Source of the DNA: a virus
Taxonomy: Duplodnaviria > Heunggongvirae > Uroviricota > Caudoviricetes
Reading direction: 5' to 3' (one strand)
IMG/VR virus record: IMGVR_UViG_2609459792_000007
Length of the DNA stretch: 64,000 nt
The translations under genes and the position numbers were made by a program. The notes under the pieces were generated by a model. It worked only from the letters and a program-made list of their open reading frames with translations, ran no database searches and was not told the origin of the DNA. This document shows positions 1 through 64,000 of this stretch, one piece after another. How positions within the stretch are numbered: position 1 is the first letter of the stretch; every line of letters starts with the position of its first letter.

Positions 1-1160
1 ACTTCATCGGTAAAGATATTGTTTACTTCCACAGCCTGTTCTGGCCTGCCATGCTGGAAGGCAGCAACTTCCGCAAGCCGACCAACCTGTTTGTTCACGG
101 CTATGTGACGGTGAACGGCGCGAAGATGTCCAAGTCTCGCGGCACCTTTATTAAAGCCAGCACCTGGCTGAATCATTTTGACGCCGACAGCCTGCGTTAC
201 TACTACACTGCGAAACTCTCTTCGCGCATTGATGATATCGATCTCAACCTGGAGGATTTCGTTCAGCGCGTGAATGCCGATATCGTGAACAAAGTGGTTA
301 ACCTGGCCTCCCGTAATGCAGGCTTTATCAACAAGCGTTTTGACGGCGTGCTGGCAAGCGAACTGGCTGACCCGCAACTGTACAAAACCTTTACTGATGC
401 CGCTGAAGTGATTGGCGAAGCATGGGAAAGCCGCGAATTTGGTAAAGCTATCCGTGAAATCATGGCATTGGCTGACCTGGCTAACCGCTATGTCGATGAA
501 CAGGCTCCGTGGGTGGTGGCGAAGCAGGAAGGACGCGATGCCGATCTGCAGGCGATTTGCTCTATGGGCATTAACCTGTTCCGCGTGCTGATGACGTACC
601 TGAAGCCGGTACTGCCGAAACTGACTGAACGTGCAGAAGCATTCCTGAATACAGAACTGACCTGGGATGGTATCCAGCAACCGCTGCTGGGCCATAAAGT
701 GAATCCGTTCAAGGCACTGTATAACCGCATCGATATGAAGCAGGTTGAAGCACTGGTGGAAGCATCCAAAGAAGAAGTGAAAGCCACAGCCGCACCGGTA
801 ACTGGCCCACTGGCTGACGACCCGATTCAGGAAACTATCACCTTTGACGACTTCGCCAAAGTTGACCTGCGCGTGGCGCTGATTGAAAACGCAGAGTTTG
901 TAGAAGGTTCTGACAAACTGCTTCGTCTGACGCTGGATCTCGGTGGTGAAAAGCGTAATGTCTTCTCAGGCATCCGTTCCGCTTATCCAGATCCACAGGC
1001 ACTGATTGGTCGTCACACCATTATGGTGGCTAACCTGGCACCACGTAAAATGCGCTTCGGTATCTCCGAAGGCATGGTGATGGCTGCTGGCCCCGGCGGG
1101 AAAGATATCTTCCTGTTAAGCCCGGATGCTGGTGCTAAACCAGGCCACCAGGTTAAGTAA
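1..1160 (+). CDS. metG: methionyl-tRNA synthetase, C-terminal about 385 aa (5' end outside window)
   Basis: Frame is open from position 3; translation ([20 protein letters not shown]...KMSKSRGT...GAKPGHQVK) is recognisable as enterobacterial MetG including the KMSKS motif; stop TAA at 1158-1160. Confidence 0.95.
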
Positions 1161-1180
1161 TTAAACAACCTCTGTTCGCA

Positions 1181-1207
1181 ATGCCCGGCAACACGCTGGG
1201 CATTTTC
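1181..1207 (+). terminator. putative hairpin terminator downstream of metG
   Basis: atgccc-ggcaacacgct-gggcat stem-loop followed by tttc. Confidence 0.4.
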
Positions 1208-1243
1208 ATATAGACACAATCCCTTCTGATTTACGCATACCCT

Positions 1244-1258
1244 AAAACAATTTGTTTT
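1244..1258. promoter_or_regulatory. operator-like palindrome AAAACAA-T-TTGTTTT (family A)
   Basis: Perfect 15-bp dyad; overlaps presumed -35 region upstream of GATAAT at 1274-1279. Confidence 0.5.
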
Positions 1259-1293
1259 CTGCCTTTTGTTAATTGAGATAATAAGCCACATAA

Positions 1294-1309
1294 GAAAACA
1301 AATTGTTTC
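1294..1309. promoter_or_regulatory. operator-like palindrome GAAAACAAATTGTTTC (family A)
   Basis: Dyad between a GATAAT -10-like hexamer and the RBS of the 1322 gene. Confidence 0.55.
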
Positions 1310-1321
1310 GGAGTGGTTGAA

Positions 1322-1621
1322 ATGTTGAACATTACCCAAGCCTACCAGGTGGCATTGATCAGCTCATCTCATACATCAGAGGAAGATGCTCGCCGATTCA
1401 TGATCGCAAGCAATGAGCTGGATTGGGTTTCACAAATTGAGTACGGTTGCATTGTCCACGCCGGGTTACAGGACGATGACTGGAAAGATGAGTTGCGTCG
1501 ATATGGTATATCCGAGGGCGCGATTGCGAACATTCAGAAAGTACTTGATGTAGGCTTTGACTCTGTACATTTTGATTGTGGCGCACCGGTCGTTGAAGGG
1601 CTTGAGTGCTGGCAATGGTAA
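1322..1621 (+). CDS. hypothetical small acidic protein
   Basis: ORF with RBS ggagtgg 6-8 nt upstream of ATG 1322 (ORF track starts at 1313); preceded by family A operator. Confidence 0.6.
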   Translation: MLNITQAYQVALISSSHTSEEDARRFMIASNELDWVSQIEYGCIVHAGLQDDDWKDELRRYGISEGAIANIQKVLDVGFDSVHFDCGAPVVEGLECWQW

Positions 1622-1657
1622 TCCGGCAATCGCTTCATACTAGATAACGGAGAATTT

Positions 1658-1843
1658 ATGCTTAAAGAAGACTCATATCTACTAAAGGCGCTTGAAATGC
1701 GTGGCGTTGAACCTACAGTGAAAAACGCTCACGATATCTACCTTCAGTTTTCGCCAGAGCTGAAACAGCTCATAAATAAATATGGAGTGAATGACTCCAG
1801 CGTCAAAGCCATGATAGATGATGAATTAGACCATCTCATCTAA
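1658..1843 (+). CDS. hypothetical protein (61 aa)
   Basis: ORF with RBS acggag 7 nt upstream of ATG. Confidence 0.5.
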   Translation: MLKEDSYLLKALEMRGVEPTVKNAHDIYLQFSPELKQLINKYGVNDSSVKAMIDDELDHLI

Positions 1844-1859
1844 CCAAACCGTTGATAAT

Positions 1860-2790
1860 GGCGGTCACAATTTGATTCTTTTCTATAAGAATCCGTTGAT
1901 CGCCACTACTCCCCTTCCATACCCGCAATCACATCCTTAAATATCAATAAGTTATAGTTGTTTATACAATCAAGAAAACAACTGAATAACAGATCAACGA
2001 AACGTCAACGCTTTCACCCGATTTGGTCTAAAAAATTGACGTTTTCACACATCACTGCTTATACCCGTAATTCTACGCAGCAGACAGCGCCACAGCGTCC
2101 AATTTTCACCACAGACGACCCAACACACTACCAACAAAAACACACGCTCAAAATCGTTCCCGTTGCGTTACATAACCATATAAACAACTTATTTTCAGGC
2201 ATAACAAAACAACTAAATAACACATATGCCATTACCAAAAACAACCAACCTCTTTATGGCAGGCTACCGAAAAGACCCACCTCTTCTTCCCAGGCTACCG
2301 GACAACCAACCTAACTTTCACAGGCAATCCGAAAACATTCATACGCGCGATACCCACGATACGCCATTCCCCAAATAGCGAAGCACACCAGAATCACTGA
2401 AACCCCCAACGAAGCCTGTAACCGCAAGGTTTCTCTCAATCCCAAAAGACACGAAACAGAACAATCACGGGAAACGCCATTACCCAACACACGAATAACT
2501 ACAAAAGCCTTTCACGCACTCCAGACAAACACAATAACGAAAGGAATCGCCCACCTGCCATTACTCCATATACGGAGAAGAACAATCACCAAAACGACGA
2601 GAACCCCCCATAGAAGAACCACCGCAAAACGAACGAAACCACATACACCGACAGATAAAACAACACACCCAATTCACCAACAGAAATAGTCGTCGTATAG
2701 AACGTTCTGGAAGGAGTGAGCATTAACGCCTATAGAGAGGTTGAGACAGATAAAACACGAAGAAAACACAACATGTATAGCGAAGAAGCC
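1860..2790. repeat. A+C-rich, G/T-poor non-coding tract (strong strand compositional skew)
   Basis: About 900 bp dominated by A and C on the plus strand; only a low-complexity ORF (1958-2314) with no RBS; recurring caggctaccg words. Confidence 0.6.
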
Positions 2791-2899
2791 AGGTATGTAT
2801 AAGTGGGGAGGGAAGGAGGGGTGTCGCCTCCTTTTTCGTATTTATTCAACTCCTGATTTTATCCCCCGTAACACCCCTACGGTCAGCCTTCGGTCCATA

Positions 2900-3035
2900 C
2901 AGGGAAAAGGTTGCATCCCGCTACAGAAACGGCTGGGTTGCCTTCGGGGAACGGCTGGAGGTTTTCAGGGAAACGGTCGAGTTGCCTGTGTGGATTTCGG
3001 GAGAAGGCTCGATGCCGGTTCAGGAACGGTGGCGT
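2900..3035. repeat. iteron-like direct repeats G(G/A)AACGG(C/T), about 22-bp spacing, 5 copies
   Basis: cagaaacggctgg 2924, gggaacggctgg 2947, cagggaaacggtcg 2967, gggagaaggctcg 2998, caggaacggtggc 3021. Confidence 0.6.
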
Positions 3036-3364
3036 ACCGGTATAGCGAGAGGGAGAGTTGCGGCTACCCACCTGTAATGTGCGGGAAGAAGAGAGGCGCT
3101 CACGTAGGCGGACTTGCTTACCGCTGGATTCCCTCTGAATGCCCAGCTACAGCGTAATTGTGCCAGACAGTCAGCGGGTCACAATCGATTTCAGTAGGTT
3201 TTCGGGGAGGGGATTATTCTGCCCACCAGCCATCTTCGGCCACTAAATCAGAATAATGTAAAAAGTGTACTCGATACTGAACCTGAAAACTCACTGCCAA
3301 AACAACATTCACCGGAATAAAATCCTTTTTAGCCTGTGCGTTATTGCGATAATAACACCAACGA

Positions 3365-3380
3365 GAAAACAAGTTGTTTA
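3365..3380. promoter_or_regulatory. operator-like palindrome GAAAACAAGTTGTTTA (family A)
   Basis: Sits 10 nt downstream of GATAAT (3345-3350) and just upstream of RBS aagga. Confidence 0.55.
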
Positions 3381-3391
3381 AGGATTGCTTT

Positions 3392-3721
3392 ATGTTTGCA
3401 AATATCGACATCAACCAAATCAAGAAATTAACTCAAAAAGAGTTTGATCAGTTTTATGAGTTAGAAGGTTGGTCTTCCACTCTGATCAATTCGCGGTGGG
3501 TGCTTGAGCTGATGACTCGTGATGACGCACCTGCTTTGATGATCAGCGACCTGGGTGAAGATGCTGACTTTATGGATATGAGCGAATTTTGTGTGGACAC
3601 ATACAACCGCAGCCAGAAGTACTACTTCACATGCGATAGCGAAAATGACGTGATTTCTAAGGTCTATCTTCACCTCGTCCAGCATTGGGACGTTCAGGAG
3701 TTTCTTGAAGTATTCGAGTAA
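3392..3721 (+). CDS. hypothetical small acidic protein
   Basis: ATG 3392 with RBS aagga at 3380-3384; ORF track alternative start 3374 lies inside the operator; D/E-rich translation. Confidence 0.6.
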   Translation: MFANIDINQIKKLTQKEFDQFYELEGWSSTLINSRWVLELMTRDDAPALMISDLGEDADFMDMSEFCVDTYNRSQKYYFTCDSENDVISKVYLHLVQHWDVQEFLEVFE

Positions 3722-3728
3722 CCCCAAC

Positions 3729-3757
3729 CAAAGCCAGCATTGCTGGCTTAATTTCTC
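3729..3757 (+). terminator. hairpin terminator
   Basis: aagccagc-attg-ctggctt followed by aatttctc. Confidence 0.5.
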
Positions 3758-3848
3758 TATAGCCGCAGGGAAGAACCTGCATATCGCTCATGCACCTGAT
3801 CAATATGCTTTGTAGCCGTTTTCTTACTGGTATTATTTACGCCATTGA

Positions 3849-3864
3849 GAAAACAAGTTGTTTA
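3849..3864. promoter_or_regulatory. operator-like palindrome GAAAACAAGTTGTTTA (family A)
   Basis: Downstream of TATTAT -10-like hexamer, immediately before RBS acggag. Confidence 0.55.
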
Positions 3865-3874
3865 CGGAGTTGTG

Positions 3875-4186
3875 ATGAAAAAATCATTGGTTCTTGGTCT
3901 GGACAAAGACCAGAAGAGAAAAGAGAAGCCTGCGCTGGTTGCTCAATTAACTTTGCTGGACATCGTTGCCAATGGAACCTCTATTCGTCTGTTCCGTGAA
4001 ACAGCGGTGTCTTTCGATAAAAACACCTTTACTCGTTATGTAATGAATGTTCGTCGCCAGCGTGGAAAAGGCTGGGTGGCATTTCAAAGAATGTGGCCGG
4101 AACATCAGCTCGAACTGGCTTTGATGGAAGTTAACCGCGTGGCCCAGCAAGAGATTCAGAGAGCATCAGTGATGGCAATAGCCTGA
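3875..4186 (+). CDS. hypothetical basic protein
   Basis: ATG 3875 with RBS acggag; ORF track start 3845 lies inside the operator. Confidence 0.55.
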   Translation: MKKSLVLGLDKDQKRKEKPALVAQLTLLDIVANGTSIRLFRETAVSFDKNTFTRYVMNVRRQRGKGWVAFQRMWPEHQLELALMEVNRVAQQEIQRASVMAIA

Positions 4187-4220
4187 TAATGTGCAAGTGG
4201 TAATTAGTCGACAGTACGAC

Positions 4221-4249
4221 AGCCCCGCCATCCTTACGGGGCTTTTTTG
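4221..4249 (+). terminator. rho-independent terminator
   Basis: agccccg-ccatccttac-ggggct followed by tttttt. Confidence 0.8.
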
Positions 4250-4253
4250 TATT

Positions 4254-4269
4254 GTAAGTACATACTTAC
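4254..4269. promoter_or_regulatory. palindrome GTAAGTA-CA-TACTTAC (family B, TAAGTA type)
   Basis: Perfect inverted repeat directly after the terminator and upstream of the 4313 gene. Confidence 0.5.
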
Positions 4270-4312
4270 GATCATAGAATATAAAAATAACCAAAACACT
4301 ACGGAGAGTGAA

Positions 4313-4708
4313 ATGACCGTTAAACGCGAAAAACTGACAGTTGATGTTTACTATGCCTCTGAAACCGCCGAAGGTAAGAATGTGGCAAAAATCACCGTTG
4401 TTACGTACAACACCGAAACTGGTGCCGAAGTCCAGGCCAGTACGATTGTGCGTAAAGGTGATGCCTCCGGCGGCGAGTACGCGACTCAATACCAGTCCAT
4501 TCTCGATGCAACTGACCCGCTGCTGCTGAAAATCGAGAACTACTTCCGCCAGGTTGATGAAGAGGTGTTTGAAACCATGATGAATATGGTTAACACCGTA
4601 TTCGCCTCCAGCCTGAATACCAACACTACCTGGATTGGTCAGTACGGCCTGCGCATTACCTCTGGCATTCCTGCCGACACCTTAATCCCTGAAAGCGTAT
4701 TCGCTTAA
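4313..4708 (+). CDS. hypothetical protein
   Basis: ATG 4313 with RBS ggagag 5 nt upstream. Confidence 0.65.
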   Translation: MTVKREKLTVDVYYASETAEGKNVAKITVVTYNTETGAEVQASTIVRKGDASGGEYATQYQSILDATDPLLLKIENYFRQVDEEVFETMMNMVNTVFASSLNTNTTWIGQYGLRITSGIPADTLIPESVFA

Positions 4709-4720
4709 TCCTCTTTAAAT

Positions 4721-4748
4721 GGCGCGTAAACCGCGCCATTTTATTATG
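4721..4748 (+). terminator. rho-independent terminator
   Basis: ggcgcg-taaacc-gcgcc followed by attttatt. Confidence 0.75.
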
Positions 4749-4751
4749 CCC

Positions 4752-4768
4752 GATAACAATTTGTTTTC
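4752..4768. promoter_or_regulatory. operator-like palindrome GATAACAATTTGTTTTC (family A)
   Basis: Same word plus tctgcc flank as the copy at 1244. Confidence 0.5.
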
Positions 4769-4825
4769 TGCCTTATCTGATTTGTGAAAATGATTTCACT
4801 GAAGCAACTTAATAAGGAAACCATC

Positions 4826-5200
4826 ATGGGACTTGATATCTATATCGAGACGCAGCCTAAAAACGATCTGAATAACGAGGCATCCAGAAAGCAGGTTGCT
4901 TACTTCCGTAAGTTCAATGCGCTCGTTGGGTGGATGGAGCGCAACGTAGGTGAAGTCGAAAATTGTGAGCTTTTAGAATTAACGATGAATGACATTTGTT
5001 TTCTGAAGGCTCATTTGATGCACATAAACGAAAGTAATTGCGAAGAGTACTTGCCTACCCGGGAAGGTTTTTTCTTCGGCAGTCAGGAGTACGATGAAGG
5101 TTACTGGCATGATGTGGGGCAGTTGAAAGAGCTTGTGGAAGATCTGATTAAGAACCACGACTTTCACAATAACAGACTGACCTTCTGCGCCTGGTGGTAA
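4826..5200 (+). CDS. hypothetical protein
   Basis: ATG 4826 with RBS aaggaaac; ORF track start at 4784. Confidence 0.6.
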   Translation: MGLDIYIETQPKNDLNNEASRKQVAYFRKFNALVGWMERNVGEVENCELLELTMNDICFLKAHLMHINESNCEEYLPTREGFFFGSQEYDEGYWHDVGQLKELVEDLIKNHDFHNNRLTFCAWW

Positions 5201-5202
5201 AT

Positions 5203-5346
5203 ATGGGCGATTTCAAGAAACGCCTGAAGGAAAGAGCCGAGATGGTCAGAAAGCGAAACGCCTCTTCTGTCATCAGATACGCAAGGCAGTTTAGTCGCAA
5301 CAACAAATCAGTTGAGGAAAAGATCCTTAGCGTAATCGGGCGATAA
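5203..5346 (+). CDS. possible small basic protein (47 aa), below ORF-track size cutoff
   Basis: ATG 3 nt after the upstream stop; K/R-rich translation MGDFKKRLKERAEMVRKRNA...; ends just before terminator. Confidence 0.3.
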   Translation: MGDFKKRLKERAEMVRKRNASSVIRYARQFSRNNKSVEEKILSVIGR

Positions 5347-5349
5347 TTA

Positions 5350-5377
5350 TTAAGGCCACCAGCATTGGTGGCCTTAA
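5350..5377 (+). terminator. hairpin terminator, copy 1 of a twin element
   Basis: ttaaggccacca-gcat-tggtggccttaa. Confidence 0.6.
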
Positions 5378-5501
5378 ATGACTTTTAATAACCGAAGGTT
5401 AGTTTGAAACCTGGCTATCAACTTCCAGAACCTTTCTTGTGTATTCAGCCTGTATTAACTTCTTTTATGCCTTATCTACACTGCGATAATTACACCAACA
5501 A

Positions 5502-5518
5502 GAAAACAACATGTTTAC
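5502..5518. promoter_or_regulatory. operator variant GAAAACAACATGTTTAC (family A)
   Basis: Preceded by GATAAT (5485-5490) plus tacaccaac spacer as at 3345 and 5970. Confidence 0.5.
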
Positions 5519-5535
5519 GCAGTGAGGATATGCTC

Positions 5536-5817
5536 ATGACTGATTTCACCATTACCCCTAAAGCACAAAATGTATTCCTTGAATCATGGCTGGACTTGCC
5601 GGAAACAGAACAGCAAGAAATGGATCATGTGGATTATGACGAGCAGGTAAGCACGCGATTCTTCCACTTTGAGGGCTGCGTTTACGACATTGCCGACTTC
5701 ATGCGAGATGACCGCTTCCCTGAATGGCACGCCAGTTATCCACTAAACGCCTTTGCCATGCTGATGATCCGTGTGGATGATTCAGGGGATACCATCGACA
5801 TCGGTCTGCTCCACTAA
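5536..5817 (+). CDS. hypothetical small acidic protein
   Basis: ATG 5536 with RBS gagga 7 nt upstream; D/E-rich. Confidence 0.6.
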   Translation: MTDFTITPKAQNVFLESWLDLPETEQQEMDHVDYDEQVSTRFFHFEGCVYDIADFMRDDRFPEWHASYPLNAFAMLMIRVDDSGDTIDIGLLH

Positions 5818-5820
5818 AGA

Positions 5821-5848
5821 TTAAGGCCACCAATGCTGGTGGCCTTAA
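5821..5848 (+). terminator. hairpin terminator, copy 2 of twin element (loop inverted)
   Basis: ttaaggccacca-atgc-tggtggccttaa; same stem as 5350 with loop gcat changed to atgc. Confidence 0.6.
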
Positions 5849-5986
5849 ATGACCATCCTGTTTCCCGCAGGCTAAAAACACCAACCTCTTACCTCCAGGC
5901 AACCGACAAACCCACCTGTTCCCGTCCGGCTACCGCAACTTTCCACTTTGACGCCTTATTCGTACAACGATAATTAACACCAACAA

Positions 5987-6002
5987 GAAAACAATTTGTT
6001 AT
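5987..6002. promoter_or_regulatory. sigma70-like promoter plus family A operator GAAAACAATTTGTTAT
   Basis: TTTGAC (5946-5951), 16-nt spacer, GATAAT (5968-5973), then the dyad, then RBS aagga. Confidence 0.6.
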
Positions 6003-6021
6003 TTACGATAAGGAATTAATC

Positions 6022-6504
6022 ATGAATTTTATCGCTACTGTAAACGCACCCGCACATGGCAATATCGCTGTAACGTTCTCTGACATTGAAAAACGAGTAC
6101 TTGGTGCATGGCGCGACAATGAGACGGTAGAACTGTCAGCACAAGAAAAATGCATTATTGCACGCGACATCATTGGCAATCGTCGTTACTCGCGGGTATT
6201 TGAGAAAGCGTATGTGGTAAATTCTGGGTTCGGAACGTTCGTCTTTCCGGTGCGCTCCGGGCGATTCTGCCAGTCCAAGCTGATTGAGTTCGCTACGCAG
6301 ATTTCTGTCTGGATTAAAACTCAATCGTCGTTCAAATTTTCCGACGATGAAGCAGTATCGCAGGGGATGCGGATCGCCAACAATGCGATTAAATGCAAAA
6401 ACATTACGTATACCGCTGGCGTTGACACATGGAAACTGTTTTGCGCTAACTTTATGCTGAATGTATACGCAAGCAACCGCATCCACATCCTTGATGGCGT
6501 GTAA
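6022..6504 (+). CDS. hypothetical protein (160 aa)
   Basis: ATG with RBS aaggaa; preceded by promoter/operator module. Confidence 0.65.
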   Translation: MNFIATVNAPAHGNIAVTFSDIEKRVLGAWRDNETVELSAQEKCIIARDIIGNRRYSRVFEKAYVVNSGFGTFVFPVRSGRFCQSKLIEFATQISVWIKTQSSFKFSDDEAVSQGMRIANNAIKCKNITYTAGVDTWKLFCANFMLNVYASNRIHILDGV

Positions 6505-6513
6505 CTGAGAAGA

Positions 6514-6535
6514 GGGCCAGAAACGGCCCTTTCTC
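6514..6535 (+). terminator. hairpin terminator
   Basis: gggcc-agaaac-ggccc followed by tttctc. Confidence 0.6.
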
Positions 6536-6553
6536 TATAGCCACCAGCTGCCG

Positions 6554-6633
6554 CAGGGAAATTTTCAGAAACGGCGAGGAACGTATTCATGAGCCGACGG
6601 GAAACGGCCAGGATTTTTTCGGGAAACGGCTGC
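6554..6633. repeat. second iteron-like cluster TTTTC(A/G)GGAAACGGC
   Basis: cagaaacggcgagg 6566, cgggaaacggccagg 6598, cgggaaacggctgc 6620; last two exactly 22 bp apart. Confidence 0.55.
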
Positions 6634-7088
6634 ATTCGCCTTTATGTAGAAAAAACATCGGGAAGCTGGTGGAATCCAACCAGCGGTTGTCGGACAGGCG
6701 AGCGGGGAAAATTATGATGACTTTCGTCGCCTGATACATCCAGATTTCTTTCGTAGCGTAATCACATACGTGATTAAGTGGTGTGATTATGTGAAAAATC
6801 ACGCGCACATAATACGCGAGCGGACACAGAACAACACAAAATGCCGATCCGCGCCGACAAATAAACGCGGATCACATAGCAAGACTAAAAGCCAATGATT
6901 AACCATACGCTATAGCGCAATATAACGCGTTTTAAGCGCGTTAATGTGTTAAGTAATGGGTATGTACTGGCAAGGATATAAAAGCGCGTCTATGGCGTTA
7001 TTTTGGCGCTTATTTTTATGTTGTTGGAGTGAGTTAAAGACAATAAAAAACGCCCCATCATGGGCGGGTTATGGGGGGAGTATTGAAA

Positions 7089-7128
7089 AAAAAAAAAGCG
7101 CCCATGGGGGGCGCTCGATTTTATTTGT
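7089..7128. terminator. bidirectional hairpin terminator
   Basis: A-run, gcgccc-catgg-ggggcgc, T-run; ends the minus-strand 8274-7121 operon. Confidence 0.7.
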
Positions 7129-7351
7129 GTAAACTGATTTTAAATCCCATTTCTACAAACGCTTTTAACATTAAAAATATATCAGCGTCGTTCACGTCTG
7201 CTTTTTTTCGCTCCTGGTCGCTCAATAAATCAATTTTACGCGTTGTTTCATCGATAAACTCGACTGCGCGCCCAGCGTAACCAGCGATCCCAGCGATGCG
7301 ATTAACATAATATTCGTTATGGACGTTAACGCCAGCGATAAGAACAAACAT
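7121..7351 (-). CDS. hypothetical protein (76 aa)
   Basis: ORF in AT-rich minus-strand block. Confidence 0.4.
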   Translation of the reverse strand: MFVLIAGVNVHNEYYVNRIAGIAGYAGRAVEFIDETTRKIDLLSDQERKKADVNDADIFLMLKAFVEMGFKISLHK

Positions 7352-7371
7352 GATTAAGCTCCTTAAAAAAA

Positions 7372-7620
7372 TTAAATAGAATTTTGAAGTTTTCCGATTA
7401 ATGCGCTTAAACGTAAGTATTCACGTTTGCGCTTGCAATCTCGCTTGCTGTTAAGCAAATCAGAAAACGTAAAATTTAATTGGTCGCGTTGCGCGATTAA
7501 ATCATCGATTAATTCTAGTTTATAAGCGCGATACTTTGCGCGATATTCCGCGCGGATCTTGTCATAGCTGACCATTTTCAAAGCTCCTTTAAAGCGCCCA
7601 TAGTGGGCGCTTGATTCCAT
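7372..7620 (-). CDS. hypothetical protein (start uncertain)
   Basis: ORF in AT-rich minus-strand block; K/R-rich. Confidence 0.4.
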   Translation of the reverse strand: MESSAHYGRFKGALKMVSYDKIRAEYRAKYRAYKLELIDDLIAQRDQLNFTFSDLLNSKRDCKRKREYLRLSALIGKLQNSI

Positions 7621-7623
7621 TAA

Positions 7624-8274
7624 TTACGCTTTGAAAGCATCAGCTAAATAATTGTAGAAATCATTTTTAATGAAGCGATATTGCTGAGTACCAGCTTTCG
7701 CGCTCCCAGCTCCTTTGACTTTTTCAACAAGTCCAAGACGTTCGCAAAGATTGATCAACTGGTTGGCTTGAGTATAGCCAGCGTCCAATTTAATTTCACA
7801 CGCTTTTTTAGCTTCATTCATTAAATCGAAAACAGCGCCATTAGTGAACGTGTCGATCTCGTCGTTAATCATATCGATTAAAGCGAATACACGAGATCCT
7901 GACATATCAGCGACGGAATAAACACATTTGCCAGCTTTAATGGATTTAACCAGATAAACCAGTTTTTCCAGAGAATAACTATTAGTCATTGCATCACGGA
8001 AAAATACTTCTGGCGCTTGTTTGCTTGCTTTAATCGCATAGTAGAAAACAGAGCATAATTTTTCGTCTTCTACAGCGTTTACAACGTTGTTGATGAAGTA
8101 AGCAAGTTTAGTGGTCGCAGCTTGCATATTTGCTTTGTCTGCTTTAGTGTGCGTACCATTTTTATAATGTTCATTATATGTTTGAGTTGCCAGATCTGCT
8201 TTTTCGCGCAGTTCATCGGATACAATGGAAGCAGCTTCAACGATGGATTTTTTAGAAATGATAATGTTAGCCAT
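7624..8274 (-). CDS. hypothetical protein (216 aa)
   Basis: Long ORF in AT-rich block; no recognisable motif. Confidence 0.6.
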   Translation of the reverse strand: MANIIISKKSIVEAASIVSDELREKADLATQTYNEHYKNGTHTKADKANMQAATTKLAYFINNVVNAVEDEKLCSVFYYAIKASKQAPEVFFRDAMTNSYSLEKLVYLVKSIKAGKCVYSVADMSGSRVFALIDMINDEIDTFTNGAVFDLMNEAKKACEIKLDAGYTQANQLINLCERLGLVEKVKGAGSAKAGTQQYRFIKNDFYNYLADAFKA

Positions 8275-8558
8275 GATAATTTTTCCTTATGTAAATTTAA
8301 AATTTATTGTCGTTAGCGTCTTCGCTTTCGACGAGTTCAATTATCGATATGCGAAAAAAGATTGCAAGTGTTTTTTTTAAATTTTTTTGCAGGGATGAAA
8401 GTCCTAGAAATAAAAGCGAGATCGTCGAAGGTGTTCCCTAAATAAATAATTGATTGCGGCTTTAGACCTTATATATATTTAGGTTATTTGATTTGTAGAT
8501 ATAAAGAAGTGATGTGAAAAATAATAACCGGACTTAGCCGGTTATTAACCTTATAGAT

Positions 8559-8867
8559 TTATTGAACAGACTCTACAGCCTTACGATTGGTGTCAAATAG
8601 CGCATCAACGAACTGTGCCGATGACTCGCTAGATTCGCAATCCAACATTGCCCGTTCTTCATTTGCCACTTTCTTACACAGTTCCACATTCTCACCTATC
8701 GCTTTTCCTGCTTTTACGGCTGCCGAAAATTGATACATGCAAACTGATACATTCTGAGACGTTGAGCACACGTCATTCATCAGCGACTGAATGACAGGCT
8801 TATAGTCCATTGCATTTGCCGCAACTGAGCAAAGTAAAAATAATGGTGGTAACAATATCGATTTCAT
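8559..8867 (-). CDS. secreted cysteine-containing protein with N-terminal signal peptide
   Basis: MKSILLPPLFLLCSVAANA signal-peptide-like N-terminus; followed on minus strand by a terminator hairpin at 8523-8546. Confidence 0.55.
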   Translation of the reverse strand: MKSILLPPLFLLCSVAANAMDYKPVIQSLMNDVCSTSQNVSVCMYQFSAAVKAGKAIGENVELCKKVANEERAMLDCESSESSAQFVDALFDTNRKAVESVQ

Positions 8868-8870
8868 AAC

Positions 8871-9395
8871 TCAAAAAGGCAAAATTCGTTCAACCCAATC
8901 GAACAAAACAACTATTTTTCTACCGTTCTCGACACGTAGTGTAACCTGACAAGCATCTGCGCCTGCTGACACCCCCTCAATTTCACGGCCATCCGCCATG
9001 TACACCCTTATAGATTTGTTTGCTTTGTAGGCTTGGTTGCAAATTGCAAAAAAATCGCGGCGTGATGGCCGATTATCGACATAATCAGGGTGAACTGTTA
9101 GTCGACCTTTGAAATCGTGAGCGATACTGTCAACCACACCTGATTCAATTGTACTAATGCGTTCAAGTGGGAGCCTTATACGATTTTCTTTGTCAAAAGG
9201 GGCTGGGCAAAGGTCAACTTTGTTACGAGATGGCATGAGGCCATAAACGTACATGCAAAACGCCTGGCCATCTTCGAGAGTGACCCTTACAGGAATTTGT
9301 TCTCTGCGCCAGAACATCAGTAGTTTTTCAACGTTAGTGTAATCTCGCGGCCAGAGTTCAGCTTGGATACCGTAGGTAATATCTTTGGTTGTCAT
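8871..9395 (-). CDS. hypothetical protein
   Basis: ORF; likely start MTTKD at 9395 overlapping upstream stop. Confidence 0.5.
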   Translation of the reverse strand: MTTKDITYGIQAELWPRDYTNVEKLLMFWRREQIPVRVTLEDGQAFCMYVYGLMPSRNKVDLCPAPFDKENRIRLPLERISTIESGVVDSIAHDFKGRLTVHPDYVDNRPSRRDFFAICNQAYKANKSIRVYMADGREIEGVSAGADACQVTLRVENGRKIVVLFDWVERILPF

Positions 9396-9399
9396 GTCA

Positions 9400-9822
9400 T
9401 CACAGAGTTGTTGGCAGAATGTCGATGTCACCAGAATTGCTGGTGAACACCCTGAACGCTTTTGTGTCTCCATTCTTCAGAGTCGTTTCTCGCTCTTGAC
9501 GAGCGGGGTTTAGAGCACATAAACCTGCACCTTCAAGAGATGCACCCACAATTAATTCTCCGGCATTTAAATGGAAAGTCGCTTTTTCGCCTGTAGCCAG
9601 TTTTGCGACAGTTTCGCCATTGATGAAAATGGAAGCATCACATCCAGCTCCTACAAAACCTGTGTCTCTCATTACCACCAACGTAGCTGGCGCTGCGCTT
9701 TGATACTTGAACACTTTGGCCTGCGGTGCTGGTTTGGCGTCATGGATTGATATTGGACGTGATTGGCACGCGGTAAGCATCAACACTGGTAACGTTAGTA
9801 GAGGGAGAAGCGAGTATTTCAT
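9400..9822 (-). CDS. putative lipoprotein
   Basis: MKYSLLPLLTLPVLMLTAC: signal peptide with lipobox LTAC. Confidence 0.6.
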   Translation of the reverse strand: MKYSLLPLLTLPVLMLTACQSRPISIHDAKPAPQAKVFKYQSAAPATLVVMRDTGFVGAGCDASIFINGETVAKLATGEKATFHLNAGELIVGASLEGAGLCALNPARQERETTLKNGDTKAFRVFTSNSGDIDILPTTL

Positions 9823-9890
9823 GATAGTTTTAGAACAGAAAGTGAACAGTATGGGAGACTTCATCTTTGTCTCCCTAATTGATAGCGTGA

Positions 9891-10169
9891 TTATTTTAAT
9901 CTGCTTAATAGCGTTTCGAGATCTTCCTTTGTCATATTAGAGTTCTCATAGATACGCATGATTTTCTCACGAGTCTTAGCGGAAGCCCCGACAGAAGATA
10001 TAACCTTGTCAAAGTCGGCCATTGTCAATTGTTCCAGAATGGTATTTATGACTTCAGCCTTAGACATTTTGATATTTTTTTCTTTTAGTTTCACTTGAAA
10101 CTTTCCAAGTTTGTCATTGGCCTTATCAGACAATGCTACCTGACAGTAAGTTGTTTTCTTTTCACTCAT
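9891..10169 (-). CDS. hypothetical protein (92 aa)
   Basis: ORF directly downstream of helicase gene on minus strand. Confidence 0.5.
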   Translation of the reverse strand: MSEKKTTYCQVALSDKANDKLGKFQVKLKEKNIKMSKAEVINTILEQLTMADFDKVISSVGASAKTREKIMRIYENSNMTKEDLETLLSRLK

Positions 10170-10171
10170 AA

Positions 10172-11731
10172 CTAATCTCGTTTCAGAACTCCAAAATCGA
10201 ATGCTCCATCAATAGGCAATACACCTTCTGCAAAGCCAGGTGTGGTGTCGATGATGTGTTTTCGCTCATAAGAGTGAGACAACAGGTATTTGTTGCTAAT
10301 GTCAATGAAATCAGTGATAAAACACACGTTTGCCTGATTTTTTTTGGCTCGTAAGCCACGACCGACACGCTGTCTCATTTCAACTTCTGCTTTCCCACCA
10401 CCAGCAAGAATGACCGCACCAACGCTTGGCACATCAACACCAACATCCAGAATAGTCGAGCCTATTAAAACATCTATTTCACCAGACGCTAAACTATTCA
10501 GCTTTGCTTGCCTTGTCGTCTGGTTAGATTCCCCATAGATGAAATCAACTTTAAGACCTGACTCCTTCATCATCTCCATCAGGATTTGCCCGTGGCGTTT
10601 AAGACGAACCAGAGTCATGCAGTTGAGTGAATGTTGCTTATAAAGCAATGCCTCGCGCACTATGGCCTCGTTACGTCCCAAATTATACACGATCCCCAAC
10701 TGATAAGCCTTTTGGTAGGCGGTGCCCATACCAACTCTAAAATTGAGGTGTTTGTTGGCAAGTTCGGCCTTGATTCTGGCCTCGTCTGGCTTGTAGGCAA
10801 CTTTATGATAAAGGAAGTACGGCTTTGCCAGAATGCCTCGATCAATCAGGTACTTTTCTGTGACTTTAATTTCAATTCGCCCGGCCACCGCCATCAGGCG
10901 CATGTTGGCTTCCGTCGAATCCTTCATGAACGGCGTGGCTGTAAGCGCCAGACGATAGTCTGCGTTCACACATAATCTGGCAATGTCATAGAAATTAGAG
11001 CCTGAAGACTCATGCGCTTCTTCCAGAATAAGCAGAGACACACTTGAAAGGAAGCGTTTCACCAACTCCCGACGTTTGAGGTGGTAGCTCTTTTTATCTG
11101 GTGTTGCATCGCGTGGTGGTTCTTCAAGGAAACTTGCCAGAGTTTGAACTGTAGCGACGTTGATATGTCGTGATACCTGGAACTCACCCGAGCCAATGAC
11201 TCCAACCTTTTGGCCCTTTAACCACGGTTCGCCATTTTCGGCGCGGTAGTCGATGGATCTCTGGAAGTTTTCGGCCATTTGAAACATCAGAACAGAGCGG
11301 GTTGTTAAAAATAATGTCATTCGACCGATACGTGCAGCTGCTTTGCAGGCAACGTTAGATTTCCCGCCACCAGTAGCGATCTGCGCAATCATCATTCCCT
11401 CTCGAACCAGTGTTTCCACAGTCTGATCCTGATACGCATAATCAGGATTGTATGGGAATGGGTTAACCGCCGGATTTGGTTTACCAAGCGCCGGGGCTTT
11501 GTCTTTGCGGATATGAACACATTTGATGCCCGCCTTGTTCAAGTTCGCCGCTACAGGCTTGGCAAAGCCAGCAGGGAACGAGTTTTTACTCCAGTTGAAC
11601 ATCGTGCTTGTGCCCTTCCAGTCGCCAGTCTCGACTTCGTAGCTCAACATTTGCTGCACCAGTTGCTTTACCTTGTCATCTGCGCCAGAAATAAGCGCAT
11701 TTACTGCGTTAGATACAATCCGAACAGTCAT
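10172..11731 (-). CDS. superfamily 2 DNA/RNA helicase
   Basis: Walker A-like TGGGKS, motif II LILEEAH (DEAH-type), C-terminal helicase-domain-like region. Confidence 0.75.
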   Translation of the reverse strand: MTVRIVSNAVNALISGADDKVKQLVQQMLSYEVETGDWKGTSTMFNWSKNSFPAGFAKPVAANLNKAGIKCVHIRKDKAPALGKPNPAVNPFPYNPDYAYQDQTVETLVREGMMIAQIATGGGKSNVACKAAARIGRMTLFLTTRSVLMFQMAENFQRSIDYRAENGEPWLKGQKVGVIGSGEFQVSRHINVATVQTLASFLEEPPRDATPDKKSYHLKRRELVKRFLSSVSLLILEEAHESSGSNFYDIARLCVNADYRLALTATPFMKDSTEANMRLMAVAGRIEIKVTEKYLIDRGILAKPYFLYHKVAYKPDEARIKAELANKHLNFRVGMGTAYQKAYQLGIVYNLGRNEAIVREALLYKQHSLNCMTLVRLKRHGQILMEMMKESGLKVDFIYGESNQTTRQAKLNSLASGEIDVLIGSTILDVGVDVPSVGAVILAGGGKAEVEMRQRVGRGLRAKKNQANVCFITDFIDISNKYLLSHSYERKHIIDTTPGFAEGVLPIDGAFDFGVLKRD

Positions 11732-11777
11732 AAACCTCTTTCCTTAGTGCCTTTTGTATGTTATTTGGCTATTATAA

Positions 11778-11796
11778 TAAGTAAGTGATTACTTAG
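11778..11796. promoter_or_regulatory. family B motif TAAGTAAGTGATTACTTAG
   Basis: Inverted TAAGTA / TACTTA in divergent intergenic region between helicase and ParB-like genes. Confidence 0.45.
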
Positions 11797-11813
11797 TGGA
11801 TTGTAGCAATAAA

Positions 11814-12494
11814 ATGGATGTAAAAATCACGATTTTGCAGGTTGATGTTGCCAACCTTCGCCCGAATACCTGGAACACCAATTCGGTTGGTGCGCAGAAT
11901 TTTGAAAAACTGAAAGGTTCTATCGAAAAATTGGGCTTTTTTAAGCCAATTTTGGCTCGTGAACTTGAAGATGGATTTTTTGAAATCCTCGGCGGCGAAC
12001 ATCGCTGGCGTGCTGCTATTGAGCAAGGAATTTCAACGGTTCCGGTGCTTTCTGTGGGCAAAATTAGCGATGTCGTAGCTAAACAGATGTCACTGGTGGA
12101 CAACGAGCGATACGGTGAAGACGACCAAATCGCATTGCAACGCTTCATTGAAGAAATTCAGTCAGAACTTGACTATCAACTGTCTGAAATCGCCCCGTAT
12201 GACGACGAAATCTCGATGGTTTTAGCAAAAGAGGCGGCAATCGACCTTGAAGCACTGGAGGCGTTGTCTCGTGGTAGTGATGAGCCTGTCGATACCGACA
12301 AACGAGAGAAAACCGAACGTGTGGGTGCGGAACATCAGACCATGCGCTTCAAAGTAACTTTCGATGCGTCAGATCGTGTTGCAGAAACCATAAAAAACAT
12401 CATCAAAGAGCAGGCTATTAACACCGGTAATGAAATGGAGAACGCTGGTGAGGCTCTGGTGTGGCTGGTCGACTACTACAAGGAGCGTATGTAA
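11814..12494 (+). CDS. ParB N-terminal domain (ParB/Srx-like) protein
   Basis: ILGGEHRWRAA motif typical of ParB-NTD; ATG 11814 (track start 11796). Confidence 0.7.
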   Translation: MDVKITILQVDVANLRPNTWNTNSVGAQNFEKLKGSIEKLGFFKPILARELEDGFFEILGGEHRWRAAIEQGISTVPVLSVGKISDVVAKQMSLVDNERYGEDDQIALQRFIEEIQSELDYQLSEIAPYDDEISMVLAKEAAIDLEALEALSRGSDEPVDTDKREKTERVGAEHQTMRFKVTFDASDRVAETIKNIIKEQAINTGNEMENAGEALVWLVDYYKERM

Positions 12495-13162
12495 TGACCA
12501 AAAAGTTTGAAATCGTATATCGCGACCCGGCAGATCTTATTCCCTATGAGATGAATGCCAAAAAGCATGATGAACAGCAGATCAGAGATCTGGCCGCAGC
12601 CATTAAAAAGCGCGGATTTGACCAGCCAATTACGGTCGATAAGAACGACGTAATTATTACTGGCCACGGCCGCCGTGAGGCTGCAATTTTTGCTGGACTT
12701 GAGCGCGTACCGGTTATTGTTCGCGATGATCTCAGTGATGACGAGGTTCGTGCGAAGCGCCTTGAAGATAACCGACTTGCCAGCATTGATTACGATGCAA
12801 TTAAGCTACAGAAAGAGCTTGAGTCGCTTGTTCTGGACGATATCGAGGTTTTCGGCTTTGAAGAGCGTGAGTTGAATGTTCTCGTTGGCAGTATGACAGA
12901 AGAAATGGACACCGACTCGCTAGTTATCGATCTTGGCGAAGAAACTAAACGACAGAAGGATGAACACACCGAGATCAGTCGTGAAGTTGCAGCGGAAGAA
13001 GTACGTGTTGTCGACGTATTGGGCTTTAAAACGCTCCCTGCTGGCTCTGCCATTGTTGTTGGTGATTTGCTTGCCCATATGGAAGAAATGACGGGAGAAA
13101 GCGGGGTAGACGCATTTGTGGCATATGCGGAGAAGATCTCTTCCGGGGAGATGGCTGCATGA
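12494..13162 (+). CDS. ParB N-terminal domain protein, second copy
   Basis: ITGHGRREAA motif; ATG 12494 overlaps upstream stop (TAATG); RBS aggagcg. Confidence 0.7.
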   Translation: MTKKFEIVYRDPADLIPYEMNAKKHDEQQIRDLAAAIKKRGFDQPITVDKNDVIITGHGRREAAIFAGLERVPVIVRDDLSDDEVRAKRLEDNRLASIDYDAIKLQKELESLVLDDIEVFGFEERELNVLVGSMTEEMDTDSLVIDLGEETKRQKDEHTEISREVAAEEVRVVDVLGFKTLPAGSAIVVGDLLAHMEEMTGESGVDAFVAYAEKISSGEMAA

Positions 13163-13824
13163 GCAAATACATCATCAACGTATCGTTTCAGACACGCGTA
13201 AATAAAACCACGCGCACGTTGGAAATCGCTGAGTCGTTCGGGCTTGGCCTGGACGAAAAAGAGTGGACGCTTTACGACAATCTGGAGCTGGAAGTGAAGC
13301 AGGGCGATGTGGTGTACATCACCGGCCAATCCGGTTCCGGCAAATCCGTTGTGCTGCGCGAGTTGCAACGACAGATGAAGGATGAAGGGCTGTCTGTAGC
13401 CTCCATCGATGATTTTACCTTCGATAATGAGGTTAACGTCATCGATCAGTTGGGCAAAACGACCAGTGATGCGCTTGGGTTGTTATCTATGGCTGGTCTG
13501 AACGATGCATATCTGTTTGTTCGCAAGCCTTCTGAAATGTCAGACGGCCAGAAATATCGTCTCAAGATTGCCAAACTGATTGAGTCAGGCGCTAAAGTAT
13601 GGGCTGCTGACGAGTTCGGCGCTGTTCTCGACCGTGTAACCGCTCAGGTTGTGGCGTCTAACCTCCAGCGTGCCGCGCGAAAGGTTGGTGCGACGGTAAT
13701 GGTGGCGACGACTCACGAAGACCTGAAGAACGCGCTGCGCCCGGATATGCAGATCACCAAGCACTACAAAGAACGCGTGAAGGTGGAATATCACAATGGT
13801 AGTCATGATGAGGTCCATTCATGA
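13159..13824 (+). CDS. minimal ABC-type ATPase
   Basis: Walker A GQSGSGKS, signature-like MSDGQKYRL, Walker B VWAADEFG, H-loop ATTHE. Confidence 0.7.
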   Translation: MSKYIINVSFQTRVNKTTRTLEIAESFGLGLDEKEWTLYDNLELEVKQGDVVYITGQSGSGKSVVLRELQRQMKDEGLSVASIDDFTFDNEVNVIDQLGKTTSDALGLLSMAGLNDAYLFVRKPSEMSDGQKYRLKIAKLIESGAKVWAADEFGAVLDRVTAQVVASNLQRAARKVGATVMVATTHEDLKNALRPDMQITKHYKERVKVEYHNGSHDEVHS

Positions 13825-14711
13825 CGGACATCATCATTAAACGCTACCGCCCTGAAGAGTTTCCGCGTCATCTGGACTTTCTGGAGCGAATGACTGTTAC
13901 AAAGGGAACTGTAGAGGACTGGCACGCTCTTAAGTCGCTTCACTACAAAACAGACGGCAAACCTTTCGCGCCAACTTACTATCGCTGCGAACTTGATGAC
14001 CGTCTGGTGGGCGTCGTGGTTATGGCTTACCCGAAACTACTGTTGGCACCTCGCCACCGCATGTTTCCTAAGTTGAAACCAACCACTAATACCACCGTGG
14101 CTAACCAGTACTGGGGTCGGTACGTGAATAACAACTTTGCGGTGATCAGTCGCTCAGTTGTGGATACTCAGTATCGTGGCGTAGGCGTCTCTTATCGAAT
14201 GATTAACCTGGTTAGCAGGATGCATGACCGGCCAATCATTGAGATCCAGTCCTCGATGAGCAAATACAATCCCTTCGCCATGAAAGCAGGGTTTAAGTTC
14301 ATCCGCCCTGAGCGACCGAAGAGCTATGAAAGTGCACTGCGTGTGTTCCAGCGCCATTTCCGCTCCGACCCGGGTGATAACGAGGCGATCGTCAAAGAGT
14401 TGTTCGCTATGAGCGAGTCTCGTCGTCGCCGTGCGCTGCGCGATTTGGTGGCGGACTACCATAAGAACAGTTCCCTGGCAAAAGCTGGGCGGAATCGTGG
14501 CACGACGATTCAGGACATTGCCGACAGTCTGGTGGACGAGGCCAGCATTGTGAAGCTGCTCAAGGACATTCACAACCTGAGCTTTACGTCTCCGTTGTAT
14601 GGTGTGTACCGAAACCCTGACTTTGGCCGTCGACTGCCTGACACGCTGCCACTGCTGGCATTCGACAAACAACCTTTGGATAAACCGTTAGAAATTGCTT
14701 TACCAGCATAA
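13821..14711 (+). CDS. hypothetical protein, possible acetyltransferase-like fold
   Basis: Translationally coupled to ATPase; segment VVDTQYRGVGVSYRMI resembles GNAT motif A (weak). Confidence 0.5.
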   Translation: MTDIIIKRYRPEEFPRHLDFLERMTVTKGTVEDWHALKSLHYKTDGKPFAPTYYRCELDDRLVGVVVMAYPKLLLAPRHRMFPKLKPTTNTTVANQYWGRYVNNNFAVISRSVVDTQYRGVGVSYRMINLVSRMHDRPIIEIQSSMSKYNPFAMKAGFKFIRPERPKSYESALRVFQRHFRSDPGDNEAIVKELFAMSESRRRRALRDLVADYHKNSSLAKAGRNRGTTIQDIADSLVDEASIVKLLKDIHNLSFTSPLYGVYRNPDFGRRLPDTLPLLAFDKQPLDKPLEIALPA

Positions 14712-14720
14712 GGATTTGCC

Positions 14721-14987
14721 ATGACGTTAACCGACAAACAAAAGGACATCATCAAAACGCTCAATCTCGGTTATGAGCGAGGTCATCTACTTGACCTGGA
14801 CGAATTGCTTGAAGTTTTGCCGTACAAGACAACCAAGCAAAGTATCCAGTTCTCAATTCGCGCTCTGATAAAAAAGGGGCTGGTGGAGAAAGGGCATACG
14901 CGCCAACGCAGTGACAATCGCTATCACCGCCGGACTCTTGGGTTAACCACTTTAGGTCGAGCCAAAGCGAAGTTACTGGTGATGTAA
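14721..14987 (+). CDS. putative winged-helix DNA-binding protein
   Basis: 88-aa basic protein; helix-turn-wing-like segment SIQFSIRALIKKGLVEKGH. Confidence 0.45.
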   Translation: MTLTDKQKDIIKTLNLGYERGHLLDLDELLEVLPYKTTKQSIQFSIRALIKKGLVEKGHTRQRSDNRYHRRTLGLTTLGRAKAKLLVM

Positions 14988-15011
14988 TCGGTCTGGGAGC
15001 TTATTTAAAGA

Positions 15012-15066
15012 CCTGCATCTGTATATATAAATAATAAGTAACTTATTAAATATATACGGAAGCAGG
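15012..15066. repeat. 55-bp imperfect palindromic element, copy 1
   Basis: cctgcatctgtatatataaataataagtaacttattaaatatatacggaagcagg; near-identical copy at 47817-47871. Confidence 0.8.
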
Positions 15067-15102
15067 CTTCGTAAGACATGCCAGACCTAATTAAACACCC
15101 CA

Positions 15103-15144
15103 GAAAACAAGTTGGTTAGCAGATGCAGTAAACAAGTTGTTTTA
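15103..15144. promoter_or_regulatory. two family A operator copies upstream of terminase operon
   Basis: gaaaacaagttggtta (15103-15118) and taaacaagttgtttta (15129-15144), then hairpin gagcgc-atggac-gcgctc. Confidence 0.5.
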
Positions 15145-15182
15145 GAGCGCATGGACGCGCTCTGTGTGTTTTAGAGGGATCT

Positions 15183-15815
15183 ATGACGGTCGAAAAAGAC
15201 GAGGTAAAAACTCGCCTGACACCAGCGGAGTGGGCCGAAGCTGAAGCCAAATGGACGTCAGGCGAATATACACTCTCAAAGCTGGAGGAAGAGTACGGCA
15301 TTCGTCGTGAAACACTCTCCAGACATTTCAAAAAGCGAGGATTAGAGAAAGGCGCGGACTCTGTTGGGAAGATGGTTCGTGAGTCTCTTAAATCTGACGC
15401 AGAGCTTCGCGCTAAAGCCCGTGCGGAAAAGATAGAAGAACGTCGTACACGTTATGACGGCTGGGCGTATGCGTTGGGGCAGATGGTGATGGTCGAAGTC
15501 ACTACGGCCAAACGTGAGGGTAAGCCTTTAGGGGCGATTGAGGATTCTCTCAAGAGCTTACAGAGAGCCAGTAATACCCTTGCAAAATGCTTTGAAGTTT
15601 CGTCCAAAGCATTGGGCATGGATCATGCGGAAAATGACGAGGAAGAAATTCCGAACCTGGTATTTGGTGAGCTTACGCCTTCCCAGGTGGCGAAATTACG
15701 TCAGGAAGACGACGAGCCTGAAATCATCGATGACGAATTGCTTGAGACGTTGGAAGAAGAAGCTCTAAGCGAATTTGATGCGACAGATGATGGAAGTGAA
15801 GGGGAGGACGAATAA
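15183..15815 (+). CDS. putative terminase small subunit
   Basis: HTH-like N-terminus, acidic C-terminus, immediately upstream of and overlapping large terminase. Confidence 0.55.
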   Translation: MTVEKDEVKTRLTPAEWAEAEAKWTSGEYTLSKLEEEYGIRRETLSRHFKKRGLEKGADSVGKMVRESLKSDAELRAKARAEKIEERRTRYDGWAYALGQMVMVEVTTAKREGKPLGAIEDSLKSLQRASNTLAKCFEVSSKALGMDHAENDEEEIPNLVFGELTPSQVAKLRQEDDEPEIIDDELLETLEEEALSEFDATDDGSEGEDE

Positions 15816-17071
15816 TGGCAATCCCGTCCTCGCTCAGTCTTGTGCAACTGCATTCTGGACAGATGAAAGTCTTCCAGTCTCCGCATCGATTTAAAGTTGT
15901 TTGTGCTGGTCGACGCTGGGGAAAATCCCGGTTGTCGATCTCCACTATTATTCGTGCGGCGGCAAAGGAAAAAAAGCAAAGAGTCTGGTATGTCGCTCCT
16001 ACTTACCAGATGGCTCGCCAGATTTTGTGGGACGATCTACAGGAAGTTCTGCCTCGTAAGTGGGTTAGGAAAAAGAACGACACCACGATGACAATCGTGT
16101 TGAAGAACGGTTCGGAGATCGCCCTCAAAGGTGCTGATAAGCCTGACACTCTGCGCGGCGTAGCGTTGCATTTTGTAGTGCTTGATGAATTTCAGGATAT
16201 GAAGGCTGACACCTGGTACAAGGTGTTACGACCTACTCTTTCATCGACACGCGGCGGTGCACTGATCATTGGTACGCCAAAAGGCTTCTCGGAATTTCAC
16301 AAACTGTGGACTATAGGCCAGAACGTAGAGCTGCAAAGAAAGGGACAGTGGAAGAGCTGGCAGTTTGTAACTGCCGATTCTCCGTTTGTACCTACGGCGG
16401 AAATTGAAGCTGCTAAGAACGATATGGACCCGAAATCGTTCGCTCAGGAGTACCTGGCGAGCTTTGAGAACATGTCCGGGCGCGTTTACTACCCGTTCGA
16501 TCGTAACGTGCATGTAAAACCGCTTCAGTTCAACCCTCGGTTGCCTATATGGGTAGGGCAGGACTTCAACATTGACCCGATGTCTTCAGTAATTTTGCAA
16601 CCTCAGCCAAATGGTGAGCTATGGGCAATTGATGAATTGGTGCTCTTTTCCTCTAACACGGCAGAGGTTTGTGATGAGCTTGAGAGACGCTTCTGGCGCT
16701 GGAAATCACAGATAACGGTATTTCCAGATCCGGCAGGTGCTTATCGCCAACATGCTCGCGGGGAGTCTGACGTCGACATATTCAAAGAGAAGGGATTCTT
16801 ACGTGTCGATTATTCGAAAAAGCACCCGCCAATTGCGGATCGTGTTAATGCTGTTAACCGAATGCTGATGACCGCATCTGGAGATATCCGGCTGTATATC
16901 GATCCGAAGTGCAAGCATTTGATTGATTCACTGGAAAAAGTCATCTACAAGCCTGGAACACGAGATATGGATAAGACAGGTGGCATTGAGCATAGTGCAG
17001 ACGCATTGGGCTATCCAGTACATCGTAGGTATCCAGTCAAAAACCGTGTTATTCTTGGTGGTTCTCGATAG
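15815..17071 (+). CDS. terminase large subunit
   Basis: ATPase motif VVCAGRRWGKS, Walker B-like VVLDEF, C-terminal nuclease-like region; precedes portal. Confidence 0.8.
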   Translation: MAIPSSLSLVQLHSGQMKVFQSPHRFKVVCAGRRWGKSRLSISTIIRAAAKEKKQRVWYVAPTYQMARQILWDDLQEVLPRKWVRKKNDTTMTIVLKNGSEIALKGADKPDTLRGVALHFVVLDEFQDMKADTWYKVLRPTLSSTRGGALIIGTPKGFSEFHKLWTIGQNVELQRKGQWKSWQFVTADSPFVPTAEIEAAKNDMDPKSFAQEYLASFENMSGRVYYPFDRNVHVKPLQFNPRLPIWVGQDFNIDPMSSVILQPQPNGELWAIDELVLFSSNTAEVCDELERRFWRWKSQITVFPDPAGAYRQHARGESDVDIFKEKGFLRVDYSKKHPPIADRVNAVNRMLMTASGDIRLYIDPKCKHLIDSLEKVIYKPGTRDMDKTGGIEHSADALGYPVHRRYPVKNRVILGGSR

Positions 17072-17084
17072 GTAAGTAATTATC
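17067..17084. promoter_or_regulatory. family B motif GATAGGTAAGTAATTATC
   Basis: Between terminase stop and portal start. Confidence 0.45.
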
Positions 17085-17097
17085 TAAGGTTATTCAA

Positions 17098-18672
17098 ATG
17101 GAATTGAACGACAAACAAATTAAGGATCTGGTGGCGCGACGCCACCCGGAATACGAAAAGAAAAAAGAACATTGGGACTTCCTCGCCAGCACTTACGCTG
17201 GCGGGCGTGGTTGGTTTACAGACAATATCTTTCGTTACTTTAAAGAGGGAGATCAGGAGTTTAAGGAGCGAGTTGAACGTGCTTATCGCTTCAACCACAC
17301 TCGTGAGGTGGTAAACCTCATCAACAAATATCTCTTTAAAGAAGACATTCATAGAAATATCGAAGAGGCACCAGAGCAGATCCGCAATTTCTGGAAACGT
17401 GCGACTCGCCAGAATGCCTCTATTGACTCATTTATGGCCGCTATTGATTTGCAGTCGTCTATTTACGGTCGCATATGGGTTGTTGTCGATAGCACGATGA
17501 GTGGTGATGTTGAGTCAGTAGCTGACGAGAAAAAGAAAGATGCTCGCGCCTACGCCTACTGGATTTCACCTCAGCAAATGCTGGATGTGGCATGGGACGA
17601 CGACGGGAATATGTTGTGGGCGTTAATTGTGGAAGTCGCTCGTGATGACGCAGATCCTTTTACTTCTACAGGTCAGGAATACCAACGTTATCGTCTGTGG
17701 ACACAAAACGAGTGGTATCTGTTCCGTGAGGAAGTGAAGAAGGGCGCTGGTGGAGCAGGTCGCCGTCAGGCAAAAGTTATTTTAGAGGATAGCGGTGAGC
17801 ATAATCTCGGCGTAGTTCCTGTGTTTCCTGTTGATTGTATTGGAGAAAGTGAATCACCGTATTTCAGCCCATCGTTGATCGATGATATCGCTTATCTTGA
17901 TCGTGCGGTTGCAAACTATCTGTCAAACCTTGATGCCATTATTCAGGATCAGACATTTAGCCAGTTGGCTATACCGGTACAGTCGCTTTTACCTGGTGAT
18001 GAAAACCACACTAAAGTGCTTGAAATGGGCACAAAGCGAGTCTTCACCTACGATTCTGAAGGTGGAAACCAGCCGTTTTATCTGTCACCAGACCCGAAAC
18101 AAGCTCAGATGATCATCACTACGATTAAGACGGTGATTAACGAAATCTACCATTCAGTTGGTGTAGCTGGTGAGCGAACGAAGCAGGACAACGCACAGGG
18201 AATCGATAATTCATCTGGTGCCGCAAAAATGTATGACTTCCAGCGTGTAAATAGCTTGCTTGTCACAAAAGCAGAGCGTCTGGAAAGGGCTGAACGCCAA
18301 ATCATGCTACTGGTTGCGAAATGGATGGGGGTAGATCTGGACGAAGACCACTCTTTAATTGCATATCCAGAAAGTTTCGATATTCGTGGCCTTACTGATG
18401 AATTTTCTGTTGCCGAGAAACTGTCATTACTTCAGGCACCGGACTCTGTACGTCGTCACCAGATGGAAATGCTTATTGAGAAGATTTTCCCGAACATTAC
18501 TGAGGCGATGAAAAAGGAATTTGATAAAGATCTCTTGAATTTTCCTCCAAAAAATGATCTAAATACCCTTGAAAATAAGTCAGTACTTACTTATGATCGT
18601 GGTGCAGCCCAAGAAAGCGGGCAAGATCAACCCCGAGGGAATGGGGACTCATCTACTCAAGAGAACGAGTGA
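17098..18672 (+). CDS. portal protein
   Basis: 524-aa ORF between terminase and scaffold genes; RBS aaggttattcaaATG. Confidence 0.75.
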   Translation: MELNDKQIKDLVARRHPEYEKKKEHWDFLASTYAGGRGWFTDNIFRYFKEGDQEFKERVERAYRFNHTREVVNLINKYLFKEDIHRNIEEAPEQIRNFWKRATRQNASIDSFMAAIDLQSSIYGRIWVVVDSTMSGDVESVADEKKKDARAYAYWISPQQMLDVAWDDDGNMLWALIVEVARDDADPFTSTGQEYQRYRLWTQNEWYLFREEVKKGAGGAGRRQAKVILEDSGEHNLGVVPVFPVDCIGESESPYFSPSLIDDIAYLDRAVANYLSNLDAIIQDQTFSQLAIPVQSLLPGDENHTKVLEMGTKRVFTYDSEGGNQPFYLSPDPKQAQMIITTIKTVINEIYHSVGVAGERTKQDNAQGIDNSSGAAKMYDFQRVNSLLVTKAERLERAERQIMLLVAKWMGVDLDEDHSLIAYPESFDIRGLTDEFSVAEKLSLLQAPDSVRRHQMEMLIEKIFPNITEAMKKEFDKDLLNFPPKNDLNTLENKSVLTYDRGAAQESGQDQPRGNGDSSTQENE

Positions 18673-18693
18673 TAAGTAACAAAAGGAATTTTT

Positions 18694-19581
18694 ATGAATC
18701 TGTGGCAAATGCTTTTGGCCCGTCGTGGTCTGATGGATGTCGCTGAAGCGCATGAGCGTGGAGGCGCTGGCGGTGTAGCTGCTGATAATGAGCAGAGTAC
18801 ACAAGATCCTGACAAACAGGGTGAACAAAAAGAGCAGCCGAAGGGCGATGACGAATACGCTGGCATGACTCAGGAAGAGTTACTGGCCGAACTTCGTAAA
18901 ACCAAGAAAGCTGGTGCTGAACTGCTGAAGGAGAACATGAAGCGCAAAGAGAAAGAGCGCACATTGGCCGATCAGCTTGCTCAGTACGGTGATATCGATC
19001 CGGCTCGTGCTCGCCAGCTTTTAGAAGCTGAACAGGCCGCAGAAAACGCACGTCGTGAGGCGGAGCAAGCTGAACTGGAGCGTCGTGGTGAGTTCGATGC
19101 TGTTAAAAAACAGATGATCGAAGCACACCAGGCAGAGCTGGCACAGCGTGACGAACGTTATGCAGCACTGGAAAGTGAAAACGCATTACTGAAATCTCAA
19201 TTAGTCGAGATGACCGTGGGCGCTTCCTTCAGTAACTCTCTCTTCCTACGTGACAAAGTTCTGATGACCCCGGCAAAAGCCCGCGTGATCTACGGTTCTC
19301 ATTTTGAAGTGGGTGAAGACGGTAGCGTAGTGGGTTATGACAAACCGGCAGGTCACAAAGAACGAGCTGTTCTGGTTGACGGTGAAGGTAAGCCGTTGCC
19401 GTTTGAATCCGCGATTGAACGCATTGTGCGGGCAGATCCGGAAGCTGACGCATTGATGCGTAGCGAAGCCAAGCAGGGTGTAGGCTCACATTCCAAATCG
19501 ACCTACACAATATCCCAACCGAAGAACAAGTCGACTATGGATAAGTTGGCCTCCGGTCTGGGGAAAATTGGACTTAAGTAA
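18694..19581 (+). CDS. scaffolding protein
   Basis: Charged, coiled-coil-like 295-aa protein between portal and capsid genes. Confidence 0.6.
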   Translation: MNLWQMLLARRGLMDVAEAHERGGAGGVAADNEQSTQDPDKQGEQKEQPKGDDEYAGMTQEELLAELRKTKKAGAELLKENMKRKEKERTLADQLAQYGDIDPARARQLLEAEQAAENARREAEQAELERRGEFDAVKKQMIEAHQAELAQRDERYAALESENALLKSQLVEMTVGASFSNSLFLRDKVLMTPAKARVIYGSHFEVGEDGSVVGYDKPAGHKERAVLVDGEGKPLPFESAIERIVRADPEADALMRSEAKQGVGSHSKSTYTISQPKNKSTMDKLASGLGKIGLK

Positions 19582-19606
19582 CATCTAAATCAAAGGGAAT
19601 TGATAG

Positions 19607-20482
19607 ATGCCATTACTGCGTGAAGAAGCTGAAAAGCTGTCTAACAACGAACTTGAACAGGGTGTGATCGAAACTATCATCGATCGCGATGACCTGTTTG
19701 CCATCCTGCCTTTTATGAAAATTAATTCAAAGGCATATCTGTACAACCGTGAAAAAACGCTGAGTGAAGCTACCTTCATCGACGTTAACGACACCATCCC
19801 TGAAGGTGCAGCAACCTTCGAAGAATGCGTTGCGAAACTGCGTATTCTGGCTGGTGACGTAGACGTTGATAAATTCCTGGCGACCACTATGGCCGACACC
19901 AACAACCAGTTGGCTATTCAGGTTCGTCAGAAAGTTAAAGGTCTGGCTCGTGCGTTCCGTCGCAACCTGATTTTGGGTGACTCCAGCTCCAACAACAAGG
20001 CGTTTGACGGCATTCCACGCCTGATGCACGCAGATCAGAAGATCGATATCGCCGGTGCATCTATGACTTTCTCTATGTTCGACGAACTGGTCGATGCGGT
20101 GAAAGATCTTGGTGCTGACTGCATCATGATGCGTTCAGAGCACCTGCGTGCTTACCGTGCGCTGCTGCGTACAGTAAACGTAGGTCCGTCTGAAATCATG
20201 ATGGAGAACTTCGGTCGTCCGATGCTGTGTCATAACGGCGTTCCGTTCATCATCAACGACTTCATCCCGACCGATTCTGGCAAAGCAAGCATCTACTGCC
20301 TGCATCTGTCAGAAGAGAACGGCGTTACTGGTCTGTATGGCGGCGACAACGCAGGTATCGTTGTTGAAAACATTGGTACTGTACAGAACAAAGACGCAGT
20401 ACGTACCCGTGTGAAGTGGTACTGCTCTCTGGCGAATAAGCACGATAAGGCTATCGCTGCACTGACCAATGTAAAAATTTAA
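19607..20482 (+). CDS. major capsid protein
   Basis: Position after scaffold; RBS aaagggaattgatagATG; size consistent with a capsid subunit. Confidence 0.7.
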   Translation: MPLLREEAEKLSNNELEQGVIETIIDRDDLFAILPFMKINSKAYLYNREKTLSEATFIDVNDTIPEGAATFEECVAKLRILAGDVDVDKFLATTMADTNNQLAIQVRQKVKGLARAFRRNLILGDSSSNNKAFDGIPRLMHADQKIDIAGASMTFSMFDELVDAVKDLGADCIMMRSEHLRAYRALLRTVNVGPSEIMMENFGRPMLCHNGVPFIINDFIPTDSGKASIYCLHLSEENGVTGLYGGDNAGIVVENIGTVQNKDAVRTRVKWYCSLANKHDKAIAALTNVKI

Positions 20483-20493
20483 TCAGTGAAGTA

Positions 20494-20507
20494 GATAAGT
20501 AATTATC
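20494..20507. promoter_or_regulatory. family B motif GATAAGTAATTATC
   Basis: Same word as at 17067; sits between capsid stop and hairpin. Confidence 0.45.
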
Positions 20508-20515
20508 TATGTTAA

Positions 20516-20541
20516 AGGGTGGGCTATACGCCCACCCTTTT
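20516..20541 (+). terminator. rho-independent terminator after capsid gene
   Basis: gggtgggc-tatac-gcccaccc followed by ttttt. Confidence 0.8.
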
Positions 20542-20555
20542 TGTAGGAGCGAGAA

Positions 20556-21476
20556 ATGCCAGAACAAAAGATGAAGATTACGGAAGAGGCATTTTCGGAT
20601 TTTACGGGGCATATGTGCCGTGCCGGATTTACCAATTCTATCTCCGATGAACCTTTAACCGAGCGACAACAAAGTCAGCTATCTGCTTGTTTGCAGGCGG
20701 TTCCCTTCTCCCGATCCGTAAACATAACCCCGGCTTCACCGTCAGTTTTGGTTGGGAAAACTGTTCAACTTAGTGCAGGTATTACTATGGGTAAGAGTGC
20801 CAGTTCATTCACCTGGAAGTCAGCCAATGATCAAATTGCAACCGTCAACGGCACTGGATTAGTAACTGGCGTAGCACCAGGCAAAGTGAAAATTACCGCA
20901 ACTGATCAGGAAACCCAGCTTTCCGCGTCAGTGGAAGTCACCGTAAATCCGGTAGCCGTTCAATCCGTAACGGTAACGCCAGACTCAACCTCTGTTGAGA
21001 AAGGGAAATCAGTCAGTCTGAAAGCGAATGTTCAGCCGTCAAATGCGACGAATAAGGCAGTTACTTGGTCTTCCAAAAATGAAGACAAGGCAACGGTAGA
21101 CCAGAGCGGGAACGTTACTGGTGTAGAAGTTGGCACTGCGACGATTGAGATCGTTTCCCAAGATGGCAGCAAAAAGGGAACTGCAACGGTGGAAGTAACT
21201 GCGCCTGTTGTGGCTGTTACCGGCGTCGAAATCGACCCAAATAGCACAACCGTTGAGGCAAACAAAACTGTTCAGCTGACCGCAAATGTCGAGCCGGCAG
21301 GAGCAACAAATAAAACCGTTACTTGGGAATCCAAAAATACCGAGTTTGCAACGGTGGATAGCGAAACCGGTGTTGTAACTGGCGTTGCGGCTGGTACTGC
21401 CACAATCGAGGTTACTACCCAAGATGGTAGCCACAAAGCGACAGCGACCGTAGAAGTCACTGCTGCACAGGAATAA
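20556..21476 (+). CDS. Ig-like (BIG2-type) domain protein, likely capsid decoration
   Basis: Three repeated Ig-like segments (VTVTPDSTSVEKGKSVSL..., VEIDPNSTTVEANKTVQL...); follows capsid gene. Confidence 0.65.
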   Translation: MPEQKMKITEEAFSDFTGHMCRAGFTNSISDEPLTERQQSQLSACLQAVPFSRSVNITPASPSVLVGKTVQLSAGITMGKSASSFTWKSANDQIATVNGTGLVTGVAPGKVKITATDQETQLSASVEVTVNPVAVQSVTVTPDSTSVEKGKSVSLKANVQPSNATNKAVTWSSKNEDKATVDQSGNVTGVEVGTATIEIVSQDGSKKGTATVEVTAPVVAVTGVEIDPNSTTVEANKTVQLTANVEPAGATNKTVTWESKNTEFATVDSETGVVTGVAAGTATIEVTTQDGSHKATATVEVTAAQE

Positions 21477-21520
21477 TCAATATTGGGCGGCGAAAGCCGC
21501 CCATGTAGAGAGAATGCGTT

Positions 21521-21955
21521 ATGAAACCAGCAAAAATTGTTTTATTAGAACCGCAATTTTCCGGTTATTCGGGAATGTTGTGCGGCGTTCAGTTCGAGAA
21601 CGGGGTGTCCGTAGCGGAGTTGCCTTTTATCGATCAGCAAAGGATTTGTGCCTCAATGCGAGCATCAACAGTCGAGGGCAAAAATGTTTCTCCGTCTGCC
21701 GCATACAGTGATCGTGGCGAGTTGACCGCAGACCTGATTACCGAGCCAGCAGCACCTGACATTGTGCCAATGAAACGTGGGACACCAGATGAACCGGCCA
21801 AACAGATCCAGACTTTCACACGAGAAGAGTTGGAGTCAATTGCAGACAATGAAGGCATTGCCGGTCTACGTGTGATTGGTAATCAGGTTGGTGTCAAAGC
21901 GAAAGGAATTGTCGAGATGATTGAAGGCATCCTGAAAGCACAAGGCGGTGAGTAA
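21521..21955 (+). CDS. hypothetical head/neck protein
   Basis: ORF in morphogenesis block; preceded by hairpin gggcggc-gaaa-gccgccc at 21486-21503. Confidence 0.5.
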   Translation: MKPAKIVLLEPQFSGYSGMLCGVQFENGVSVAELPFIDQQRICASMRASTVEGKNVSPSAAYSDRGELTADLITEPAAPDIVPMKRGTPDEPAKQIQTFTREELESIADNEGIAGLRVIGNQVGVKAKGIVEMIEGILKAQGGE

Positions 21956-22788
21956 TGGCGCAGATCGACTCGTATCGTAGCGGTGAAGCTGTTTCCCTTT
22001 CATTTGCCTTCAACGTGCTGGATATCGAATCTGCTACCTACACAGTAAAGGACAGCACCGGGGCTATTCTCGTTGATGGCGAGCCGCTAGAAATTACCAG
22101 CGGTCAAATGTCGATTCCGGTTGTCGTGTCGGCTGAATATAACCAGCTCTCTGAGAAAGAACGCGATCTGCGGTACGTCATTGTGAAGGCTGTTGCATCG
22201 GGTCTGACGCATGAAGAGCGGCAAATGTATGTTCTGCTGAATAGTTTTGAACTGTCGATACCAGAACAGTCGTTTGCAACTGTCGCTGATGCTCAAATGC
22301 AGGCGATCGATATGCTGAATGGGGACACTTTGCTGTCGGATGGTGAAGGCTTAATGCGCAAGCGTCTCATTGAGGCTACCAGACGAATTAAAACTTTACC
22401 GTTCTCAATCCGCAAAATTCTACGTATCGACTTTGACCGATACGATCGCCCTCAAAATATGCTGAATGTGTATGACATTCCGTGGGGAGCAGATGGAGCG
22501 TACCGGCATGATTTAGTCGATTGGGAAAAGATGACGCAGGAGAAGTTTGAAGAGTTCCCTGACTACTTCAAAGAAGCGTTGATGCTTGCCGTTGTCAACG
22601 AAGCGTGTGAGATCGCAAATGGCAATGATGTTGCCGCAGCACGAGAGGATGGCATTTTGTCAGAGTCAATCGGTGAAACAACCAACATGTACCGTACCGG
22701 TAAAGCTGCAAACGTTCATGTGGCTCGCAGTACCTGGCGCTTGCTGGTCAGTTACATCAACAACCGTATGATTGTTCGCCGTGCGTAA
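21955..22788 (+). CDS. hypothetical head-tail joining protein
   Basis: ORF translationally coupled to upstream gene. Confidence 0.5.
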   Translation: MAQIDSYRSGEAVSLSFAFNVLDIESATYTVKDSTGAILVDGEPLEITSGQMSIPVVVSAEYNQLSEKERDLRYVIVKAVASGLTHEERQMYVLLNSFELSIPEQSFATVADAQMQAIDMLNGDTLLSDGEGLMRKRLIEATRRIKTLPFSIRKILRIDFDRYDRPQNMLNVYDIPWGADGAYRHDLVDWEKMTQEKFEEFPDYFKEALMLAVVNEACEIANGNDVAAAREDGILSESIGETTNMYRTGKAANVHVARSTWRLLVSYINNRMIVRRA

Positions 22789-22867
22789 CGCCAGTCGCAT
22801 TATTTACTTTTGGTCGAAAGGGTTTTTGGCCAGTAATGAGAGCGACCGACAACAACAGAGAGAGAGC

Positions 22868-23212
22868 ATGAATATTTCGTGGCAAACAGAAATTGCGATC
22901 TACCGCTTTGGCGCAAAGAACGTTTACGGCGAGGCGCAATTACAATTCGTCAGGAAGACGAATGTCGGCGTGGTTAAGTTCGAACAGAGTAATGAGAAAT
23001 CGTCAGTTCGTGCTGATAGCTCTGGTAGTCGTGGTAAGGCGAGTCTGGAGCTGTTTGATGCTGTGTTAGTTGTCCCTTTAGAAGCGGCTGTACAACTTGA
23101 TGATGTGCTGATCCTTGAAGGTCAAAAATTAAAGGTGTCCAGTGTTCATCGCCGCTGGGGGCTACGAGGAAGACCTGGGCATCTTGAAGTAGGGGCGAAT
23201 ATATGGGTCTGA
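22868..23212 (+). CDS. hypothetical head-tail protein
   Basis: ATG 22868 after RBS gagagagag; track start 22772 overlaps upstream gene. Confidence 0.45.
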   Translation: MNISWQTEIAIYRFGAKNVYGEAQLQFVRKTNVGVVKFEQSNEKSSVRADSSGSRGKASLELFDAVLVVPLEAAVQLDDVLILEGQKLKVSSVHRRWGLRGRPGHLEVGANIWV

Positions 23213-23676
23213 AATACGATGCGCATCAGTTCAAACGTGCGGGGAATCGACTCAACAACAGCCAGAAAGCATTTAAGCGATATCTTATCCGGGACATGGA
23301 AAAGCTGGCGCGTTTGGTTGAGCGTCTCAGCCGTGCAATGGCCCCGCTGGAAACCGGATCTCTGGAGACAGCCATCTTTGCCAGGGTGATTAAAGAAGGT
23401 TATTCAGGGCTGCGTATTGAGCTTTCTGTGTCTGGAGCAAAACCACGTCAGGGGCATCCGGGCGTAGAAGTAGGTGACTATGCTAAGTACATGGAGCTGG
23501 GTAAATACCGACTCGGTTATCTTTCTCGAATGAAGAACGTGACAAACCCACCAATTGCCGGTGTTAAACCCCGTGTTGGGCCACACTTTCTGGAAAGAGC
23601 GGTGGAAATTAGCGAGAAGCAGTTCTCAGAAGCGATTCTTGAGGCTGCCAGAAAAGCCGGATTTACGAGAGGTTAA
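23203..23676 (+). CDS. hypothetical head-tail protein
   Basis: ORF overlapping upstream stop. Confidence 0.5.
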   Translation: MGLKYDAHQFKRAGNRLNNSQKAFKRYLIRDMEKLARLVERLSRAMAPLETGSLETAIFARVIKEGYSGLRIELSVSGAKPRQGHPGVEVGDYAKYMELGKYRLGYLSRMKNVTNPPIAGVKPRVGPHFLERAVEISEKQFSEAILEAARKAGFTRG

Positions 23677-23677
23677 T

Positions 23678-24061
23678 GTGTTTATTGAAGCGTTTGCAAG
23701 TTTGATGCAGAAGGCAAAGATTGGCACGGTCGGGACTGACATTTTCTGTCACTACTTGCCTGCCAATGTGAAATCTGGCGTCCTGCTTATTAACCCAAAT
23801 ACCGGCATCAGCATCGATCATGAGCTACAGGGCTTTTATCACGAATCATTCACAATCATTGTGCGTGGTTCGTCAATTACTACGACGGTTGAGAAAGCCC
23901 ATAAAATCATTGAGATGTTTCCAGTAGAGGAAACGGAATCTGGTGGTGTTTATTTTCGACTTGTACGACCGATGGCGATGCCAATCATTTATCCCAAAAA
24001 TGATGGGGCATTAATAGAAGCAGGCATTCCTGTTGAATTTGCTGGCTATTTATTGAATTAA
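23678..24061 (+). CDS. hypothetical tail completion protein
   Basis: GTG 23678 two nt after upstream stop, RBS gagagg. Confidence 0.5.
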   Translation: MFIEAFASLMQKAKIGTVGTDIFCHYLPANVKSGVLLINPNTGISIDHELQGFYHESFTIIVRGSSITTTVEKAHKIIEMFPVEETESGGVYFRLVRPMAMPIIYPKNDGALIEAGIPVEFAGYLLN

Positions 24062-24066
24062 CTCAA

Positions 24067-24086
24067 TTAGTAAGTATATACTTACT
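24067..24086. promoter_or_regulatory. family B perfect palindrome TAGTAAGTATATACTTACTA
   Basis: 20-bp perfect dyad just upstream of major tail gene. Confidence 0.5.
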
Positions 24087-24134
24087 ATTAGCGCAATGAA
24101 TGCGTAGAATTAACGGAAAAAGGAGTTTTCCATC

Positions 24135-24882
24135 AATGTCTAATACCCATGTAAAAAACATCAAACTTGGTGCCTGTAAGGTATCGTTTGGTGGTGTGGA
24201 TTTGGGTTACACCAAAGGTGGTGTTCAGGTTGAAGTAGCCACTGAAACGCTGAAAGTCACCGTCGATCAGTTGGGGCAGACCGTAATTTCCGAATTAGTT
24301 CAGGGGCGCAACATTACCATCACCGCGCCTCTGGCTGAGTCTGTACTCCAAAACATGGTTGACCTGATGCCTGGTTCTACTCTGAGCGAAGATGACAACT
24401 CTGTCACGATCACATCTGCACAGGGCGTTAACCTGATTGATGTGGCGAAGGAGCTGGTTCTGACTCCGCAGGACACCACCGACTATGTGTTGACCATCCC
24501 GAAAGCGGCAACCGCGGGCAACTTCACTATGACCTACCAGTCTGATGATGTTCGTGTGTTCTCTGTTCAGTTCAGCGCATACCCGGATGATGAAGGCGTT
24601 CTGGGCAAAATGAGCGGTCCTAAACCGGTAAAAACTGTGTCGATCTCACCGGAATCTCCAACCGTAAAAGCTGGAGAAACTGTGCAACTGACAGCCGAAA
24701 TCACTCCAGCTGATGCCGCAGACAAAACCGGTGTTTGGGAATCCGAAGACCAGGAAAAGGCCACGGTAGATCAAACGGGTCTGGTACGTGGTGTGGCGCA
24801 GGGTTCTACAAATATCTCCTTCACCAGCAATAGCGGTGGTAAGAAGGCAACTAAGTCAGTAACGATTAACCCCGCAGATTAA
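24135..24882 (+). CDS. major tail protein with C-terminal Ig-like domain
   Basis: ATG 24135 with RBS aaaaaggag; C-terminal BIG2-like segment VSISPESPTVKAGETVQL...; followed by terminator. Confidence 0.7.
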
Positions 24883-24895
24883 TCAGTAATTAAGC

Positions 24896-24923
24896 AGAGG
24901 CTCAGGATGGGCCTCTCTTTTAA
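24896..24923 (+). terminator. rho-independent terminator after major tail gene
   Basis: agaggctc-aggatg-ggcctct followed by cttttaaaa. Confidence 0.7.
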
Positions 24924-24937
24924 AAGGATTTTAACCA

Positions 24938-25255
24938 ATGACCAAATTACTCGATCTCGATTCCATTCTGCCTCCGAAGAAAAGCATCAAATTTGGCGGT
25001 CAGGAATATCCCATCGTTGAAATGACGGTAGGTCTGTTCGTTTCCATCAAGCAGATGGAAGGCAAAGATCTCATGAACATGTCTCCTGTTGAGCAAGTGA
25101 CAGCTTATGCAGATCTGGTTCGTAAGGTTATCCCTTCAGTACCTGACGAAGTTCTTGAAAAACTGACTGTTCCGCAACTCCAGCAGATCTTCACCTTCGC
25201 TATGGAAGTGATTGATGAAGAAAACGAAAAAGCGGCTGGCGAAGGGGCAAAGTAA
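24938..25255 (+). CDS. tail assembly chaperone (G-like)
   Basis: Small acidic ORF immediately before tape measure gene. Confidence 0.6.
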   Translation: MTKLLDLDSILPPKKSIKFGGQEYPIVEMTVGLFVSIKQMEGKDLMNMSPVEQVTAYADLVRKVIPSVPDEVLEKLTVPQLQQIFTFAMEVIDEENEKAAGEGAK

Positions 25256-25605
25256 TTTCCCGCGATGAATCCGGGACAAGGACCGTCTCAATAGATCTCG
25301 GATTCTATTTCAGTCGTGTAGTTGCTCACTACGCCGTGTCGCCATTAGAGCTACTGAACGTTCCTCTCACGATGTTCTGGATGCTCAGTCGCAATATAGA
25401 CCGTCTGCGTGCGGAAGAGGATGTCCGCAACTTACAAGTCGCTCGTGCGTCCCAGGCGGATGGCGAGGCTGTGAAGGCGTTCATGGAGGGTTTGCAACTC
25501 AGGATTGGAAGACCAGTCGTAACAGATAAAGTCTACGATCCAAGCCAGGATAAGGCAGACCCTGACGCCAAAGAGCAACTGATGCAAATATTTGGCAGAG
25601 GATGA
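24938..25605 (+). other. putative G-T fusion via programmed -1 frameshift
   Basis: -1 frame is open from 25219 to 25605 overlapping the end of G; A-rich stretch gaa-aaa-gcg at 25226-25234 could allow slippage. Confidence 0.4.
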
Positions 25606-25612
25606 CAAGGGA

Positions 25613-28600
25613 ATGTCACAAAACGTAGAGTTTATCCTGTCGCTGGAAGACAAACAGTTTACAGCGTCAATCGATCGTGCGGGGAAACTGCTTACTCGAT
25701 TTGGTGAGCAGGTAACAAAGCCTGCTCAAAAAATCCAAACCTTTGAACGCTCTTTGGGTTCGGTCGCCCGTATCATTGGCGTTCTGGAAAGCAAGCTCGA
25801 TTCTACGGCAGATAAACTACAGGATGTAGCTGCCGGTTTTGAGCTTGCTTCAGATGCTACGCGTAAAATGCGTGGCAACATCACCAGCCTCAATTCTGGT
25901 CTTAAAGCCCTGATTGAGCGCGTCGATACGACAACTTCTTCAGTAGATAAACTCACCGCGTCATTACGTAAAGTGCAATCAGAGCTAAATGATTTCTCTG
26001 ATTGGGCGACCTATGCAAGCAAAAGCGCAAGCCGCTTTGGTACGGAGGCCAAAGAAGCCTCTGCGTCCGTGAGTGGCATGAATACGCGCCTTAATACCAC
26101 GACGAAGCGACTCAGTAATTGGGGTGTCACAACGAGTCAGGCTGCCGAGGGACTGAAAAAGGTTCGTGAGCAGATGGACGAAGTTATCGGACGTCAGCAA
26201 CTGATTAGCAAGCCGGTACGCGTTCGTACATCTGGAAGTGGCGATGGTGGTAGCGGGCGGCGTAGCGGCGCTTCTGGCCATAGCGGTAAAAGTAACGAAG
26301 GAGGTATGTTCTCTGGCCTTCGTGGCAACATTTTCCTGCTTGGCGAGATCGGAGATGCAGCCAGAACGGTTACTGACATCATGTTTGGGTGGCAGAAGCC
26401 TATTGTTGAAGCTGCGGCCGAAATGGAACGTATGCGGGTGATGCTTCGAGGGTTGAATAAGGAGAAGTCCAACCCGGGCCAGGCTGCCGCTGATGATATG
26501 AAGTACATCGTAGACATGGCGCAAAATGCGCCGTTCGCGATGCAGGCGTTAACAGATTCCTTCGTGAAGTTTCGTTCTGCTGGCTTAGATCCAACCGATG
26601 GTTCTCTGAAGGCGCTGGTGGACTCCGTTGCTCGTTTTGGTGGTGATAGTGAGCTGTTGAAACGTGCGGCTGTGGCCGTTCAGCAGATGTCCGGTAAGGG
26701 CGTTGTGTCAATGGAAGAGCTACGTCAGCAATTAGGTGAAGCCGTTCCTAACGCGATGCAGGCAATGGCAGACGCCGCAGGCATCACTATGGGGGAACTG
26801 ACTAAAGCCGTTGCCAGCGGTACGGTTGAGGCAAAACAGGCGTTGTCTCTGATGTTTGTTGGTCTGCGTGCGGAGAATGAGAACGCAGCGAAAGACATGA
26901 TGCAAACCTACACAGGTGCGCTGGCGCAACTTCAGACGTCATTCACGTTATTTGCTGATCGGGTTGGTCAGGCCGGATATCTGGATTCTCTATCGAAGGG
27001 GATGAAAGAACTGGCTTCAATCATGAATAGCGCCGAAGGGATTTCGTTTGCCAATTCTTTAGGCTCGGGGTTAACGACGGCAATCGATGGGTTGCGTCAG
27101 CTTGCTCAATGGTTAGCAAAGAACCAAGAGCTGGTAATTAATCTCGGTAAGGTCGTGGCCGCGATGGTTGCGTTCAAACTGATGCGAGCAGGGATCATGG
27201 GGGTAGTTGGCGCAGGCAGCCAGATGGTTAGCACCTTTGCCACGATGGCGACCGCCATACAGACTCCATTTAACCTCGGCGCTACAGCAGTAACCCGATT
27301 CAATCGTGCGGCACGTATGGGGCTGGCTCCGATCCCCTCTCTTATTTTCGCCATCCGTGGGGCGATTACGGGGCTTAAAGGCGCTTTTGCTGGATTAACG
27401 GCGTTCATTGCAGCAAACCCTATAGGGGCAGCATTTACAGTTGCCACTGTAGCTGTTGCTGGCCTAATCACGTACATGACCATGCTCCGCAGCGAAACTT
27501 CAAAGGTCGTTGACGAGATTAGGAAAATACCAGAGGCGATGACGGCGGCCAAACGTGCACAAATGGCCGACCGCGCAGAAAAGCTCGAAAAGCAGATTCT
27601 TGCTGATCAACGAGCATTAAAAACTGGTGAGGGTGTTAATTACGTATCTAACTCTGCCGGTGTTATTACTCACAAAGAGTCGAAGGCTGACATCGAAGCA
27701 CGCCTGAAAAAAAATCAGGAAGAGTATCAAAAGATAACCGGCACGATAGCTCTTGGTGACGGCGCTGTAGCAAAGCGTTTGGCTAAAGAGGCTGCCGAAT
27801 CTCAGATTGAGAAAATTCGAGCGGAAAACCAGATTTTCGCGGCAACATTCGTGAAAGCCCGGCAGGAGGCTCTGGATAAGATCCAGAAAATCAATGATGA
27901 CGGTTCACTTTCAGATGACGAAAAGAACAAGCTATTGGCACCGTTACGTGAAACGGTAAACAAAAGCTATCTGGAGCCTGCGCAAAAACTGGTTGATTCA
28001 CTTTCTTCTCGTAAGAATGCGACCGAGAAGCAAATTGCGACTCTTAATGATCAGCTTGAAAAAGCCAAAAAGGATGGAAATACCGAGCAGATCCAGAAAC
28101 TGCAAGGCAGTATTCGTGGTTATCAGGAGCATTTGGAAGCCGTTGCTCAGGAGCTGACTCAGGCAGAGTTCGAGAGAGATAACGCGGCCAAAACTGGTAA
28201 GGGCGTAATGTCAAACCAGGGGACTGTTCTTGGGTTAGGTACAACTGATAAAGCTGCTCAGAAGGCGTTGGCGCAATATATGCGAAACCAGATGGATTCT
28301 GCGACTTATCAGCGTACTTTGCCTGACGGCACTCCGATGATGGACTTCGAAGGTAAGCCGATTATTGGGCCTAAACAACTCAAGACGCAGCTTAATTTGC
28401 AGAAAGCATCCAGTGCCAGCTCTCTGGAGAAAATGAGCGATGAAGAGCGTGCCGCAGCCATTGCCGCACTTACTAAAGCTCGTGAACAGGATGCAGCAGC
28501 TGCCGAGAAAGCAGCCCAACGATCAGCTAACGCCTCGCAGCGTGCGGCCAAGAAGGAACAGGCAGCGCAACAGAAACTGGCAGCCGGATACCAGAAGGCT

Positions 28601-30184
28601 CTGGACAAAGCTGATCAGCTTATGGGGCAAATGGGTGAAAGCTCTAAGGCTACGGTATCGTTTGATCAGTCTCTTCGCGATACAACGAAATCGCTGACAG
28701 ATTTGGCTAATGCGGTACCTAACGAGTTCATCACTCAAGAGATGATCGACAAGGCGAAAAAACGTCTTGAAGACCTCAAAAATGCGACACCTGAATATCG
28801 CGAGATGTTTAATCGCCGCAATGTTGAGCAGATGATCTCCACTTGGGCACCGGAGGCGGATTCCATTATTAGTGCTGGCTATACGCCGTCTCGCGAAGAG
28901 AAAGTTGCTGATTTCGAAGACACCTACAACCGCAATCTCAAAGCGTTGATAGAACTTCGTGATAAGGCGTCTGATCCTAAAGTTGTGGCGCTTTATACAA
29001 AGAAAATCAATCAACTGATTGCTGCTGGCAATACCGCGCTTATTAAAGAGACGGGGACTGCGACGCAGAAGTTGGCACTGGAATACGAAAATCTGGCAGA
29101 GCAGATCGAAAGCACCTGGACTGATTTGTTTAGTGGCTTAACTGATGTCCTGACTGATTTCGTTATTAACGGGAAGATGAGCTTCTCCAGCCTATCTCAG
29201 TCCATTTTGAAAGATATCACCAATATGGTCGTGAAGTCGCAGATCACGCTGCCTCTAATGAACATGTTGGGGATGGGAACCACCGCAGCTGGTAGTTCAC
29301 AGAGTGGTAATTTGCTCACCGGGGTTGCTTCCGCAGTTGCCAATCAAGGTGTGCGCATAAGCAACACTGTTAATGGCGACAAGTCGGTAGGAGAAGCCAC
29401 GAAGGAGACGTCCAGTTCGGTAACTGGATTGGGGCAAACGACACAGCAGACCACCAGCGCAATTGGCACAGCAACAAATGCGATTGGTAGCTGGGTATCA
29501 GGGCTATTTAATAGCACCGAAGCCAAAGATGCTGAGACAAAAGCAGTGAAGGACTCCATCTTCTCGATGCAGAACCTCAGCTCTGTTACCGGCGCTCTGT
29601 CTGCCGCGTTTGCAATGCTTGGAGCTAATGCTTCCGGCTCTGGTAATAAGTGGTTGAATTTCGGCGCGACAGTTGCATCTGGTTTGGTTTCAGTATGGGC
29701 TGGTGGTGGATTCGATGGATTGATGTCCGGTTCTTCTGGCTCAACTTCCGGGTTCAACAATCTGACCAGTTCTGCTGCCGATGGCACGAATGGTATTCCT
29801 GCAATTCCGAAGTTTGCAAATGGTGGCATATTCGGAAAAGACGGCGTGATCCCGCTCCGGGCATACCAGAAAGGCGGTATCGCCAACTCACCTCAATTGG
29901 CGTTGTTTGGGGAAGGCGATATGAATGAGGCGTATGTTCCATTGCCTGATGGTCGAACAATCCCTGTAACGCTCAGTACCGATGGTATGAGTGGAGGAGG
30001 AAATGTTCTTTCTCCTGTATCAATTGAGATCAACGTCCATAGTGACGGTAGCACAACTGAATCCGGCGATACAGAAAGCATATGGAACAATGCCGCTCAA
30101 CGGATGAAAGCAATCGCGCTTGAGACTATCGCTCAAGAGAAACGCCCTGGCGGATCACTCAACCCAAACACTCAACGTAACTAA
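25613..30184 (+). CDS. tail tape measure protein
   Basis: About 1520-aa mostly alpha-helical protein downstream of G/GT; ATG 25613 with RBS aaggga. Confidence 0.85.
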   Translation: MSQNVEFILSLEDKQFTASIDRAGKLLTRFGEQVTKPAQKIQTFERSLGSVARIIGVLESKLDSTADKLQDVAAGFELASDATRKMRGNITSLNSGLKALIERVDTTTSSVDKLTASLRKVQSELNDFSDWATYASKSASRFGTEAKEASASVSGMNTRLNTTTKRLSNWGVTTSQAAEGLKKVREQMDEVIGRQQLISKPVRVRTSGSGDGGSGRRSGASGHSGKSNEGGMFSGLRGNIFLLGEIGDAARTVTDIMFGWQKPIVEAAAEMERMRVMLRGLNKEKSNPGQAAADDMKYIVDMAQNAPFAMQALTDSFVKFRSAGLDPTDGSLKALVDSVARFGGDSELLKRAAVAVQQMSGKGVVSMEELRQQLGEAVPNAMQAMADAAGITMGELTKAVASGTVEAKQALSLMFVGLRAENENAAKDMMQTYTGALAQLQTSFTLFADRVGQAGYLDSLSKGMKELASIMNSAEGISFANSLGSGLTTAIDGLRQLAQWLAKNQELVINLGKVVAAMVAFKLMRAGIMGVVGAGSQMVSTFATMATAIQTPFNLGATAVTRFNRAARMGLAPIPSLIFAIRGAITGLKGAFAGLTAFIAANPIGAAFTVATVAVAGLITYMTMLRSETSKVVDEIRKIPEAMTAAKRAQMADRAEKLEKQILADQRALKTGEGVNYVSNSAGVITHKESKADIEARLKKNQEEYQKITGTIALGDGAVAKRLAKEAAESQIEKIRAENQIFAATFVKARQEALDKIQKINDDGSLSDDEKNKLLAPLRETVNKSYLEPAQKLVDSLSSRKNATEKQIATLNDQLEKAKKDGNTEQIQKLQGSIRGYQEHLEAVAQELTQAEFERDNAAKTGKGVMSNQGTVLGLGTTDKAAQKALAQYMRNQMDSATYQRTLPDGTPMMDFEGKPIIGPKQLKTQLNLQKASSASSLEKMSDEERAAAIAALTKAREQDAAAAEKAAQRSANASQRAAKKEQAAQQKLAAGYQKALDKADQLMGQMGESSKATVSFDQSLRDTTKSLTDLANAVPNEFITQEMIDKAKKRLEDLKNATPEYREMFNRRNVEQMISTWAPEADSIISAGYTPSREEKVADFEDTYNRNLKALIELRDKASDPKVVALYTKKINQLIAAGNTALIKETGTATQKLALEYENLAEQIESTWTDLFSGLTDVLTDFVINGKMSFSSLSQSILKDITNMVVKSQITLPLMNMLGMGTTAAGSSQSGNLLTGVASAVANQGVRISNTVNGDKSVGEATKETSSSVTGLGQTTQQTTSAIGTATNAIGSWVSGLFNSTEAKDAETKAVKDSIFSMQNLSSVTGALSAAFAMLGANASGSGNKWLNFGATVASGLVSVWAGGGFDGLMSGSSGSTSGFNNLTSSAADGTNGIPAIPKFANGGIFGKDGVIPLRAYQKGGIANSPQLALFGEGDMNEAYVPLPDGRTIPVTLSTDGMSGGGNVLSPVSIEINVHSDGSTTESGDTESIWNNAAQRMKAIALETIAQEKRPGGSLNPNTQRN

Positions 30185-30226
30185 CTATCGACTGCCCCGA
30201 CCGGGGCAGTCTCACAAGGATGTGAG

Positions 30227-30562
30227 ATGGAAAGACAAACGTTTAATTGGTATCCAGATTACGAATCTGAAAAAAGCGTAAAACCGAATGTAACGGTACT
30301 TAATTTTGGTGATGACTACGAGCAGCGACAGGCTCAAGGTCTTAATCGTATTAAAGAAGAATGGTCGTTAACCTTTACCAGATCATACAACGAAATTAAT
30401 GCAATCGATGACTTCCTGACTGAGCGAGCAGGCGTTGAGTCGTTCTATTGGGTTAATCCAAGAGGAAAACGGATTGTAGTTGTATGTGACAGTCATACGG
30501 TCAAGCGATATCAGGGGTACTGTGTCTTAACTGCTACATTCAGACAAGTATTTGAGGCTTAA
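30227..30562 (+). CDS. minor tail protein (lambda M-like position)
   Basis: First ORF after tape measure; preceded by hairpin gactgcccc-gacc-ggggcagtc at 30189-30210. Confidence 0.6.
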   Translation: MERQTFNWYPDYESEKSVKPNVTVLNFGDDYEQRQAQGLNRIKEEWSLTFTRSYNEINAIDDFLTERAGVESFYWVNPRGKRIVVVCDSHTVKRYQGYCVLTATFRQVFEA

Positions 30563-30611
30563 GTATCTGGATAAGTAAGTACTAATTTACTATCATTGTG
30601 GCGCTGACAGG

Positions 30612-31343
30612 ATGTTAGCGCCTACTTATTTCAAGGATGAAACAATGGGAATTAAAGCTGATATTCAGAGCTTATCTCCCTCTGCACTCATTGAGTTGTT
30701 CGTACTGGATATGTCGAACACAACTTCAGGGGGGAAGTTATTCTTCCACGCCGGAACAAACGAACTGATGCAACCGGTCGTCTGGCAAGGAGTGACATAC
30801 GAGCCGTGGCCAATCAAAGCATCAGGCTTTGACAAAACTGGCCAGGGAACGTTGCCACGTCCAAAAATTCAGGTATCGAACTTTGCCGGAACCGTCTCTG
30901 CGGAAGTTCAGGCGAACGACGATCTTGTTGGCTGCCGCATTATTCGCAAGATGACGCTGGCTCGCTTCCTCGATGCCGTTAATTTTAAAGACGGCAACCC
31001 AACAGCAGATCCAAACCAACATTTCCCGGATGAAATGTGGTTTATCGAACAGAAAACTCTCGAAACTCATCAGGTTGTCGAGTTTGAATTGTCCAGTGTG
31101 TTCGATTTGATGGGGGTGCAACTGCCGTATCGTCAGATCATTAAAAACACCTGCCCGTGGAAATACCGAGGGCCAGAATGCGGCTATACCGGTCCATATT
31201 TCGACAAAAATAACCAGCAGACGTCTATGTCTGGTGCGGATTACTGCACAAAACGTTATGACGCCTGTAATGCGCGTCGGAATTATTTTGCCGACGGTGT
31301 GATCCATTTTGGCGGATTTATTGGAGCTACGCGGTATGGGTAA
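30612..31343 (+). CDS. minor tail protein (lambda L-like position)
   Basis: 243-aa ORF with several cysteines; start may be ATG 30645. Confidence 0.6.
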   Translation: MLAPTYFKDETMGIKADIQSLSPSALIELFVLDMSNTTSGGKLFFHAGTNELMQPVVWQGVTYEPWPIKASGFDKTGQGTLPRPKIQVSNFAGTVSAEVQANDDLVGCRIIRKMTLARFLDAVNFKDGNPTADPNQHFPDEMWFIEQKTLETHQVVEFELSSVFDLMGVQLPYRQIIKNTCPWKYRGPECGYTGPYFDKNNQQTSMSGADYCTKRYDACNARRNYFADGVIHFGGFIGATRYG

Positions 31344-32133
31344 TAAAGCAATCCCTGAGCTTGGCTCTGACGTTATGCAGCAAATCTATCTCTGCGCCAT
31401 AAATCGCTACCCTAATGAAGCGTGTGGCTTTCTGGTTAGAACTAATGGCGACAAATATCGCTTTATGGAAGCGCGGAATGTTTCGGAGAACCCGCAGAAC
31501 ACTTTTGTAATGCACGTTGACGACATTATGGCGGCAGAGGATGCGGGTGATGTTATCGCAATCTGGCATTCACATACTGATGAATCAGCAGAAGCATCTG
31601 ATGCCGATCGTGCAGGCTGTGAAGCGACGGAAGTTCCGTGGATGATTCTGGCTATTCGCAAGAATGTTGAGGGAGATGCCCCTTTCCATTTTAGCGAGAT
31701 GAATGTGATCACACCTGATGGTTTCGAAATGCCATACCTGGGCAGACCGTATGTATTTGGCGTATTCGATTGCTGGATGTTGTGTCGGGACTATTTGAAG
31801 CGTGAGTTTAACGTCAAACTAAACCCGAACGCACACCTGCATATTCCATCGTGGTACACCGGCGATAACGACATTCTCGATCAGAACTACCGAAACGAAG
31901 GATTGGTACGGCTTGCGCCCGGAACAGAACCTCAACGTGGGGACGTCTTCTTTATCCAATACGGAAAAATGCCTGACCACTGTGCGGTTTATATCGGCGA
32001 TGGAATGATTCTTCATCACCAGATCGACCGCCTTAGTTGTCGTGCTTATTACGGCGGGATGTATCAGAAACATACGACGCATCACTTGCGTCACAGAGAC
32101 TTGCTCAAGGGAGATGAGACGTGTCTGAGTTAG
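31309..32133 (+). CDS. tail tip assembly protein (lambda K-like; JAB/MPN plus NlpC/P60)
   Basis: JAB-like motif HSHTDESAEASDAD and Cys/His pair (DCWMLC ... HCAVYIGDGMILHH). Confidence 0.7.
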   Translation: MADLLELRGMGNKAIPELGSDVMQQIYLCAINRYPNEACGFLVRTNGDKYRFMEARNVSENPQNTFVMHVDDIMAAEDAGDVIAIWHSHTDESAEASDADRAGCEATEVPWMILAIRKNVEGDAPFHFSEMNVITPDGFEMPYLGRPYVFGVFDCWMLCRDYLKREFNVKLNPNAHLHIPSWYTGDNDILDQNYRNEGLVRLAPGTEPQRGDVFFIQYGKMPDHCAVYIGDGMILHHQIDRLSCRAYYGGMYQKHTTHHLRHRDLLKGDETCLS

Positions 32134-32711
32134 TTCATGTGCAGCTTGGCGGCCCTATGGCCAAACATTTTGGCCGCCACTGGCATCTAAAGGTGCGCAA
32201 TACAAAACAGGCTCTGGATTTAATTGAGGCCAACAAGCCAGGGTTTAAAGCATGGATGAAGCGCAACATCAAAACCTATGACAGATACCACATCCAGATC
32301 ACCAATAAACAGGGCCACAAGTGGTCTGTGGACGAGAGTGAATATCAGATGATGGGGCAGTCTGACAATATTGCAAAAATCCGCATTACCCCTGTTCCGC
32401 GAGGAAGTGGTGGATCTGCTTTTGGATGGTTTCAGACGGTTGTTGGAGCAGTATTAATGGTTGCCTCGATATGGGTGCCCGCTCTTGCGCCTCTCGGTTT
32501 GTCACTGATGATGGGCGGTATAGCGCAAATCATATCTCCGCAAGCCACTAACGAAAGTGTGAGGCAGGCGGATAACTCGAACTCTTATTACTTTGATGGA
32601 CCTCAAAACACAACAAACCAGGGGAACCCTGTACAGCTTATCTATGGCGAGGAAATTTTAGTTGGCTCACAGGTCGTGAGTTCTTCTATCACCATCGACC
32701 AGCTTATGTAA
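32121..32711 (+). CDS. tail assembly protein (lambda I-like)
   Basis: Position between K-like and J-like genes; hydrophobic central segment. Confidence 0.6.
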   Translation: MSELVHVQLGGPMAKHFGRHWHLKVRNTKQALDLIEANKPGFKAWMKRNIKTYDRYHIQITNKQGHKWSVDESEYQMMGQSDNIAKIRITPVPRGSGGSAFGWFQTVVGAVLMVASIWVPALAPLGLSLMMGGIAQIISPQATNESVRQADNSNSYYFDGPQNTTNQGNPVQLIYGEEILVGSQVVSSSITIDQLM

Positions 32712-32722
32712 TCAAGGATTTT

Positions 32723-35700
32723 TTGGACATGGAACAGTTCAAGAAGAAAAAATTACCGCTTCTTATTGCCGGTGCTGGTGGCAAGAAAAGTAAAAGCTCC
32801 AGCCGTACCCCGGTTGAAGCTGATGATACTGTCAATTCTCGTGCTATGGCAGCCATCCTCGACCTTCTTGGCGAGGGGGTTATCGGTGGCCTGGTAAATG
32901 GCGCAAAGTCGATCTTCATCGACGATTTACCGATCTTGAATGAAGATGGCTCTTCCAACTTCAGCGGTATTACATGGGATTTTCGTGACGGCTCACAAGA
33001 CCAGACGCCAATGGCTGGTTTTGATTTTGTTGAAACGCCTAAGTCCGTAAATATTCAGCTTAAAAAAACACACGACGTTACGGTTTCAATCGATAACGAT
33101 GAAGCTGATCGCGTTCGTGTCATCATGAAATTCCCCTCTTTACGTAGCGTTGATAAAAGCTCTGGCGATACAAATGGCACTACGGTGAAGTACAAATTCC
33201 AGATCGCCAACGGAGACGCAACATTTTCTGATGTAGTGGCAGAAGGTGAGAAAAGCGTTGATATCACGCTAACGGCAAAGAAAACAGGCGTGTATTACCG
33301 TAGCTATGAGCTGAAACTACCTAAGCCTGGTCGTGCATACAAGGTTAGGGTGATTCGTCTTACAGATGATAACAGTAGCCAGTACCTCTACAACGACACA
33401 TGGGTTGATTCCATAGGTGAGATTGTCGACACGCCAATGAACTACCCTAACTCTGCTCTTGTTGGCTTGAAGGTCAATTCAGAGCAGTTTGGTAGCACAA
33501 TGCCTTCCCGTTCGTATTTGGTGCGCGGTATCAAAATCCGAGTACCGTCAAACTACAACGAATACACCAATACTTATGTCGGCGTATGGGACGGTACTTT
33601 TAAGCTGTTGTCTTCTTCAAACCCTGCGTGGATTCTCTACGATTTGCTTACCAATACTCGGTATGGTCTTGGGCAATTTGTGTCGGAATCCATGATTGAC
33701 CTCGGCCAGCTCTACCAGATTGGTCGATATTGTGACGAAGAGGTCGATGATGGCTTTGGGGGTAAAGAGAAACGCTTTGCAATCAATACGCAGATCACCA
33801 GTCGACAAGACGCATACCGATTAATTCAGGATATTGCCGGTGCATTCCGCGGCATGGTGTTTTGGGCTGGTGGCATGGTTAACATCATGCAGGATAGCCC
33901 ATCAGATCCGGTAATGATGTTTACCAACTCCAACGTCAAAGATGGACTGTTTACCTATAAAGGTTCTGCGCGTAAAGATCGCCCATCCGTTGCGCTCGTA
34001 ACCTACAACAACAAGGAGGACGGTTATAAGCAAAATATCGAGTACGTTGAAGATCAGGACGCAATGCGCCGTTATGGTGAGCGTAAAACAGAAGTCGTAG
34101 CATTTGGATGTACAAGCCGAGGCCAGGCTCACCGAGTTGGTTTGTGGCTTTTGTATACCGCCAGAATGGAGTCGGATGTAATTACATTTACTGCCGGCTT
34201 AGACGCCTCATTTCTGATGCCCGGTGAAACCGTTCTGATTCAGAACAAATATCGTGCAGGTAAACGTAACTCCGGTCGAATTGTGGAGTTTACCAAAAAC
34301 AGCATCACTCTCGATGCGCCTGTGTCGTTAGCTAAAAGCGGCAGCTTTATTCGGATATTGAATCAGGAAGGCAAAATCGTTGAACGTGATGTTCTTGAAA
34401 CTGGCGAAAACATAACAAAGGTTACGTTTTCAAAAGCTCTGTCGTCAGCGGAAACGCCTGTTTTGAACGGTGTCTGGACAATTACAGAACCAGATCTCGA
34501 ACCTATGCGCGTTCGCATCGTTAACATCGCGCAGGGGGAAACGCCGGGTAGCTTTGACATCACCGCTGTTGAGAACAATCCGTCTAAATATGAGGCAATC
34601 GACAATGGTGCAACGCTTATCCCGCAGAATACGACGGTATTGGACCCGACTTACTCTAAGCCATCTAATTTGCAAATCACTGAAGGGACTTATCTCTCAA
34701 GCCCGGGCAACCTGTCAGTAAAACTGACTGCAACATGGGAAGGAAAATCTCCAGAGTATTGGATCAGTTGGCGACGTTCTGATGAAAACAATGTATCGAA
34801 CTGGCAATCGGCGCGTGTAACCGAAGAGCAATACGAAATCGTTAATGTCGCGGAGAATGGACGCTACGACTTCCAACTGTATGCGGTTTCATTCAACGGT
34901 AAAAAAACAGAGATTATCAGTACCGTTTATCAGGTGTTGGGCACAATGACACCGCCGGATGCCCCAACGTCATTAACGGCCGTTGGAGACTATCGTAATG
35001 TGATACTGAATTGGGTTAATCCAGATTCGGTAGACCTTGATCACATTAATGTTTACGCATCCCAGACCAACAATCTGGATACGGCGAAACTGATCGCAGA
35101 GTCTGCAAGCACCACCTTTACACATGCTGGTCTTGGGGATAGCGAAACGTGGTATTACTGGGTTCGAGCATCGAACAAGCGAGGTATGTTAAGCCCTCCG
35201 AACTCAAACTTGGGTACAGAGGCGACAACTCGCGATGTACTGTCGTTCCTGGCTGGCAAAATTACATCTTCCGAGCTTGGTCAGGCTCTGCTTGAGGACA
35301 TCAACAGTAAAGCCTCTCAAGAAGCAGTTGACGAGTTAAATGAGCATATCAACCAGAGCGTCGAATCTTTGGAGGGGTCGGTAAACGACGTTAAGGAAGA
35401 TATAGCTGAATTAGATAAGCAGTTCAGCGATAACCTCGCGGGTTTTGAAATAAAATTCAACGAGCGTAGCGATGCTTTGGAGAACGCACAAACCGAGCTT
35501 AAAGGTGAGGTTTCGGCAACGATCGACAAGGTCAATGAAGCGTTTGAAAAAATTGATGCTACTGATGCTGCAATTGTTGAAATCGAAAACACCGTATCTG
35601 AACACGATAAAGCTCTCGCTAATACAGTCGAGGCAATAAAGGCTGCAAGAGACGAAGCGGCGGCTCTTATTGCTAAGGAAAGCGAGGCTCGTGTAGAAGG

Positions 35701-37453
35701 TGATGCCGCAAACGCTAAACAACTGGAAGTGTTGCAGTCGACGGTAGAGGAAAGTTCCGCAGCTGTTGAAGAAATGAAAAAGACGGTTGCAGAGGTCGAT
35801 CGTGCCAGTGCAGAACTGACTACGAACATTGAGGCGTTAGCCAAAACAAATATTGACCTGGCTCTTCGTCAAGATGAAGACCAGCACAAGCAGATGGTCA
35901 ATAACGCGAAGATCGCAACAACACAGAAAACCTTTGCTGATGATATGTCTGCAATGGCCACGAAGGTTGAGGAAATTCGCGTAGAAATTGGCGAAGACAT
36001 TAAGGCCAGTATTCTGGAAGAGTCCACCGCTCGTGCCGATGGCGATGAAGCGTTGGCAAAGCGTGTCACTCAGCTGCAATCTAAGTTTGAAGGAGATATC
36101 AGCGCGGCGATTAGTACAGAACAGGAGGCTCGTACATCTGCCGATGAAGCTTTGACGAAACAAATAACTCAGCTTGAGTCGAAAGTAAGCAACGATATTG
36201 TCGCAGCCATTAAGGAAGAGCAAGAAGCCCGAGCAACGGAAGATTCGGCTCTGGCAAGCCAGATCACCCAACTTCAGGCAAAAGTTGATGATGATATTTC
36301 TGCTGCAATACGCAGTGAGCAGGAGGCGCGTGCGAGCGGAGACTCTGCGTTAGCTAAACAAATAAACCAGCTTCAAGCAAAGGTTGACGGTGATATATCC
36401 GCCGCCATCACTCAGGAGCAGGAGGCCAGAGCAAGTGCTGACGAGGCGCTCTCACGAGAAATTAACAGCCTGCGGGCGCAGACCGGAACTGACATTGCCG
36501 CAGCCGTTGCTGTAGAGACAAAGGCAAGGACTGACGCCGATAGTGCATTGTCCAGCCAGATTACATCTCTTACAGCAAAAGCTAATGATCTCGAGGCGTC
36601 TCTTGCCAAAGAAACAACGGCTCGTGCAGATGGCGATACCGCTTTAACAAAAGAGGTTTCAAGTTTAAAAGCACAGACTGCGAAAGATATTAGTGCGGCC
36701 GTTGCAGTGGAAACGCAGGCTCGAACTGATGCTGACTCGGCGCTATCGTCTCAGATCACCAAGCTGACCTCTCAATACAAAGAGGATATTAAAGCGGCTG
36801 TAGCAACCGAAACGAAAACGCGTACAGAGCAAGATGCGGCACTGGCGACTCAAATCACAAACTTAGAGTCTCAAACAGCAGCCAACATTTCTGCGGCGGT
36901 CACAACTGAAACGACAGCGAGAACGCAGGCAGATAATGCACTAAGTGGGCGAATCGATACTCTGAAAGCAGAGGTGGATGGAAATACCGCGACAATTCAA
37001 CAGCAGGCAACAGCCATTGCTGATACCAACAAAAAAGTCTCAACCGCGTGGACGTTGAAAATGGAGACTTCAACGAGCGGAGGGCAGAAGTATGTTGCCG
37101 GTATTGCGCTTGGTATCGACACCACCGGTCTTTCTCAGTTTTTGGTGCAGGCGGACAGATTTGGTTTGGTCAACTCTGTTAACGGGAAGATCACCACGCC
37201 ATTTGTTATCGAAAACAGTATCGCCTATATGAATGGTGCGTATATCAAGGATGGCACAATCACCAATGCAAAAGTAGGCGATCTGCAATCTACCAATTTT
37301 GTTAGCGGTAGATCTGGATGGCGGTTCGGCAAAAATGGAACGCTTGAGATCAACGGTAATAGCGGCGGCAATGGGCGACTGGTCATAAATGGTCAGCGGA
37401 TTGACGTTTATGACGATAACAACGTCCTACGAGTAAGAATTGGCCTTCTGTGA
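32723..37453 (+). CDS. tail tip / host specificity protein (lambda J-like) with internal tandem repeats
   Basis: 1576-aa ORF after the M/L/K/I-like series; central block of about ten 33-aa repeats. Confidence 0.8.
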   Translation: MDMEQFKKKKLPLLIAGAGGKKSKSSSRTPVEADDTVNSRAMAAILDLLGEGVIGGLVNGAKSIFIDDLPILNEDGSSNFSGITWDFRDGSQDQTPMAGFDFVETPKSVNIQLKKTHDVTVSIDNDEADRVRVIMKFPSLRSVDKSSGDTNGTTVKYKFQIANGDATFSDVVAEGEKSVDITLTAKKTGVYYRSYELKLPKPGRAYKVRVIRLTDDNSSQYLYNDTWVDSIGEIVDTPMNYPNSALVGLKVNSEQFGSTMPSRSYLVRGIKIRVPSNYNEYTNTYVGVWDGTFKLLSSSNPAWILYDLLTNTRYGLGQFVSESMIDLGQLYQIGRYCDEEVDDGFGGKEKRFAINTQITSRQDAYRLIQDIAGAFRGMVFWAGGMVNIMQDSPSDPVMMFTNSNVKDGLFTYKGSARKDRPSVALVTYNNKEDGYKQNIEYVEDQDAMRRYGERKTEVVAFGCTSRGQAHRVGLWLLYTARMESDVITFTAGLDASFLMPGETVLIQNKYRAGKRNSGRIVEFTKNSITLDAPVSLAKSGSFIRILNQEGKIVERDVLETGENITKVTFSKALSSAETPVLNGVWTITEPDLEPMRVRIVNIAQGETPGSFDITAVENNPSKYEAIDNGATLIPQNTTVLDPTYSKPSNLQITEGTYLSSPGNLSVKLTATWEGKSPEYWISWRRSDENNVSNWQSARVTEEQYEIVNVAENGRYDFQLYAVSFNGKKTEIISTVYQVLGTMTPPDAPTSLTAVGDYRNVILNWVNPDSVDLDHINVYASQTNNLDTAKLIAESASTTFTHAGLGDSETWYYWVRASNKRGMLSPPNSNLGTEATTRDVLSFLAGKITSSELGQALLEDINSKASQEAVDELNEHINQSVESLEGSVNDVKEDIAELDKQFSDNLAGFEIKFNERSDALENAQTELKGEVSATIDKVNEAFEKIDATDAAIVEIENTVSEHDKALANTVEAIKAARDEAAALIAKESEARVEGDAANAKQLEVLQSTVEESSAAVEEMKKTVAEVDRASAELTTNIEALAKTNIDLALRQDEDQHKQMVNNAKIATTQKTFADDMSAMATKVEEIRVEIGEDIKASILEESTARADGDEALAKRVTQLQSKFEGDISAAISTEQEARTSADEALTKQITQLESKVSNDIVAAIKEEQEARATEDSALASQITQLQAKVDDDISAAIRSEQEARASGDSALAKQINQLQAKVDGDISAAITQEQEARASADEALSREINSLRAQTGTDIAAAVAVETKARTDADSALSSQITSLTAKANDLEASLAKETTARADGDTALTKEVSSLKAQTAKDISAAVAVETQARTDADSALSSQITKLTSQYKEDIKAAVATETKTRTEQDAALATQITNLESQTAANISAAVTTETTARTQADNALSGRIDTLKAEVDGNTATIQQQATAIADTNKKVSTAWTLKMETSTSGGQKYVAGIALGIDTTGLSQFLVQADRFGLVNSVNGKITTPFVIENSIAYMNGAYIKDGTITNAKVGDLQSTNFVSGRSGWRFGKNGTLEINGNSGGNGRLVINGQRIDVYDDNNVLRVRIGLL
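35990..36980 (+). repeat. about ten tandem 99-bp (33-codon) repeats inside the J-like gene
   Basis: Repeating EQEARxxADxALxxQITxLxxKVxxDISAAI units. Confidence 0.8.
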
Positions 37454-37482
37454 TGGTAGAAAAAAATATTTATATCGGTAAA

Positions 37483-37525
37483 AATAAGTAGGTACTTACT
37501 TAATGGTGGGCAAGGATAGCCCACC
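37483..37525. promoter_or_regulatory. family B motif plus GGTGGGC hairpin upstream of fibre gene
   Basis: aaataagtaggtacttactta then ggtgggc-aaggata-gcccacc, then RBS aaggag. Confidence 0.5.
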
Positions 37526-37546
37526 AAATCAAGGAGCATATTCAAC

Positions 37547-40500
37547 ATGTGGTACAGGGAAGGTACTATCACATTTACACAGGGTAGTAATACTCTGGTT
37601 GGGGTTGGGACAGCCTGGAACGTAACAGCTAATGGTGTGTTGCCGGGGATGATCGTCATTGGCCCCGACAATAAGCTGTATGAGATCAAGCGCGTAACAA
37701 GCGATACGAACATTGTTCTCTCAGAACCTTATACCGGTGAAACTCAGTCTGAAGTTCCGTGCCGAATCATTACTACCTATGAAGGCGACTTAACACAGTT
37801 TAGCGCGCGCTTTACCGCGCTAATGTCGCGTATGTCGGCTGATTCCAAGTCCATGCGTAGTTGGTTGACTGCTCTGGATGAGGTGACAATCGAGCGTGAA
37901 GACGGTACAGAAGTGACCGTTAAGCCGCTGATGCAGATCGTCAACGAGCACAACGAAAACGTTGAGTGGTATAAAAATAACACTGACGCGATTGATGCCG
38001 CTGGTGACAAAGCTCGTGAGGCGGCGGCCAGTGCTGCCGCAGCAGCAGAAAGCGCCAATACCGCTGGAGAAAAAGCATCTCAAGCGTCTCAAAGTGCATC
38101 CGCTGCGGCATCCTCACAAAGTGCCGCAAGTGCGAGTGCAACTGCTGCGAAAAAATCTGAAACGAACGCAGAATCAGCATATCTATCGGCAGCAGAATCA
38201 GCGTCTGTAGCGTCGACCAAAGCATCGGAGGCAGCAACATCTGCGTCCAGTGCCTCTGCATCTAAGGATGCAGCCAAAGCATCAGAGACTAACGCTTCAT
38301 CGAGTGCAAACGCGGCTGCATCATTTGCAACAGAAGCTGAAAATTCGTCTAAGGCAGCAAAAGCGTCAGAGACAAACGCAAAAGCATCTGAAACGGCAGC
38401 CGGGCAGAGTGCATCGTCTGCAAACAGTTCGAAATCTGCGGCAGAAGCGTCAGCAAGCGCAGCCTCAGCAAGTGCGGATAGTGCTTCATCAAGTGCAACT
38501 GCGGCAGGAAAATCTGCGGAAAGCGCGTCGTCATCAGCGACAACAGCTACCGCAAAAGCGACTGAGGCGACGAATCAGGCTACAGCTGCTAAAAATTCAG
38601 CATCGGCAGCAAAATCCTCTGAAACAAATGCAAAGGCTTCTGAAGATAATGCCGCTTCCTCTAAAGAGGCAGCTGCTGAATCTGCAAGTTCTGCGTCTGC
38701 ATCAGCCACCTCGGCATCTGCTTCAAAAGATGAGGCGACCAAGCAGGCATCAGCTGCGAAGGGGAGTGCTTCAACGGCATCCACGAAAGCAACAGAGGCG
38801 GCAGGTAGTGCGACGGCTGCATCTCAGAGCAAAGCTGCTGCTGAATCCGCTGCGACCCGTGCAGAAGCTGCCGCTGATCGTGCTGAAGAGATCGCCGGTG
38901 CAGTTGCGATGGAAGACGCAAGCCTTACCACCAAAGGTGTTGTGAAACTTAGCAGTGCTGTCGATAGCACCAGTGAATCGCTGGCCGCAACGCCAAAGGC
39001 AGTTAAAGCAGTCAATGACAATGCGAACAGCAGGGTGCCATCTAACCGAAAAATTAACGGGAAAGCACTGACTGCGGATATCACATTAACGCCGAAAGAT
39101 ATTGGTACTTTAAATTCAATAACGATGTCTTTCTCTGGCGGGGCCGGGTGGTTCAAACTGGCTACTGTTACAATGCCACAAGCGAGTTCCATCGTTTACA
39201 TCGCATTGATTGGTGGCGCTGGTTACAACGTCGGCTCCCCACATCAGGCAGGCATTTCAGAACTGGTTCTACGAGCAGGCAATGGAAACCCCAAAGGGAT
39301 TACAGGTGCTTTGTGGAAGCGTACAGCTGTCGGATTAACGAATTTCGCCTGGATCAACACATCCGGCGATACATATGATATTTACGTTGAAATTGGCAAT
39401 TATGCGACGAGTGTAAATATCCATTGGGATTGTACTGCAAATGCGTCAGTTTCTATTTATACATCGCCAACATATTCAGCGAGTAAGCCTTCCAGCGTTA
39501 CCGATGGTGTTGTTTATACGTTGTATAGCACACATCAGAAACCGACGCCGTTAGATATTGGAGCACTGCCAACAACCGGAGGAACAGTTTCAGGTCCGTT
39601 GTCTGTTACTGGTGGGATCACCGGAACATTAAATGGTAATGCAAGTACAGCAACGAAATTGCAGACGGCAAGATCTATCGGTGGAGTTGTTTTCGACGGT
39701 TCTGCAAATATTAACCTTCCAGGTGTAAACACTACGGGTAATCAGAACACCACTGGTAATGCTGCAACTGCTACAAAACTTCAGACGGCACGCACAATTG
39801 GCGGGGTAGCATTTGATGGCAGTGTCAATATCGACCTGCCGGGCGTGAATAAAGCAGGCAATCAGAGCACTACCGGCAATGCTGCAACCGCTACAAAACT
39901 ACAGACAGCGCGTACAATCAACGGTGTTAAGTTTGATGGTTCTGCGGACATAACGCTGACTCCTGCGAACCTTGACGTATACAGCAAAAGCGAAATAGAC
40001 AATAAAAAAGGGATGAGAAAATACACTTTTTCAGCGCCTGCAAATGCAGTAAGCGGTAAGTGGTATCCTATAGTCTTTCGCCGATCTGGAGGCAGTACCG
40101 ATGAATTAGCCTCACGAGTTGTGATAACTACTTATTCCTCAGCTGGCGGATACGCCATGAATAATTGTGAATTTAATGGGTTTGTTATGCCTGGCGGTTG
40201 GTCTGATCGCGGTTCATATGCGGCTGGTTTTTTCTCAATATATTCTACTGCTGAGCGAGCTATACACTCGATTATTTCAAGTGTGAAAGATGACGATTTG
40301 TGTAGTGTATTTTACGTTGAAGCCAGAGCATTCCCTATCAAGATATTTGCTGAGGAGGGCTTGAACGTAATTGTTCCAACGGCTGATTATGCAGTTGGTC
40401 AAACCACTTATAAGTGGGGGGCAACTGATCCTTTATCAGAAAGTACGAATGCACAGATAATTTTGGACTTTAAAAATGGACGAGGTTATTACTGTTCACA

Positions 40501-41704
40501 TCCATTTATTTCAAGTCTTTCAGGAAATGCTGCTACAGCAACGAAATTGCAGACTGCAAGAACTATCGGCGGCGTGGCCTTCGATGGATCTGCGAACATA
40601 AATTTGCCTGGTGTAAACACGGCAGGTAATCAGAATACAACGGGCAACGCGGCTACTGCTACGAAGTTGCAAACAGCGAGAAACATCAATGGTGTTAAGT
40701 TTGATGGCTCAGGCGATATCAACATTAATACATTGGTATCTCGTGGCCGAGTTACGGCGTTAAGCGGCTCTACTCAAGGCACTGCTGGCATTCAAATGTA
40801 CGAGGCGTACAACAATAGTTATCCGACCACGTATGGCAACGTATTGCACATGAAAGGTGCGAGTGCTGCTGGTGAGGGCGAGTTGCTTATTGGCTGGAGT
40901 GGTACGAGCGGTGCACATGCGCCGGTTTTCATTCGCTCCCGAAGAGATACCACTGATGCGGCATGGTCAGCGTGGGCGCAGGTATATACCGCTAAGGATT
41001 CAATCCCTGGTGTGAATACAACCGGTAATCAGAACACTACTGGTAATGCCGCAACCGCCACAAAATTGCAGACAGCAAGGAAAATTGCTGGTGTGGCGTT
41101 TGATGGCTCTGCCGATATTACTTTGACTGCGGCTAACCTTAATGCTTACACGAAAACAGAGGTAACAAACCTTCTAAGTTCCTATGCAAGCAGATCATCA
41201 CTGACAGGCTATAGTGGCAACCTGGATATTATTGCTGAAACACTGGTTGTCAAATCAGGCGGTAGTGGAGGGTTTGCTATATGGGATATTGGCACAACTA
41301 CTAGCGGTGCCAATATGTACATTGATCCAAACCCAGGTATCAATACAGTTTGGCGTTCAACATCTTCAAGGCGCTATAAAAAGGATATTGAAACATTACA
41401 AGATCGATATGCTGATGAACTTTTGTCATTAAGACCTGTTTGGTATCGTTCAATTTGTCGAGGTGACCGAAAGGATTGGGGGTATTACGGCCTTATTGCT
41501 GAAGAGGTTGGTGAGATTGCCCCGCAATATGTCCATTGGCGTGAACCAACAAATAATGATTCTCCAGAAGATATTTCCTCCAATGGTATGGTCGCTGAAG
41601 GAGTGATGTATGAACGTTTGGTTGTACCACTCATTCATCATATTCAGCAATTGACCAAAAGGGTTGAGGAGCTTGAAAAGAAGTTAAATTCACCTAAAGA
41701 ATAA
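37547..41704 (+). CDS. long tail fibre with C-terminal intramolecular chaperone (peptidase S74-like)
   Basis: 1385 aa; Ala/Ser-rich segment; repeats NTTGNQNTTGNAATATKLQTAR; C-terminus ...DWGYYGLIAEEVGEIAPQYV... typical of autoproteolytic chaperone domains. Confidence 0.8.
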   Translation: MWYREGTITFTQGSNTLVGVGTAWNVTANGVLPGMIVIGPDNKLYEIKRVTSDTNIVLSEPYTGETQSEVPCRIITTYEGDLTQFSARFTALMSRMSADSKSMRSWLTALDEVTIEREDGTEVTVKPLMQIVNEHNENVEWYKNNTDAIDAAGDKAREAAASAAAAAESANTAGEKASQASQSASAAASSQSAASASATAAKKSETNAESAYLSAAESASVASTKASEAATSASSASASKDAAKASETNASSSANAAASFATEAENSSKAAKASETNAKASETAAGQSASSANSSKSAAEASASAASASADSASSSATAAGKSAESASSSATTATAKATEATNQATAAKNSASAAKSSETNAKASEDNAASSKEAAAESASSASASATSASASKDEATKQASAAKGSASTASTKATEAAGSATAASQSKAAAESAATRAEAAADRAEEIAGAVAMEDASLTTKGVVKLSSAVDSTSESLAATPKAVKAVNDNANSRVPSNRKINGKALTADITLTPKDIGTLNSITMSFSGGAGWFKLATVTMPQASSIVYIALIGGAGYNVGSPHQAGISELVLRAGNGNPKGITGALWKRTAVGLTNFAWINTSGDTYDIYVEIGNYATSVNIHWDCTANASVSIYTSPTYSASKPSSVTDGVVYTLYSTHQKPTPLDIGALPTTGGTVSGPLSVTGGITGTLNGNASTATKLQTARSIGGVVFDGSANINLPGVNTTGNQNTTGNAATATKLQTARTIGGVAFDGSVNIDLPGVNKAGNQSTTGNAATATKLQTARTINGVKFDGSADITLTPANLDVYSKSEIDNKKGMRKYTFSAPANAVSGKWYPIVFRRSGGSTDELASRVVITTYSSAGGYAMNNCEFNGFVMPGGWSDRGSYAAGFFSIYSTAERAIHSIISSVKDDDLCSVFYVEARAFPIKIFAEEGLNVIVPTADYAVGQTTYKWGATDPLSESTNAQIILDFKNGRGYYCSHPFISSLSGNAATATKLQTARTIGGVAFDGSANINLPGVNTAGNQNTTGNAATATKLQTARNINGVKFDGSGDININTLVSRGRVTALSGSTQGTAGIQMYEAYNNSYPTTYGNVLHMKGASAAGEGELLIGWSGTSGAHAPVFIRSRRDTTDAAWSAWAQVYTAKDSIPGVNTTGNQNTTGNAATATKLQTARKIAGVAFDGSADITLTAANLNAYTKTEVTNLLSSYASRSSLTGYSGNLDIIAETLVVKSGGSGGFAIWDIGTTTSGANMYIDPNPGINTVWRSTSSRRYKKDIETLQDRYADELLSLRPVWYRSICRGDRKDWGYYGLIAEEVGEIAPQYVHWREPTNNDSPEDISSNGMVAEGVMYERLVVPLIHHIQQLTKRVEELEKKLNSPKE

Positions 41705-41764
41705 ACAACTTCAATCGGGGCTGGAACTAAACCAGCCCCTGCTTAAAAGTATAAGGATATATTT

Positions 41765-42019
41765 ATGAGCTATGGTGCACAGGTTTGGTCGCCATCAAGA
41801 CAGGAGATGGTCGATGCGTTGGCCCCTGTTTATTACCTCGATTATTTTACTCCCTCTGGTTCTGGAAGTAGAACATATGAGGTTGAGGCGGGATTGGGAA
41901 TCGACTATTACATAATGGACGTAACCAATGGGAAATACACAAGTCTTACGGTTTCTGGAAATACCATTTCATGGTCTGGAGCTAGTGGCAATTTAAACAT
42001 ATTGGTTTTTCAAAAATAA
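41765..42019 (+). CDS. hypothetical protein (84 aa)
   Basis: AT-rich ORF after fibre gene; RBS aaggatatatttATG. Confidence 0.5.
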   Translation: MSYGAQVWSPSRQEMVDALAPVYYLDYFTPSGSGSRTYEVEAGLGIDYYIMDVTNGKYTSLTVSGNTISWSGASGNLNILVFQK

Positions 42020-42627
42020 TGTACGGAAGCAAGATATATCGATCTGACGGGAAGGTCTGGATGTCTCCTTCTTTGTCTCCTATCGTTTTTCAGAGAAAGC
42101 AGGTTGTTTCTTTGTCTGGCGGGACAGAGTTTAACACCCAAATATCTCCAGATCGTTCACCGATGATTTTTGTTGCCTATTCGAAAGCTGTTTCATTAAT
42201 AGCCAACAGAATAGTGCGTAACAACCAGGTGATTTACAGTTTCGGAGGTCAGGGTAGCGACTCTAGTGCCACGATATACGTATTTTCGAAAGGTATAGCC
42301 AAAAAAGAAACTTGGGGCATGAGTTTTTTCAATGCGCGAGGAGAGGAGATCTATAATACGGCAAATATCCCACTTTCATTTACCTTTCTTAATAATACGG
42401 AGTGGAACAGTTCTGGAGGGCATGTTTTTGATTACCCGCCAGCGATAATCCCAACATATGCAAATGTGTTCGCGGTTCCAGTACCGGGCGGGGCCATGAC
42501 AATGGTTTATGGATATGCGGCATATGGAAATACTGTTAGTTCCATATTCGTAAACCAACTTAATGGCGGCCATAGTTTTAGCGTAAATGGCAGAGTACCG
42601 GTAATAAATAGAAATCTGTATAACTGA
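42019..42627 (+). CDS. hypothetical protein (202 aa)
   Basis: AT-rich ORF coupled to upstream gene. Confidence 0.5.
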   Translation: MYGSKIYRSDGKVWMSPSLSPIVFQRKQVVSLSGGTEFNTQISPDRSPMIFVAYSKAVSLIANRIVRNNQVIYSFGGQGSDSSATIYVFSKGIAKKETWGMSFFNARGEEIYNTANIPLSFTFLNNTEWNSSGGHVFDYPPAIIPTYANVFAVPVPGGAMTMVYGYAAYGNTVSSIFVNQLNGGHSFSVNGRVPVINRNLYN

Positions 42628-42637
42628 TGAGTAAACG

Positions 42638-42868
42638 ATGAAAAGATTATTTCTAACAATAGCTGTTGTTCTCTCTCTTACTGGCTGTCAGAAATTGCCG
42701 ACACCCATATGTTATGGTGAGGCTATCATTGGTGGACAGGAGACAGTCATACCTATATATGCTGTTAAAAAGGTTAACGGCTATACCTTATACAAAGCGG
42801 GTAGCATCTATAACTGGCGATGGGTTGGAGTAGGTGCTTTCTCATCAGTGCGTTGCAATGCTGAATGA
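42638..42868 (+). CDS. small lipoprotein
   Basis: MKRLFLTIAVVLSLTGC: signal peptide with lipobox LTGC. Confidence 0.6.
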   Translation: MKRLFLTIAVVLSLTGCQKLPTPICYGEAIIGGQETVIPIYAVKKVNGYTLYKAGSIYNWRWVGVGAFSSVRCNAE

Positions 42869-42888
42869 TAAGTAAGTACACACCTACA
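42864..42888. promoter_or_regulatory. family B motif GATAAGTAAGTAC
   Basis: Upstream of lysis genes; followed by TTGACT -35-like hexamer at 42925. Confidence 0.45.
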
Positions 42889-42949
42889 ACAAAAGGGTGA
42901 AATGTGATATAAATCCGCCATCCCGATTTGACTTTTCATGGAGGAAAAC

Positions 42950-43273
42950 ATGTCGAACGAGATGGCGGGCGTTACAACAGAGCAAGTTGAGCGTATTGCC
43001 GCGATCGTTGCTCGGGAGGTTGTTGGCAAATTAGGTAAAGAGCTACGTGAAGAAATTGGCCAGGAGGTCAATGATCAGCTGAAAACCTACTTTGGTGATA
43101 TGACCCCGGCGCAACATAGTATTCAACACTCCAATCTGGACAAACTCCTTAACCGGTTAGATTCCATCTCCAGTGGGTTCTTTGGCGGCATTGTTTCTAA
43201 AATAACGTCGTTCATTATTACCGCACTGCTTTTGGGGTTAGCCGCGTATGGCGTAAAAAATGGACTGCAATAA
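42950..43273 (+). CDS. putative holin-like membrane protein
   Basis: Single C-terminal hydrophobic helix (ITSFIITALLLGLAAYGV); first gene of lysis cluster; start uncertain (42938 or 42950). Confidence 0.4.
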   Translation: MSNEMAGVTTEQVERIAAIVAREVVGKLGKELREEIGQEVNDQLKTYFGDMTPAQHSIQHSNLDKLLNRLDSISSGFFGGIVSKITSFIITALLLGLAAYGVKNGLQ

Positions 43274-43286
43274 CAGGAGATCAAGG

Positions 43287-43979
43287 ATGAAGACTCCGAG
43301 AGGCATTCGTAATAATAACCCCGGTAATCTTGATAAAGGATCACCGTGGCAAGGTCTGGTTGCGAATCCAGACGAACCGCGTTTTTGCACGTTTAAAGAC
43401 CCTGTTTGGGGGATTCGTGCGCTGGCGGTGACTCTAATTACCTACCACGACAAACGTCGCGCAAAAGACGGCTCAAGTATCGATACCATTCGTGAAGTTA
43501 TTGAACGTTGGGCACCGCCGAATGAAAACAACACTGACGCCTACATTAATGAGGTGTCTAAAGCCGTTGGTGTAACCGCAGACATGATCATCGATCTGCA
43601 TGATTACGACATCCTTCGACCTTTGGTTGAGGCAATCATTCGCCACGAGAATGGCCGGGGTCCGCTAAAAACGCTGAACACCTGGTATGCGGCAGAAGTT
43701 ATTGAGGAAGGTCTGCGTCGAGCTGGCGTTGTTAAGCCGGTGAAAACCGTGAAGGCTGTTCCTGTAACTAAAGAAACAGCAGGCGCAACTGTTACAGCAG
43801 GTATTGGTCTGGCGCAACTGGCCGATGTTATGCCGCAGGTTTCCGCTGCTATGGATAAGGCACAAGGCCATATCTCTAGCGGGGATACAGTACGCATCAT
43901 CTTCGGTATTGCCACTATTGTTGTGGCCGGATTCATTGCCTGGTCGCAGGTAAGAAAACACCAGAAAGGGATGGTCTAA
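43287..43979 (+). CDS. putative endolysin with C-terminal membrane anchor
   Basis: ATG 43287 with RBS caggaga; position between holin-like and spanin genes; C-terminal hydrophobic helix; catalytic class not assignable. Confidence 0.45.
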   Translation: MKTPRGIRNNNPGNLDKGSPWQGLVANPDEPRFCTFKDPVWGIRALAVTLITYHDKRRAKDGSSIDTIREVIERWAPPNENNTDAYINEVSKAVGVTADMIIDLHDYDILRPLVEAIIRHENGRGPLKTLNTWYAAEVIEEGLRRAGVVKPVKTVKAVPVTKETAGATVTAGIGLAQLADVMPQVSAAMDKAQGHISSGDTVRIIFGIATIVVAGFIAWSQVRKHQKGMV

Positions 43980-43980
43980 T

Positions 43981-44232
43981 ATGCTAGGCAGCCTGATGAC
44001 AAAGCTAAAAGTTGCTTTGATTACGCTGGCTGCCGTTCTTTTCGTTCTGGTCGGCGCTTACACGATGGGCGGGAATGCAGCACGACGAGCAATGGAAGAG
44101 AAGGCAAAACAGGAAGACAGAAAACGACTTCAAAGCACAGTGGACGTCAAAAATGAAACACTTGATGAGTTACGGCGCAAGGATGCTTCTTCTGTTCATC
44201 ATGAGTTGCACAATAAGTGGTTGCGTGATTAA
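43981..44232 (+). CDS. i-spanin (Rz-like)
   Basis: N-terminal TM helix then charged periplasmic region. Confidence 0.6.
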   Translation: MLGSLMTKLKVALITLAAVLFVLVGAYTMGGNAARRAMEEKAKQEDRKRLQSTVDVKNETLDELRRKDASSVHHELHNKWLRD

Positions 44233-44383
44233 GCCTCAACCCGCTGGTGTGCTTTTCTGCGATGCGGCTACACCGCTATACATCAGCCGTGATGATCTCA
44301 TGACCGAAGAGACTGAAAGAGAGGTGCTTTTTCACAATATGATAGGGGAGCGATTGTGTGGATGGGGCAGAAAAGTACCATAA
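44153..44383 (+). CDS. o-spanin (Rz1-like lipoprotein), overlapping i-spanin in another frame
   Basis: MKHLMSYGARMLLLFIMSCTISGC lipobox; begins inside i-spanin gene. Confidence 0.55.
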   Translation: MKHLMSYGARMLLLFIMSCTISGCVIKPQPAGVLFCDAATPLYISRDDLMTEETEREVLFHNMIGERLCGWGRKVP

Positions 44384-44560
44384 CAGAAGAGGAGTTTTCT
44401 AACATAAAATTTGCATATTATTAGAGCACAAGGTAGATTTGGCACATGGATGTCAAGTAAATCATCCCTTGCATTAATGCTGCGACGCATACTCGTAGCC
44501 TCTAAACCCTGACAAGGGTCGCCGCTATGACATTAAGTTAATACCGGCTAAGGTGGACAC

Positions 44561-44944
44561 ATGCTGAACGAAAAACGTTCTATACAAACAATTCGCGATT
44601 GCACGAGTGTTATCGCAACTCATGTGCTGAATAAGCGCAAACTTGAGGTGCGTAAACTTAACAACGATGCGACTGCGCCAAAAGACACTCGCTTCATCGT
44701 AACTTTCAAAGACGATGTTGAGAATGCTGGTGCCAGTGTAAAACCGTTGGCTGAAGCGATTTTCCTGAACGATCGTGTTCGTTTCATTGTGAAGCCAGCA
44801 AAACAATACCCTGAATTAGCACGGTTTAGTGACCAATTCTCTGAAATTATTGAGAGTGCAATTCGCCGCTTTCTTAATACTCATGGTAGCATTGTCAGCA
44901 ATACAACTGCTGATGGTACTGCTCTAAGATGGCACCTACACTAG
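44561..44944 (+). CDS. hypothetical protein
   Basis: ORF with RBS aaggtggacacATG. Confidence 0.5.
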   Translation: MLNEKRSIQTIRDCTSVIATHVLNKRKLEVRKLNNDATAPKDTRFIVTFKDDVENAGASVKPLAEAIFLNDRVRFIVKPAKQYPELARFSDQFSEIIESAIRRFLNTHGSIVSNTTADGTALRWHLH

Positions 44945-45681
44945 AACGCACATACTCTAAAAATCTTTATGAGTTTCCTCACCGTGGGGAAACTCGCGTT
45001 TCACGTTTTGGCTACCTCATCAACGAAGCATCGCTTTTCAAAATATCTGAAATAACCATTATCGAGCCTGATGATGATATCTGTCTGTATATCCTGATGG
45101 AGAAAGTTGGAGCACGAGATCAGGGTGAACTGATGGACTTCATTCTGGACAGAGGCGAAGATGGAATGTCTGATTCGGACATTATTCAAGCAATTCTGCG
45201 TTCCGACATGCTCGATCAGAGCAGAAACACGATAGCAGGCAGAATTGCATTGCGTGAATACACATTCATCGAGGATGGGGTAGAGATTGACTGCTATCAG
45301 ATTGCAGGTGTTGAAACAGAAAGAGCAATAAGGCAAAGGGGACTGTGCAACCTCACGTATCGCTTCCTCCTTCATTGGTACGAACATCTTGTCTGTGATT
45401 ACAATCAGACCATTCCTGGCGCAAAAATCTGGGCCGGTCCATTAATGCGAACAGGTGATGTAAGAATTTACAACGCAAAAACTGAGACGTTCGAGGATGT
45501 GTTAGGCGAATATGGGATGGGAAAAGAAACCGGCTTTTTGCCGTGGAACAGAGGATTGTTACTTGATCCAGAATTAAGCTCTTGGTTTCCAAATAAGGTG
45601 CAAGTTAACGTTGAGAAATTTATCGTACTTATCATCTCCCGCAAAACAAGAACCCCAGTTGGTTTATATCTAAAAGATTAA
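44929..45681 (+). CDS. hypothetical protein (250 aa)
   Basis: ORF followed by terminator. Confidence 0.55.
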   Translation: MAPTLERTYSKNLYEFPHRGETRVSRFGYLINEASLFKISEITIIEPDDDICLYILMEKVGARDQGELMDFILDRGEDGMSDSDIIQAILRSDMLDQSRNTIAGRIALREYTFIEDGVEIDCYQIAGVETERAIRQRGLCNLTYRFLLHWYEHLVCDYNQTIPGAKIWAGPLMRTGDVRIYNAKTETFEDVLGEYGMGKETGFLPWNRGLLLDPELSSWFPNKVQVNVEKFIVLIISRKTRTPVGLYLKD

Positions 45682-45685
45682 CAAT

Positions 45686-45708
45686 TAGGCGACTTCTGTC
45701 GCCTTTTT
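45686..45708 (+). terminator. rho-independent terminator
   Basis: aggcgac-ttct-gtcgcct followed by tttttt. Confidence 0.8.
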
Positions 45709-45807
45709 TGTTAACAGCCATTGATTCTCGCCTAAAAATTCTAAGGCAGCACCTACCATTTAACCTTTACACAGCAGCCGTAGGCATTTAGGCTATATCA
45801 CATATAA

Positions 45808-45823
45808 GAAAACAAGTTGTTTC
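45808..45823. promoter_or_regulatory. family A operator GAAAACAAGTTGTTTC upstream of partition operon
   Basis: Dyad between promoter-like sequence and RBS of ParA-like gene. Confidence 0.55.
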
Positions 45824-45857
45824 AGACAATAATAATAGACGCAAAGGGAACTCTCCA

Positions 45858-46526
45858 ATGACCAAGATCTTTGTGGTTGGCGGCACAAAGGGCGGGCCTG
45901 GCAAATCCACCGTTGCCCAGCAAATTGCCGTTTGCCTGAAAGTCAAAAAGAAGAAGAAGGTTTATATCACTGATATAGATATTCAGCGCACGACAACAAG
46001 CTGGTGTGAAGACCGTCGACAGAACGAAGACCTTGAGCTGATTCCTTTTGCATACGTTCAGGATGACATCATTAAGCACCTAAAATCGCTTCAGGGTAGA
46101 GCTGAGTTTGTAGTGGTAGATGCTGGTGGCTTTGACTCCGAAATTCAGCGACAAGCGATGCTGATGGCCGACGTTATCATTATCCCGCTTCGTCCTAAGC
46201 GTCGTGATTTGAAATCTCTGCGTGACATCGATCCTATTATCGACAATGTTCGTAATGTAAACGATAAAGTGAAGGTCCGCGCGGTCATGAACCAGTGCCC
46301 GGCTTTGCCATCACAAGTGTCTCGCATTCTGGCGGCTAAAGAGATTGTCGAGACGTTTGGCATCGAGTCTGCGCCAGTCAATCTATATAACCGCAACGTC
46401 TACGATGATGCGGAAGAGTCAGGTCGTTCTATCTTTGAAATGACCGGTAGCGAGCGCGACAAAAAGGCGGAAGCCGAGTTTGAAGAATTTGTAGATTATC
46501 TGTTGAGTCTGGAGGAAGAAGAATAA
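45858..46526 (+). CDS. ParA/MinD-family partition ATPase (small type)
   Basis: Deviant Walker A GGTKGGPGKST; about 220 aa. Confidence 0.8.
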   Translation: MTKIFVVGGTKGGPGKSTVAQQIAVCLKVKKKKKVYITDIDIQRTTTSWCEDRRQNEDLELIPFAYVQDDIIKHLKSLQGRAEFVVVDAGGFDSEIQRQAMLMADVIIIPLRPKRRDLKSLRDIDPIIDNVRNVNDKVKVRAVMNQCPALPSQVSRILAAKEIVETFGIESAPVNLYNRNVYDDAEESGRSIFEMTGSERDKKAEAEFEEFVDYLLSLEEEE

Positions 46527-46885
46527 TGTCCATGAAAATGGGTGACCTAGCAAAGCGCAAAGAGCCTGATGCACCGGCTAAGAACACAACTCCTTTGCGC
46601 CAACCAGTCAGACCACAAGGACGCCCGACTCGTGGCAAAGAGAAAATTAAAAGCCGCACTATGTCACTGGAAGACGAATACTTCGAGCTTCTGGAAATGA
46701 TGAAGTTTATCCCTCGTTTCGAGAAGTTCACCCGCTCTGATGTGATTCGTGCTGCTATTTTCCATCTGGCAGAGAAGTCACCGCAGGAAATCGAGGACAT
46801 CGTGAAACTTAACGAGGCGATCACCGCTGCCGATGTCACGATGCGTACCGATGAAATCAAACGAGAGTTGATGAAGAAAGGTTAA
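46526..46885 (+). CDS. putative partition centromere-binding protein
   Basis: Coupled to ParA-like gene (ATGTCCATG overlap); basic N-terminus and ribbon-helix-helix-like C-terminal half. Confidence 0.5.
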   Translation: MSMKMGDLAKRKEPDAPAKNTTPLRQPVRPQGRPTRGKEKIKSRTMSLEDEYFELLEMMKFIPRFEKFTRSDVIRAAIFHLAEKSPQEIEDIVKLNEAITAADVTMRTDEIKRELMKKG

Positions 46886-46890
46886 AAATC

Positions 46891-46921
46891 ATGCATTGGC
46901 GCGTACATTGCGCCAATGCAT
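46891..46921. repeat. perfect 12-bp inverted repeat atgcattggcgc-N7-gcgccaatgcat
   Basis: Directly downstream of partition operon, between convergent genes. Confidence 0.7.
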
Positions 46922-46937
46922 AACTACAGTGTCAGCT

Positions 46938-47705
46938 TTATGCCGCGCTAACACTATGTTCAGTCCTAACCACCCCAACCTTCACAAAAGGGCTACCGTA
47001 GCTTGGTGGCTTCTTGATTAATTTGCCTACATACAGTTTTCTAATATGCTCATCGGCTATTCTGCCAACAAATTCATATCGTTTTGTGTCGGGGCCAAGA
47101 GCTATATCCCTTGTAAAGTACTGCTGAGAACCGGCTTTGACCCAGCATTCAATCTGATAAACTTCCATTATTAGCCCACCATATGTAGCGTAGGCATATT
47201 TGAGATTCTCGTCTCTTGGAACCTTTGCCCATACGCCACGCGTAGCTTCATATAATGCCAGAGCGGACATTCCTGATTTGTAGGTGCTGTTTAGCAGGAA
47301 GGCAAGACCGGCGTGCTCAGGAGCAATTTCAGTTTCCTCTTGCAGCACTAAGTGATGGTAGGCGTCCAGTGATATTCTGCCCATCATGGAACCACTTCCT
47401 CGAACCTTATTCGTAAGCTCTCCGACCCCCATAAGGTCGATGCATGTCGCCTCAACAAGTTTGGCTGTGGTTTCATCCATACCATGACGAAGAATATCTA
47501 TGCCTAATTTTTTATTAGCCAAAAGTTCTTTGATCCGCATGGATTTGGGAGAGTCATCGGGATACTTGATGTGATCGAGACAACGAGTCGATTTGCCTTT
47601 TCCTATGTAAAACGGTCTTTTCATCTTGTCTTCTGTATCATAGAGACAGTAAACATAGTATTTAGCCTTATCCAAGGATCTCGCGTATACCGATAAATCG
47701 TCCAT
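46938..47705 (-). CDS. GIY-YIG nuclease domain protein
   Basis: N-terminal YYVYCLY ... FYIGKGK motif. Confidence 0.6.
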   Translation of the reverse strand: MDDLSVYARSLDKAKYYVYCLYDTEDKMKRPFYIGKGKSTRCLDHIKYPDDSPKSMRIKELLANKKLGIDILRHGMDETTAKLVEATCIDLMGVGELTNKVRGSGSMMGRISLDAYHHLVLQEETEIAPEHAGLAFLLNSTYKSGMSALALYEATRGVWAKVPRDENLKYAYATYGGLIMEVYQIECWVKAGSQQYFTRDIALGPDTKRYEFVGRIADEHIRKLYVGKLIKKPPSYGSPFVKVGVVRTEHSVSAA

Positions 47706-47816
47706 TATTGCATCTCTTAGCTACTGACTAATGCGTTCTATTTTACACATAAGTTTTTAATCAATTTAACAGGCTCAAAGTGTAGAGCTTCTGGGCGTCT
47801 AAGACGACAAGTTATG

Positions 47817-47871
47817 CCTGCTTCTGTATATATAAATAATAAGTAACTTATTAAATATATACGGAAGCAGG
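47817..47871. repeat. 55-bp imperfect palindromic element, copy 2
   Basis: Identical to copy at 15012 except one base (cctgcTtctg vs cctgcAtctg). Confidence 0.8.
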
Positions 47872-47952
47872 TCTTTTAAAAGACACCACCAGAACAACTC
47901 CCTTCCGTTTCCACTTCCAAAAACTGCCACCAGTCGCTATCATCCGCTCATT

Positions 47953-47976
47953 GTGATAAGTAAGTAACTACCTACC
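47953..47976. promoter_or_regulatory. family B motif GATAAGTAAGTAAC
   Basis: About 25 nt upstream of the 47988 gene. Confidence 0.45.
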
Positions 47977-47987
47977 AGGTGAGCCAC

Positions 47988-48728
47988 ATGAGCCAAATCT
48001 TTTTCGATACCATCGACAACGACCAGTACGACTTCATGACAGAGTGGAATACCGCTGTTATGGACAAGTGGGTCGCTGAAAACATTGGTTTGTCGCGCTG
48101 TAAAGACGAGGCTGAACTCTTCGAGACGAAGTGGTTTGATTACCGCGACATGCATCCTCTCATGGCCACCTGTCTTTTTACGGAGGCATACAAACGTCAG
48201 TACTCAAATATCATGCTGACGCACGGTCGCGAACACTTTGAAACAGCTCCGTTCACCACCGGGTTAAAACGCCTGCCTTATCAGGAGTTGTCGACTGCCA
48301 ATAAAACGTCGCTATGGAAAGCACGCCAGTTTGCGGATCGCTATTGCTGCTCATACGACTATTTTATCTCCACCGTTCTTTCCGCAGCTGCACGACGGCT
48401 GTGGGACAAGCTGCCGCGCCCACAGCATTTATGGCAGCCAGAGCTGGTTGAGATATTCGAAGAGAAATTAGCCAGACGCGCAACAACCCGTCTGGATGAC
48501 TCTCTGGTTAGTTTTAAGCATATGGGAGACATGCAGTTCAACCCGATTCAGGAAAGCTATTTTGAGTGGATTCTGGAGCGTTTACGCGCCATCCCCCGCA
48601 GCAAGCGCATACGCGCAATTTTCTCCGCTATCTGGCTAATGGAAATCGTTCCAGAGCGCCTTATTTCCGCCCACTTTCCAGAAGAACTGGAAGAAGCACG
48701 GCGGTTTATTGATCCCCTATCTAATTAA
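47988..48728 (+). CDS. hypothetical protein upstream of replicative helicase
   Basis: ATG 47988 with RBS aggtgag; position suggests a replication accessory role. Confidence 0.55.
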   Translation: MSQIFFDTIDNDQYDFMTEWNTAVMDKWVAENIGLSRCKDEAELFETKWFDYRDMHPLMATCLFTEAYKRQYSNIMLTHGREHFETAPFTTGLKRLPYQELSTANKTSLWKARQFADRYCCSYDYFISTVLSAAARRLWDKLPRPQHLWQPELVEIFEEKLARRATTRLDDSLVSFKHMGDMQFNPIQESYFEWILERLRAIPRSKRIRAIFSAIWLMEIVPERLISAHFPEELEEARRFIDPLSN

Positions 48729-48737
48729 CTAATACTA

Positions 48738-48753
48738 GAAAACAATTTGTTTA
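48738..48753. promoter_or_regulatory. family A operator GAAAACAATTTGTTTA upstream of helicase gene
   Basis: Dyad followed by RBS aaaggaaag. Confidence 0.55.
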
Positions 48754-48771
48754 AAAAACAAAGGAAAGCAC

Positions 48772-50112
48772 ATGACCGAACTTTGCCATACAGGACGCGG
48801 GCTGTCCGAAGAGTTTGATGAAGATTTCCAGAACAGACTGACGGCATATTTTTGTCGTGATCACGAGTTTCTTACTCGTGCGGGAGATCTGGTTGTGCCT
48901 AGCCAATTTGCCAATGCGGCCAATGCCATATTGGTTAATATGGTTTCGGGCTATTACCGTATGTACAAGAGCGCGCCCTCTTCATCTGCAATTCTGGATA
49001 TGCTTAAGCGTGCGAAACGCGATAAGACTATCCGTGAGGAACTATTCGCCGATGTTGTTGCTGCGTTTAAGCGCATCCTTGCAGAAAAATTGTCCGATAC
49101 CTCGTACATGGTTGACCAGGTATCAACCTTCGCAAAAAGCGTAGCGTTTGATGATGCTCTGATTAAGGCTGCTGAACTGAAAGAGAAAGGCGACTTTCAG
49201 GGGGCGATGGCAATCATGGCCAAGGTTCAGCAGATTGGATCGAACGAAGCGACCGGAATCTATGACTACTACACCTCCGCAAGTGAGCGATTGAAAGCGC
49301 GTGAATATGAGGCTTCAGAGGAGTATGTGCCAAACAGCATTACAACTGGACTCCCTCTGCTCGATAGGTTGCTGTACCAAAAAGGCTGGGCGAAGCGTGA
49401 AATGGTGCTCTTCATGGGGTTCGCTAAATCCGGTAAATCGACCGCAATGGGTGAGTTTTCCATAAACGCAACGCTTGCTGGCTACAATGTTCTGTATCTC
49501 TCGCTGGAGGTTCACACCAACATTTTGTCCGACCGTTTTGATGCAAGATTGTCGGAGACGGAAATGTCCAAGTTGGTGGAACGGCGCGATGAAGTTCATC
49601 GTAAGTTGGCAGAGTTGGGAGCCTCTAAGGGGATTGGTAGTTTGTGGGTTGTTGAGCGTCCGTCAGGAAGTATGTCACCGGCAGATCTGGACCGTATGCT
49701 TAACAGCATGAAAGCCAACGGCATGGTGCCTGACATGGTTGTTGTCGACTACGCAGATTTGATGCGTGCCAGTTATGACCTTCGTGATGATCGCGCCAAC
49801 ATTCGTAGTATCTACACCGATTTACGTGCTCTTTATGACAAGCATAACGTTGCTGGTATCACGGCGTCGCAAACAAACCGTGAAGGTGGCGCGTCAGAAG
49901 TTGCCACAATGATGCACGCTGCCGACAACATCGAAAAAGTACGTATTGCTGACCTGGTAATAACGATCAACAAAACCGAAGAAGAAGAAGCGAAAGGAGA
50001 GGCTCGTCTCTACTTTGCTGGTTCGCGTAACCAGCAGGGAGGGATCAGCATTCGCGTTAAACAAAACCTCGAACAAATGCGCTTCATTGAGCGGATCTTA
50101 GACGTTACCTAA
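48772..50112 (+). CDS. DnaB-family replicative helicase
   Basis: RecA-like C-terminal domain with Walker A GFAKSGKST and Walker B VVVDYADLM. Confidence 0.75.
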   Translation: MTELCHTGRGLSEEFDEDFQNRLTAYFCRDHEFLTRAGDLVVPSQFANAANAILVNMVSGYYRMYKSAPSSSAILDMLKRAKRDKTIREELFADVVAAFKRILAEKLSDTSYMVDQVSTFAKSVAFDDALIKAAELKEKGDFQGAMAIMAKVQQIGSNEATGIYDYYTSASERLKAREYEASEEYVPNSITTGLPLLDRLLYQKGWAKREMVLFMGFAKSGKSTAMGEFSINATLAGYNVLYLSLEVHTNILSDRFDARLSETEMSKLVERRDEVHRKLAELGASKGIGSLWVVERPSGSMSPADLDRMLNSMKANGMVPDMVVVDYADLMRASYDLRDDRANIRSIYTDLRALYDKHNVAGITASQTNREGGASEVATMMHAADNIEKVRIADLVITINKTEEEEAKGEARLYFAGSRNQQGGISIRVKQNLEQMRFIERILDVT

Positions 50113-50121
50113 AAAATAAGC

Positions 50122-51375
50122 GTGGAGAACACCTCCACGCTTGATTCATTGGTGAAACAACTTTTCTTTTGCCAAACCACAAAAGAAAAACACATGAGCC
50201 TTTATGTTATATCAACATTTAGGTTGGTCACAATATTGCCTGTTAAAAGTGGAATTATCGTGAGCGAGCTGAAAGAGCTAATTACCGAATTAGATTTTGA
50301 ACAATGGTTGGACACTGAAGGTATCGTTTATCGACGTGGAGGCGTGAGTGCTCGCGGTCGTGAAGTGAATATCAAGGAGTGTCCGGTATGCGGCAGCTCC
50401 AACTGGAAGGTATATTTCAATCTGACCAGTGGCGTCGGCAAATGCTTTGCTGGTGATCATCCCGAAGAGATTCAGTTCAATAAGCTGGTCTTCCTCAAGC
50501 ACTACAGCGGTAAATCACGACGACAGTTCGAGGAATATGTGCAGAACGCTCTTCTTTCCCAGGGGTGGGCACCAAAGAAAGAAGAGCTAGTGCTTGCAAG
50601 CACAGTCGAGTTAGAGGGGCCAGTTGCACTCCCTCGTCATTACGAGCTTCCTATAGATGGCCGTCTTCCAGACTATCTGGTTGAACGAAACATATCACCT
50701 GAAATGGCAAAGTATTTTGACCTACGATACTGCGTCGAAGGCAAGCACGCTTATGTAGATCCGTATACAGATCAGGTAAAAGGGCAGATATTCGATATGC
50801 GAGTACTGATACCGGTTTACGATCTGGATGGGGTAATGAAGACATTTCAGGGACGAGACATTACCGGTACAGCAGAACGCCGCTACCTCTTTCCTATGCA
50901 GCTTCCAGCTTCAGGTAAATTTCTCTACAACGGCCATAATGCAGTCGGCAAACAGACTGTAGTTGTCTGTGAGGGTGCGTTCGATGTTATGGGGGTCAAA
51001 CGAGCTATTTTCGACGAAGAAACATTACGTGATTACGTGGAGCCAATAGGAACGTTCGGGATGCATCTATCTGGTAACACCACTCAGGATGCAGAAGATC
51101 AGTTAGGCGCGTTCCTGACGCTCAAGGCGCGTGGGTTACGTAATGTGATCATGATGTGGGATAGTGAAAAGCAAGCTATACGCAACACTATGGCCGCAGC
51201 CAGGCGACTGACCAGTATCGGTCTTAATGTCAAAGTTGCGTGTTTGGGTGAGGAAGGACTCGACCCGGGCGGTGCAACGCCAGAACAAATTATCAAAGCC
51301 TATTATCGGGCAAAACCGTATACCAAACAGTTGGAGTTGCAAAGCAAGGTTTTGGGCATTAAGGCGCTATCGTAA
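50122..51375 (+). CDS. DNA primase (zinc-binding plus TOPRIM)
   Basis: CPVCGSS...KCF zinc-ribbon-like segment and TOPRIM-like VVVCEGAFD; start codon uncertain. Confidence 0.7.
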   Translation: MENTSTLDSLVKQLFFCQTTKEKHMSLYVISTFRLVTILPVKSGIIVSELKELITELDFEQWLDTEGIVYRRGGVSARGREVNIKECPVCGSSNWKVYFNLTSGVGKCFAGDHPEEIQFNKLVFLKHYSGKSRRQFEEYVQNALLSQGWAPKKEELVLASTVELEGPVALPRHYELPIDGRLPDYLVERNISPEMAKYFDLRYCVEGKHAYVDPYTDQVKGQIFDMRVLIPVYDLDGVMKTFQGRDITGTAERRYLFPMQLPASGKFLYNGHNAVGKQTVVVCEGAFDVMGVKRAIFDEETLRDYVEPIGTFGMHLSGNTTQDAEDQLGAFLTLKARGLRNVIMMWDSEKQAIRNTMAAARRLTSIGLNVKVACLGEEGLDPGGATPEQIIKAYYRAKPYTKQLELQSKVLGIKALS

Positions 51376-51386
51376 CAAGTGCCGCT

Positions 51387-51410
51387 AAAATAAGTAGATG
51401 ATTACTTATC
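51387..51410. promoter_or_regulatory. family B motif, reverse orientation
   Basis: aataagtagatgattacttatc. Confidence 0.45.
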
Positions 51411-51450
51411 TTTCTGTAAGAATACTTTCATCTGTTAGCTAGGAGTTGGT

Positions 51451-52233
51451 ATGAAAGACGAAATTCACAAATTAGCCTGCGACATCATTGATAAAACTGG
51501 TTTAGAAATCAGCGAGAGCAATCGACTAGACATCATTGAAAAAGCGGTAAAAACAGCAATGGATCATATCGCCACTCGTTTGGTTGAGATCCCGCTACCA
51601 GGGCTACCTTATCTGAAAGTTGAGTTACACGTATGGGGTGAACCTTCTTGTGCACGGCGTTCTGCATTAGTTGTTTTTATTAGCAAAGAAAACCCGCTCA
51701 GTCTTAAAGTGCAGGTTGGTGCATGGATGGATGGCAAAGTGATCTACACAAATACCGTTTTTTGTGCGCCAAACGACAGTATTATTGAAGAGGCTATTCA
51801 GGAATCACTTCTAACTATGCATAGCTTAGTTTTGCTGGAAGACAAGCAAAACTACGAAGAGTACTTACGGTCGATAAAAGGTGAGAGAACATTGTCACTT
51901 AGAGCCGATTTCGTTACCCCGACAAACCTGTTGGAAGTCTTGCTTAATAAAGGGGCTAATGATGCCGTAAATGTAATCAGAGAGAGTGAGTATGCGTCTC
52001 TTTGCGACATGTGCAAAAGCCAGTTGGATCTGGTGCATATCGTTATTGATGCTGGGAAGGCATGTGATGGCGTAATGGCGGAATTTGCTGGGAAGATGGT
52101 CAGGATTGCTAACGAATTACCGATGATAGAGCAAGAGGCTAAATCATACGCCACCAATCATGTCACAGAGCTTCTTGTCCCCTATCGCTTAGAAAGCAAT
52201 CAGCGCAAGATGATTAGCTGGGGAAGTTGGTAA
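51451..52233 (+). CDS. hypothetical protein (260 aa)
   Basis: ORF with RBS aggag. Confidence 0.55.
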   Translation: MKDEIHKLACDIIDKTGLEISESNRLDIIEKAVKTAMDHIATRLVEIPLPGLPYLKVELHVWGEPSCARRSALVVFISKENPLSLKVQVGAWMDGKVIYTNTVFCAPNDSIIEEAIQESLLTMHSLVLLEDKQNYEEYLRSIKGERTLSLRADFVTPTNLLEVLLNKGANDAVNVIRESEYASLCDMCKSQLDLVHIVIDAGKACDGVMAEFAGKMVRIANELPMIEQEAKSYATNHVTELLVPYRLESNQRKMISWGSW

Positions 52234-52265
52234 TCTCTCCGCGCGTCGTTTTTTTACGCAAACAA

Positions 52266-52285
52266 TGATAGGTAAGTACAAGATT
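52266..52285. promoter_or_regulatory. family B motif GATAGGTAAGTAC
   Basis: Ends about 12 nt before the ATG of the 52290 gene. Confidence 0.45.
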
Positions 52286-52289
52286 ATTT

Positions 52290-52772
52290 ATGGCGATAGT
52301 TGTGAAAGCTGATTTGTCAAAAATCCCCTCTATTTCAGGAAATAATGGTTATTCACTTCGTTGTGAGGAAGTAAAGATAAACGGTGAGTCGGCATATTGC
52401 AGTTACTCCGTTTGCCAGCACACCATTCTTGCCTTCAAAGAAAACCGTCTTCCTCGAACTTCTTTCCAGTCGTGCGCAACCGCTATTAAAGCAGGCAAAT
52501 GCAAGGCGTTAAAAATGATGGTTGAAGAGATTCGTAAAGGAGAATCTCTGTATTTCGAAGATATGACCGCACTCATTAAGGAGGTTGAAGAACGGAATAA
52601 ACAAGCCAGAACTATAAAACGAAAACGTGACAGTGTAACGATTAATAGCATGGTTAAGAAGAGCGCCACATCACAAACAGCGATCACTGACGTGTATGCG
52701 GCGTTGCTTGAAGAAACAACAAAAGAAACACATGAGCAAATCGATCAACATATGGAGGCAAAACAACAATGA
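52290..52772 (+). CDS. hypothetical cysteine-containing protein
   Basis: ORF between primase and ligase genes. Confidence 0.5.
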   Translation: MAIVVKADLSKIPSISGNNGYSLRCEEVKINGESAYCSYSVCQHTILAFKENRLPRTSFQSCATAIKAGKCKALKMMVEEIRKGESLYFEDMTALIKEVEERNKQARTIKRKRDSVTINSMVKKSATSQTAITDVYAALLEETTKETHEQIDQHMEAKQQ

Positions 52773-54091
52773 AAAAGTTGATCGCACTTAAGCATAAGCT
52801 GGACGAAATGAAAGCTATGGGAACCAATGCAAAAAAAGAGGCATTGGCCAACATGGATGACTTTGAACAAAGCATGGTTTCATTGATGCTCAACCCTTTC
52901 ATCCGTTTTGGGGTAAAGAAATACAAAGTGGCAGAGCCGCTTAGTGAGTCCGTCCCAAGTGACGAAAAAGCCATTGATGTACTGAATAAGCTGGCCTCTC
53001 GCGAGCTGACGGGGAACGCAGCAATAGTTGCTGTTGAGTCTATCGTAGCGTCAATGTGCGCCGATGGGCAGGACGTGTTCCGTCGTTTCCTCTTAAAAGA
53101 CCCGAAAGCAGGTGTTGGGATTAGCCTATGCAACAAGGTTTTTGAGAATCCCATTCCGAAATTCGAGGTGCAGCTGGCGTCACCGTATAAAGAAAAAGGC
53201 GACAAATACCCCTTCAAGCCAAATCCTAAAGCAAAATGGCCGATGATTGGCAGTCTTAAGCTCGATGGTTTGCGAGTAATTTGCGAGGTTATTGTTGACG
53301 AGGAAGAGGTTAACTTCCTTTCTCGTACTGGTAATCCAATCACGTCTCTCGATCACCTAAAGCCAGCAATGCTCGAATTAGGCAAACTTTCAGGCCACAA
53401 ACACATCTTCTTCGATGGTGAAGGAACAGCCGGTTCATTTAACCAGTCCGTATCTGCATTGCGCAAAAAGAACGTGCAGGCAATTGGCGCTATTTATCAT
53501 GTTTTCGACTTCTTCCTACCGGAATGGCGGGCACAGGCTAAATCCAAAGAGTATGCAAAGACAGGTATGAAGCTGAAAGAGCGCCTGGCTATGCTGGTGG
53601 CGTTGTTCAAAAACGATCGCAGTGAAGGCTACGGACAAGACATTCACCTGCATCCGTTCTATATCATCCATAGCCACGAAGATTTCATCGAACGCTTTAT
53701 GAAACGCCTGGACGATAACGAAGAAGGGGAGATGGGCAAAGATCCGAACTCTGTTTACGAGTTTAAACGTACCCGCAGCTGGTGGAAGTTAAAAGACGAA
53801 GATTCAGAAGATGGTGAAATTATCGACTTTGAGCCGGGCGACCCGGACTCTGGTTTTGCCAACACACTTGGAAAAATTGTTATTCGTCTTGAAAACGGCG
53901 TCATCGTTCGTGCGAGCGGCATTAAGCATAAATATCTGGACGAGATCTGGAACAACAAAGAGAAGTACCGTGGTCGTATTGTTGAGGTTCATTGTCACGA
54001 GAAAACGCCGGATGGCAGCTTACGCCACCCACGACTGAAATGGCCGCGTTGCTTACGCGATACAGAAGATCGAATCGGAGATAAAGAATGA
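52769..54091 (+). CDS. ATP-dependent DNA ligase
   Basis: Adenylation motif KLDGLR (SLKLDGLRVICEV) and downstream nucleotidyltransferase-like motifs. Confidence 0.8.
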   Translation: MKKLIALKHKLDEMKAMGTNAKKEALANMDDFEQSMVSLMLNPFIRFGVKKYKVAEPLSESVPSDEKAIDVLNKLASRELTGNAAIVAVESIVASMCADGQDVFRRFLLKDPKAGVGISLCNKVFENPIPKFEVQLASPYKEKGDKYPFKPNPKAKWPMIGSLKLDGLRVICEVIVDEEEVNFLSRTGNPITSLDHLKPAMLELGKLSGHKHIFFDGEGTAGSFNQSVSALRKKNVQAIGAIYHVFDFFLPEWRAQAKSKEYAKTGMKLKERLAMLVALFKNDRSEGYGQDIHLHPFYIIHSHEDFIERFMKRLDDNEEGEMGKDPNSVYEFKRTRSWWKLKDEDSEDGEIIDFEPGDPDSGFANTLGKIVIRLENGVIVRASGIKHKYLDEIWNNKEKYRGRIVEVHCHEKTPDGSLRHPRLKWPRCLRDTEDRIGDKE

Positions 54092-54267
54092 TGCTCGGCT
54101 GGATGATTGCATTTTTAGCGGTTGGTTTTTTAATCGGTATTGTGGTGATGTCCAGTTGCATCAATGACTACATTAAAAGCGGTGTTATAGAACGACGCGG
54201 TCGTATTTATCGCATTGTAGAAATAACCCACACAGTGAAGGAGATTAAGGATGATCGTATTAAGTAA
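54088..54267 (+). CDS. small membrane protein (59 aa), not in ORF track
   Basis: ATGA overlap with ligase stop; N-terminal TM helix; C-terminal RIYRIVEIT resembles the ORF at 54463. Confidence 0.35.
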   Translation: MMLGWMIAFLAVGFLIGIVVMSSCINDYIKSGVIERRGRIYRIVEITHTVKEIKDDRIK

Positions 54268-54466
54268 GCGGGAGAAGGAAACGCTTCATGAAATCAGTAA
54301 GTGGCCGGAGTTCCCTGAGTACTGGAAGCCTAAAACGCGGGCTAAGTTAGAGCGGTTAGGGTTGGTTGCAAACGTTTCTGAAACGTGGTGTTCGGCCAAC
54401 TACCAGTTAACTGATAAAGGGAAAGTATTGCTACAGCAATTAGTAGAATCAGGAGCGTTAAAATGA
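54251..54466 (+). CDS. hypothetical protein (71 aa)
   Basis: ORF with RBS gaaggag. Confidence 0.45.
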   Translation: MIVLSKREKETLHEISKWPEFPEYWKPKTRAKLERLGLVANVSETWCSANYQLTDKGKVLLQQLVESGALK

Positions 54467-54615
54467 TTCCATACATCTCATTAGCTTTTATGGGTGGCTT
54501 CCTTATTGGCTTCGGCATCTGTCGTGATTTAATTAAGCAGGAACTTAAAACCAAAACACTGTGCATCGGAAAGCGTGTGTATCGGGTAGTTCATGAAACA
54601 AAGGTTAGAAAATGA
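54463..54615 (+). CDS. small membrane protein (50 aa), paralogue-like, not in ORF track
   Basis: RBS aggagcg; starts with the ATGATTCCATACATC word; TM helix then RVYRVVHET. Confidence 0.35.
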   Translation: MIPYISLAFMGGFLIGFGICRDLIKQELKTKTLCIGKRVYRVVHETKVRK

Positions 54616-54902
54616 GCAATTTAACTTCTTGGGACTGGTGGTTGGTCACCTATTTCTTAGCGGCTGGAGTAGCATTCGCCTTTTACGTAGGTCAGTTAGT
54701 CGTAAAACTGTTGCTGATTAAATTTGCTAGTCATAAACGTATCGATGATGGTCTGTGGCGTCTTGGCACCTTGGTGGAAACTCGCTACGGGCAACTTAAG
54801 GAGAACGAAACCATTACTATCCAAGCGAAACGATTCACTGCCACCATCACAAGAACACCTAGTCGTAGAGTGGCCTTGATCAAAAAAGTCACAACCGAAT
54901 AA
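54612..54902 (+). CDS. membrane protein (96 aa)
   Basis: N-terminal TM helix WWLVTYFLAAGVAFAFYV. Confidence 0.45.
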   Translation: MSNLTSWDWWLVTYFLAAGVAFAFYVGQLVVKLLLIKFASHKRIDDGLWRLGTLVETRYGQLKENETITIQAKRFTATITRTPSRRVALIKKVTTE

Positions 54903-54910
54903 AAATACAA

Positions 54911-54933
54911 TGATAAGTATTTACTTACTTATC
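54911..54933. promoter_or_regulatory. family B motif GATAAGTA-N7-ACTTATC
   Basis: Inverted GATAAGT arms at the start of the structured region before the tRNAs. Confidence 0.45.
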
Positions 54934-55681
54934 TTATATGTATAAGATGACTTTGTTTTCGTTGAGACGCGACTGTTTGAACTTAAATACAAGTGCAAAC
55001 GAAGAAGTCTATCTGGCAGTAGCCTAATAAGCCAAACACCAGCGAGGTCAGTTTCCAGCCTCGTTACCGAAATGGGACACACTGAGCGAGTGTGATTGCA
55101 GAACGCAGGAGGGAACATTCATGTTCCCTCCGATGAAGTAACAGAATGGGCGGTTGGTATATTTTCAACTCCATATGACTCCCGGATTCTTAGCCACTGA
55201 CCGCCCATTCTGTTACGTCATTTTGTTCAATTATGTCGTTTATACTGGGTTAAAAAGCGGCGACGTAGCCCGGCTGGTATGGTCAGCCAGCACACAACGT
55301 TGAGGCCATTACATTTTTATCAATTCTAAGGTTCTATTCACAGAGATACCGGCGAGCGTTGATATGTAACATGTTGGGCAAACATTCAATCGGAGTAGTG
55401 GCCTCAACGTTGTGAAAATAGGATAGTTGTGTAGGTTTAACCACTGTTGCCATTGGTACCTGTTTTCACAACAAATGATTCCATACATCACATTGTATAA
55501 ATTACAAAGTAGGTGCTGTCCTCAGAAACATCATCTACTTAAATAATTTGCCTTCTACTATTGAGCGAAGTCGAAAGCGTCTGGCACTAACGAAAAGTGC
55601 AAGTAGCGGTGCGTTTCCTGGCAGAAACTAACACCGCCGCGATTGGCACTGTTGAGTAATAAATACTGGCAGTGCTGAATT

Positions 55682-55756
55682 GATGGTGTAGCTCAGCGGT
55701 AGAGCAGTTGGCTGTTAACCAACTGGTCGGTGGTTCGAATCCACCCACCATCGCCA
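55682..55756 (+). tRNA. tRNA-Asn (anticodon GTT)
   Basis: Manual cloverleaf: acceptor gatggtg/caccatc, D arm gctc-agcggta-gagc, anticodon loop ctGTTaa, T loop ttcgaat. Confidence 0.85.
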
Positions 55757-55761
55757 ATTTA

Positions 55762-55848
55762 GGGGAGTTAGTCCGTAGAGGTAGCGGGGTAGACTGTAAA
55801 TCTACTGTCATGGAGACTCGGGTGGTTCGACTCCATCACTCCCCACCA
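55762..55848 (+). tRNA. tRNA-Tyr (anticodon GTA), long variable arm
   Basis: Acceptor ggggagt/actcccc, anticodon stem-loop gtaga-ctGTAaa-tctac, long variable arm, T loop ttcgact, 3' CCA. Confidence 0.7.
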
Positions 55849-55852
55849 AATT

Positions 55853-55928
55853 GCCGGTTTAGCTCAGTTGGTAGAGCGCCTGCCTTGTAAGCAGGATGTC
55901 AGCGGTTCGAGTCCGTTAACCGGCACCA
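55853..55928 (+). tRNA. tRNA-Thr (anticodon TGT)
   Basis: Acceptor gccggtt/aaccggc, D arm gctc-agttggta-gagc, anticodon loop ctTGTaa, T loop ttcgagt, 3' CCA. Confidence 0.8.
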
Positions 55929-56152
55929 ATACAACGATAAGATCATTACGGTTAATCGTCGTTCATGTGCACAATGACTGGTCGAAAGGTAGTGATCTTA
56001 CCGTTGTGGTGGATTCGCAGACTGATGCGATAGCTTTCTTGGATGTTAGGGAAATGCGGCCGCAAATCTTCCCTTTCGCGAGCGGTGATCGTCCGTAGTC
56101 CTAATTGGCTGCACCGTATGCCGGAGATTCAGTACCGGCCACCACAACGGCC

Positions 56153-56239
56153 GGAGAGTAGGGAGCATGGTGCTCAAGCGGTCTTGAAAACCGTCCCATT
56201 GCGCAAGCGATGATGGTTCGATTCCATTACTCTCCGCCA
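56153..56239 (+). tRNA. tRNA-Ser (anticodon TGA), long variable arm
   Basis: Acceptor ggagagt/actctcc, anticodon stem-loop gcggt-ctTGAaa-accgt, long variable arm, T loop ttcgatt, 3' CCA. Confidence 0.7.
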
Positions 56240-56396
56240 GACACAGCGTTGAGCGGTTTGGCCTTTTAATCAACTCGATTAAGACTCCGCTAACATAAAC
56301 CAGACCGCTCAACGCTGTGATAGACAATTACGGCAGACGTTCTTAACCATAGCTTGCTAACATCCTAGCAACACTTTTTTTCAGCGCAAAATTCAA

Positions 56397-56423
56397 AGGG
56401 GCTTCGGCCCCTTTTTTGCAACT
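56397..56423 (+). terminator. rho-independent terminator after tRNA cluster
   Basis: aaaggggc-ttcg-gcccctttt followed by ttgc. Confidence 0.85.
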
Positions 56424-56460
56424 GAAAGAGTCAAGTCTACGAACTTTGTAGGGAGAAATA

Positions 56461-56811
56461 ATGACCAGCAAAGAGAACACACCACTAAAAGTCACCCCTG
56501 AACACATTGAACAACTCATTCAAAGTGAACATTATTTCACTGCATATGATGCCAGCCACGGGGATAACTTCATCTCTGTTTACAATTCAAAAACAGATAT
56601 CGACAAAGGTCATGAGTCGTTAAAACTCTTAACGTTCTGCGTTATGGTTCTCAAAAATGGATATACCGTAACGGGAAAATCTGCGTGCGTAAGACCAGAA
56701 ATCTTCAACTTTGATGTTGGTCGTGAGTACGCTCGAAAAGATGCTATCGATCAAATCTGGCCCCTGGAAGGCTATCTCCTGAAGCAAAAGTGGCATGAGG
56801 CAAAGCAATGA
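56461..56811 (+). CDS. hypothetical protein (116 aa)
   Basis: ORF with RBS gggagaaataATG; coupled to glutaredoxin gene. Confidence 0.5.
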   Translation: MTSKENTPLKVTPEHIEQLIQSEHYFTAYDASHGDNFISVYNSKTDIDKGHESLKLLTFCVMVLKNGYTVTGKSACVRPEIFNFDVGREYARKDAIDQIWPLEGYLLKQKWHEAKQ

Positions 56812-57053
56812 CGATCACTATCTACGGACGAGATAACTGCTCATACTGCAAACGTGCGGTCGAGCTGGCGAAGCAACTAAAGGGACATGGCTACGGTGAT
56901 TATGAGTACATAGACATCACCACTGCCGGTATCGACAAGAAAAAACTAAGTGAAATTGTTGGTAAACCGGTAGAGACTATCCCCCAAGTACTGATCGATG
57001 GTCAACCGATTGGCGGATACACAGAACTGGCTGCATACGTCAGCACCCTCTGA
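56808..57053 (+). CDS. glutaredoxin-like (NrdH-type) redox protein
   Basis: CSYC active-site motif near N-terminus; 81 aa. Confidence 0.75.
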   Translation: MTITIYGRDNCSYCKRAVELAKQLKGHGYGDYEYIDITTAGIDKKKLSEIVGKPVETIPQVLIDGQPIGGYTELAAYVSTL

Positions 57054-57131
57054 TTTTAACGGCTCACAGGAGCCGTTTTTATTACCACCAAACTCACTCC
57101 CATTTCCCTTAAAATTCAAAAAACAACGTCA

Positions 57132-57164
57132 AAATGATTCCATACCTACTATGTATGGAATCAT
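57132..57164. other. candidate site-specific recombination site: perfect 13-7-13 inverted repeat
   Basis: AATGATTCCATAC-ctactat-GTATGGAATCATT, 100 bp upstream of tyrosine recombinase gene. Confidence 0.55.
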
Positions 57165-57217
57165 TAGTGAAAATGAGTTACTTTTACTCTTGATCCTATA
57201 AGAATCTATGCCTAATA

Positions 57218-57237
57218 TACTGTTTACTTATACAGTG
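57218..57237. promoter_or_regulatory. LexA-box-like sequence upstream of recombinase gene
   Basis: TACTGT-ttacttat-ACAGTG fits CTGT-N8-ACAG; 27 bp upstream of ATG 57264. Confidence 0.45.
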
Positions 57238-57263
57238 AATCGGCGTAACTCGGTGATTGTCAT

Positions 57264-58367
57264 ATGAAAAATAGCTTTGACAGAGCACGCGCTGCGGAGA
57301 ACACCTCAAAAGAGGCGATTGAGTATCTCGAAAGAGCATCTCAAATGCAGGCCGTTATGATCTCGCAGGTTAGCATTGATATGAGATTCTCGGACGCATT
57401 CATGTTATTCACTCGCTTATCTCTGCTGATAACCAGACGTCGGCCAGAGATCGCTGTTCATTGTATTTTGATACATGTTTTGCCGCACATTGCCGATGTA
57501 AAAGTAAGTGACATTAATAGGTTCATGGTGAACCAGCTGGTCAACCCACTAATACTGGATGGCAAAATTGTTATGGGCCGCCGCGTTTTCTCTCTGATGA
57601 AACAGTTCCTTAGCTGGTGCGCCTTCCAGGGGATGATAGACGTGTCACCGTTAAACGATATGTCACTAAACAAAGTTGCCGGTGGCGCAAAGCCCACACC
57701 TCGCGAGCGGAAGCTGACCGACGCAGAGGTATGGGTGTTCTGGAATATATGGGACTACTTCAATGTGTGCGCTGGTACAAAATGGGCGGCCAGGCTGTGT
57801 CTTGTATCAGCAAGACGACCTGACGAAGTACTGCGGGCTAAAAAAAGTGAGTTCAATCTTAAGCGTGGGGTTTGGAATCAAGGCAAGAGAAACAAGTCAG
57901 CACGTGAGCATTCGCTGCCTTTAAGCACATTAATGCGCACATGCATTGAAGAGTTGTTCGAATACGGTAAAGACAGCCAGTGGCTCGTGCCTTCGAATAA
58001 AAAAATCGGGAAAGACCTTCCTATGTCTAAAGTGGCAATAGCCCAGGCATTACGTCGTATTCTGGAACGACCAGAACTGATGGAGCTTGAGCCATTTACA
58101 CCCCGAGATTTGCGCCGTACTGCGCGTAGTTACTTCCCAGCATTAGGCATAAGCCAGGAGGTATCACGCAAAATCATGAACCACAGTCTTGAGGGGATAG
58201 ATCGGGTCTACGACCGGCACGATTATATGGACGAGATGCGAGACGCCTTAGAAAGTTTCTCGACGTACATCGCATCAATCGTAGAGCAACCGGATTTAGA
58301 CGAAATTGACCACAAATTCAAGGGAGATCGTCTATCAACAGAGCTTATTCGTGTAAATTTTTCATAG
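57264..58367 (+). CDS. tyrosine recombinase / integrase family protein
   Basis: C-terminal catalytic-domain-like residues (ARRPDE, DLRRTARSY, MNHS, RVYDRHDY). Confidence 0.7.
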   Translation: MKNSFDRARAAENTSKEAIEYLERASQMQAVMISQVSIDMRFSDAFMLFTRLSLLITRRRPEIAVHCILIHVLPHIADVKVSDINRFMVNQLVNPLILDGKIVMGRRVFSLMKQFLSWCAFQGMIDVSPLNDMSLNKVAGGAKPTPRERKLTDAEVWVFWNIWDYFNVCAGTKWAARLCLVSARRPDEVLRAKKSEFNLKRGVWNQGKRNKSAREHSLPLSTLMRTCIEELFEYGKDSQWLVPSNKKIGKDLPMSKVAIAQALRRILERPELMELEPFTPRDLRRTARSYFPALGISQEVSRKIMNHSLEGIDRVYDRHDYMDEMRDALESFSTYIASIVEQPDLDEIDHKFKGDRLSTELIRVNFS

Positions 58368-58748
58368 AGACTTTATGGCCTCAACAACCTTTTGTGATGC
58401 GCCTTTCTCTTTACCGAATCGCTCGTTATACGCAGCAAGAACCTGTTTTTCGTCCTCGTTAAGAGGAGCGGTGCCTTCTTTGTATAAAAATGCTGCGAGT
58501 TCAGGTTGGCGTTCTTCCAGCACCATCATCATAAGACGACTTGGTTCAATACCCAGCGCCAGCGCCAGCGGACGAACCTTATCGATAGGCAAAGGAATTT
58601 TGCCACTTTTAATTAAAGAAAGGTTGTTGGCATTTTTATAACCAATAAGTCTGGCTATTTGGGCCTGACTCATAGGTGAGGATTCAATCAGCCCTGCGAT
58701 AAAAGCAGCATAGCGACTTTCTATAAATTCAATCTTGTTGTCAGACAT
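58362..58748 (-). CDS. XRE-family helix-turn-helix transcriptional regulator
   Basis: HTH-like segment SQAQIARLIGYKNANNLSLIKSGK in a 128-aa protein. Confidence 0.7.
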   Translation of the reverse strand: MSDNKIEFIESRYAAFIAGLIESSPMSQAQIARLIGYKNANNLSLIKSGKIPLPIDKVRPLALALGIEPSRLMMMVLEERQPELAAFLYKEGTAPLNEDEKQVLAAYNERFGKEKGASQKVVEAIKSL

Positions 58749-58786
58749 TGTTACAACCTTTGCGCGTTTAATTCTCTCTGGTAAGT

Positions 58787-58800
58787 GCTTACCGATATTA
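58787..58800. promoter_or_regulatory. palindrome GGTAAG-TG-CTTACC upstream of regulator gene
   Basis: Perfect dyad about 40 bp upstream of the regulator start; related to family B. Confidence 0.45.
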
Positions 58801-58999
58801 CATCAAAGGTTAGGGTTGTAAAGCTATTATCATTTTTTTCGGCAGGCACTTGTAAGACCGAGCAAAGGTCCATGCATGGAGAAAAACTAGCCCAAAATAG
58901 GTAAGAAAATTAACTTGCATCTGATATAGATGTATTCAGTATTGATACAAATTTTAGTAGTATTCCTTACCATAGTATAAGTTAGAATGGATTGATTGA

Positions 59000-59212
59000 A
59001 TGAAAACCACTATTTCCAGCCTAATCGCTCTTGAGATCGGACACGTACAGAAATTAGCTGATGAGTGTGTAGCTGACATCCTCACCGATCTACCGAATGA
59101 GCAGATTCAGGTTGGTGTGAATGACACAACTGGCTTTATATTCGAACTTAACAACAAACGCTTCACGCTTCTCAATACCGGCTCCGGGTCTTTAGCCGTC
59201 AGAATCTGTTAA
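59000..59212 (+). CDS. possible small protein (70 aa)
   Basis: ORF in AT-rich intergenic region; followed by hairpin ctgcgcgaa...ttcgcgcag. Confidence 0.3.
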   Translation: MKTTISSLIALEIGHVQKLADECVADILTDLPNEQIQVGVNDTTGFIFELNNKRFTLLNTGSGSLAVRIC

Positions 59213-59310
59213 CCCCTCTTCTCCCTGCGCGAATGGCTTAGTTCCCTGTTCGCGCAGTGCTACATTAAACACACTAGTAAATAATTTGTTTTCATAACAA
59301 AGGATTAGCC

Positions 59311-61419
59311 ATGTCTAAAAAACGTTCCATCAAAGAGGTTCAGGACTTCCGTGACAGTGTAAAACGAGTAGTCGCTCTCCTTTCAGGTAAAAACATCCCT
59401 GTTGCAGAACGAGGGGACGACGCTTATGTACGCTATAACGATGATGGAGAGCCAATTCTCGTAAACATCCCATCAATCCCGGATAACGCAACACCGGCAT
59501 TGATGAATGCTGTGCGCGGATTTCTCGATCATGAGGTTGCTCACATTTTGTTTACCGATATTCGTGTGTCCAACAAAATGAGAGAAAAAGGACGCGTTCC
59601 TTCCTGGTCGCTATGGAATGCCTTAGAAGACGTGTTCATCGAGCGAAAAATGGGTCAGGTCTTTAACGGAACAAGACGTAATCTGATGGCAACTCAGCGC
59701 CTTATAATCGAAAAAGTCTTTAAACCAAAGGCTTCAGAGGCTATTGCTTATTGTGGCAAAGATCAGCGCGCGCTTTTTCTAAACTTCTTTCTCTGTCCGG
59801 TTGTAAGAGCCTGGGATGGCCAAGCACCGTTCGTAGATTTCATGGATGAATATTGGCCTGTCATTGAGAAACCAATTTCATTATTAAAAGAACATGGTAT
59901 CGATGTGGCCGTGCGTAACATGTCTTGCACCGAGGATTGTGTAAAGGTGGCTGCGACCATAGCTAAGATCCTCAAAGACACTGAAAGTGAAAGCAAAGGT
60001 AAGGAGTCAGCTCCGGGAAAAACTTCCGATCCTTCAGACGCTGACCAGACGGATGCCTCTGGAGAAAACAATGAAGACAACGAAGATCATGAGACACCCT
60101 CATCGTTAGATAATCACAAATCTATTAAATCAGAGTCACATAGTAAGCACAAACATGATAATAACGACAGTGATGATTCAGATAATCCTGAATCATCAGA
60201 AACAATATTCGATGATACAGAAAATGATAAAGCGGTATCAGATTCTGATGCTTCTGATAACGCGGCGTCAGAATCATTAACCGCTGACCACGAAAAAAGA
60301 AAAACGACAGAAGACGGCTCTTCAGACATTCCAACTCCGTCAAAAATGAGTCTGGAAGAGGCTTTAGAGGAGTTGGATAGCATGGAAGATGAAGTCGGAG
60401 GCATGACAGAAGATGCGCTATCCGAAACGATTAAAAGCGAGTTAACAGAAAGCTCGAAAAGCGAATACAGGCCATACAATCGCTCATACGACTTCATCGG
60501 CTCGATTGATCAGGCAGAAGCCCATATCAAACGGCTTATTAAAACATTCTCCGATATTGATTTAGGTGGATATCCAATCAGCCGTTATCGCATCGTTCCT
60601 GAAGGCAACCAACTCTTCGACAAATATATTGAAAAGCACCTTTCGTCAGGTGTTTCGTCGACGCTGGCAAAAGACCTGGAACGTGCAATAGCAAGCAGAA
60701 ACAGAGTTCAGTTTATACCTGGCCAGCGTCGGGGGCGCATTCATGGTTCAAGTATCTACAGATTAACAATGAATGATGATCGCGTGTTTCGTAAAAAAGA
60801 AGAATCTAAAGCCGTTAACGCCTGTGTTCAACAAGTGATTGATTTATCGGGTTCAATGAGTGGCGAAACGATAAAACTAGCTCTTGCAAGTGCATATACC
60901 ATCGCCGATGCACTTGATCGAATAAATGTTCCCAACATTATCACCGGCTTCACTACATTTGGCAGTCATATGGCAGCAGGAGAACTTAAGGCTATCAAAT
61001 ATGAGTTCTCTCGCTTTGAATCTTTAATGCTACCTATCATCAAAAATTGGAATGAAAAAGCAAATTCTCGCGAAGTTCGCTCACGTATGGGGTGCGTAGG
61101 CTACACATTCCCACTTCTTAATAACGTGGATGGTGAAAGCATAGCCAGCCTTGCATCGTTATTTTCCGGTCGCTTGGAGGACAGGAAGATCATGCTTGTT
61201 CTGAGCGATGGCGCGCCGTGGGCTGTTGGGAGAGGTTTTGACGCCCATTTGCGTTCGGTTACGAAGCAAATTGAAACGCAGACTGACATTGATTTGATGG
61301 CAATTGGCATCATGACTGATGCACCGGAGAGATTTTACGCAAATCATGCCCTGGTAACTAGTGTTGATAGTCTTGGTTCATCTGTAGTTACTGAACTATC
61401 TCGTATCATTTTGAAGTAA
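59311..61419 (+). CDS. CobT-like von Willebrand factor A domain protein with acidic linker
   Basis: MIDAS-like motif VIDLSGSMSG; long D/E/S-rich low-complexity region. Confidence 0.65.
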   Translation: MSKKRSIKEVQDFRDSVKRVVALLSGKNIPVAERGDDAYVRYNDDGEPILVNIPSIPDNATPALMNAVRGFLDHEVAHILFTDIRVSNKMREKGRVPSWSLWNALEDVFIERKMGQVFNGTRRNLMATQRLIIEKVFKPKASEAIAYCGKDQRALFLNFFLCPVVRAWDGQAPFVDFMDEYWPVIEKPISLLKEHGIDVAVRNMSCTEDCVKVAATIAKILKDTESESKGKESAPGKTSDPSDADQTDASGENNEDNEDHETPSSLDNHKSIKSESHSKHKHDNNDSDDSDNPESSETIFDDTENDKAVSDSDASDNAASESLTADHEKRKTTEDGSSDIPTPSKMSLEEALEELDSMEDEVGGMTEDALSETIKSELTESSKSEYRPYNRSYDFIGSIDQAEAHIKRLIKTFSDIDLGGYPISRYRIVPEGNQLFDKYIEKHLSSGVSSTLAKDLERAIASRNRVQFIPGQRRGRIHGSSIYRLTMNDDRVFRKKEESKAVNACVQQVIDLSGSMSGETIKLALASAYTIADALDRINVPNIITGFTTFGSHMAAGELKAIKYEFSRFESLMLPIIKNWNEKANSREVRSRMGCVGYTFPLLNNVDGESIASLASLFSGRLEDRKIMLVLSDGAPWAVGRGFDAHLRSVTKQIETQTDIDLMAIGIMTDAPERFYANHALVTSVDSLGSSVVTELSRIILK

Positions 61420-61432
61420 TTAAAACAGCCTT

Positions 61433-61457
61433 AATGATAAGTAACTACTTACCATAG
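61433..61457. promoter_or_regulatory. family B motif GATAAGTAACTAC
   Basis: Between the CobT-like and CobS-like genes. Confidence 0.45.
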
Positions 61458-61514
61458 TTAATGGTATATTTATATAAGAACTTGAACGCTCATTAGAGAA
61501 CAAAGGAAAAGCGC

Positions 61515-62750
61515 ATGACTACTACTGCACTGCAAAATGATAAAAATCCTTCTGATTACCTTGTTTGCAAGTGGTGCGGCAAATCATTTCACTATTTTAA
61601 GTCCCATGTAGCCAATGGTAATTGCGAGGGCATTCCTGAGTCAGTAAAAGATGCCGATCCTGACACCGTACTGAAAATGTACACAACGCAGTTTCCAGAT
61701 GAACCAACGCTATCGAAAAAGGCACTTGATGCAATTCAAGCTAAACGTGCCGAGCAAAAAAGCGAAATGGCGAAATCTTCTGGCTTGACCAGTAGCCCAG
61801 GCTACACAGGCACAGTTGAGTACAAGACAGATCTGGTCGCAGCTCACGAACTGCTAAACGTAACGGTGGAAGAACTCGGAACAAAACGTGGGACGCCGCT
61901 CATGGTTAGCGTCAACGTCAATACGCCGTATCCAGAGTTCGTTCCAGAAGTGAAGAAGGGCTACGTATATGGCGACTTCGAACTTATCAAAGATATTTTC
62001 ATGATGCTTGAACTTGGCATACCTGGCTATTTGTGGGGTCATGCAGGAACAGGCAAATCGTCATTGCCTACACAGCTATGTGCTTTGCTCAATCGTCCGT
62101 TGATCCGTGCCCAACATACAGCATCAATGGAAGAGGCACATGTTACGGGGCAAATTCTGGCGCGTGATGGCTCTACGTATTTCGAGCCTGGCTTGCTTGC
62201 GCTCGCAATGAAGCATGGCTGGGTTTACCTCGCGGATGAATACGACTTTGCGTTTCCACAAATTCTTGGCGTGTATCAGCCAGTGCTGGAAGGTGAGGCG
62301 TTGGTCATCAAAGAGGCAACTCCAGAATGGCGTCGCATTACTCCGCATGAACGGTTTGCTTTCATTGGCACTGGCAACACAAACGGTTCTGGTGATGAAA
62401 CCGGCTTGTACCAGGGTACAAACATCCAGAACGCCGCGAACTTTTCACGTTTTGGCATCGTTTCGAATGTGAAATACATGAGCAAAGAGGCAGAGATCAA
62501 CATGTTGATAAATGCCGGTATCGTGGATGAATACGCAGAAAAGATGGTTAAGTTTGCCGGTATCGTTCGCGATGGATACGAAGAACACCTTATCAGTCAG
62601 CCAATTGGCCCTCGTGAACTTTTGTTGTCGGCCAAGATTGGAATGATGCGAGGCGACTTTGTGACAGGTATTGAGCGTTCTTTCATTAACAAACTCCCTT
62701 CAGCTTCTGCACAAGCGGCTCGTGAAGTTGTTCAAAAAATATTTGGTTAA
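61515..62750 (+). CDS. CobS/MoxR-like AAA+ ATPase
   Basis: Walker A GHAGTGKSS, Walker B VYLADEYD. Confidence 0.7.
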   Translation: MTTTALQNDKNPSDYLVCKWCGKSFHYFKSHVANGNCEGIPESVKDADPDTVLKMYTTQFPDEPTLSKKALDAIQAKRAEQKSEMAKSSGLTSSPGYTGTVEYKTDLVAAHELLNVTVEELGTKRGTPLMVSVNVNTPYPEFVPEVKKGYVYGDFELIKDIFMMLELGIPGYLWGHAGTGKSSLPTQLCALLNRPLIRAQHTASMEEAHVTGQILARDGSTYFEPGLLALAMKHGWVYLADEYDFAFPQILGVYQPVLEGEALVIKEATPEWRRITPHERFAFIGTGNTNGSGDETGLYQGTNIQNAANFSRFGIVSNVKYMSKEAEINMLINAGIVDEYAEKMVKFAGIVRDGYEEHLISQPIGPRELLLSAKIGMMRGDFVTGIERSFINKLPSASAQAAREVVQKIFG

Positions 62751-62929
62751 TCGTGCGTAAAGGATGTTTCGGCTCTCTTATCGCTGCTTCTGAAACTGGT
62801 AAGGCTTGTCTGGTGTGTCCAGACAAGCCCGATTGTCACCAATCAGCAAAAGAAGTTGCGATTTCGATGCATGGGAAGTTCGTAGGCTTCCCCAATGACA
62901 AAATCAAAAAACCAGAAAGGTAAAAACAC

Positions 62930-64000
62930 ATGAAGGCACTGATGGTTCGAACTGACTTCTCACTTGGGGAGTCGGCTCTAAAAGCAGAAAACGCGGTGAA
63001 GATTGCCAGAGAAGCTGGCTACACCGCTGTAATTTCAGCAGATAGCATGAATATTGCGAGCGTTATTCCACTACAACGTGCCGCTGGTGACGACATGGCG
63101 GTTATTTGTGGTGTGAAACTAAACATTGTTGATGATCCCACATACGAGCACCGGGCTAAACTTGCTAAAGAATCTATGAGATGTATGGAATCATTAGAGC
63201 GGGGACGTAACTACTCGTTTACCGCTCTAATTAAAAATGAGCAAGGATATCGCGACATCTGCGAACTAATGACGGCGGCCAACACACGAGAACAGTTCTA
63301 CTTTGTACCGCGTCTCTCGCTCGAACAGTTGGTTTCTACATATGCCAAAGGCAACATCATCCTGCTTACTTCCGACATCGGTAGCGTGTTCCAACGCAAC
63401 GATTTTGCAAAAATCATAAGCACACTGATTACAGCGGGTGGAAAAGACAACTTCTATAGTGTGGTTTATCCGCACCCTACCCCATTCTACGACCAGATTA
63501 ACGTCCGGGCGATGAAAGTCGCCAGCGCATTGAAAATAGAGCCAGTGGCGTTCTATCCCGCTTATTACGAATCGATCGACGATGCAGACATTAAAGACAT
63601 TGCGCACATGGTTACGAACAACATAAAAATCGACCAGCCGCATCGTCTGCGTATCCCCCACCAGCGAGATAACGCCGTCAATGGTCGCCGCCATCTCCTT
63701 GAGGCGCTTAAAGCCTTCTCCGTTCGCATGGATGTGCCGGTAACAGCTGCAATGGCCTCAACAACGCAGGACTCCATTATCGAAGCCTGTACATGGCGCT
63801 GGCATGAATTGCCACCAGCACTGCCCAAGATGGCAGACGACGAGCCTGCAACGCTGATGAAACTGGCTGTTGCAGGGCTGCGCAAACGTCTTACCACAAA
63901 AGAGTTTGGCTACACACCACCGGCTTCTGAGAACAGGGTTTATGTTGAGCGACTTAAGTACGAAATGGACACGCTTACTCGCCTGGGATTTTGTGGTTAC
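62930..64000 (+). CDS. DNA polymerase III alpha-like protein, N-terminal PHP region (3' end outside window)
   Basis: Open frame from ATG 62930 (RBS aaagg) to window end, absent from ORF track because it has no stop; layout resembles DnaE N-terminus. Confidence 0.6.
   Translation, partial: MKALMVRTDFSLGESALKAENAVKIAREAGYTAVISADSMNIASVIPLQRAAGDDMAVICGVKLNIVDDPTYEHRAKLAKESMRCMESLERGRNYSFTALIKNEQGYRDICELMTAANTREQFYFVPRLSLEQLVSTYAKGNIILLTSDIGSVFQRNDFAKIISTLITAGGKDNFYSVVYPHPTPFYDQINVRAMKVASALKIEPVAFYPAYYESIDDADIKDIAHMVTNNIKIDQPHRLRIPHQRDNAVNGRRHLLEALKAFSVRMDVPVTAAMASTTQDSIIEACTWRWHELPPALPKMADDEPATLMKLAVAGLRKRLTTKEFGYTPPASENRVYVERLKYEMDTLTRLGFCGY

What the first reader, a model, noticed from the sequence alone, without database searches (positions are those of the whole stretch)
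45808..46921. Plasmid-type partition module with a 12-bp perfect inverted repeat in a chromosome-linked window
A small ParA-like ATPase and a probable ribbon-helix-helix partner sit under a family A operator and are followed by atgcattggcgc-N7-gcgccaatgcat. This argues for an extrachromosomal phage-plasmid lifestyle, which conflicts with the metG linkage at the window start.
Basis: partly seen in the sequence, partly recalled or inferred. Interest (0 to 1): 0.6.

Follow-up and report, generated by a model that had tools for sequence, protein, structure and literature searches.

The report
Phage-plasmid partition operon with terminator hairpin
This is the ordinary plasmid-partition operon (a small ParA ATPase plus a small DNA-binding partner) of a known SSU5-type phage-plasmid; the 12-bp inverted repeat after it is most likely a transcription-terminator hairpin that came in with a neighbouring anti-phage nuclease gene, not the partition site.

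Summary
The sequence features are real. There is a 222-aa ParF-like ParA (45858-46526), an overlapping 119-aa partner (46526-46885), a 'family A' palindrome (45810-45822) in the leader, and a perfect 12-N7-12 inverted repeat (46891-46921). The whole window is 97-98% identical to known SSU5-type phage-plasmids (PhiR41_1, CMS-2020a, Cyrano). The par module is found in 774 deposited plasmids. So the episomal reading is right, but it is already known.

The supposed conflict with metG disappears. The metG here is a plasmid-borne paralogue, about 94% identical to the chromosomal gene, with flanks that match only plasmids.

The inverted repeat does not belong to the partition module. It occurs in only 136 of the 774 plasmids, about as many as carry the convergent PD-T4-3/CMoRE-like GIY-YIG gene (135). 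Relatives whose partner protein is 91-95% identical carry different, unrelated hairpins at the same position. On the minus strand a U-run follows the stem. It is most likely a terminator.

The only cis sequence inherited with the gene pair is the 107-bp leader (45751-45857). It is the most conserved part of the module and is the likely promoter, operator and centromere. Family A is a regulon motif of the phage backbone, because it persists in pMT1, which lacks this par system. The partner is probably ribbon-helix-helix, but this is unproven. Interest is low.

The parts
45687..45704 (+). Intrinsic-terminator-like hairpin plus T-run that ends the upstream gene (44929..45681). It marks the 5' limit of the par transcription unit.
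45751..45857 (+). Conserved par leader: promoter, operators and the predicted centromere. It is the only non-coding sequence inherited together with the parA-partner pair, and the most conserved stretch of the module.
   Evidence: Similarity among relatives begins at about 45751. Mean pairwise identity is 0.93-0.98 in the 30-nt windows spanning 45758-45832, against 0.64-0.96 in coding windows.
45766..45771 (+). -35-like hexamer TTTACA of the par promoter (inferred).
   Evidence: A -35-like hexamer, a 17-nt spacer and a TAnnnT -10-like hexamer recur in distant relatives L016, L017, L007 and L008. The consensus scan did not flag it because the -10 is weak.
45781..45794 (+). TAGGC-ATT-TAGGC direct repeat (8-bp period). 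The second copy is the -10-like hexamer TAGGCT (45789-45794). Candidate binding site for the partner protein; this is inference.
   Evidence: Invariant in all close relatives. CCGTAGGC is also kept in the distant L016 promoter. Unique in the window: the only other matches have 3 mismatches, about chance level.
45794..45806 (+). TATAT-CNC-ATATA palindrome around the predicted transcription start. The arms are invariant and the central base varies (A/G/C).
45810..45822 (+). 'Family A' palindrome AAACAAGTTGTTT, an operator-like site of a regulon of the phage backbone. It lies about 15 nt downstream of the -10.
   Evidence: 13 sites in the window against 0.15 expected. Also present before the dnaB-like helicase gene in the four fetched SSU5-backbone loci that reach it (L007, L008, L017, L018). 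Six sites in pMT1, which lacks this par module.
45858..46526 (+). parA: 222-aa type Ib (ParF-like) Walker-type partition ATPase.
46526..46885 (+). Partner gene (119 aa, PHROG 5111, no Pfam family), the predicted centromere-binding protein. It has a conserved N-terminal MGDLAKR peptide, a variable linker, a basic arm, a probable ribbon-helix-helix core (IKSRTMS...FTRSDVIRAAI) and two C-terminal helices.
   Evidence: The gene pair with ParA is kept in all distant contexts examined.
46891..46921 (.). Perfect 12-N7-12 inverted repeat between the convergent partner and GIY-YIG genes. Predicted bidirectional terminator or 3'-end hairpin; a U-run follows it on the minus strand.
46938..47705 (-). PD-T4-3/CMoRE-like GIY-YIG nuclease gene, a type IV restriction-like anti-phage cargo. 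It is not part of the par module but is co-inherited with the inverted repeat.
   Evidence: Pfam LEM-3_GIY-YIG; PADLOC PD-T4-3 at E 1.3e-23; PDB 9u7u/9u75 at E 2e-15; PMC12923530

Best explanation
Region 45751-46885 is the type Ib-like partition operon of an SSU5-type phage-plasmid. A weak sigma-70-type promoter (TTTACA-17-TAGGCT) drives parA and a translationally coupled 119-aa partner.

By analogy with ParF/ParG, the proposed mechanism (inferred, not shown) is as follows. ATP-bound ParA dimers coat the nucleoid. Partner dimers bind short repeats inside the promoter leader, which would then serve as both centromere and auto-operator. The partner's conserved N-terminal basic peptide stimulates the ParA ATPase, so the roughly five plasmid-prophage copies are spaced out and inherited.

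The leader also carries one copy of the backbone-wide 'family A' operator. This places par, like the replication-helicase operon, under a regulator encoded elsewhere on the phage backbone.

The 12-bp inverted repeat at 46891-46921 is not the centromere. It is a stable hairpin that ends the par transcript and, with its U-run, terminates the convergent PD-T4-3/CMoRE-like defence gene. It arrived with that cargo gene.

What is shown: gene identities, conservation patterns, distribution and hairpin energetics. What is inferred: the binding sites, ATPase stimulation, terminator activity and centromere location.
For: Identity of the element:
- The par region and the window start are 94-98% identical to Escherichia phages PhiR41_1, CMS-2020a and Cyrano.
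- The module is in 774 plasmids.
- Cyrano is an episome at 5.5 copies per chromosome, and its partner gene is transcribed in lysogens.

ParA:
- Deviant Walker A motif and no N-terminal DNA-binding domain.
- Best PDB hits are ParF/ParA of TP228, E 1.2e-10.
- PHROG 164 'ParA-like partition protein', E 4e-51. NCBIfam ParA_partition, E 2e-33.

Partner:
- It always lies directly downstream of a 221-229-aa ParA, even at 31-43% identity.
- Conserved N-terminal G(D/G)L.K peptide and I(K/R)SRT.S.E(D/E)E...(T/S)R(S/T)DV.RAA core.
- Sub-threshold ribbon-helix-helix hits: RHH_1 at E 0.005 and 0.11 in relatives; aCcr1 at E 2e-4.

Leader:
- The most conserved 30-nt windows of the module, nearly invariant from E. 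coli to Klebsiella while the coding sequence is 80-86% identical.
- The promoter geometry is kept in distant relatives.

Inverted repeat as terminator:
- Predicted RNA hairpins of -22.3 and -25.1 kcal/mol, z-scores -4.4 and -6.2, with UUUUU after the minus-strand stem.
- It sits between convergent stop codons (46885 and 46938).
- Unrelated hairpins occupy the same position after the partner stop in Cyrano, SCU175, Enterobacter, Klebsiella and Citrobacter plasmids and in the L016 contig.
- It is present in 136 of 774 module carriers, matching the 135 with the GIY-YIG gene.
- The other perfect hairpins of at least 12 bp in the window are also intergenic.
Against: - No experiment here shows partition activity, DNA binding or termination.
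- The leader has no long array of repeats of the kind seen in TP228 parH, only a two-copy TAGGC repeat and two short palindromes. The centromere could therefore lie elsewhere, for example at the 55-nt palindrome at 47817-47871 or outside the window.
- On the plus strand no U-tract follows the hairpin, so termination of the par transcript may be inefficient.
- The tool's own terminator scan did not list this hairpin.
Confidence: 0.75

Rival explanations
1. The inverted repeat is the centromere (parS) of the ParA/partner system, placed downstream of the operon as in some par loci.
For: It is a perfect 12-bp palindromic pair, unlikely by chance. It lies 5 nt after the partner stop codon. Some type I systems do have downstream centromeres (general knowledge).
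Against: It is absent from 638 of the 774 plasmids with the same module. It is also absent from Cyrano, SSU5, pSTM_Phi and Klebsiella relatives, whose partner proteins are 91-95% identical in the loci measured (SSU5, pSTM_Phi, pPMK1-B) and should recognise the same DNA. Those relatives have unrelated hairpins, or none, at that position. It is a single copy with no related site in the window. It co-varies with the GIY-YIG gene instead.
Confidence: 0.04
2. The partner protein is itself the binder of the 'family A' palindromes. It would be an omega-like (pSM19035) or N15 SopB-like global regulator, and the 13 or more dispersed operator sites would double as centromeres.
For: The par leader contains a family A site. 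The sites are 6-1-6 palindromes, equivalent to two inverted 7-bp units, a geometry compatible with paired ribbon-helix-helix dimers (inference). Precedents for dispersed centromere/operator sites are pSM19035 omega and N15 (general knowledge).
Against: pMT1 has no homologue of ParA or the partner (tblastn E > 0.7) yet keeps 6 family A sites against 0.2 expected. In the homologous site pairs I compared by eye, the arms are conserved while the central base and the downstream leader have diverged. The par module in a context that does not look SSU5-like (L016) keeps the same promoter and a near-identical beta-strand motif (IRSRTFSLEDE) but has no family A site. An FljA-like repressor conserved in pMT1 (78% identity) is an alternative binder.
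Confidence: 0.08
3. The inverted repeat is primarily a recombination or insertion structure, a boundary hairpin of a mobile PD-T4-3 cassette, rather than a terminator.
For: It co-occurs closely with the GIY-YIG gene (135 versus 136 records). It lies exactly where similarity to cassette-free relatives breaks. Its 7-nt loop is found in both orientations among plasmids: L011 carries it flipped, and 53 records score in the same identity band as that variant.
Against: No transposase or integrase lies next to it. Other cargo genes in the same slot bring their own different hairpins, and several of these are followed by T-runs typical of terminators. The U-run on the minus strand fits a terminator for the GIY-YIG gene. 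The two roles are not mutually exclusive.
Confidence: 0.1
4. The ParA/partner pair does not segregate the plasmid prophage but has another positioning or regulatory role, and stable inheritance relies on copy number and toxin-antitoxin systems.
For: Copy number is about 5.5. Relatives carry toxin-antitoxin modules next to the locus, such as KacT and its antitoxin in Cyrano. The best Pfam hit is MipZ, a non-partition ParA relative.
Against: The module sits next to the replication genes and is kept in 774 plasmids across five genera. When it is absent, as in pMT1, a classical type Ia ParAB is present instead. Its closest structural relatives are partition ATPases.
Confidence: 0.05

Closest known systems
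parFGH of plasmid TP228 (type Ib partition: ParF ATPase, ParG ribbon-helix-helix protein, parH centromere/operator upstream)
   Same: A small ParA without an N-terminal DNA-binding domain, whose closest solved relative is ParF (E 1.2e-10). A small downstream partner with a flexible basic N-terminus and a probable ribbon-helix-helix core. The only co-inherited cis region is upstream and overlaps the promoter.
   Different: The partner has no detectable sequence similarity to ParG (hhalign probability 0.1). It is longer (119 versus 76 aa), with a 10-residue loop between the two core helices and two extra C-terminal helices. The leader has no array of tetramer boxes like the one recalled for parH, only a two-copy TAGGC repeat. 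An additional operator of a phage-wide regulon sits in the leader.
Partition locus annotated in Salmonella phage SSU5 / pHCM2 / Escherichia phage Cyrano (SSU5 supergroup of phage-plasmids)
   Same: The same genes in the same order and position, between the lysis genes and the dnaB-like helicase, at 80-98% nucleotide identity. ParA is already annotated there.
   Different: The partner is left as 'hypothetical' or mislabelled 'RelE/ParE putative toxin' in those records. The cargo gene and hairpin downstream differ between members.
delta/omega of pSM19035 and sopAB of phage-plasmid N15 (partition proteins that also act as global regulators at dispersed sites)
   Same: A partition operon embedded in a wider regulatory network of the element, with operator-like palindromes at many promoters.
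   Different: Here the dispersed sites persist in pMT1, which has no partner protein, so they most likely belong to another regulator.
Intrinsic (rho-independent) terminators between convergent genes
   Same: A stable GC-containing stem of 12-16 bp with a 5-7-nt loop, placed immediately after two convergent stop codons, with a U-run on one side. Sequence-unrelated hairpins sit at the same place in relatives.
   Different: There is no U-tract on the plus (par) strand. The stem is longer and more perfect than typical. The loop occurs in both orientations in the population.

Membership tests
Type Ib ParA (ParF-like small partition ATPases) | Deviant Walker A motif KGGxxK[ST] with the signature lysine | tested here: met
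   Residues 11-18, KGGPGKST, in MTKIFVVGGTKGGPGKST. Conserved in all relatives.
Type Ib ParA (ParF-like small partition ATPases) | About 200-230 aa with no N-terminal helix-turn-helix or regulatory domain | tested here: met
   222 aa. The Walker A motif starts at residue 8, and the Pfam domains begin at residue 2-4.
Type Ib ParA (ParF-like small partition ATPases) | Sequence homology to characterised members | tested here: met
   ParF 4dzz and TP228 ParA 5u1g at E 1.2e-10 over residues 9-200. NCBIfam ParA_partition at E 1.9e-33, but 115.7 bits is below the curated 180-bit cutoff.
Type Ib ParA (ParF-like small partition ATPases) | ATP-dependent nucleoid binding, and ATPase stimulated by the partner | not testable with these tools
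   Needs biochemistry.
ParG family (Pfam ParG; TP228 ParG) | Detectable sequence or profile similarity to ParG | tested here: not met
   hhalign of the 16-sequence profile against ParG gives probability 0.1; the ParG sequence was checked against PDB 1p94. No Pfam hit.
Ribbon-helix-helix (MetJ/Arc/CopG) DNA-binding proteins | Beta-strand, helix, helix core that matches ribbon-helix-helix profiles or structures | tested here: inconclusive
Complete partition locus (ATPase + centromere-binding protein + centromere) | A cis-acting centromere with repeated binding sites linked to the genes | tested here: inconclusive
   The conserved 107-bp leader contains a TAGGC direct repeat and two palindromes. 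No array is evident and no binding data exist. The downstream inverted repeat is rejected on its distribution.
SSU5 supergroup phage-plasmids | Collinear nucleotide similarity to SSU5-type genomes recovered as about 100-120-kb plasmids or phages | tested here: met
   94-98% identity to PhiR41_1, CMS-2020a and Cyrano at both the window start and the par region. 774 plasmid records carry the module. Classification of the group follows PMC7969092.
Intrinsic terminator | A stable stem-loop immediately followed by a U-run, at a gene 3' end | tested here: met
   Minus strand: -25.1 kcal/mol with the stem followed by UUUUU. Plus strand: -22.3 kcal/mol with no U-run. The consensus scan did not flag it. 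Termination activity itself was not tested.
PD-T4-3 / CMoRE type IV restriction endonuclease (neighbouring gene) | Full-length profile match and a GIY-YIG domain | tested here: met
   PADLOC PD-T4-3 at E 1.3e-23 over residues 11-231. PDB 9u7u at E 2e-15 over 12-230. Pfam LEM-3_GIY-YIG. Specificity for modified cytosine was not tested.

The most novel reading that the evidence does not exclude
The 119-aa partner (PHROG 5111) may found a previously unrecognised family of centromere-binding proteins. The family is confined to SSU5-like phage-plasmids and a few relatives: only 18-25 clusters among billions of proteins. Its centromere would be compressed into the promoter itself. Its operon would be co-regulated with replication genes through the phage-wide family A operator, so that partition is switched together with the lysogeny/lysis programme. 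A bolder version is that the partner itself binds all the family A sites, as an omega-like global regulator.
Probability: 0.3. Interest if true: 0.4.

Novelty: new member of a known kind. Interest (0 to 1): 0.2.

Why it matters
SSU5-type phage-plasmids are widespread in clinical E. coli, Salmonella, Shigella and Klebsiella. Knowing which sequence is really needed for their stable inheritance matters for curing them, for typing them, and for understanding how they persist.

This analysis removes a false lead (the inverted repeat) and a false paradox (metG). It re-labels a gene annotated as a toxin as the probable centromere-binding partner. It points experiments at a 107-bp leader. Beyond that, the locus is an ordinary member of a well-known class.

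Tried and rejected
- Inverted repeat as centromere: rejected on its distribution and on its replacement by unrelated hairpins.
- Partner as the family A binder: weighed and made unlikely by pMT1 and L016.
- Chromosomal linkage through metG: rejected.
- Partner as a RelE/ParE toxin, as annotated in Cyrano: no Pfam support, so unlikely.
- Partner as a ParG homologue: hhalign negative.
- Rfam scan of 45500-48000: nothing.
- 55-nt palindrome at 47817-47871 as centromere: considered. Its second copy, at 15012-15066, is kept in pMT1 without this par system. Left undecided.
- A common repeat motif in the leaders of distant relatives (L016-L020): none found convincingly.

Full report
**What is in the sequence**

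Between a terminator-like hairpin at 45687-45704 and the convergent gene at 46938..47705 lie two overlapping plus-strand ORFs: 45858..46526 (222 aa) and 46526..46885 (119 aa).

The first ORF is a small Walker-type ATPase. It carries the deviant Walker A motif GGTKGGPGKST. It matches Pfam MipZ, AAA_31, CbiA and ParA, PHROG 164 'ParA-like partition protein' (E 4e-51) and NCBIfam ParA_partition (E 2e-33, below the curated cutoff). Its closest solved relatives are ParF/ParA of plasmid TP228 (E 1.2e-10).

ATGCATTGGCGC lies at 46891-46902, its perfect complement lies at 46910-46921, and the spacer is 7 nt. The 'family A operator' is also real. AAACAAGTTGTTT at 45810-45822 is one of 13 sites with at most one mismatch in the window, against 0.15 expected.

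**What the window is**

The par region and the first 12 kb of the window are 94-98% identical to Escherichia phages PhiR41_1, CMS-2020a and Cyrano, and 80-86% identical to Salmonella phage SSU5 and to Klebsiella phage-plasmids. These belong to the SSU5 supergroup of phage-plasmids (PMC7969092).

The par module alone matches 774 PLSDB plasmids. They are mostly about 100-120 kb and non-mobilizable, and come from Klebsiella, Escherichia, Enterobacter, Salmonella and Citrobacter. Cyrano has been shown to be an episome at about 5.5 copies per chromosome that produces virions. The gene homologous to the 119-aa ORF is transcribed in its lysogens (PMC9928086). The extrachromosomal lifestyle is therefore correct, but already known.

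**The metG 'conflict'**

The truncated ORF at the window start is a methionyl-tRNA synthetase. The same gene is annotated in Cyrano and PhiR41_1.

Against all complete E. coli genomes, 215 records match at 95% identity or more. This fits the 220 places found on plasmids, and the best listed hit is a 107-kb plasmid covering the gene and its 3' flank. The 5424 chromosomal places score 90-95% (93-94.7% in the listed rows), and in the listed rows they stop at nt 1161, the end of the gene. This metG is a captured paralogue carried by the phage-plasmid. There is no chromosomal linkage and no paradox.

**The inverted repeat**

Six observations argue that it is not the centromere.

- In alignments, similarity to Cyrano, CMS-2020a SCU175, SSU5 and the Klebsiella phage breaks immediately after the partner's stop codon. 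Only relatives that carry the minus-strand GIY-YIG gene share the repeat.
- The repeat is present in 136 plasmid records, against 774 with the par module and 135 with the GIY-YIG region.
- Relatives whose partner protein is 91-95% identical should have the same DNA specificity. Yet they carry different hairpins at the same place. Cyrano has GAAGGCGT-N6-ACGCCTTC. SCU175 has TTGGGCGT-N5-ACGCCCAA. Enterobacter and Klebsiella plasmids have AGGCGTC-N4-GACGCCT followed by TTT. A Citrobacter plasmid has AGGCGC-N6-GCGCCT followed by TTTT. The distant L016 contig has AAGCGCC-N5-GGCGCTT followed by a T-rich run. The position and the structure are conserved, but the sequence is not, which is how terminators behave.
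- As RNA the repeat folds at -22.3 kcal/mol on the plus strand and -25.1 kcal/mol on the minus strand, with z-scores of -4.4 and -6.2. On the minus strand UUUUU follows the stem. That fits an intrinsic terminator for the GIY-YIG gene and a 3'-end hairpin for the par transcript.
- The repeat has no second copy or relative anywhere in the window.
- It is one of four perfect hairpin repeats of at least 12 bp in the window, against 0.11 hits per shuffle. The others also lie between genes.

One curiosity: in pCUVET18-789.1 the 7-nt loop is flipped (aatgtac instead of gtacatt). A further 53 of the 136 records score in the identity band of that variant.

**The neighbouring gene**

ORF 46938..47705 matches the single-gene defence system PD-T4-3 (PADLOC E 1.3e-23). 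It also matches the solved CMoRE structures 9u7u and 9u75 (E 2e-15). CMoRE is a GIY-YIG type IV restriction enzyme that acts on 5hmC- or glucosyl-5hmC-modified DNA (PMC12923530).

The slot between the partner's stop codon and a conserved 55-nt palindrome (47817-47871) holds different cargo in different relatives. It holds DUF2971 proteins in SSU5 and in the Enterobacter, Citrobacter and Klebsiella plasmids, and other ORFs in Cyrano. In pSTM_Phi it is empty.

**The partner protein**

It has no Pfam family and belongs to PHROG 5111, of unknown function. It has very few relatives: 25 hits in the 5.8-billion-sequence collection, and 18 cluster representatives in an exhaustive HMM search.

In all the distant contexts recovered (31-43% identity), its gene lies directly after a 221-229-aa ParA.

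Alignments show four parts:
- a conserved N-terminal G(D/G)L.K(K/R) peptide;
- a variable linker;
- a basic arm;
- an invariant-rich core, I(K/R)SRT.S.E(D/E)E...(T/S)R(S/T)DV.RAA.

**Where the cis site probably is**

Similarity among relatives starts at about 45751, whatever lies upstream. The leader from 45758 to 45832 is the most conserved part of the module. Mean pairwise identity there is 0.93-0.98, against 0.64-0.96 in coding windows. It is nearly invariant from E. coli to Klebsiella, although the genes are only 80% identical.

A promoter geometry recurs in distant relatives: TTTACA (45766-45771), a 17-nt spacer, then TAGGCT (45789-45794). Inside it lie a TAGGC-ATT-TAGGC direct repeat with an 8-bp period and a TATAT-CNC-ATATA palindrome. 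The family A site follows.

By analogy with type Ib loci such as TP228 parFGH, where the centromere/operator lies upstream, I predict that the partner binds here and that this leader is both operator and centromere. This is inference, and I put it at about 50% confidence. The leader lacks a long repeat array, so other locations cannot be excluded. These include the 55-nt palindrome (47817-47871, duplicated at 15012-15066) and sequence outside the window.

**Family A**

The palindrome sits about 13-15 nt after -10-like boxes at many promoters. In the four fetched SSU5-backbone loci that reach it (L007, L008, L017, L018), it also precedes the dnaB-like helicase operon.

It is unlikely to be the partner's own site, for two reasons.

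- Yersinia pestis pMT1 has a type Ia ParAB and no homologue of this ParA or partner (tblastn E > 0.7). It still has six sites, against 0.2 expected. In the homologous site pairs I compared by eye, the arms are conserved while the central base and the adjacent leader have diverged.
- The par module in a context that does not look SSU5-like (L016) keeps the promoter but lacks the palindrome.

An FljA-like repressor (8871..9473) is 78% conserved in pMT1 and is a candidate binder. This was not tested. Par expression thus appears tied to a regulon of the phage backbone.

**Verdict**

The metG conflict is spurious. The inverted repeat is most likely a terminator hairpin that travels with a defence-gene cargo, not part of the partition machinery.

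The locus is a new, unannotated-partner member of the well-known type Ib class. Interest is low. The only mildly novel points are the orphan partner family, the compact promoter-embedded cis region, and the link to a phage-wide operator family.

Noticed in passing
window 1-1160: A plasmid-borne metG (MetRS) paralogue, about 94% identical to chromosomal E. coli metG. Matches of at least 95% number 215 records, in line with the 220 places found on plasmids, and the best listed hit is a 107-kb plasmid. It looks like a host gene captured by this phage-plasmid lineage.
   Followed up: partly
window 1245, 1296, 2182, 3367, 3851, 4754, 5504, 5989, 15105, 15130, 45810, 48740, 59279: The 'family A' palindrome AAACAA-N-TTGTTT occurs at 13 promoter-proximal sites, against 0.15 expected. 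Many share an upstream ...GATAAT..ACACCAACAAGA context. The motif is conserved in pMT1. The binder is unknown; an FljA-like repressor (8871..9473, minus strand) is a candidate.
   Followed up: partly
window 47817-47871 and 15012-15066: A 55-nt AT-rich palindrome flanked by CTGCTTC/GAAGCAG is present twice at 98% identity. One copy lies between the par/cargo slot and the replication genes, the other upstream of the packaging genes. pMT1 keeps only the packaging-side copy. Function unknown; origin, terminator or protein-binding site are possibilities.
   Followed up: partly
window 46938-47705 (minus strand): A PD-T4-3/CMoRE-like GIY-YIG type IV restriction gene is carried as cargo next to par. 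The same slot holds DUF2971 or other genes in relatives and is empty in pSTM_Phi, so it is a cargo hotspot.
   Followed up: partly
L011 2638-2668 (pCUVET18-789.1) versus window 46891-46921: The 7-nt loop of the hairpin is inverted (aatgtac versus gtacatt) between identical arms. 53 of the 136 plasmids score in the identity band of this variant. This suggests loop inversion by recombination or template switching within the palindrome.
   Followed up: partly
window 5350-5377 and 5821-5848: The same perfect hairpin, TTAAGGCCACCA-N4-TGGTGGCCTTAA, occurs twice, 471 nt apart, in the array of small genes. The second copy starts 4 nt after the end of ORF 5404..5817; the first lies between ORFs 4784..5200 and 5404..5817.
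   Followed up: no
window 55682-56239: A cluster of four tRNA genes (Asn-GTT, Tyr-GTA, Thr-TGT, Ser-TGA) on the phage-plasmid.
   Followed up: no
L002 6776-7135 (Cyrano CYRAN_29): The homologue of the ParA partner is annotated 'RelE/ParE putative toxin' in the Cyrano record and counted as a moron/toxin in PMC9928086. No RelE/ParE signal was found, so this is probably a mis-annotation.
   Followed up: yes
window 11796-13162: Two adjacent ORFs lie next to an ABC-type ATPase gene and upstream of the packaging genes. The second (12461..13162) has a ParB N-terminal domain, and both homologues are annotated as such in pMT1. They are unrelated to the ParA partner and are conserved in pMT1, so they are probably not the partition ParB.
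   Followed up: no

What the first reader, a model, noticed from the sequence alone, without database searches (positions are those of the whole stretch)
46938..47705. Free-standing GIY-YIG nuclease gene between partition and replication modules
A minus-strand GIY-YIG protein interrupts otherwise plus-strand modules and lies next to one copy of the 55-bp palindrome. It may be a homing-endonuclease-like insertion or a nuclease with a defence or anti-defence role.
Basis: partly seen in the sequence, partly recalled or inferred. Interest (0 to 1): 0.4.

Follow-up and report, generated by a model that had tools for sequence, protein, structure and literature searches.

The report
Phage-plasmid gene that cuts modified phage DNA
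The minus-strand GIY-YIG gene is a diverged relative of the known anti-phage enzyme PD-T4-3/CMoRE, which cuts the chemically modified DNA of T4-like phages, and it sits in a swap-in/swap-out cargo slot of an SSU5-like phage-plasmid, so it is an ordinary defence gene rather than a homing endonuclease.

Summary
A 255-aa minus-strand ORF (46938-47705) with a GIY-YIG domain lies between plus-strand parA/parB-like genes and the replication genes, 111 bp from a 55-bp palindrome.

The protein matches PD-T4-3/CMoRE, a solved single-gene type IV restriction enzyme for 5hmC/glucosyl-5hmC DNA, over both domains:
- PADLOC E=1e-23.
- phmmer against PDB 9U7U, E=2e-15.
- hhalign probability 99.3%.

The catalytic residues are kept. 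The acidic autoinhibitory loop is 5 aa shorter and keeps 2 of its 4 acidic residues.

The window is an E. coli SSU5/pSLy3-like phage-plasmid. The gene belongs to a 933-bp cassette (46884-47816). Relatives carry unrelated cargo, or nothing, between the same two boundaries: the parB-like stop codon and the palindrome's left arm. Alternatives include DUF2971/PDC-S31, KAP NTPase/PDC-S49 and unknown genes.

The palindrome is backbone. It is present in every relative read, with or without the gene.

The cassette is 98% identical in a backbone that is only 80-92% identical, so it has moved horizontally.

Defence role: supported. Homing endonuclease or palindrome cutter: not supported. A DefenseFinder survey already lists PD-T4-3 in SSU5 phage-plasmids, so novelty is low.

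The parts
46938..47705 (-). [quoted passage not shown]
   Evidence: ORF. PADLOC PD-T4-3 E=1.3e-23, aa 11-231. phmmer against PDB 9U7U/9U75 E=2e-15, aa 12-230. hhalign probability 99.3%, 34% identity over 208 columns. Foldseek top 4 hits are PD-T4-3 structures, E=5e-12. phrog_5356 E=1e-99. PGAP names it 'LEM-3-like GIY-YIG domain-containing protein'.
47397..47672 (-). [quoted passage not shown] The alpha2-alpha3 loop is short (Y48-S52)
46971..47378 (-). C-terminal domain (about aa 110-245), homologous to the CMoRE modification-sensing domain
46887..46925 (-). Hairpin just after the gene's stop codon. It has a 12-bp perfect stem (46891-46902 / 46910-46921) and a 7-nt loop, and is followed on the minus-strand RNA by a run of U whose template overlaps the parB-like stop codon. 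It is a likely intrinsic terminator of the cassette
   Evidence: Inverted repeat I5. RNA fold -25.1 kcal/mol, z=-4.8. The simple terminator scan did not list it. Every alternative cargo carries its own, different GC-rich hairpin at this position.
47706..47816 (-). 111-bp cassette-specific upstream region (presumed promoter and RBS of the nuclease gene)
   Evidence: It belongs to the variable cassette, because homology with relatives carrying other cargo resumes only at 47817. It contains AAGAG about 8 nt before the ATG and a -10-like TAAAAT. No consensus sigma-70 match was found, so the promoter is inferred, not shown.
46884..47816 (.). The exchangeable cassette as a whole (933 bp): terminator hairpin, CDS and upstream region
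   Evidence: Breakpoints against Cyrano, SSU5, CMS-2020a/SCU-175, AnCo3 and five further plasmids. Present in 136 of 469 related PLSDB plasmids and in 107 of 5426 complete E. coli genomes, all on plasmids. It is 98.0% identical in a backbone that is 80-92% identical.
46526..46885 (+). 119-aa gene in the parB position. Its stop codon is the left boundary of the slot (conserved backbone)
   Evidence: phrog_5111, function unknown. No Pfam hit. 'parB-like' is inferred only from its position after ParA.
47817..47871 (.). 55-bp palindrome. Its left arm is the right boundary of the slot (conserved backbone, not part of the cassette)
   Evidence: Present at the same position in all 11 relatives read, including the empty-slot plasmid AnCo3, pHCM2 and a Klebsiella plasmid.
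15012..15066 (.). Second copy of the palindrome (1 mismatch), between an 88-aa ORF and the terminase-like genes

Best explanation
The gene encodes a PD-T4-3/CMoRE-family enzyme. [quoted passage not shown] Its C-terminal domain binds hypermodified bases in incoming phage DNA; in the characterised members these are 5-hydroxymethyl- and glucosyl-hydroxymethyl-cytosine. Its N-terminal GIY-YIG domain then cuts that DNA. The unmodified DNA of the host and of the phage-plasmid is spared.

The gene is carried as a self-contained 933-bp cassette with its own upstream region and terminator. The cassette sits in a fixed cargo slot of an SSU5/pSLy3-like phage-plasmid, between the stop codon of the parB-position gene and a conserved 55-bp palindrome. 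Its likely role is to protect the lysogen, and so the phage-plasmid, from T-even-type phages. The cassette is probably exchanged among phage-plasmids by homologous recombination in the conserved flanks.

Shown here: homology over both domains, conservation of catalytic residues, slot architecture, alternative cargos and horizontal spread. Inferred: nuclease activity, substrate specificity, the defence phenotype and the exchange mechanism.
For: Family assignment:
- PADLOC PD-T4-3 E=1.3e-23.
- phmmer against solved CMoRE structures 9U7U/9U75, E=2e-15 over aa 12-230.
- 35% identity overall, 40% in the N domain and 31% in the C domain.
- hhalign probability 99.3%.
- Y17/Y19/Y33/R41/E85/N99 align with the CMoRE catalytic residues and are invariant in homologues.

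Family function, from the literature:
- CMoRE degrades 5hmC/5ghmC DNA and protects against T2/T4/T6 by a direct, non-abortive mechanism (PMC12923530).
- A 48%-identical Capnocytophaga homologue behaves the same way and also cuts Mu DNA (PMC12366544).
- PD-T4-3 is active in a native E. coli host (10.1101/2024.12.20.629700).
- DefenseFinder reports PD-T4-3 in SSU5-group phage-plasmids of E. coli and Shigella (10.1101/2025.09.12.675607).

Hotspot:
- Boundaries are identical in all relatives.
- Alternative cargos include candidate defence genes PDC-S31/DUF2971 and PDC-S49/KAP NTPase.
- One relative has an empty slot.
- The cassette is 98% identical against a backbone that is 80-92% identical.
- The gene is under purifying selection.
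- Solo homologues in chromosomes have no methyltransferase partner, as expected for a type IV enzyme.
Against: Identity to the characterised enzymes is only 35%, and no member of this sub-clade is known to have been tested.

The acidic autoinhibitory loop that CMoRE uses as a safety catch is 5 residues shorter here and keeps only D50-D51 of the four consecutive acidic residues. The same holds for most near relatives. Specificity and self-control may therefore differ from CMoRE.

The residue equivalent to CMoRE Y127 is L121. Y127's main-chain oxygen contacts the 5-hydroxyl group. L121 lies in a poorly conserved segment, so conservation of the binding site cannot be judged.

No consensus promoter was found upstream. 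NCBIfam has no model for the protein, and PGAP names it only by its domain.
Confidence: 0.78

Rival explanations
1. It is a defence nuclease of the same family but with a different trigger. The short-loop clade would recognise another DNA hypermodification (for example the Mu mom adenine modification, arabinosyl-hmC or other base modifications), or would control self-toxicity by another route than the acidic loop.
For: The loop is 5 aa shorter and has 2 rather than 4 consecutive acidic residues. Of the nearest full-length representatives, 83 of 107 share the short form and none has a run of 4 acidic residues. The C domain is only 31% identical to CMoRE. PD-T4-3Capno already shows plasticity, cutting both T4 and Mu DNA.
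Against: The overall architecture, the catalytic residues and the C-domain fold are conserved. The paper states that only 'most', not all, family members have the acidic loop. DefenseFinder and PADLOC both class the protein as PD-T4-3.
Confidence: 0.15
2. It is a free-standing GIY-YIG homing endonuclease. It would cut phage-plasmids that lack it, at or near the parB/palindrome junction, and copy itself in by recombinational repair.
For: Presence is patchy at one intergenic site between conserved genes. The cassette is more conserved than the backbone, and identity falls away with distance from the slot: 98%, then 90-92%, then 80-84%. That pattern resembles co-conversion. Distant two-domain homologues in jumbo phages have been annotated by depositors as 'putative homing nuclease'.
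Against: The C-terminal half is the CMoRE sensing domain, and Pfam finds no NUMOD, zinc-finger or HTH module as in I-TevI or the Seg proteins. Non-nuclease cargos (DUF2971, KAP NTPase and unknowns) occupy the same slot with identical boundaries, so ordinary flank recombination explains the pattern. Close homologues are solo chromosomal genes among housekeeping genes. Characterised family members show no sequence-specific cutting of unmodified DNA.
Confidence: 0.04
3. It is a nuclease that acts on the 55-bp palindrome or another phage-plasmid structure, for replication, partition or resolution, or it is an addiction or anti-defence factor.
For: Only proximity: the palindrome lies 111 bp upstream of the gene.
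Against: The palindrome is conserved in all relatives, including those with other cargo or none. A second copy lies 33 kb away. About 70% of related plasmids lack the gene, so it cannot be needed for maintenance. No antitoxin-like partner gene is present. There is no similarity to known anti-defence proteins.
Confidence: 0.03

Closest known systems
CMoRE / PD-T4-3 (E. coli O157:H7 and APEC O1; PDB 9U75, 9U7U; Liu et al., Nat Commun 2026, PMC12923530; first found by Vassallo et al. 2022, PMC9519451)
   Same: It is a single gene of about 255 aa with an N-terminal GIY-YIG domain and the three-tyrosine 'GIYxY-YIG' motif. The catalytic Arg, Glu and Asn are kept, and the C-terminal sensing domain is homologous. 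It is the best hit by sequence, by profile and by fold.
   Different: Identity is only 35%. The alpha2-alpha3 acidic 'safety-catch' loop is 5 aa shorter, with P-D-D-S in place of D-D-D-E. L96 of the dimer interface is Cys here. It is carried on a phage-plasmid cassette. Its activity is untested.
PD-T4-3Capno (Capnocytophaga homologue; Rodriguez-Rodriguez et al. 2025, PMC12366544)
   Same: It is a diverged family member that still gives modification-dependent defence. This shows that the function survives large sequence divergence.
   Different: It also cuts Mu DNA.
Other type IV enzymes built as a modified-base reader plus a nuclease (PvuRts1I/AbaSI family, VcaM4I, McrBC, GmrSD; named from general knowledge)
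   Different: They use different nuclease folds (HNH or PD-(D/E)XK rather than GIY-YIG). Similarity between the reader domains is only marginal.
Defence-gene hotspots of temperate phages and satellites (P2/P4 hotspots; for example PMC13586616)
   Same: There is a fixed slot between conserved core genes, filled by many unrelated single- or few-gene cargos that include known and candidate defence systems. Cargo is shared across diverged backbones.
   Different: The element is an SSU5/pSLy3-type phage-plasmid. The slot lies between the partition operon and a conserved palindrome upstream of the replication genes. I found no description of this particular slot in the searched literature.
Free-standing GIY-YIG homing endonucleases (I-TevI, T4 SegA-G)
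   Different: There is no homing-type DNA-binding domain. The C domain is a modification sensor. The slot is shared with non-nuclease cargo.

Membership tests
CMoRE / PD-T4-3 type IV restriction endonuclease | Single-gene, two-domain architecture: N-terminal GIY-YIG nuclease plus C-terminal modification-sensing domain, about 250-260 aa | tested here: met
   The alignment covers aa 12-230 of 255 against 9U7U residues 17-243. hhalign probability 99.3% over 208 columns. Foldseek aligns 260-270 columns to 9u75/9u7u. There is no partner gene in the cassette or next to chromosomal homologues.
CMoRE / PD-T4-3 type IV restriction endonuclease | 'GIYxY-YIG' motif (Y17, Y19, Y31) and catalytic Arg and Glu | tested here: met
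   Y17, Y19, Y33, R41 and E85 (plus N99) align with the CMoRE residues. They are invariant in 30 homologues and kept in 104 of 107 representatives.
CMoRE / PD-T4-3 type IV restriction endonuclease | Inserted negatively charged alpha2-alpha3 loop with four consecutive acidic residues (autoinhibitory safety catch). The paper says 'most' members have it | tested here: not met
   There is a 5-residue deletion, and CMoRE D52-D53-D54-E55 corresponds to P49-D50-D51-S52. The short form is shared by 83 of the 107 nearest representatives, and none has a run of 4 acidic residues.
CMoRE / PD-T4-3 type IV restriction endonuclease | C-terminal domain homologous to the CMoRE 5hmC-binding domain | tested here: met
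   [not shown]
CMoRE / PD-T4-3 type IV restriction endonuclease | Recognised by the family's defence-annotation model | tested here: met
   PADLOC PDLC04031 PD-T4-3, E=1.3e-23, 81.9 bits, profile positions 11-238 of 256. DefenseFinder calls PD-T4-3 in SSU5 phage-plasmids of E. coli and Shigella.
CMoRE / PD-T4-3 type IV restriction endonuclease | Tetramer through the intra-dimer interface (V92/L96) and the beta1-beta2 loop | tested here: inconclusive
   V92 corresponds to V84 and is conserved. L96 corresponds to C88. The beta1-beta2 loop is 2 aa longer. No multimer model was made.
CMoRE / PD-T4-3 type IV restriction endonuclease | Cleaves 5hmC/5ghmC DNA but not C or 5mC DNA, and protects against T-even phages without abortive infection | not testable with these tools
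   This needs plaque assays and in vitro digests.
Free-standing GIY-YIG homing endonuclease (I-TevI / Seg type) | GIY-YIG catalytic domain | tested here: met
   [not shown]
Free-standing GIY-YIG homing endonuclease (I-TevI / Seg type) | C-terminal modular DNA-binding region (NUMOD, zinc finger, HTH) that targets a long site in the endonuclease-less allele | tested here: not met
   No such Pfam domain was found at E<=1. The C-terminal half is the CMoRE sensing domain.
Free-standing GIY-YIG homing endonuclease (I-TevI / Seg type) | Presence/absence polymorphism explained by the nuclease's own cleavage of the vacant site | tested here: inconclusive
   The polymorphism exists. However, the same boundaries hold for non-nuclease cargos, so the nuclease is not needed to explain it. 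Cleavage of the vacant site cannot be tested here.
Defence/cargo hotspot of a temperate mobile element | Fixed slot between conserved core features, with several unrelated alternative cargos that include defence genes, and cargo shared across diverged backbones | tested here: met
   Boundaries are identical in 11 relatives. Cargos seen: PD-T4-3-like, DUF2971/PDC-S31, KAP NTPase/PDC-S49, phrog_22329, phrog_1353, phrog_22270 with phrog_17322, stacked cargo in pHCM2, and empty. The cassette is 98% identical against a backbone that is 80-92% identical.

The most novel reading that the evidence does not exclude
The window protein may represent a large, untested 'short-loop' branch of the CMoRE/PD-T4-3 family. 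This branch lacks the four-residue acidic safety catch that keeps CMoRE from cutting ordinary DNA. It would then have to avoid self-damage by another mechanism, or read a different set of DNA hypermodifications. In addition, the gap between the partition operon and the conserved palindrome of SSU5-supergroup phage-plasmids may be a dedicated, sharply bounded exchange site for single-gene immunity cassettes. The palindrome could then be more than a passive boundary, for example a centromere or operator that also promotes recombination or insulates cargo transcription.
Probability: 0.2. Interest if true: 0.5.

Novelty: new member of a known kind. Interest (0 to 1): 0.25.

Why it matters
The result assigns a concrete, testable function to a gene that genome annotation calls only 'LEM-3-like GIY-YIG domain-containing protein'. 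The gene is found in about 2% of complete E. coli genomes, always on SSU5-like phage-plasmids.

It implies that these widespread phage-plasmids give their hosts resistance to T-even-type phages. That is relevant to phage therapy and to the ecology of clinically important E. coli and Shigella lineages.

It also maps a precise cargo slot where other, still unknown genes are good candidates for new defence functions. One example is the 352-aa phrog_22329 protein, present in 139 plasmids.

The shortened autoinhibitory loop offers a natural experiment on how this enzyme family avoids cutting self DNA.

None of this overturns current understanding. The family, its mechanism and its presence in SSU5 phage-plasmids are already published.

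Tried and rejected
- NCBIfam gave no family for the protein.
- The consensus promoter and terminator scans of 46400-48100 found nothing. Folding the minus-strand RNA nevertheless shows a strong hairpin followed by a run of U. The promoter remains inferred.
- The 31-bp hairpin at 46891-46921 is unique in the window. It is not the '55-bp palindrome', which lies on the other side of the gene at 47817-47871.
- Homing endonuclease: rejected on domain architecture and on the shared slot boundaries with non-nuclease cargo.
- Palindrome as the nuclease's target or as part of the cassette: rejected, because the palindrome is conserved in relatives without the gene.
- PADLOC and Pfam scans of the flanking backbone genes and of the two ORFs in the neighbouring variable region gave nothing informative. 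These were the 119-aa gene, the 249-aa gene, and the ORFs at 44561-44944 and 44929-45681.
- PHROG hits for all alternative cargos are 'unknown function'.
- The literature search for a description of this specific slot in SSU5-like phage-plasmids found only general statements about plastic loci and antibiotic-resistance hotspots.
- I did not check whether the phage-plasmid encodes any DNA-hypermodification genes. Stable carriage in more than 130 plasmids argues that the enzyme and its carrier are compatible.

Full report
**1.
- The window contains a 255-aa ORF on the minus strand at 46938-47705.
- It is flanked on the plus strand by a ParA-type ATPase (45858-46526; Pfam MipZ/ParA) and a 119-aa gene in the parB position (46526-46885).
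- Downstream lie a 249-aa gene (47979-48728), a DnaB-like helicase (48772-50112) and a primase (50122-51375).
- Pfam finds a LEM-3-like GIY-YIG domain at aa 32-104, E=5.5e-7, above the gathering score.
- The '55-bp palindrome' is at 47817-47871, 111 bp upstream of the gene's start codon. A second copy with one mismatch is at 15012-15066. None is expected by chance.
- A separate 12-bp-stem hairpin (46891-46921) lies between the convergent stop codons of the parB-position gene and the nuclease gene.

**2. What the element is.** The 3-kb neighbourhood is 98% identical to Escherichia phages CMS-2020a and PhiR41_1. It matches more than 460 PLSDB plasmids of Escherichia, Enterobacter, Salmonella, Klebsiella and Citrobacter, nearly all non-mobilizable; the seven fetched records that carry a replicon type are IncFIB, and two others carry only rep-cluster labels. 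Salmonella phage SSU5 and pHCM2 are more distant relatives. The window is therefore part of an SSU5/pSLy3-type phage-plasmid of E. coli.

**3. What the protein is.**
- PADLOC assigns it to PD-T4-3 (E=1.3e-23, aa 11-231).
- PD-T4-3 was found in a functional selection in E. coli (PMC9519451). It has since been characterised biochemically and structurally as CMoRE (PMC12923530).
- CMoRE is a single-protein type IV restriction endonuclease. Its C-terminal domain binds 5hmC or glucosyl-5hmC, and its N-terminal GIY-YIG domain cuts at CN11/N9G. It protects against T2, T4 and T6 without abortive infection.
- A 48%-identical Capnocytophaga homologue behaves the same way and also degrades Mu DNA (PMC12366544).
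- The system is active in its native E. coli host NILS69.
- phmmer against all PDB sequences returns only the CMoRE entries (9U7U/9U7Z and 9U75/9U8D), E=2e-15, covering aa 12-230 and therefore both domains.
- Identity is 35% overall, 40% in the N domain and 31% in the C domain. A profile of 30 homologues aligns to the CMoRE sequence with 99.3% probability.
- The low global TM-score (about 0.37) probably reflects a different relative orientation of the two domains. The CMoRE linker is disordered in the crystals, and the predicted linker here has pLDDT below 50.

**4. Residue-level check.**
- With the 5-residue tag offset of the PDB chains, CMoRE Y17, Y19, Y31, R39, R80 and V92 correspond to Y17, Y19, Y33, R41, R73 and V84 here.
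- E85 and N99 align with the Glu and Asn of the GIY-YIG core.
- All of these are invariant in 30 homologues and kept in 104 of 107 more distant representatives.
- One described family feature is not kept, the acidic alpha2-alpha3 loop. Its four consecutive acidic residues act as an autoinhibitory safety catch, and the 4A mutant cuts ordinary DNA and is toxic.
- Here the loop is five residues shorter, and D-D-D-E is replaced by P-D-D-S.
- This is a clade property. Of the 107 nearest full-length 50%-cluster representatives, 83 have the short form and none has four acidic residues in a row.
- The paper itself says only that 'most' members have the loop. I therefore treat this as a variant within the family, with unknown consequences for specificity or self-control.

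**5. The locus is a cargo slot.**
- Homology between the window and relatives that lack the gene stops at 46883, inside the stop codon of the parB-position gene. It resumes at 47817, the first base of the palindrome.
- The same two boundaries hold in every relative read:

| Relative | Cargo in the slot |
|---|---|
| Phage Cyrano | One DUF2971 gene, PADLOC candidate PDC-S31 |
| SSU5 | Two unknown genes plus DUF2971 |
| CMS-2020a/SCU-175 and p20170902CC-1 | 564-aa KAP-family NTPase, PDC-S49 |
| pE16EC0562-7 and a Klebsiella plasmid | 352-aa minus-strand gene, phrog_22329 |
| pF404-2 | 225-aa minus-strand gene, phrog_1353 |
| A Cronobacter plasmid | Two unknown genes |
| pHCM2 | DUF2971 plus the 351-aa gene, stacked |
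| Salmonella plasmid AnCo3 | Empty, a 30-bp spacer |

- Each cargo brings its own GC-rich hairpin directly after the parB-position stop codon.
- In the window, that hairpin followed by a run of U on the minus-strand RNA (-25.1 kcal/mol, z=-4.8) looks like the terminator of the nuclease gene.
- The unit 46884-47816 is therefore a self-contained cassette of upstream region, CDS and terminator.

**6. Distribution and mobility.**
- The cassette occurs in 136 of about 469 related PLSDB plasmids. Of these, 134 are Escherichia, and identity is at least 97.8%.
- It occurs in 107 of 5426 complete E. coli genomes, always on plasmids and never on a chromosome.
- Other cargos are rarer in Escherichia or commoner elsewhere: phrog_22329 139 records, DUF2971 (Cyrano type) 26, KAP NTPase 23, phrog_1353 13.
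- In plasmid CP099103 the cassette is 98.0% identical to the window's. The backbone is much less similar: parA 84.4%, the 249-aa gene 84.5% and dnaB 79.8%. The immediate flanks are intermediate at 90-92%.
- The cassette has therefore moved between diverged backbones, most simply by homologous recombination in the flanks.
- The three alleles read in relatives each differ from the window's by 5-8 synonymous codon changes and 1 non-synonymous change, and all are intact.
- Close chromosomal homologues (75-79% identity) are solo genes among housekeeping genes, with no methyltransferase partner. That fits a type IV enzyme.

**7.
- A defence role is supported.
- The homing-endonuclease reading is not. 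The C-terminal half is a modification sensor rather than a homing-type DNA-binding module. Non-nuclease cargos share the same boundaries. Characterised relatives do not cut unmodified DNA in a sequence-specific way.
- The identity gradient around the slot is what homing would produce, but ordinary recombinational exchange produces it too, so it does not discriminate.
- Depositors have labelled distant two-domain homologues in jumbo phages as 'putative homing nuclease'. Those labels are guesses.
- The palindrome is backbone. It is present at the same place in all relatives, including those with other cargo, with none, and in pHCM2 and Klebsiella plasmids. It has a second copy 33 kb away. Its nearness to the gene follows from where the slot lies.

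**8. Novelty.** A survey of phage-plasmids in UK clinical isolates already lists PD-T4-3 among DefenseFinder hits in SSU5-group phage-plasmids of E. coli and Shigella (10.1101/2025.09.12.675607). The family's mechanism is published. Three things are added here:
- The exact cassette and slot anatomy.
- The catalogue of alternative cargos.
- The observation that this protein belongs to a large short-loop branch that, as far as I could find, has not been tested.

I found no description of this particular slot in the searched literature. I rate the finding as a new member of a known kind, with low to moderate interest.

**9. Limits.**
- Activity, substrate range and phenotype are inferred from homology at 35% identity.
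- The promoter is not demonstrated.
- 'parB-like' rests only on gene position.
- The function of the palindrome is open: centromere, operator, origin or insulator.
- Cargo counts come from megablast and so undercount diverged versions.

Noticed in passing
window 47817-47871 and 15012-15066; L016 6663-6718; L017 5877-5929: The 55-bp palindrome is conserved across the SSU5 supergroup at the same position, between the cargo slot and the replication genes. The outer arms CCTG(C/T)TTC(C/T)GTATAT are conserved, and the AT-rich centre varies in length (about 51-57 bp). The second copy sits just upstream of the terminase-like genes. In the window it is followed directly by a 14-bp palindrome, GTCTTTTAAAAGAC. 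Its function is not resolved: centromere, operator, origin or insulator.
   Followed up: partly
window about 44450-45750: There is a second variable slot between the lysis genes and parA. The window has 127-aa and 250-aa ORFs of unknown function (phrog_2594, phrog_3307; no Pfam or PADLOC hit). Cyrano has a KacT-type toxin and antitoxin there, a Cronobacter plasmid has a HEPN protein, a Klebsiella plasmid has a helix-hairpin-helix protein, and pHCM2 has a 183-aa gene.
   Followed up: partly
L006 1396-2454 (-); L017 4689-5747 (-); L016 5500-6555 (-): The most widespread occupant of the same slot is a 352-aa minus-strand gene (phrog_22329) with no Pfam or PADLOC match. It is present in 139 PLSDB plasmids of Klebsiella, Salmonella (including pHCM2) and Escherichia at 75-100% identity. 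Its position makes it a candidate unknown defence gene.
   Followed up: partly
[not shown]
   Followed up: partly
protein aa 46-57 (window 47535-47570, -): Short alpha2-alpha3 loops without a run of four acidic residues are the rule among the nearest 107 full-length representatives of the family (83 are short, and none has a run of 4). The family has 1781 representatives at E<=1e-3. The autoinhibition model drawn from CMoRE may not apply to this branch.
   Followed up: partly
phage records such as NC_048792.1 6439-7125 and NC_048668.1 214767-215453: Distant two-domain homologues (about 28% identity over aa 12-236) occur in Serratia, Pectobacterium and Klebsiella jumbo phages of 250-280 kb. Some are annotated as homing nucleases. 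They could serve in competition between phages.
   Followed up: no
window 12461-14987: Upstream of the second palindrome copy lies a block of four genes: a ParB_N-domain protein (12461-13162), an ABC-type ATPase (13159-13824), a 296-aa protein and an 88-aa protein (phrog_900). Small-terminase-like and large-terminase genes follow the palindrome.
   Followed up: no
NZ_CP107722.1 72064-72505: A 142-kb E. coli plasmid keeps only the 3' part of the parB-position gene plus the first 156 bp of the cassette (the hairpin and the 3' end of the nuclease gene). This indicates decay or replacement of the cassette.
   Followed up: no

Follow-up and report, generated by a model that had tools for sequence, protein, structure and literature searches.

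Assignment by sequence of a 64-kb viral contig to the SSU5-like phage-plasmids of Escherichia coli

Introduction

Phage P1 persists in lysogeny by means of an iteron/RepA plasmid replicon and partition, and its lytic mode of replication is separate. Its other features include a tyrosine recombinase, paired with a short palindromic site, and an operator motif that recurs at many places in the genome. Nearly all of its replication machinery comes from the host, P1 itself contributing only the Ban helicase and an SSB. In outline, SSU5-like elements work in the same way as P1, although the sequences are unrelated, but they bring a helicase, primase, polymerase, ligase and SSB of their own as well as nucleotide-synthesis genes.

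The SSU5_pHCM2 group belongs to the SSU5 supergroup of phage-plasmids (Pfeifer et al. 2021, PMC7969092). Cyrano, which is plasmid pLF82 of the AIEC strain LF82 (OV696614 / NC_011917), has been described as SSU5-like, yields virions and responds to ciprofloxacin with a 39-fold induction (PMC9928086). Known cargo of the family includes resistance genes and toxin-antitoxin systems (PMC9600943, PMC9928086). Among phages, replication self-sufficiency rises with genome size, and C-family polymerases are rare but present (PMC4889955). Keyword searches of the literature returned no explicit description of the SSU5/pHCM2 replisome. Here we analyse a viral contig of 64,000 nucleotides, the whole of which is called the window, with emphasis on the interval 47988–64000.

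Results

Identity of the window

Judged by its sequence, the whole 64-kb window is an SSU5-like siphovirus phage-plasmid of E. coli of the Cyrano/pLF82 type, because its replication region is 97–98% identical to Cyrano as well as to some 170 plasmids of E. coli, and SSU5 is 79% identical and syntenic. Cyrano matches the interval 47988–64000 at 97.6% nucleotide identity over 98% coverage, and SSU5 matches it at 79% identity over 60% coverage with the gene order kept. At least 80% of the interval is spanned at 95–99% identity by 169 PLSDB plasmids, nearly all of them non-mobilizable IncFIB. The matching E. coli plasmids, which agree at 99% with the remainder of the window too, measure 95–120 kb, the near-identical copies being circular and about 110 kb. 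From one end to the other, the window holds a MetRS remnant, small early genes, a UvsW-like helicase, the genes from terminase to tail fibres, the lysis genes, ParA and the replication block.

The SSU5-like family is found on plasmid records in about 4–5% of complete E. coli genomes. The replication operon occurs in 254 of 5426 such genomes, and 294 of its 297 places are on plasmids; the sole chromosomal record among the matches listed covers only 15% of the operon. For the windowed element itself, circularity, copy number and the repA region are extrapolated from the 97–98% identical relatives. The preliminary description had taken the replication machinery as the mark of an autonomous, episomal element, and the relatives agree with it in that they are circular plasmids of about 110 kb and Cyrano/pLF82 is episomal at 5.5 copies per chromosome (PMC9928086). 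The same description had contrasted the locus with integrated lambdoid prophages, a contrast that falls away: the element is an ordinary member of a phage-plasmid family rather than an unusual lambdoid. The flagged genes are real but ordinary because they are the replication machinery of a well-known type of plasmid-dwelling E. coli virus, and the large replication module is standard, already known equipment of the SSU5-like family. The main value of the analysis lies in the correct label of the contig as an SSU5-like phage-plasmid.

The replication block

The interval starts, at 47988, exactly on the start codon (ATG) of the gene that heads the replication operon. The genes of the interval are as follows.

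47988–48728, plus strand: 246-aa protein, first gene of the operon (PHROG 2500, a family without annotated role)
48772–50112, plus strand: DnaB-family (SF4) replicative helicase, T4 gp41-like (Pfam DnaB_C, 3.5e-13; PHROG 19, 2.6e-88)
50260–51375, plus strand: DnaG/TOPRIM-type primase (PHROG 47, 3.1e-63; TIGR01391, 1.7e-8)
51451–52233, plus strand: 260-aa hypothetical protein (PHROG 4248, a family without annotated role)
52290–52772, plus strand: 160-aa hypothetical protein (PHROG 5055, a family without annotated role)
52769–54091, plus strand: ATP-dependent DNA ligase (Pfam DNA_ligase_A_M, 1.1e-12; PHROG 114, 2.3e-125)
55682–56239, plus strand: tRNA cluster Asn(GTT), Tyr(GTA), Thr(TGT), Ser(TGA) (ARAGORN; three confirmed by Rfam)
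56461–57053, plus strand: Gp49-family protein and glutaredoxin (Pfam Phage_gp49_66, 3.4e-29; Glutaredoxin, 1.5e-10)
57264–58367, plus strand: tyrosine recombinase ("integrase"; Pfam Phage_integrase, 5.4e-10; PHROG 1, 6.8e-46)
58362–58748, minus strand: HTH regulator, putative lysogeny repressor (weak HTH_19 match; annotated as putative repressor in Cyrano)
59311–61419, plus strand: CobT-like VWA protein (Pfam CobT_C, 5.7e-83)
61515–62750, plus strand: CobS/MoxR-like AAA+ ATPase (Pfam AAA_5, 2.1e-15; PHROG 249, 2.2e-106)
62930–64000, plus strand: DnaE-type DNA polymerase III alpha, N-terminal 357 codons (PHP and start of palm), ending at the window edge

Profile matches and motifs confirm the helicase, ATP-dependent ligase and DnaE start that the preliminary description had reported, and they support the primase. 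Like other SF4 helicases, the helicase joins an N-terminal helical domain to a RecA-like C-terminal one, and its translation shows the motifs Walker A (GFAKSGKST) and Walker B (VVVDY). DnaB_C scores 50 bits (cut-off 27) and the PHROG 19 match spans residues 6–440, while the score below the NCBIfam equivalog cut-offs makes the protein a diverged phage-type member. The product of 50260–51375 is accepted as a primase on its sequence features, which include a zinc motif CxxC...CxxxxH (CPVC...C..GDH) and the TOPRIM "CEG"; its Pfam scores lie just under threshold (DNAG_N, 24.8 bits, cut-off 26; Toprim_2, 21.0 bits, cut-off 22.1) and its PDB matches are primases (5guj, 2e-5; 8dvf_H, 2e-3). The start at 50260 follows the annotation in relatives, and a GTG at 50122 gives an ORF longer by 46 codons. 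The ligase carries the adenylation motif KLDG together with FFDGE and WWKLK, scores 48.6 bits with DNA_ligase_A_M (cut-off 26.2) and matches the PDB ligases 6rau (3.7e-26, residues 28–427) and 6dt1 (1e-24).

The 246-aa protein has 39 homologues, every one on Enterobacterales contigs of about 100 kb, and is confined to SSU5-like elements. It is predicted to be all-helical (AF2 pLDDT 85.5), and a fold search of it gave no significant match. From its position, one might guess at a helicase loader or organiser. The 260-aa ORF has just 9 homologue clusters and a shallow alignment; its AF2 model is unusable (pLDDT 54, mostly helical), and a PDB search with the alignment profile came back empty. Searches of Pfam, NCBIfam and, with the single sequence, the PDB gave nothing for the 160-aa ORF.

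The DnaE frame is uninterrupted over its 357 codons up to base 64000, matches PHP (7e-14) and PRK05673 (5.8e-28, positions 9–341), and is identical to Cyrano DnaE at 354 of 356 residues. The domains after PHP are judged from the 98.5%-identical Cyrano gene, which identifies the polymerase as a C-family Pol III alpha (DNA_pol3_alpha, 1.3e-73; finger, 2.7e-46; HHH_6, 3.2e-16). A disruption of the frame downstream had been named as an outcome that would refute the preliminary description; in relatives the gene is intact at 1168 aa, and the Cyrano copy has PHP, palm, fingers and HHH. Homologues of DnaE at 60% identity or more occur on about 820 plasmids.

The gene order from parA to dnaE is identical in Cyrano. 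SSU5 shares the succession of ParA, a hypothetical protein, DnaB-like helicase, primase, hypothetical proteins, ligase, tRNA-Asn, CobT, CobS and DnaE, and the position of the CobT-like gene immediately upstream of dnaE is kept there too. SSU5 differs in having one extra minus-strand gene after the primase and in lacking the integrase/repressor block between tRNA and cobT. In a plasmid prophage, the tyrosine recombinase of this block is most likely a multimer resolvase. A Rfam scan of the window found tRNAs only.

Comparison with the T4 replisome

The closest solved relatives of the helicase (8dtp/8due, 3e-12) and of the primase place both with the 8dtp/8dvf series, which we take to be the T4 gp41–gp61 primosome, and the 6dt1 structure matched by the ligase is presumably T4 ligase. 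The window's relatives further resemble T4 in having a gp32-type SSB, UvsY, a UvsW-like helicase, Pnkp and FEN. Past the window end, their replication module continues with UvsY, the gp32-type SSB, FEN, RecA, an epsilon-like exonuclease, RNase H and nucleotide-synthesis enzymes. Unlike T4 with its B-family gp43, the SSU5-like element uses a C-family DnaE of bacterial type and encodes the epsilon-like exonuclease separately; it is also temperate and plasmid-borne.

The gp45 clamp and gp44/62 loader of T4 were not found in the SSU5-like element. No clamp or clamp loader is annotated in the full-length Cyrano and RefSeq sister plasmid or in about 22 kb of SSU5, and the replication-module ORFs gave no match to clamp or loader families in Pfam, PHROGs and NCBIfam, a search that very divergent clamps could escape. 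The 260-aa and 160-aa ORFs were considered as a hidden clamp or loader and rejected, the 260-aa model being not clamp-like (at low confidence) and the PDB searches empty. A self-sufficient T4-type replisome would have its own clamp and loader; since neither is encoded, the "near-complete" replisome of the preliminary description is overstated, and SSB, FEN and the epsilon-like exonuclease lie beyond the window. As none is encoded, the sliding clamp and clamp loader are most likely host proteins. Among the hypothetical ORFs there may be a divergent processivity factor of the phage. A simple regular-expression search of Cyrano DnaE gave no canonical clamp-binding motif Qxx[LM]xF, a result that speaks against use of the host beta clamp but is not decisive.

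Partition, RepA and lysogenic maintenance

The window has a partition pair, ParA and a co-directional partner.

45858–46526, plus strand: ParA-type partition ATPase, small, type Ib-like (PHROG 164, 4.2e-51; NF041546 ParA_partition, 1.9e-33)
46526–46885, plus strand: 119-aa ParA partner (PHROG 5111, a family without annotated role)

The partition genes claimed for the interval thus exist, but lie just outside it (45858–46885). The 119-aa partner, which had no match in Pfam or the PDB, is presumed from its position to be the centromere-binding protein; support was found neither for a RelE/ParE toxin, its label in Cyrano, nor for a known centromere-binding fold. In relatives, a RepA of the Rep_3 type (Rep3_N/Rep3_C, IncFIB) is encoded 13–15 kb past the window end, and in Cyrano repA is flanked on both sides by iterons CTCTCTAYAGTGGATA in about 17 copies. 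The window itself holds no repA and, by pattern search, one chance-level match to CTCTCTAYAGTGGATA. An iteron origin was defined as at least 3 regularly spaced direct repeats of about 17–22 bp beside an initiator gene, and no such arrangement is present in 47988–64000. A repeat search at several seeds and distances and TRF found no iteron-type direct-repeat family in 44000–64000, so that the iteron-like repeats reported earlier did not hold up.

Expression values for the lysogen come from RNA-seq of LF82 (S1 Table of PMC9928086; background 9.8). Among the maintenance and control genes, RepA reaches 133 (13.6-fold over background), ParA 50 (5-fold), the ParA partner 89 (9-fold) and the repressor 96 (10-fold), and the tyrosine recombinase stands at 5-fold. 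Primase (10.6), ligase (5.9), DnaE (10.1) and the epsilon-like exonuclease (10.7) lie at about background, whereas the helicase (21) is at about 2-fold, and therefore not strictly off, and its 260-aa neighbour CYRAN_34 is at about 4.5-fold. Since RepA and ParA are expressed in the lysogen and primase, ligase and DnaE stay near background, the likeliest use of the phage replisome is in lytic replication and not in plasmid maintenance.

It is improbable that the phage-encoded helicase, primase, ligase and DnaE replicate the plasmid in lysogeny and so give it true autonomy from the host replisome. Their conservation in essentially all family members, their place next to parA and the helicase and CYRAN_34 signals would suit such a role, but the background-level values of the remaining replisome genes beside the RepA signal argue against it, as does the classical Rep_3 initiator with iterons, of IncFIB type, in the family. 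It is established plasmid biology that Rep_3/iteron replicons recruit host DnaB, DnaG and Pol III. Judged by its relatives, the element is probably episomal as proposed, but its replication autonomy probably derives from the Rep_3-type RepA and iterons past the window end and not from the flagged genes.

The interval is very probably the early replication block of an SSU5-like phage-plasmid in which RepA and the iterons act in lysogeny and the phage replisome acts in the lytic phase, a division of labour that we infer. The block combines a primosome of T4 type (the DnaB-family helicase being gp41-like and the primase gp61/DnaG-like), an ATP-dependent ligase that is also T4-like and a C-family DnaE with the tRNA cluster, the tyrosine recombinase and HTH repressor, and the CobT/CobS-like pair. 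As a prophage, the element would be a low-copy circular plasmid replicated by Rep_3/IncFIB RepA on iterons outside the window, copied by the host replisome and segregated by ParA and its partner, with the phage replisome genes repressed. SOS-type induction would switch these genes on, and the genome would then be copied for packaging with a sliding clamp and loader taken from the host.

Integrity of the windowed copy

The windowed copy could instead be a defective, plasmid-only remnant whose replication genes are decaying cargo, which we regard as very improbable. Many members of phage-plasmid families are defective or hybrid (PMC12977533), and relative to Cyrano the window has gene replacements at 44366–45750 and 46884–47806. 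Three hypothetical ORFs (44075–45681) stand in place of the Cyrano KacT toxin-antitoxin pair, a GIY-YIG gene (46938–47705, minus strand) replaces CYRAN_30, and the window has an additional tRNA-Tyr and lacks the highly expressed CYRAN_43. These differences are confined to accessory cargo slots, however, and every replication ORF of the window has the full length seen in relatives, with its catalytic motifs intact. The siphovirus module is likewise intact: terminase, portal, major head, tape-measure (1530 aa), tail-fibre and endolysin genes give strong PHROG matches, and the lysis genes are intact.

An integrated lambdoid prophage with an acquired, unusually rich replication module can be dismissed in spite of the tyrosine integrase, the HTH repressor and the likeness to a lambda-type minor tail protein in the relatives' annotation, since lambda O/P-type replication genes are absent from the window, all 64 kb are colinear end to end with the ~110-kb plasmids, Cyrano and SSU5, just 3 of the operon's 297 places in complete E. 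coli genomes lie on chromosomes, and SSU5 has no integrase at all.

Palindromes and repeats

The following palindromic elements lie in or next to the replication block.

47815–47871, no strand: 57-bp palindrome, AT-rich but with outer arms rich in GC, upstream of the replication operon
48738–48752, no strand: one copy of the palindrome AAACAAnTTGTTT (13 bp), 20 nt ahead of the first codon of the helicase gene
57133–57165, no strand: perfect 13-7-13 inverted repeat AATGATTCCATAC-N7-GTATGGAATCATT, 100 bp ahead of the gene for the recombinase

The 57-bp palindrome has a second copy at 15013–15067, upstream of the terminase genes, and is predicted to form a 25-bp hairpin (z = -7.8); its position is kept in Cyrano and SSU5. 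The 13-bp palindrome matches 20 times in the window against 0.24 expected and is kept in SSU5, where both elements lie at the same positions. About 15 genes, parA and the helicase gene among them, have it between a putative promoter and the ribosome-binding site, and the layout of a -10-like hexamer, about 12 nt, the palindrome, a Shine–Dalgarno sequence and ATG recurs at parA, terS and several small genes. Conceivably, though we think it rather unlikely, an undescribed circuit acting through both palindromes, the 13-bp one as an operator, controls the replication and packaging/late operons and sets the switch from RepA to the phage replisome, with the 246-aa protein as a new loader or organiser. 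The shared palindromes, the start of lytic replication and the pairing of a C-family DnaE with T4-like accessories in the absence of an encoded clamp are questions for the whole family rather than for this window.

Repeats of 31 nt occur at 2239–2300 and 5847–5935, and neither these nor the 13-bp palindromes adjoin a rep gene. The 31-nt repeats were rejected as RepA iterons, being unlike those that flank repA and located away from repA in Cyrano. From its sequence, the 13-7-13 inverted repeat is a candidate recombination or operator site.

An SSU5-like phage-plasmid carrying its standard replication block

Nucleotide identity, colinearity with plasmids, the siphovirus module and synteny with Salmonella phage SSU5 place the window among the SSU5-like phage-plasmids, within the SSU5_pHCM2 group (Pfeifer et al. 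2021, PMC7969092). Across 98% of its length, the interval 47988–64000 shares 97.6% identity with Escherichia phage Cyrano, which is plasmid pLF82 of E. coli LF82 (OV696614 / NC_011917); two 'phage CMS-2020a' records reach 97–98%, and SSU5 reaches 79% across 60% of the interval. In PLSDB, 169 plasmids span at least 80% of the interval at 95–99% identity, nearly all of them from E. coli, 95–120 kb long and non-mobilizable; these plasmids also match the window's first 24 kb, at 99%. In a direct comparison, the window proved colinear, except for a few cargo swaps, with Cyrano and with a RefSeq relative, the one sister plasmid examined, which is typed IncFIB. The siphovirus module is complete (terminase, portal, major head, 1530-aa tape measure, tail fibre, endolysin), and the gene order is that of SSU5: ParA, an unknown gene, helicase, primase, unknowns, ligase, tRNA, CobT, CobS and DnaE. 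Identity and colinearity with SSU5-like phages and plasmids rule out an integrated lambdoid prophage. The replication genes of the interval are the standard, already known block of a common phage-plasmid family.

A tight series of open reading frames occupies the plus strand from 47988 to 64000. The helicase, primase, ligase and DnaE start named in the preliminary description are all found there by profile matches, motifs and an open frame; the partition genes it also placed in the interval exist as ParA and a 119-aa partner, but lie just upstream, at 45858–46885.

Replication and partition genes of the window
45858–46526, plus strand: ParA, directly upstream of the interval
46526–46885, plus strand: ParA partner, 119 aa, directly upstream of the interval
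48772–50112, plus strand: DnaB-family helicase (Pfam DnaB_C 3.5e-13, above cut-off; PHROG 19 at 2.6e-88)
50260–51375, plus strand: DnaG/TOPRIM primase, start as in relatives (PHROG 47 at 3.1e-63; TIGR01391 at 1.7e-8)
52769–54091, plus strand: ATP-dependent ligase (KLDG motif; Pfam 1.1e-12; PHROG 114 at 2.3e-125)
62930–64000, plus strand: start of DnaE-type Pol III alpha (ATG; frame open for 357 codons to the last window base)

Walker A (GFAKSGKST) and Walker B (VVVDY) motifs are visible in the helicase translation, as are a zinc motif and the TOPRIM glutamate in the primase, whose Pfam DNAG_N and Toprim_2 scores both fall slightly below their cut-offs and whose alternative GTG start at 50122 gives a longer frame. 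The DnaE fragment covers the PHP domain and runs into the palm, with two residue differences from Cyrano DnaE across the 356 complete N-terminal codons in the window. The first gene of the operon (47988–48728) encodes a 246-aa protein confined to SSU5-like elements of Enterobacterales; neither PDB nor BFVD yielded a significant structural match to its confident all-helical model (pLDDT 85.5), and a role as helicase loader is only a guess from gene position. Searches with the 260-aa and 160-aa operon genes gave no identification.

A hybrid replisome

For both helicase and primase, the closest solved structures belong to the 8dtp/8due/8dvf series, labelled 'DnaB-like replicative helicase' and 'DNA primase', which we take to be the T4 gp41–gp61 primosome, and the ligase matches include 6dt1, presumably T4 ligase. 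Relatives also carry a gp32-type SSB (Pfam gp32 1.7e-66), UvsY, a UvsW-like helicase, FEN, RNase H, Pnkp, an RNase_T-type epsilon-like exonuclease, RNR, ThyX and DHFR. Because a T4-like accessory set is combined with a bacterial C-family polymerase, the replisome is a hybrid, with T4-like proteins arranged around the polymerase. To describe this set as a near-complete replisome goes too far, given the lack of a sliding clamp and clamp loader: the annotations of Cyrano, of the sister plasmid and of the SSU5 stretch examined contain neither, and searches with the module ORFs detected neither. A simple pattern search likewise found no canonical Qxx[LM]xF beta-clamp-binding pentapeptide in Cyrano DnaE (758–4264 of L004, the sequence carrying the gene). 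Such a gene set in a ~108-kb phage fits the growth of replication self-sufficiency with phage genome size, and C-family polymerases are present but rare in phages (Kazlauskas et al. 2016, PMC4889955).

Episomal state and the plasmid replicon

An intact polymerase frame and an episomal form had both been set as tests of autonomy, and relatives of the window show both. Cyrano DnaE is full-length (1168 aa, with PHP, palm, finger and HhH domains), dnaE is intact in the sister plasmid, the frame in the window is open, and DnaE homologues of at least 60% identity occur on about 820 plasmids. Among 5426 complete E. coli genomes, 254 carry the replication operon (47988–54091), and 294 of its 297 places there are on plasmids; the sole chromosomal record among the 40 matches listed is a 15% fragment. 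Cyrano is present at 5.5 copies per chromosome in LF82 and produces siphovirus particles, and ciprofloxacin induces it 39-fold (PMC9928086). Inferring an autonomous, episomal element was right in substance, but the replication block is the standard one of a known family, and the plasmid replicon proper lies elsewhere. In some Enterobacter relatives, a NUMOD4/HNH homing-endonuclease insertion splits dnaE. An intein is suggested for the RecA gene of the family by its length of 2.3 kb and its annotation as LAGLIDADG-containing.

Both Cyrano and the sister plasmid have a RepA initiator of the Rep_3 type (Pfam Rep3_N, Rep3_C), and 17 iteron copies with the core CTCTCTAYAGTGGATA lie on both sides of repA. 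Since repA is 13–15 kb downstream of the dnaE start in both, past the window end, and the iteron core has one chance-level match in the window, the origin for plasmid autonomy lies outside both the interval and the window. Iteron-like repeats had been reported in the interval; repeat searches of 44000–64000 found nothing of the kind. A 31-nt direct repeat (core ACCNACCTSTTNNNNNCMGGCTA) occurs in 5–6 copies at 81–103, 2239–2300 and 5847–5935, as tandem pairs or triplets distant from any rep gene, and Cyrano has it too. These repeats bear no resemblance to RepA iterons and were rejected as such; they may be what was termed iteron-like.

Two proposed modes of replication

Normalised RNA-seq counts are available for the LF82 lysogen grown overnight in LB (S1 Table of PMC9928086), with a median Cyrano background of 9.8 and the authors' expressed-gene cut-off at 49. 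Counts for the replication block are 6.2 for the 246-aa first gene, 21 for helicase, 10.6 for primase, 5.9 for ligase, 7.8 for CobT, 6.7 for CobS, 10.1 for DnaE and 10.7 for the epsilon-like exonuclease; those for RepA, ParA and its partner are 133, 50 and 89, and the HTH repressor, integrase and LexA-like S24 protein reach 96, 50 and 148 (PMC9928086). The most likely reading is a division of labour between RepA with the host and the phage replisome. During lysogeny the plasmid would be kept by RepA and its iterons, ParA and the host replisome, with the phage-encoded replisome repressed; after induction, the latter would be used for lytic replication. The expression, copy number and inducibility data come from the 97.6%-identical relative Cyrano.

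Palindromes as candidate control elements

Two palindromes recur in the window.

Palindromic elements
47815–47871: 57-bp AT-rich palindrome CCTGCTTCTGTATATATAAATAATAAGTAACTTATTAAATATATACGGAAGCAGG with GC-rich outer arms, ahead of the helicase–primase–ligase operon
15013–15067: near-identical second copy, upstream of the terminase/structural operon
1243–6001, 8906, 15103–15144, 42095, 45808, 48738, 59279: sites of the 13-bp palindrome AAACAAnTTGTTT

Cyrano and SSU5 carry the 57-bp palindrome at the corresponding position, and it is predicted to fold into a long hairpin (z = -7.8). It looks like a shared operon-level element; possible functions are those of an operator, of a terminator/antiterminator hairpin or of something origin-like. 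The 13-bp palindrome, searched as GAAAACAAGTTGTTT, occurs 20 times in the window, where 0.24 occurrences would be expected. At the eight sites inspected, a -10-like hexamer is followed by ~12 nt, the palindrome, a Shine-Dalgarno sequence and ATG; the genes behind this layout are parA, the helicase, a gene at 15183 that lies just ahead of the large terminase gene, and a number of small genes. Three copies are kept in the SSU5 stretch examined. Scattered genome-wide like the P1 operator, the 13-bp palindrome looks like a candidate operator of a regulon or of the whole genome. No published description of either palindrome was found in the accessible literature.

Recombinase block, tRNAs and cargo

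The interval also holds four tRNA genes, a Gp49-family protein and a glutaredoxin. The tRNA region (55133–56319) is interleaved with hairpins of ~20-bp stems that share CACAxCGTTGAG arms (55293–55414, 55926–56012, 56242–56319), and a further hairpin lies at 55133–55221. tRNA-Tyr is absent from Cyrano; tRNA-Ser is called by ARAGORN and scores below the Rfam gathering score. A block absent from SSU5 combines an HTH repressor (58362–58748) with a tyrosine recombinase in divergent orientation; in a plasmid prophage, we infer, the recombinase would more likely resolve multimers than act as an integrase. At 100 bp upstream of its gene lies a perfect 13-7-13 inverted repeat (57133–57165). The 15-mer AATGATTCCATACAT occurs in four exact copies, plus a single-mismatch copy that is the left arm at 57133 (sites 54462, 55474, 57133–57165, and 63181 on the minus strand); two copies of this type make up the inverted repeat, two coincide with start codons of tiny ORFs opening MIPYI, and one, antisense within dnaE, is shared with the integrase-less SSU5.

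A CobT-like VWA protein and a CobS/MoxR-like AAA+ ATPase (59311–62750) directly precede dnaE, as in SSU5; the pair occurs here in a phage without a cobalamin pathway, and in the Cyrano lysogen it is silent, like the replisome genes (PMC9928086). Relative to Cyrano, the KacT toxin-antitoxin pair is replaced by three ORFs with no Pfam match (44075–45681), CYRAN_30 is replaced by a GIY-YIG (LEM-3-like) gene (46938–47705, minus strand), and the very highly expressed CYRAN_43 is missing from its expected place near 57026–57114.

In the left part of the window, ~820 nt at 1900–2720 are A+C-rich and G-poor (G 13%, the window minimum) with no convincing ORF, and are followed by a G-rich stretch of ~380 nt at 2780–3160; Rfam gave no match for 1900–3160. 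In this region Cyrano has the 'coiled-coil' CYRAN_102 annotated, and because it is transcribed at ~6x background in the lysogen (PMC9928086), this feature may represent a non-coding RNA. The region shortly before the terminase genes (10172–13824) encodes a UvsW-like DEAD-box helicase (minus strand), two ParB_N-domain proteins and an ABC-type ATPase, the last assigned by position against the sister-plasmid annotation. The ParB_N-domain proteins are silent in the Cyrano lysogen (PMC9928086) and are therefore probably not the partner of ParA.
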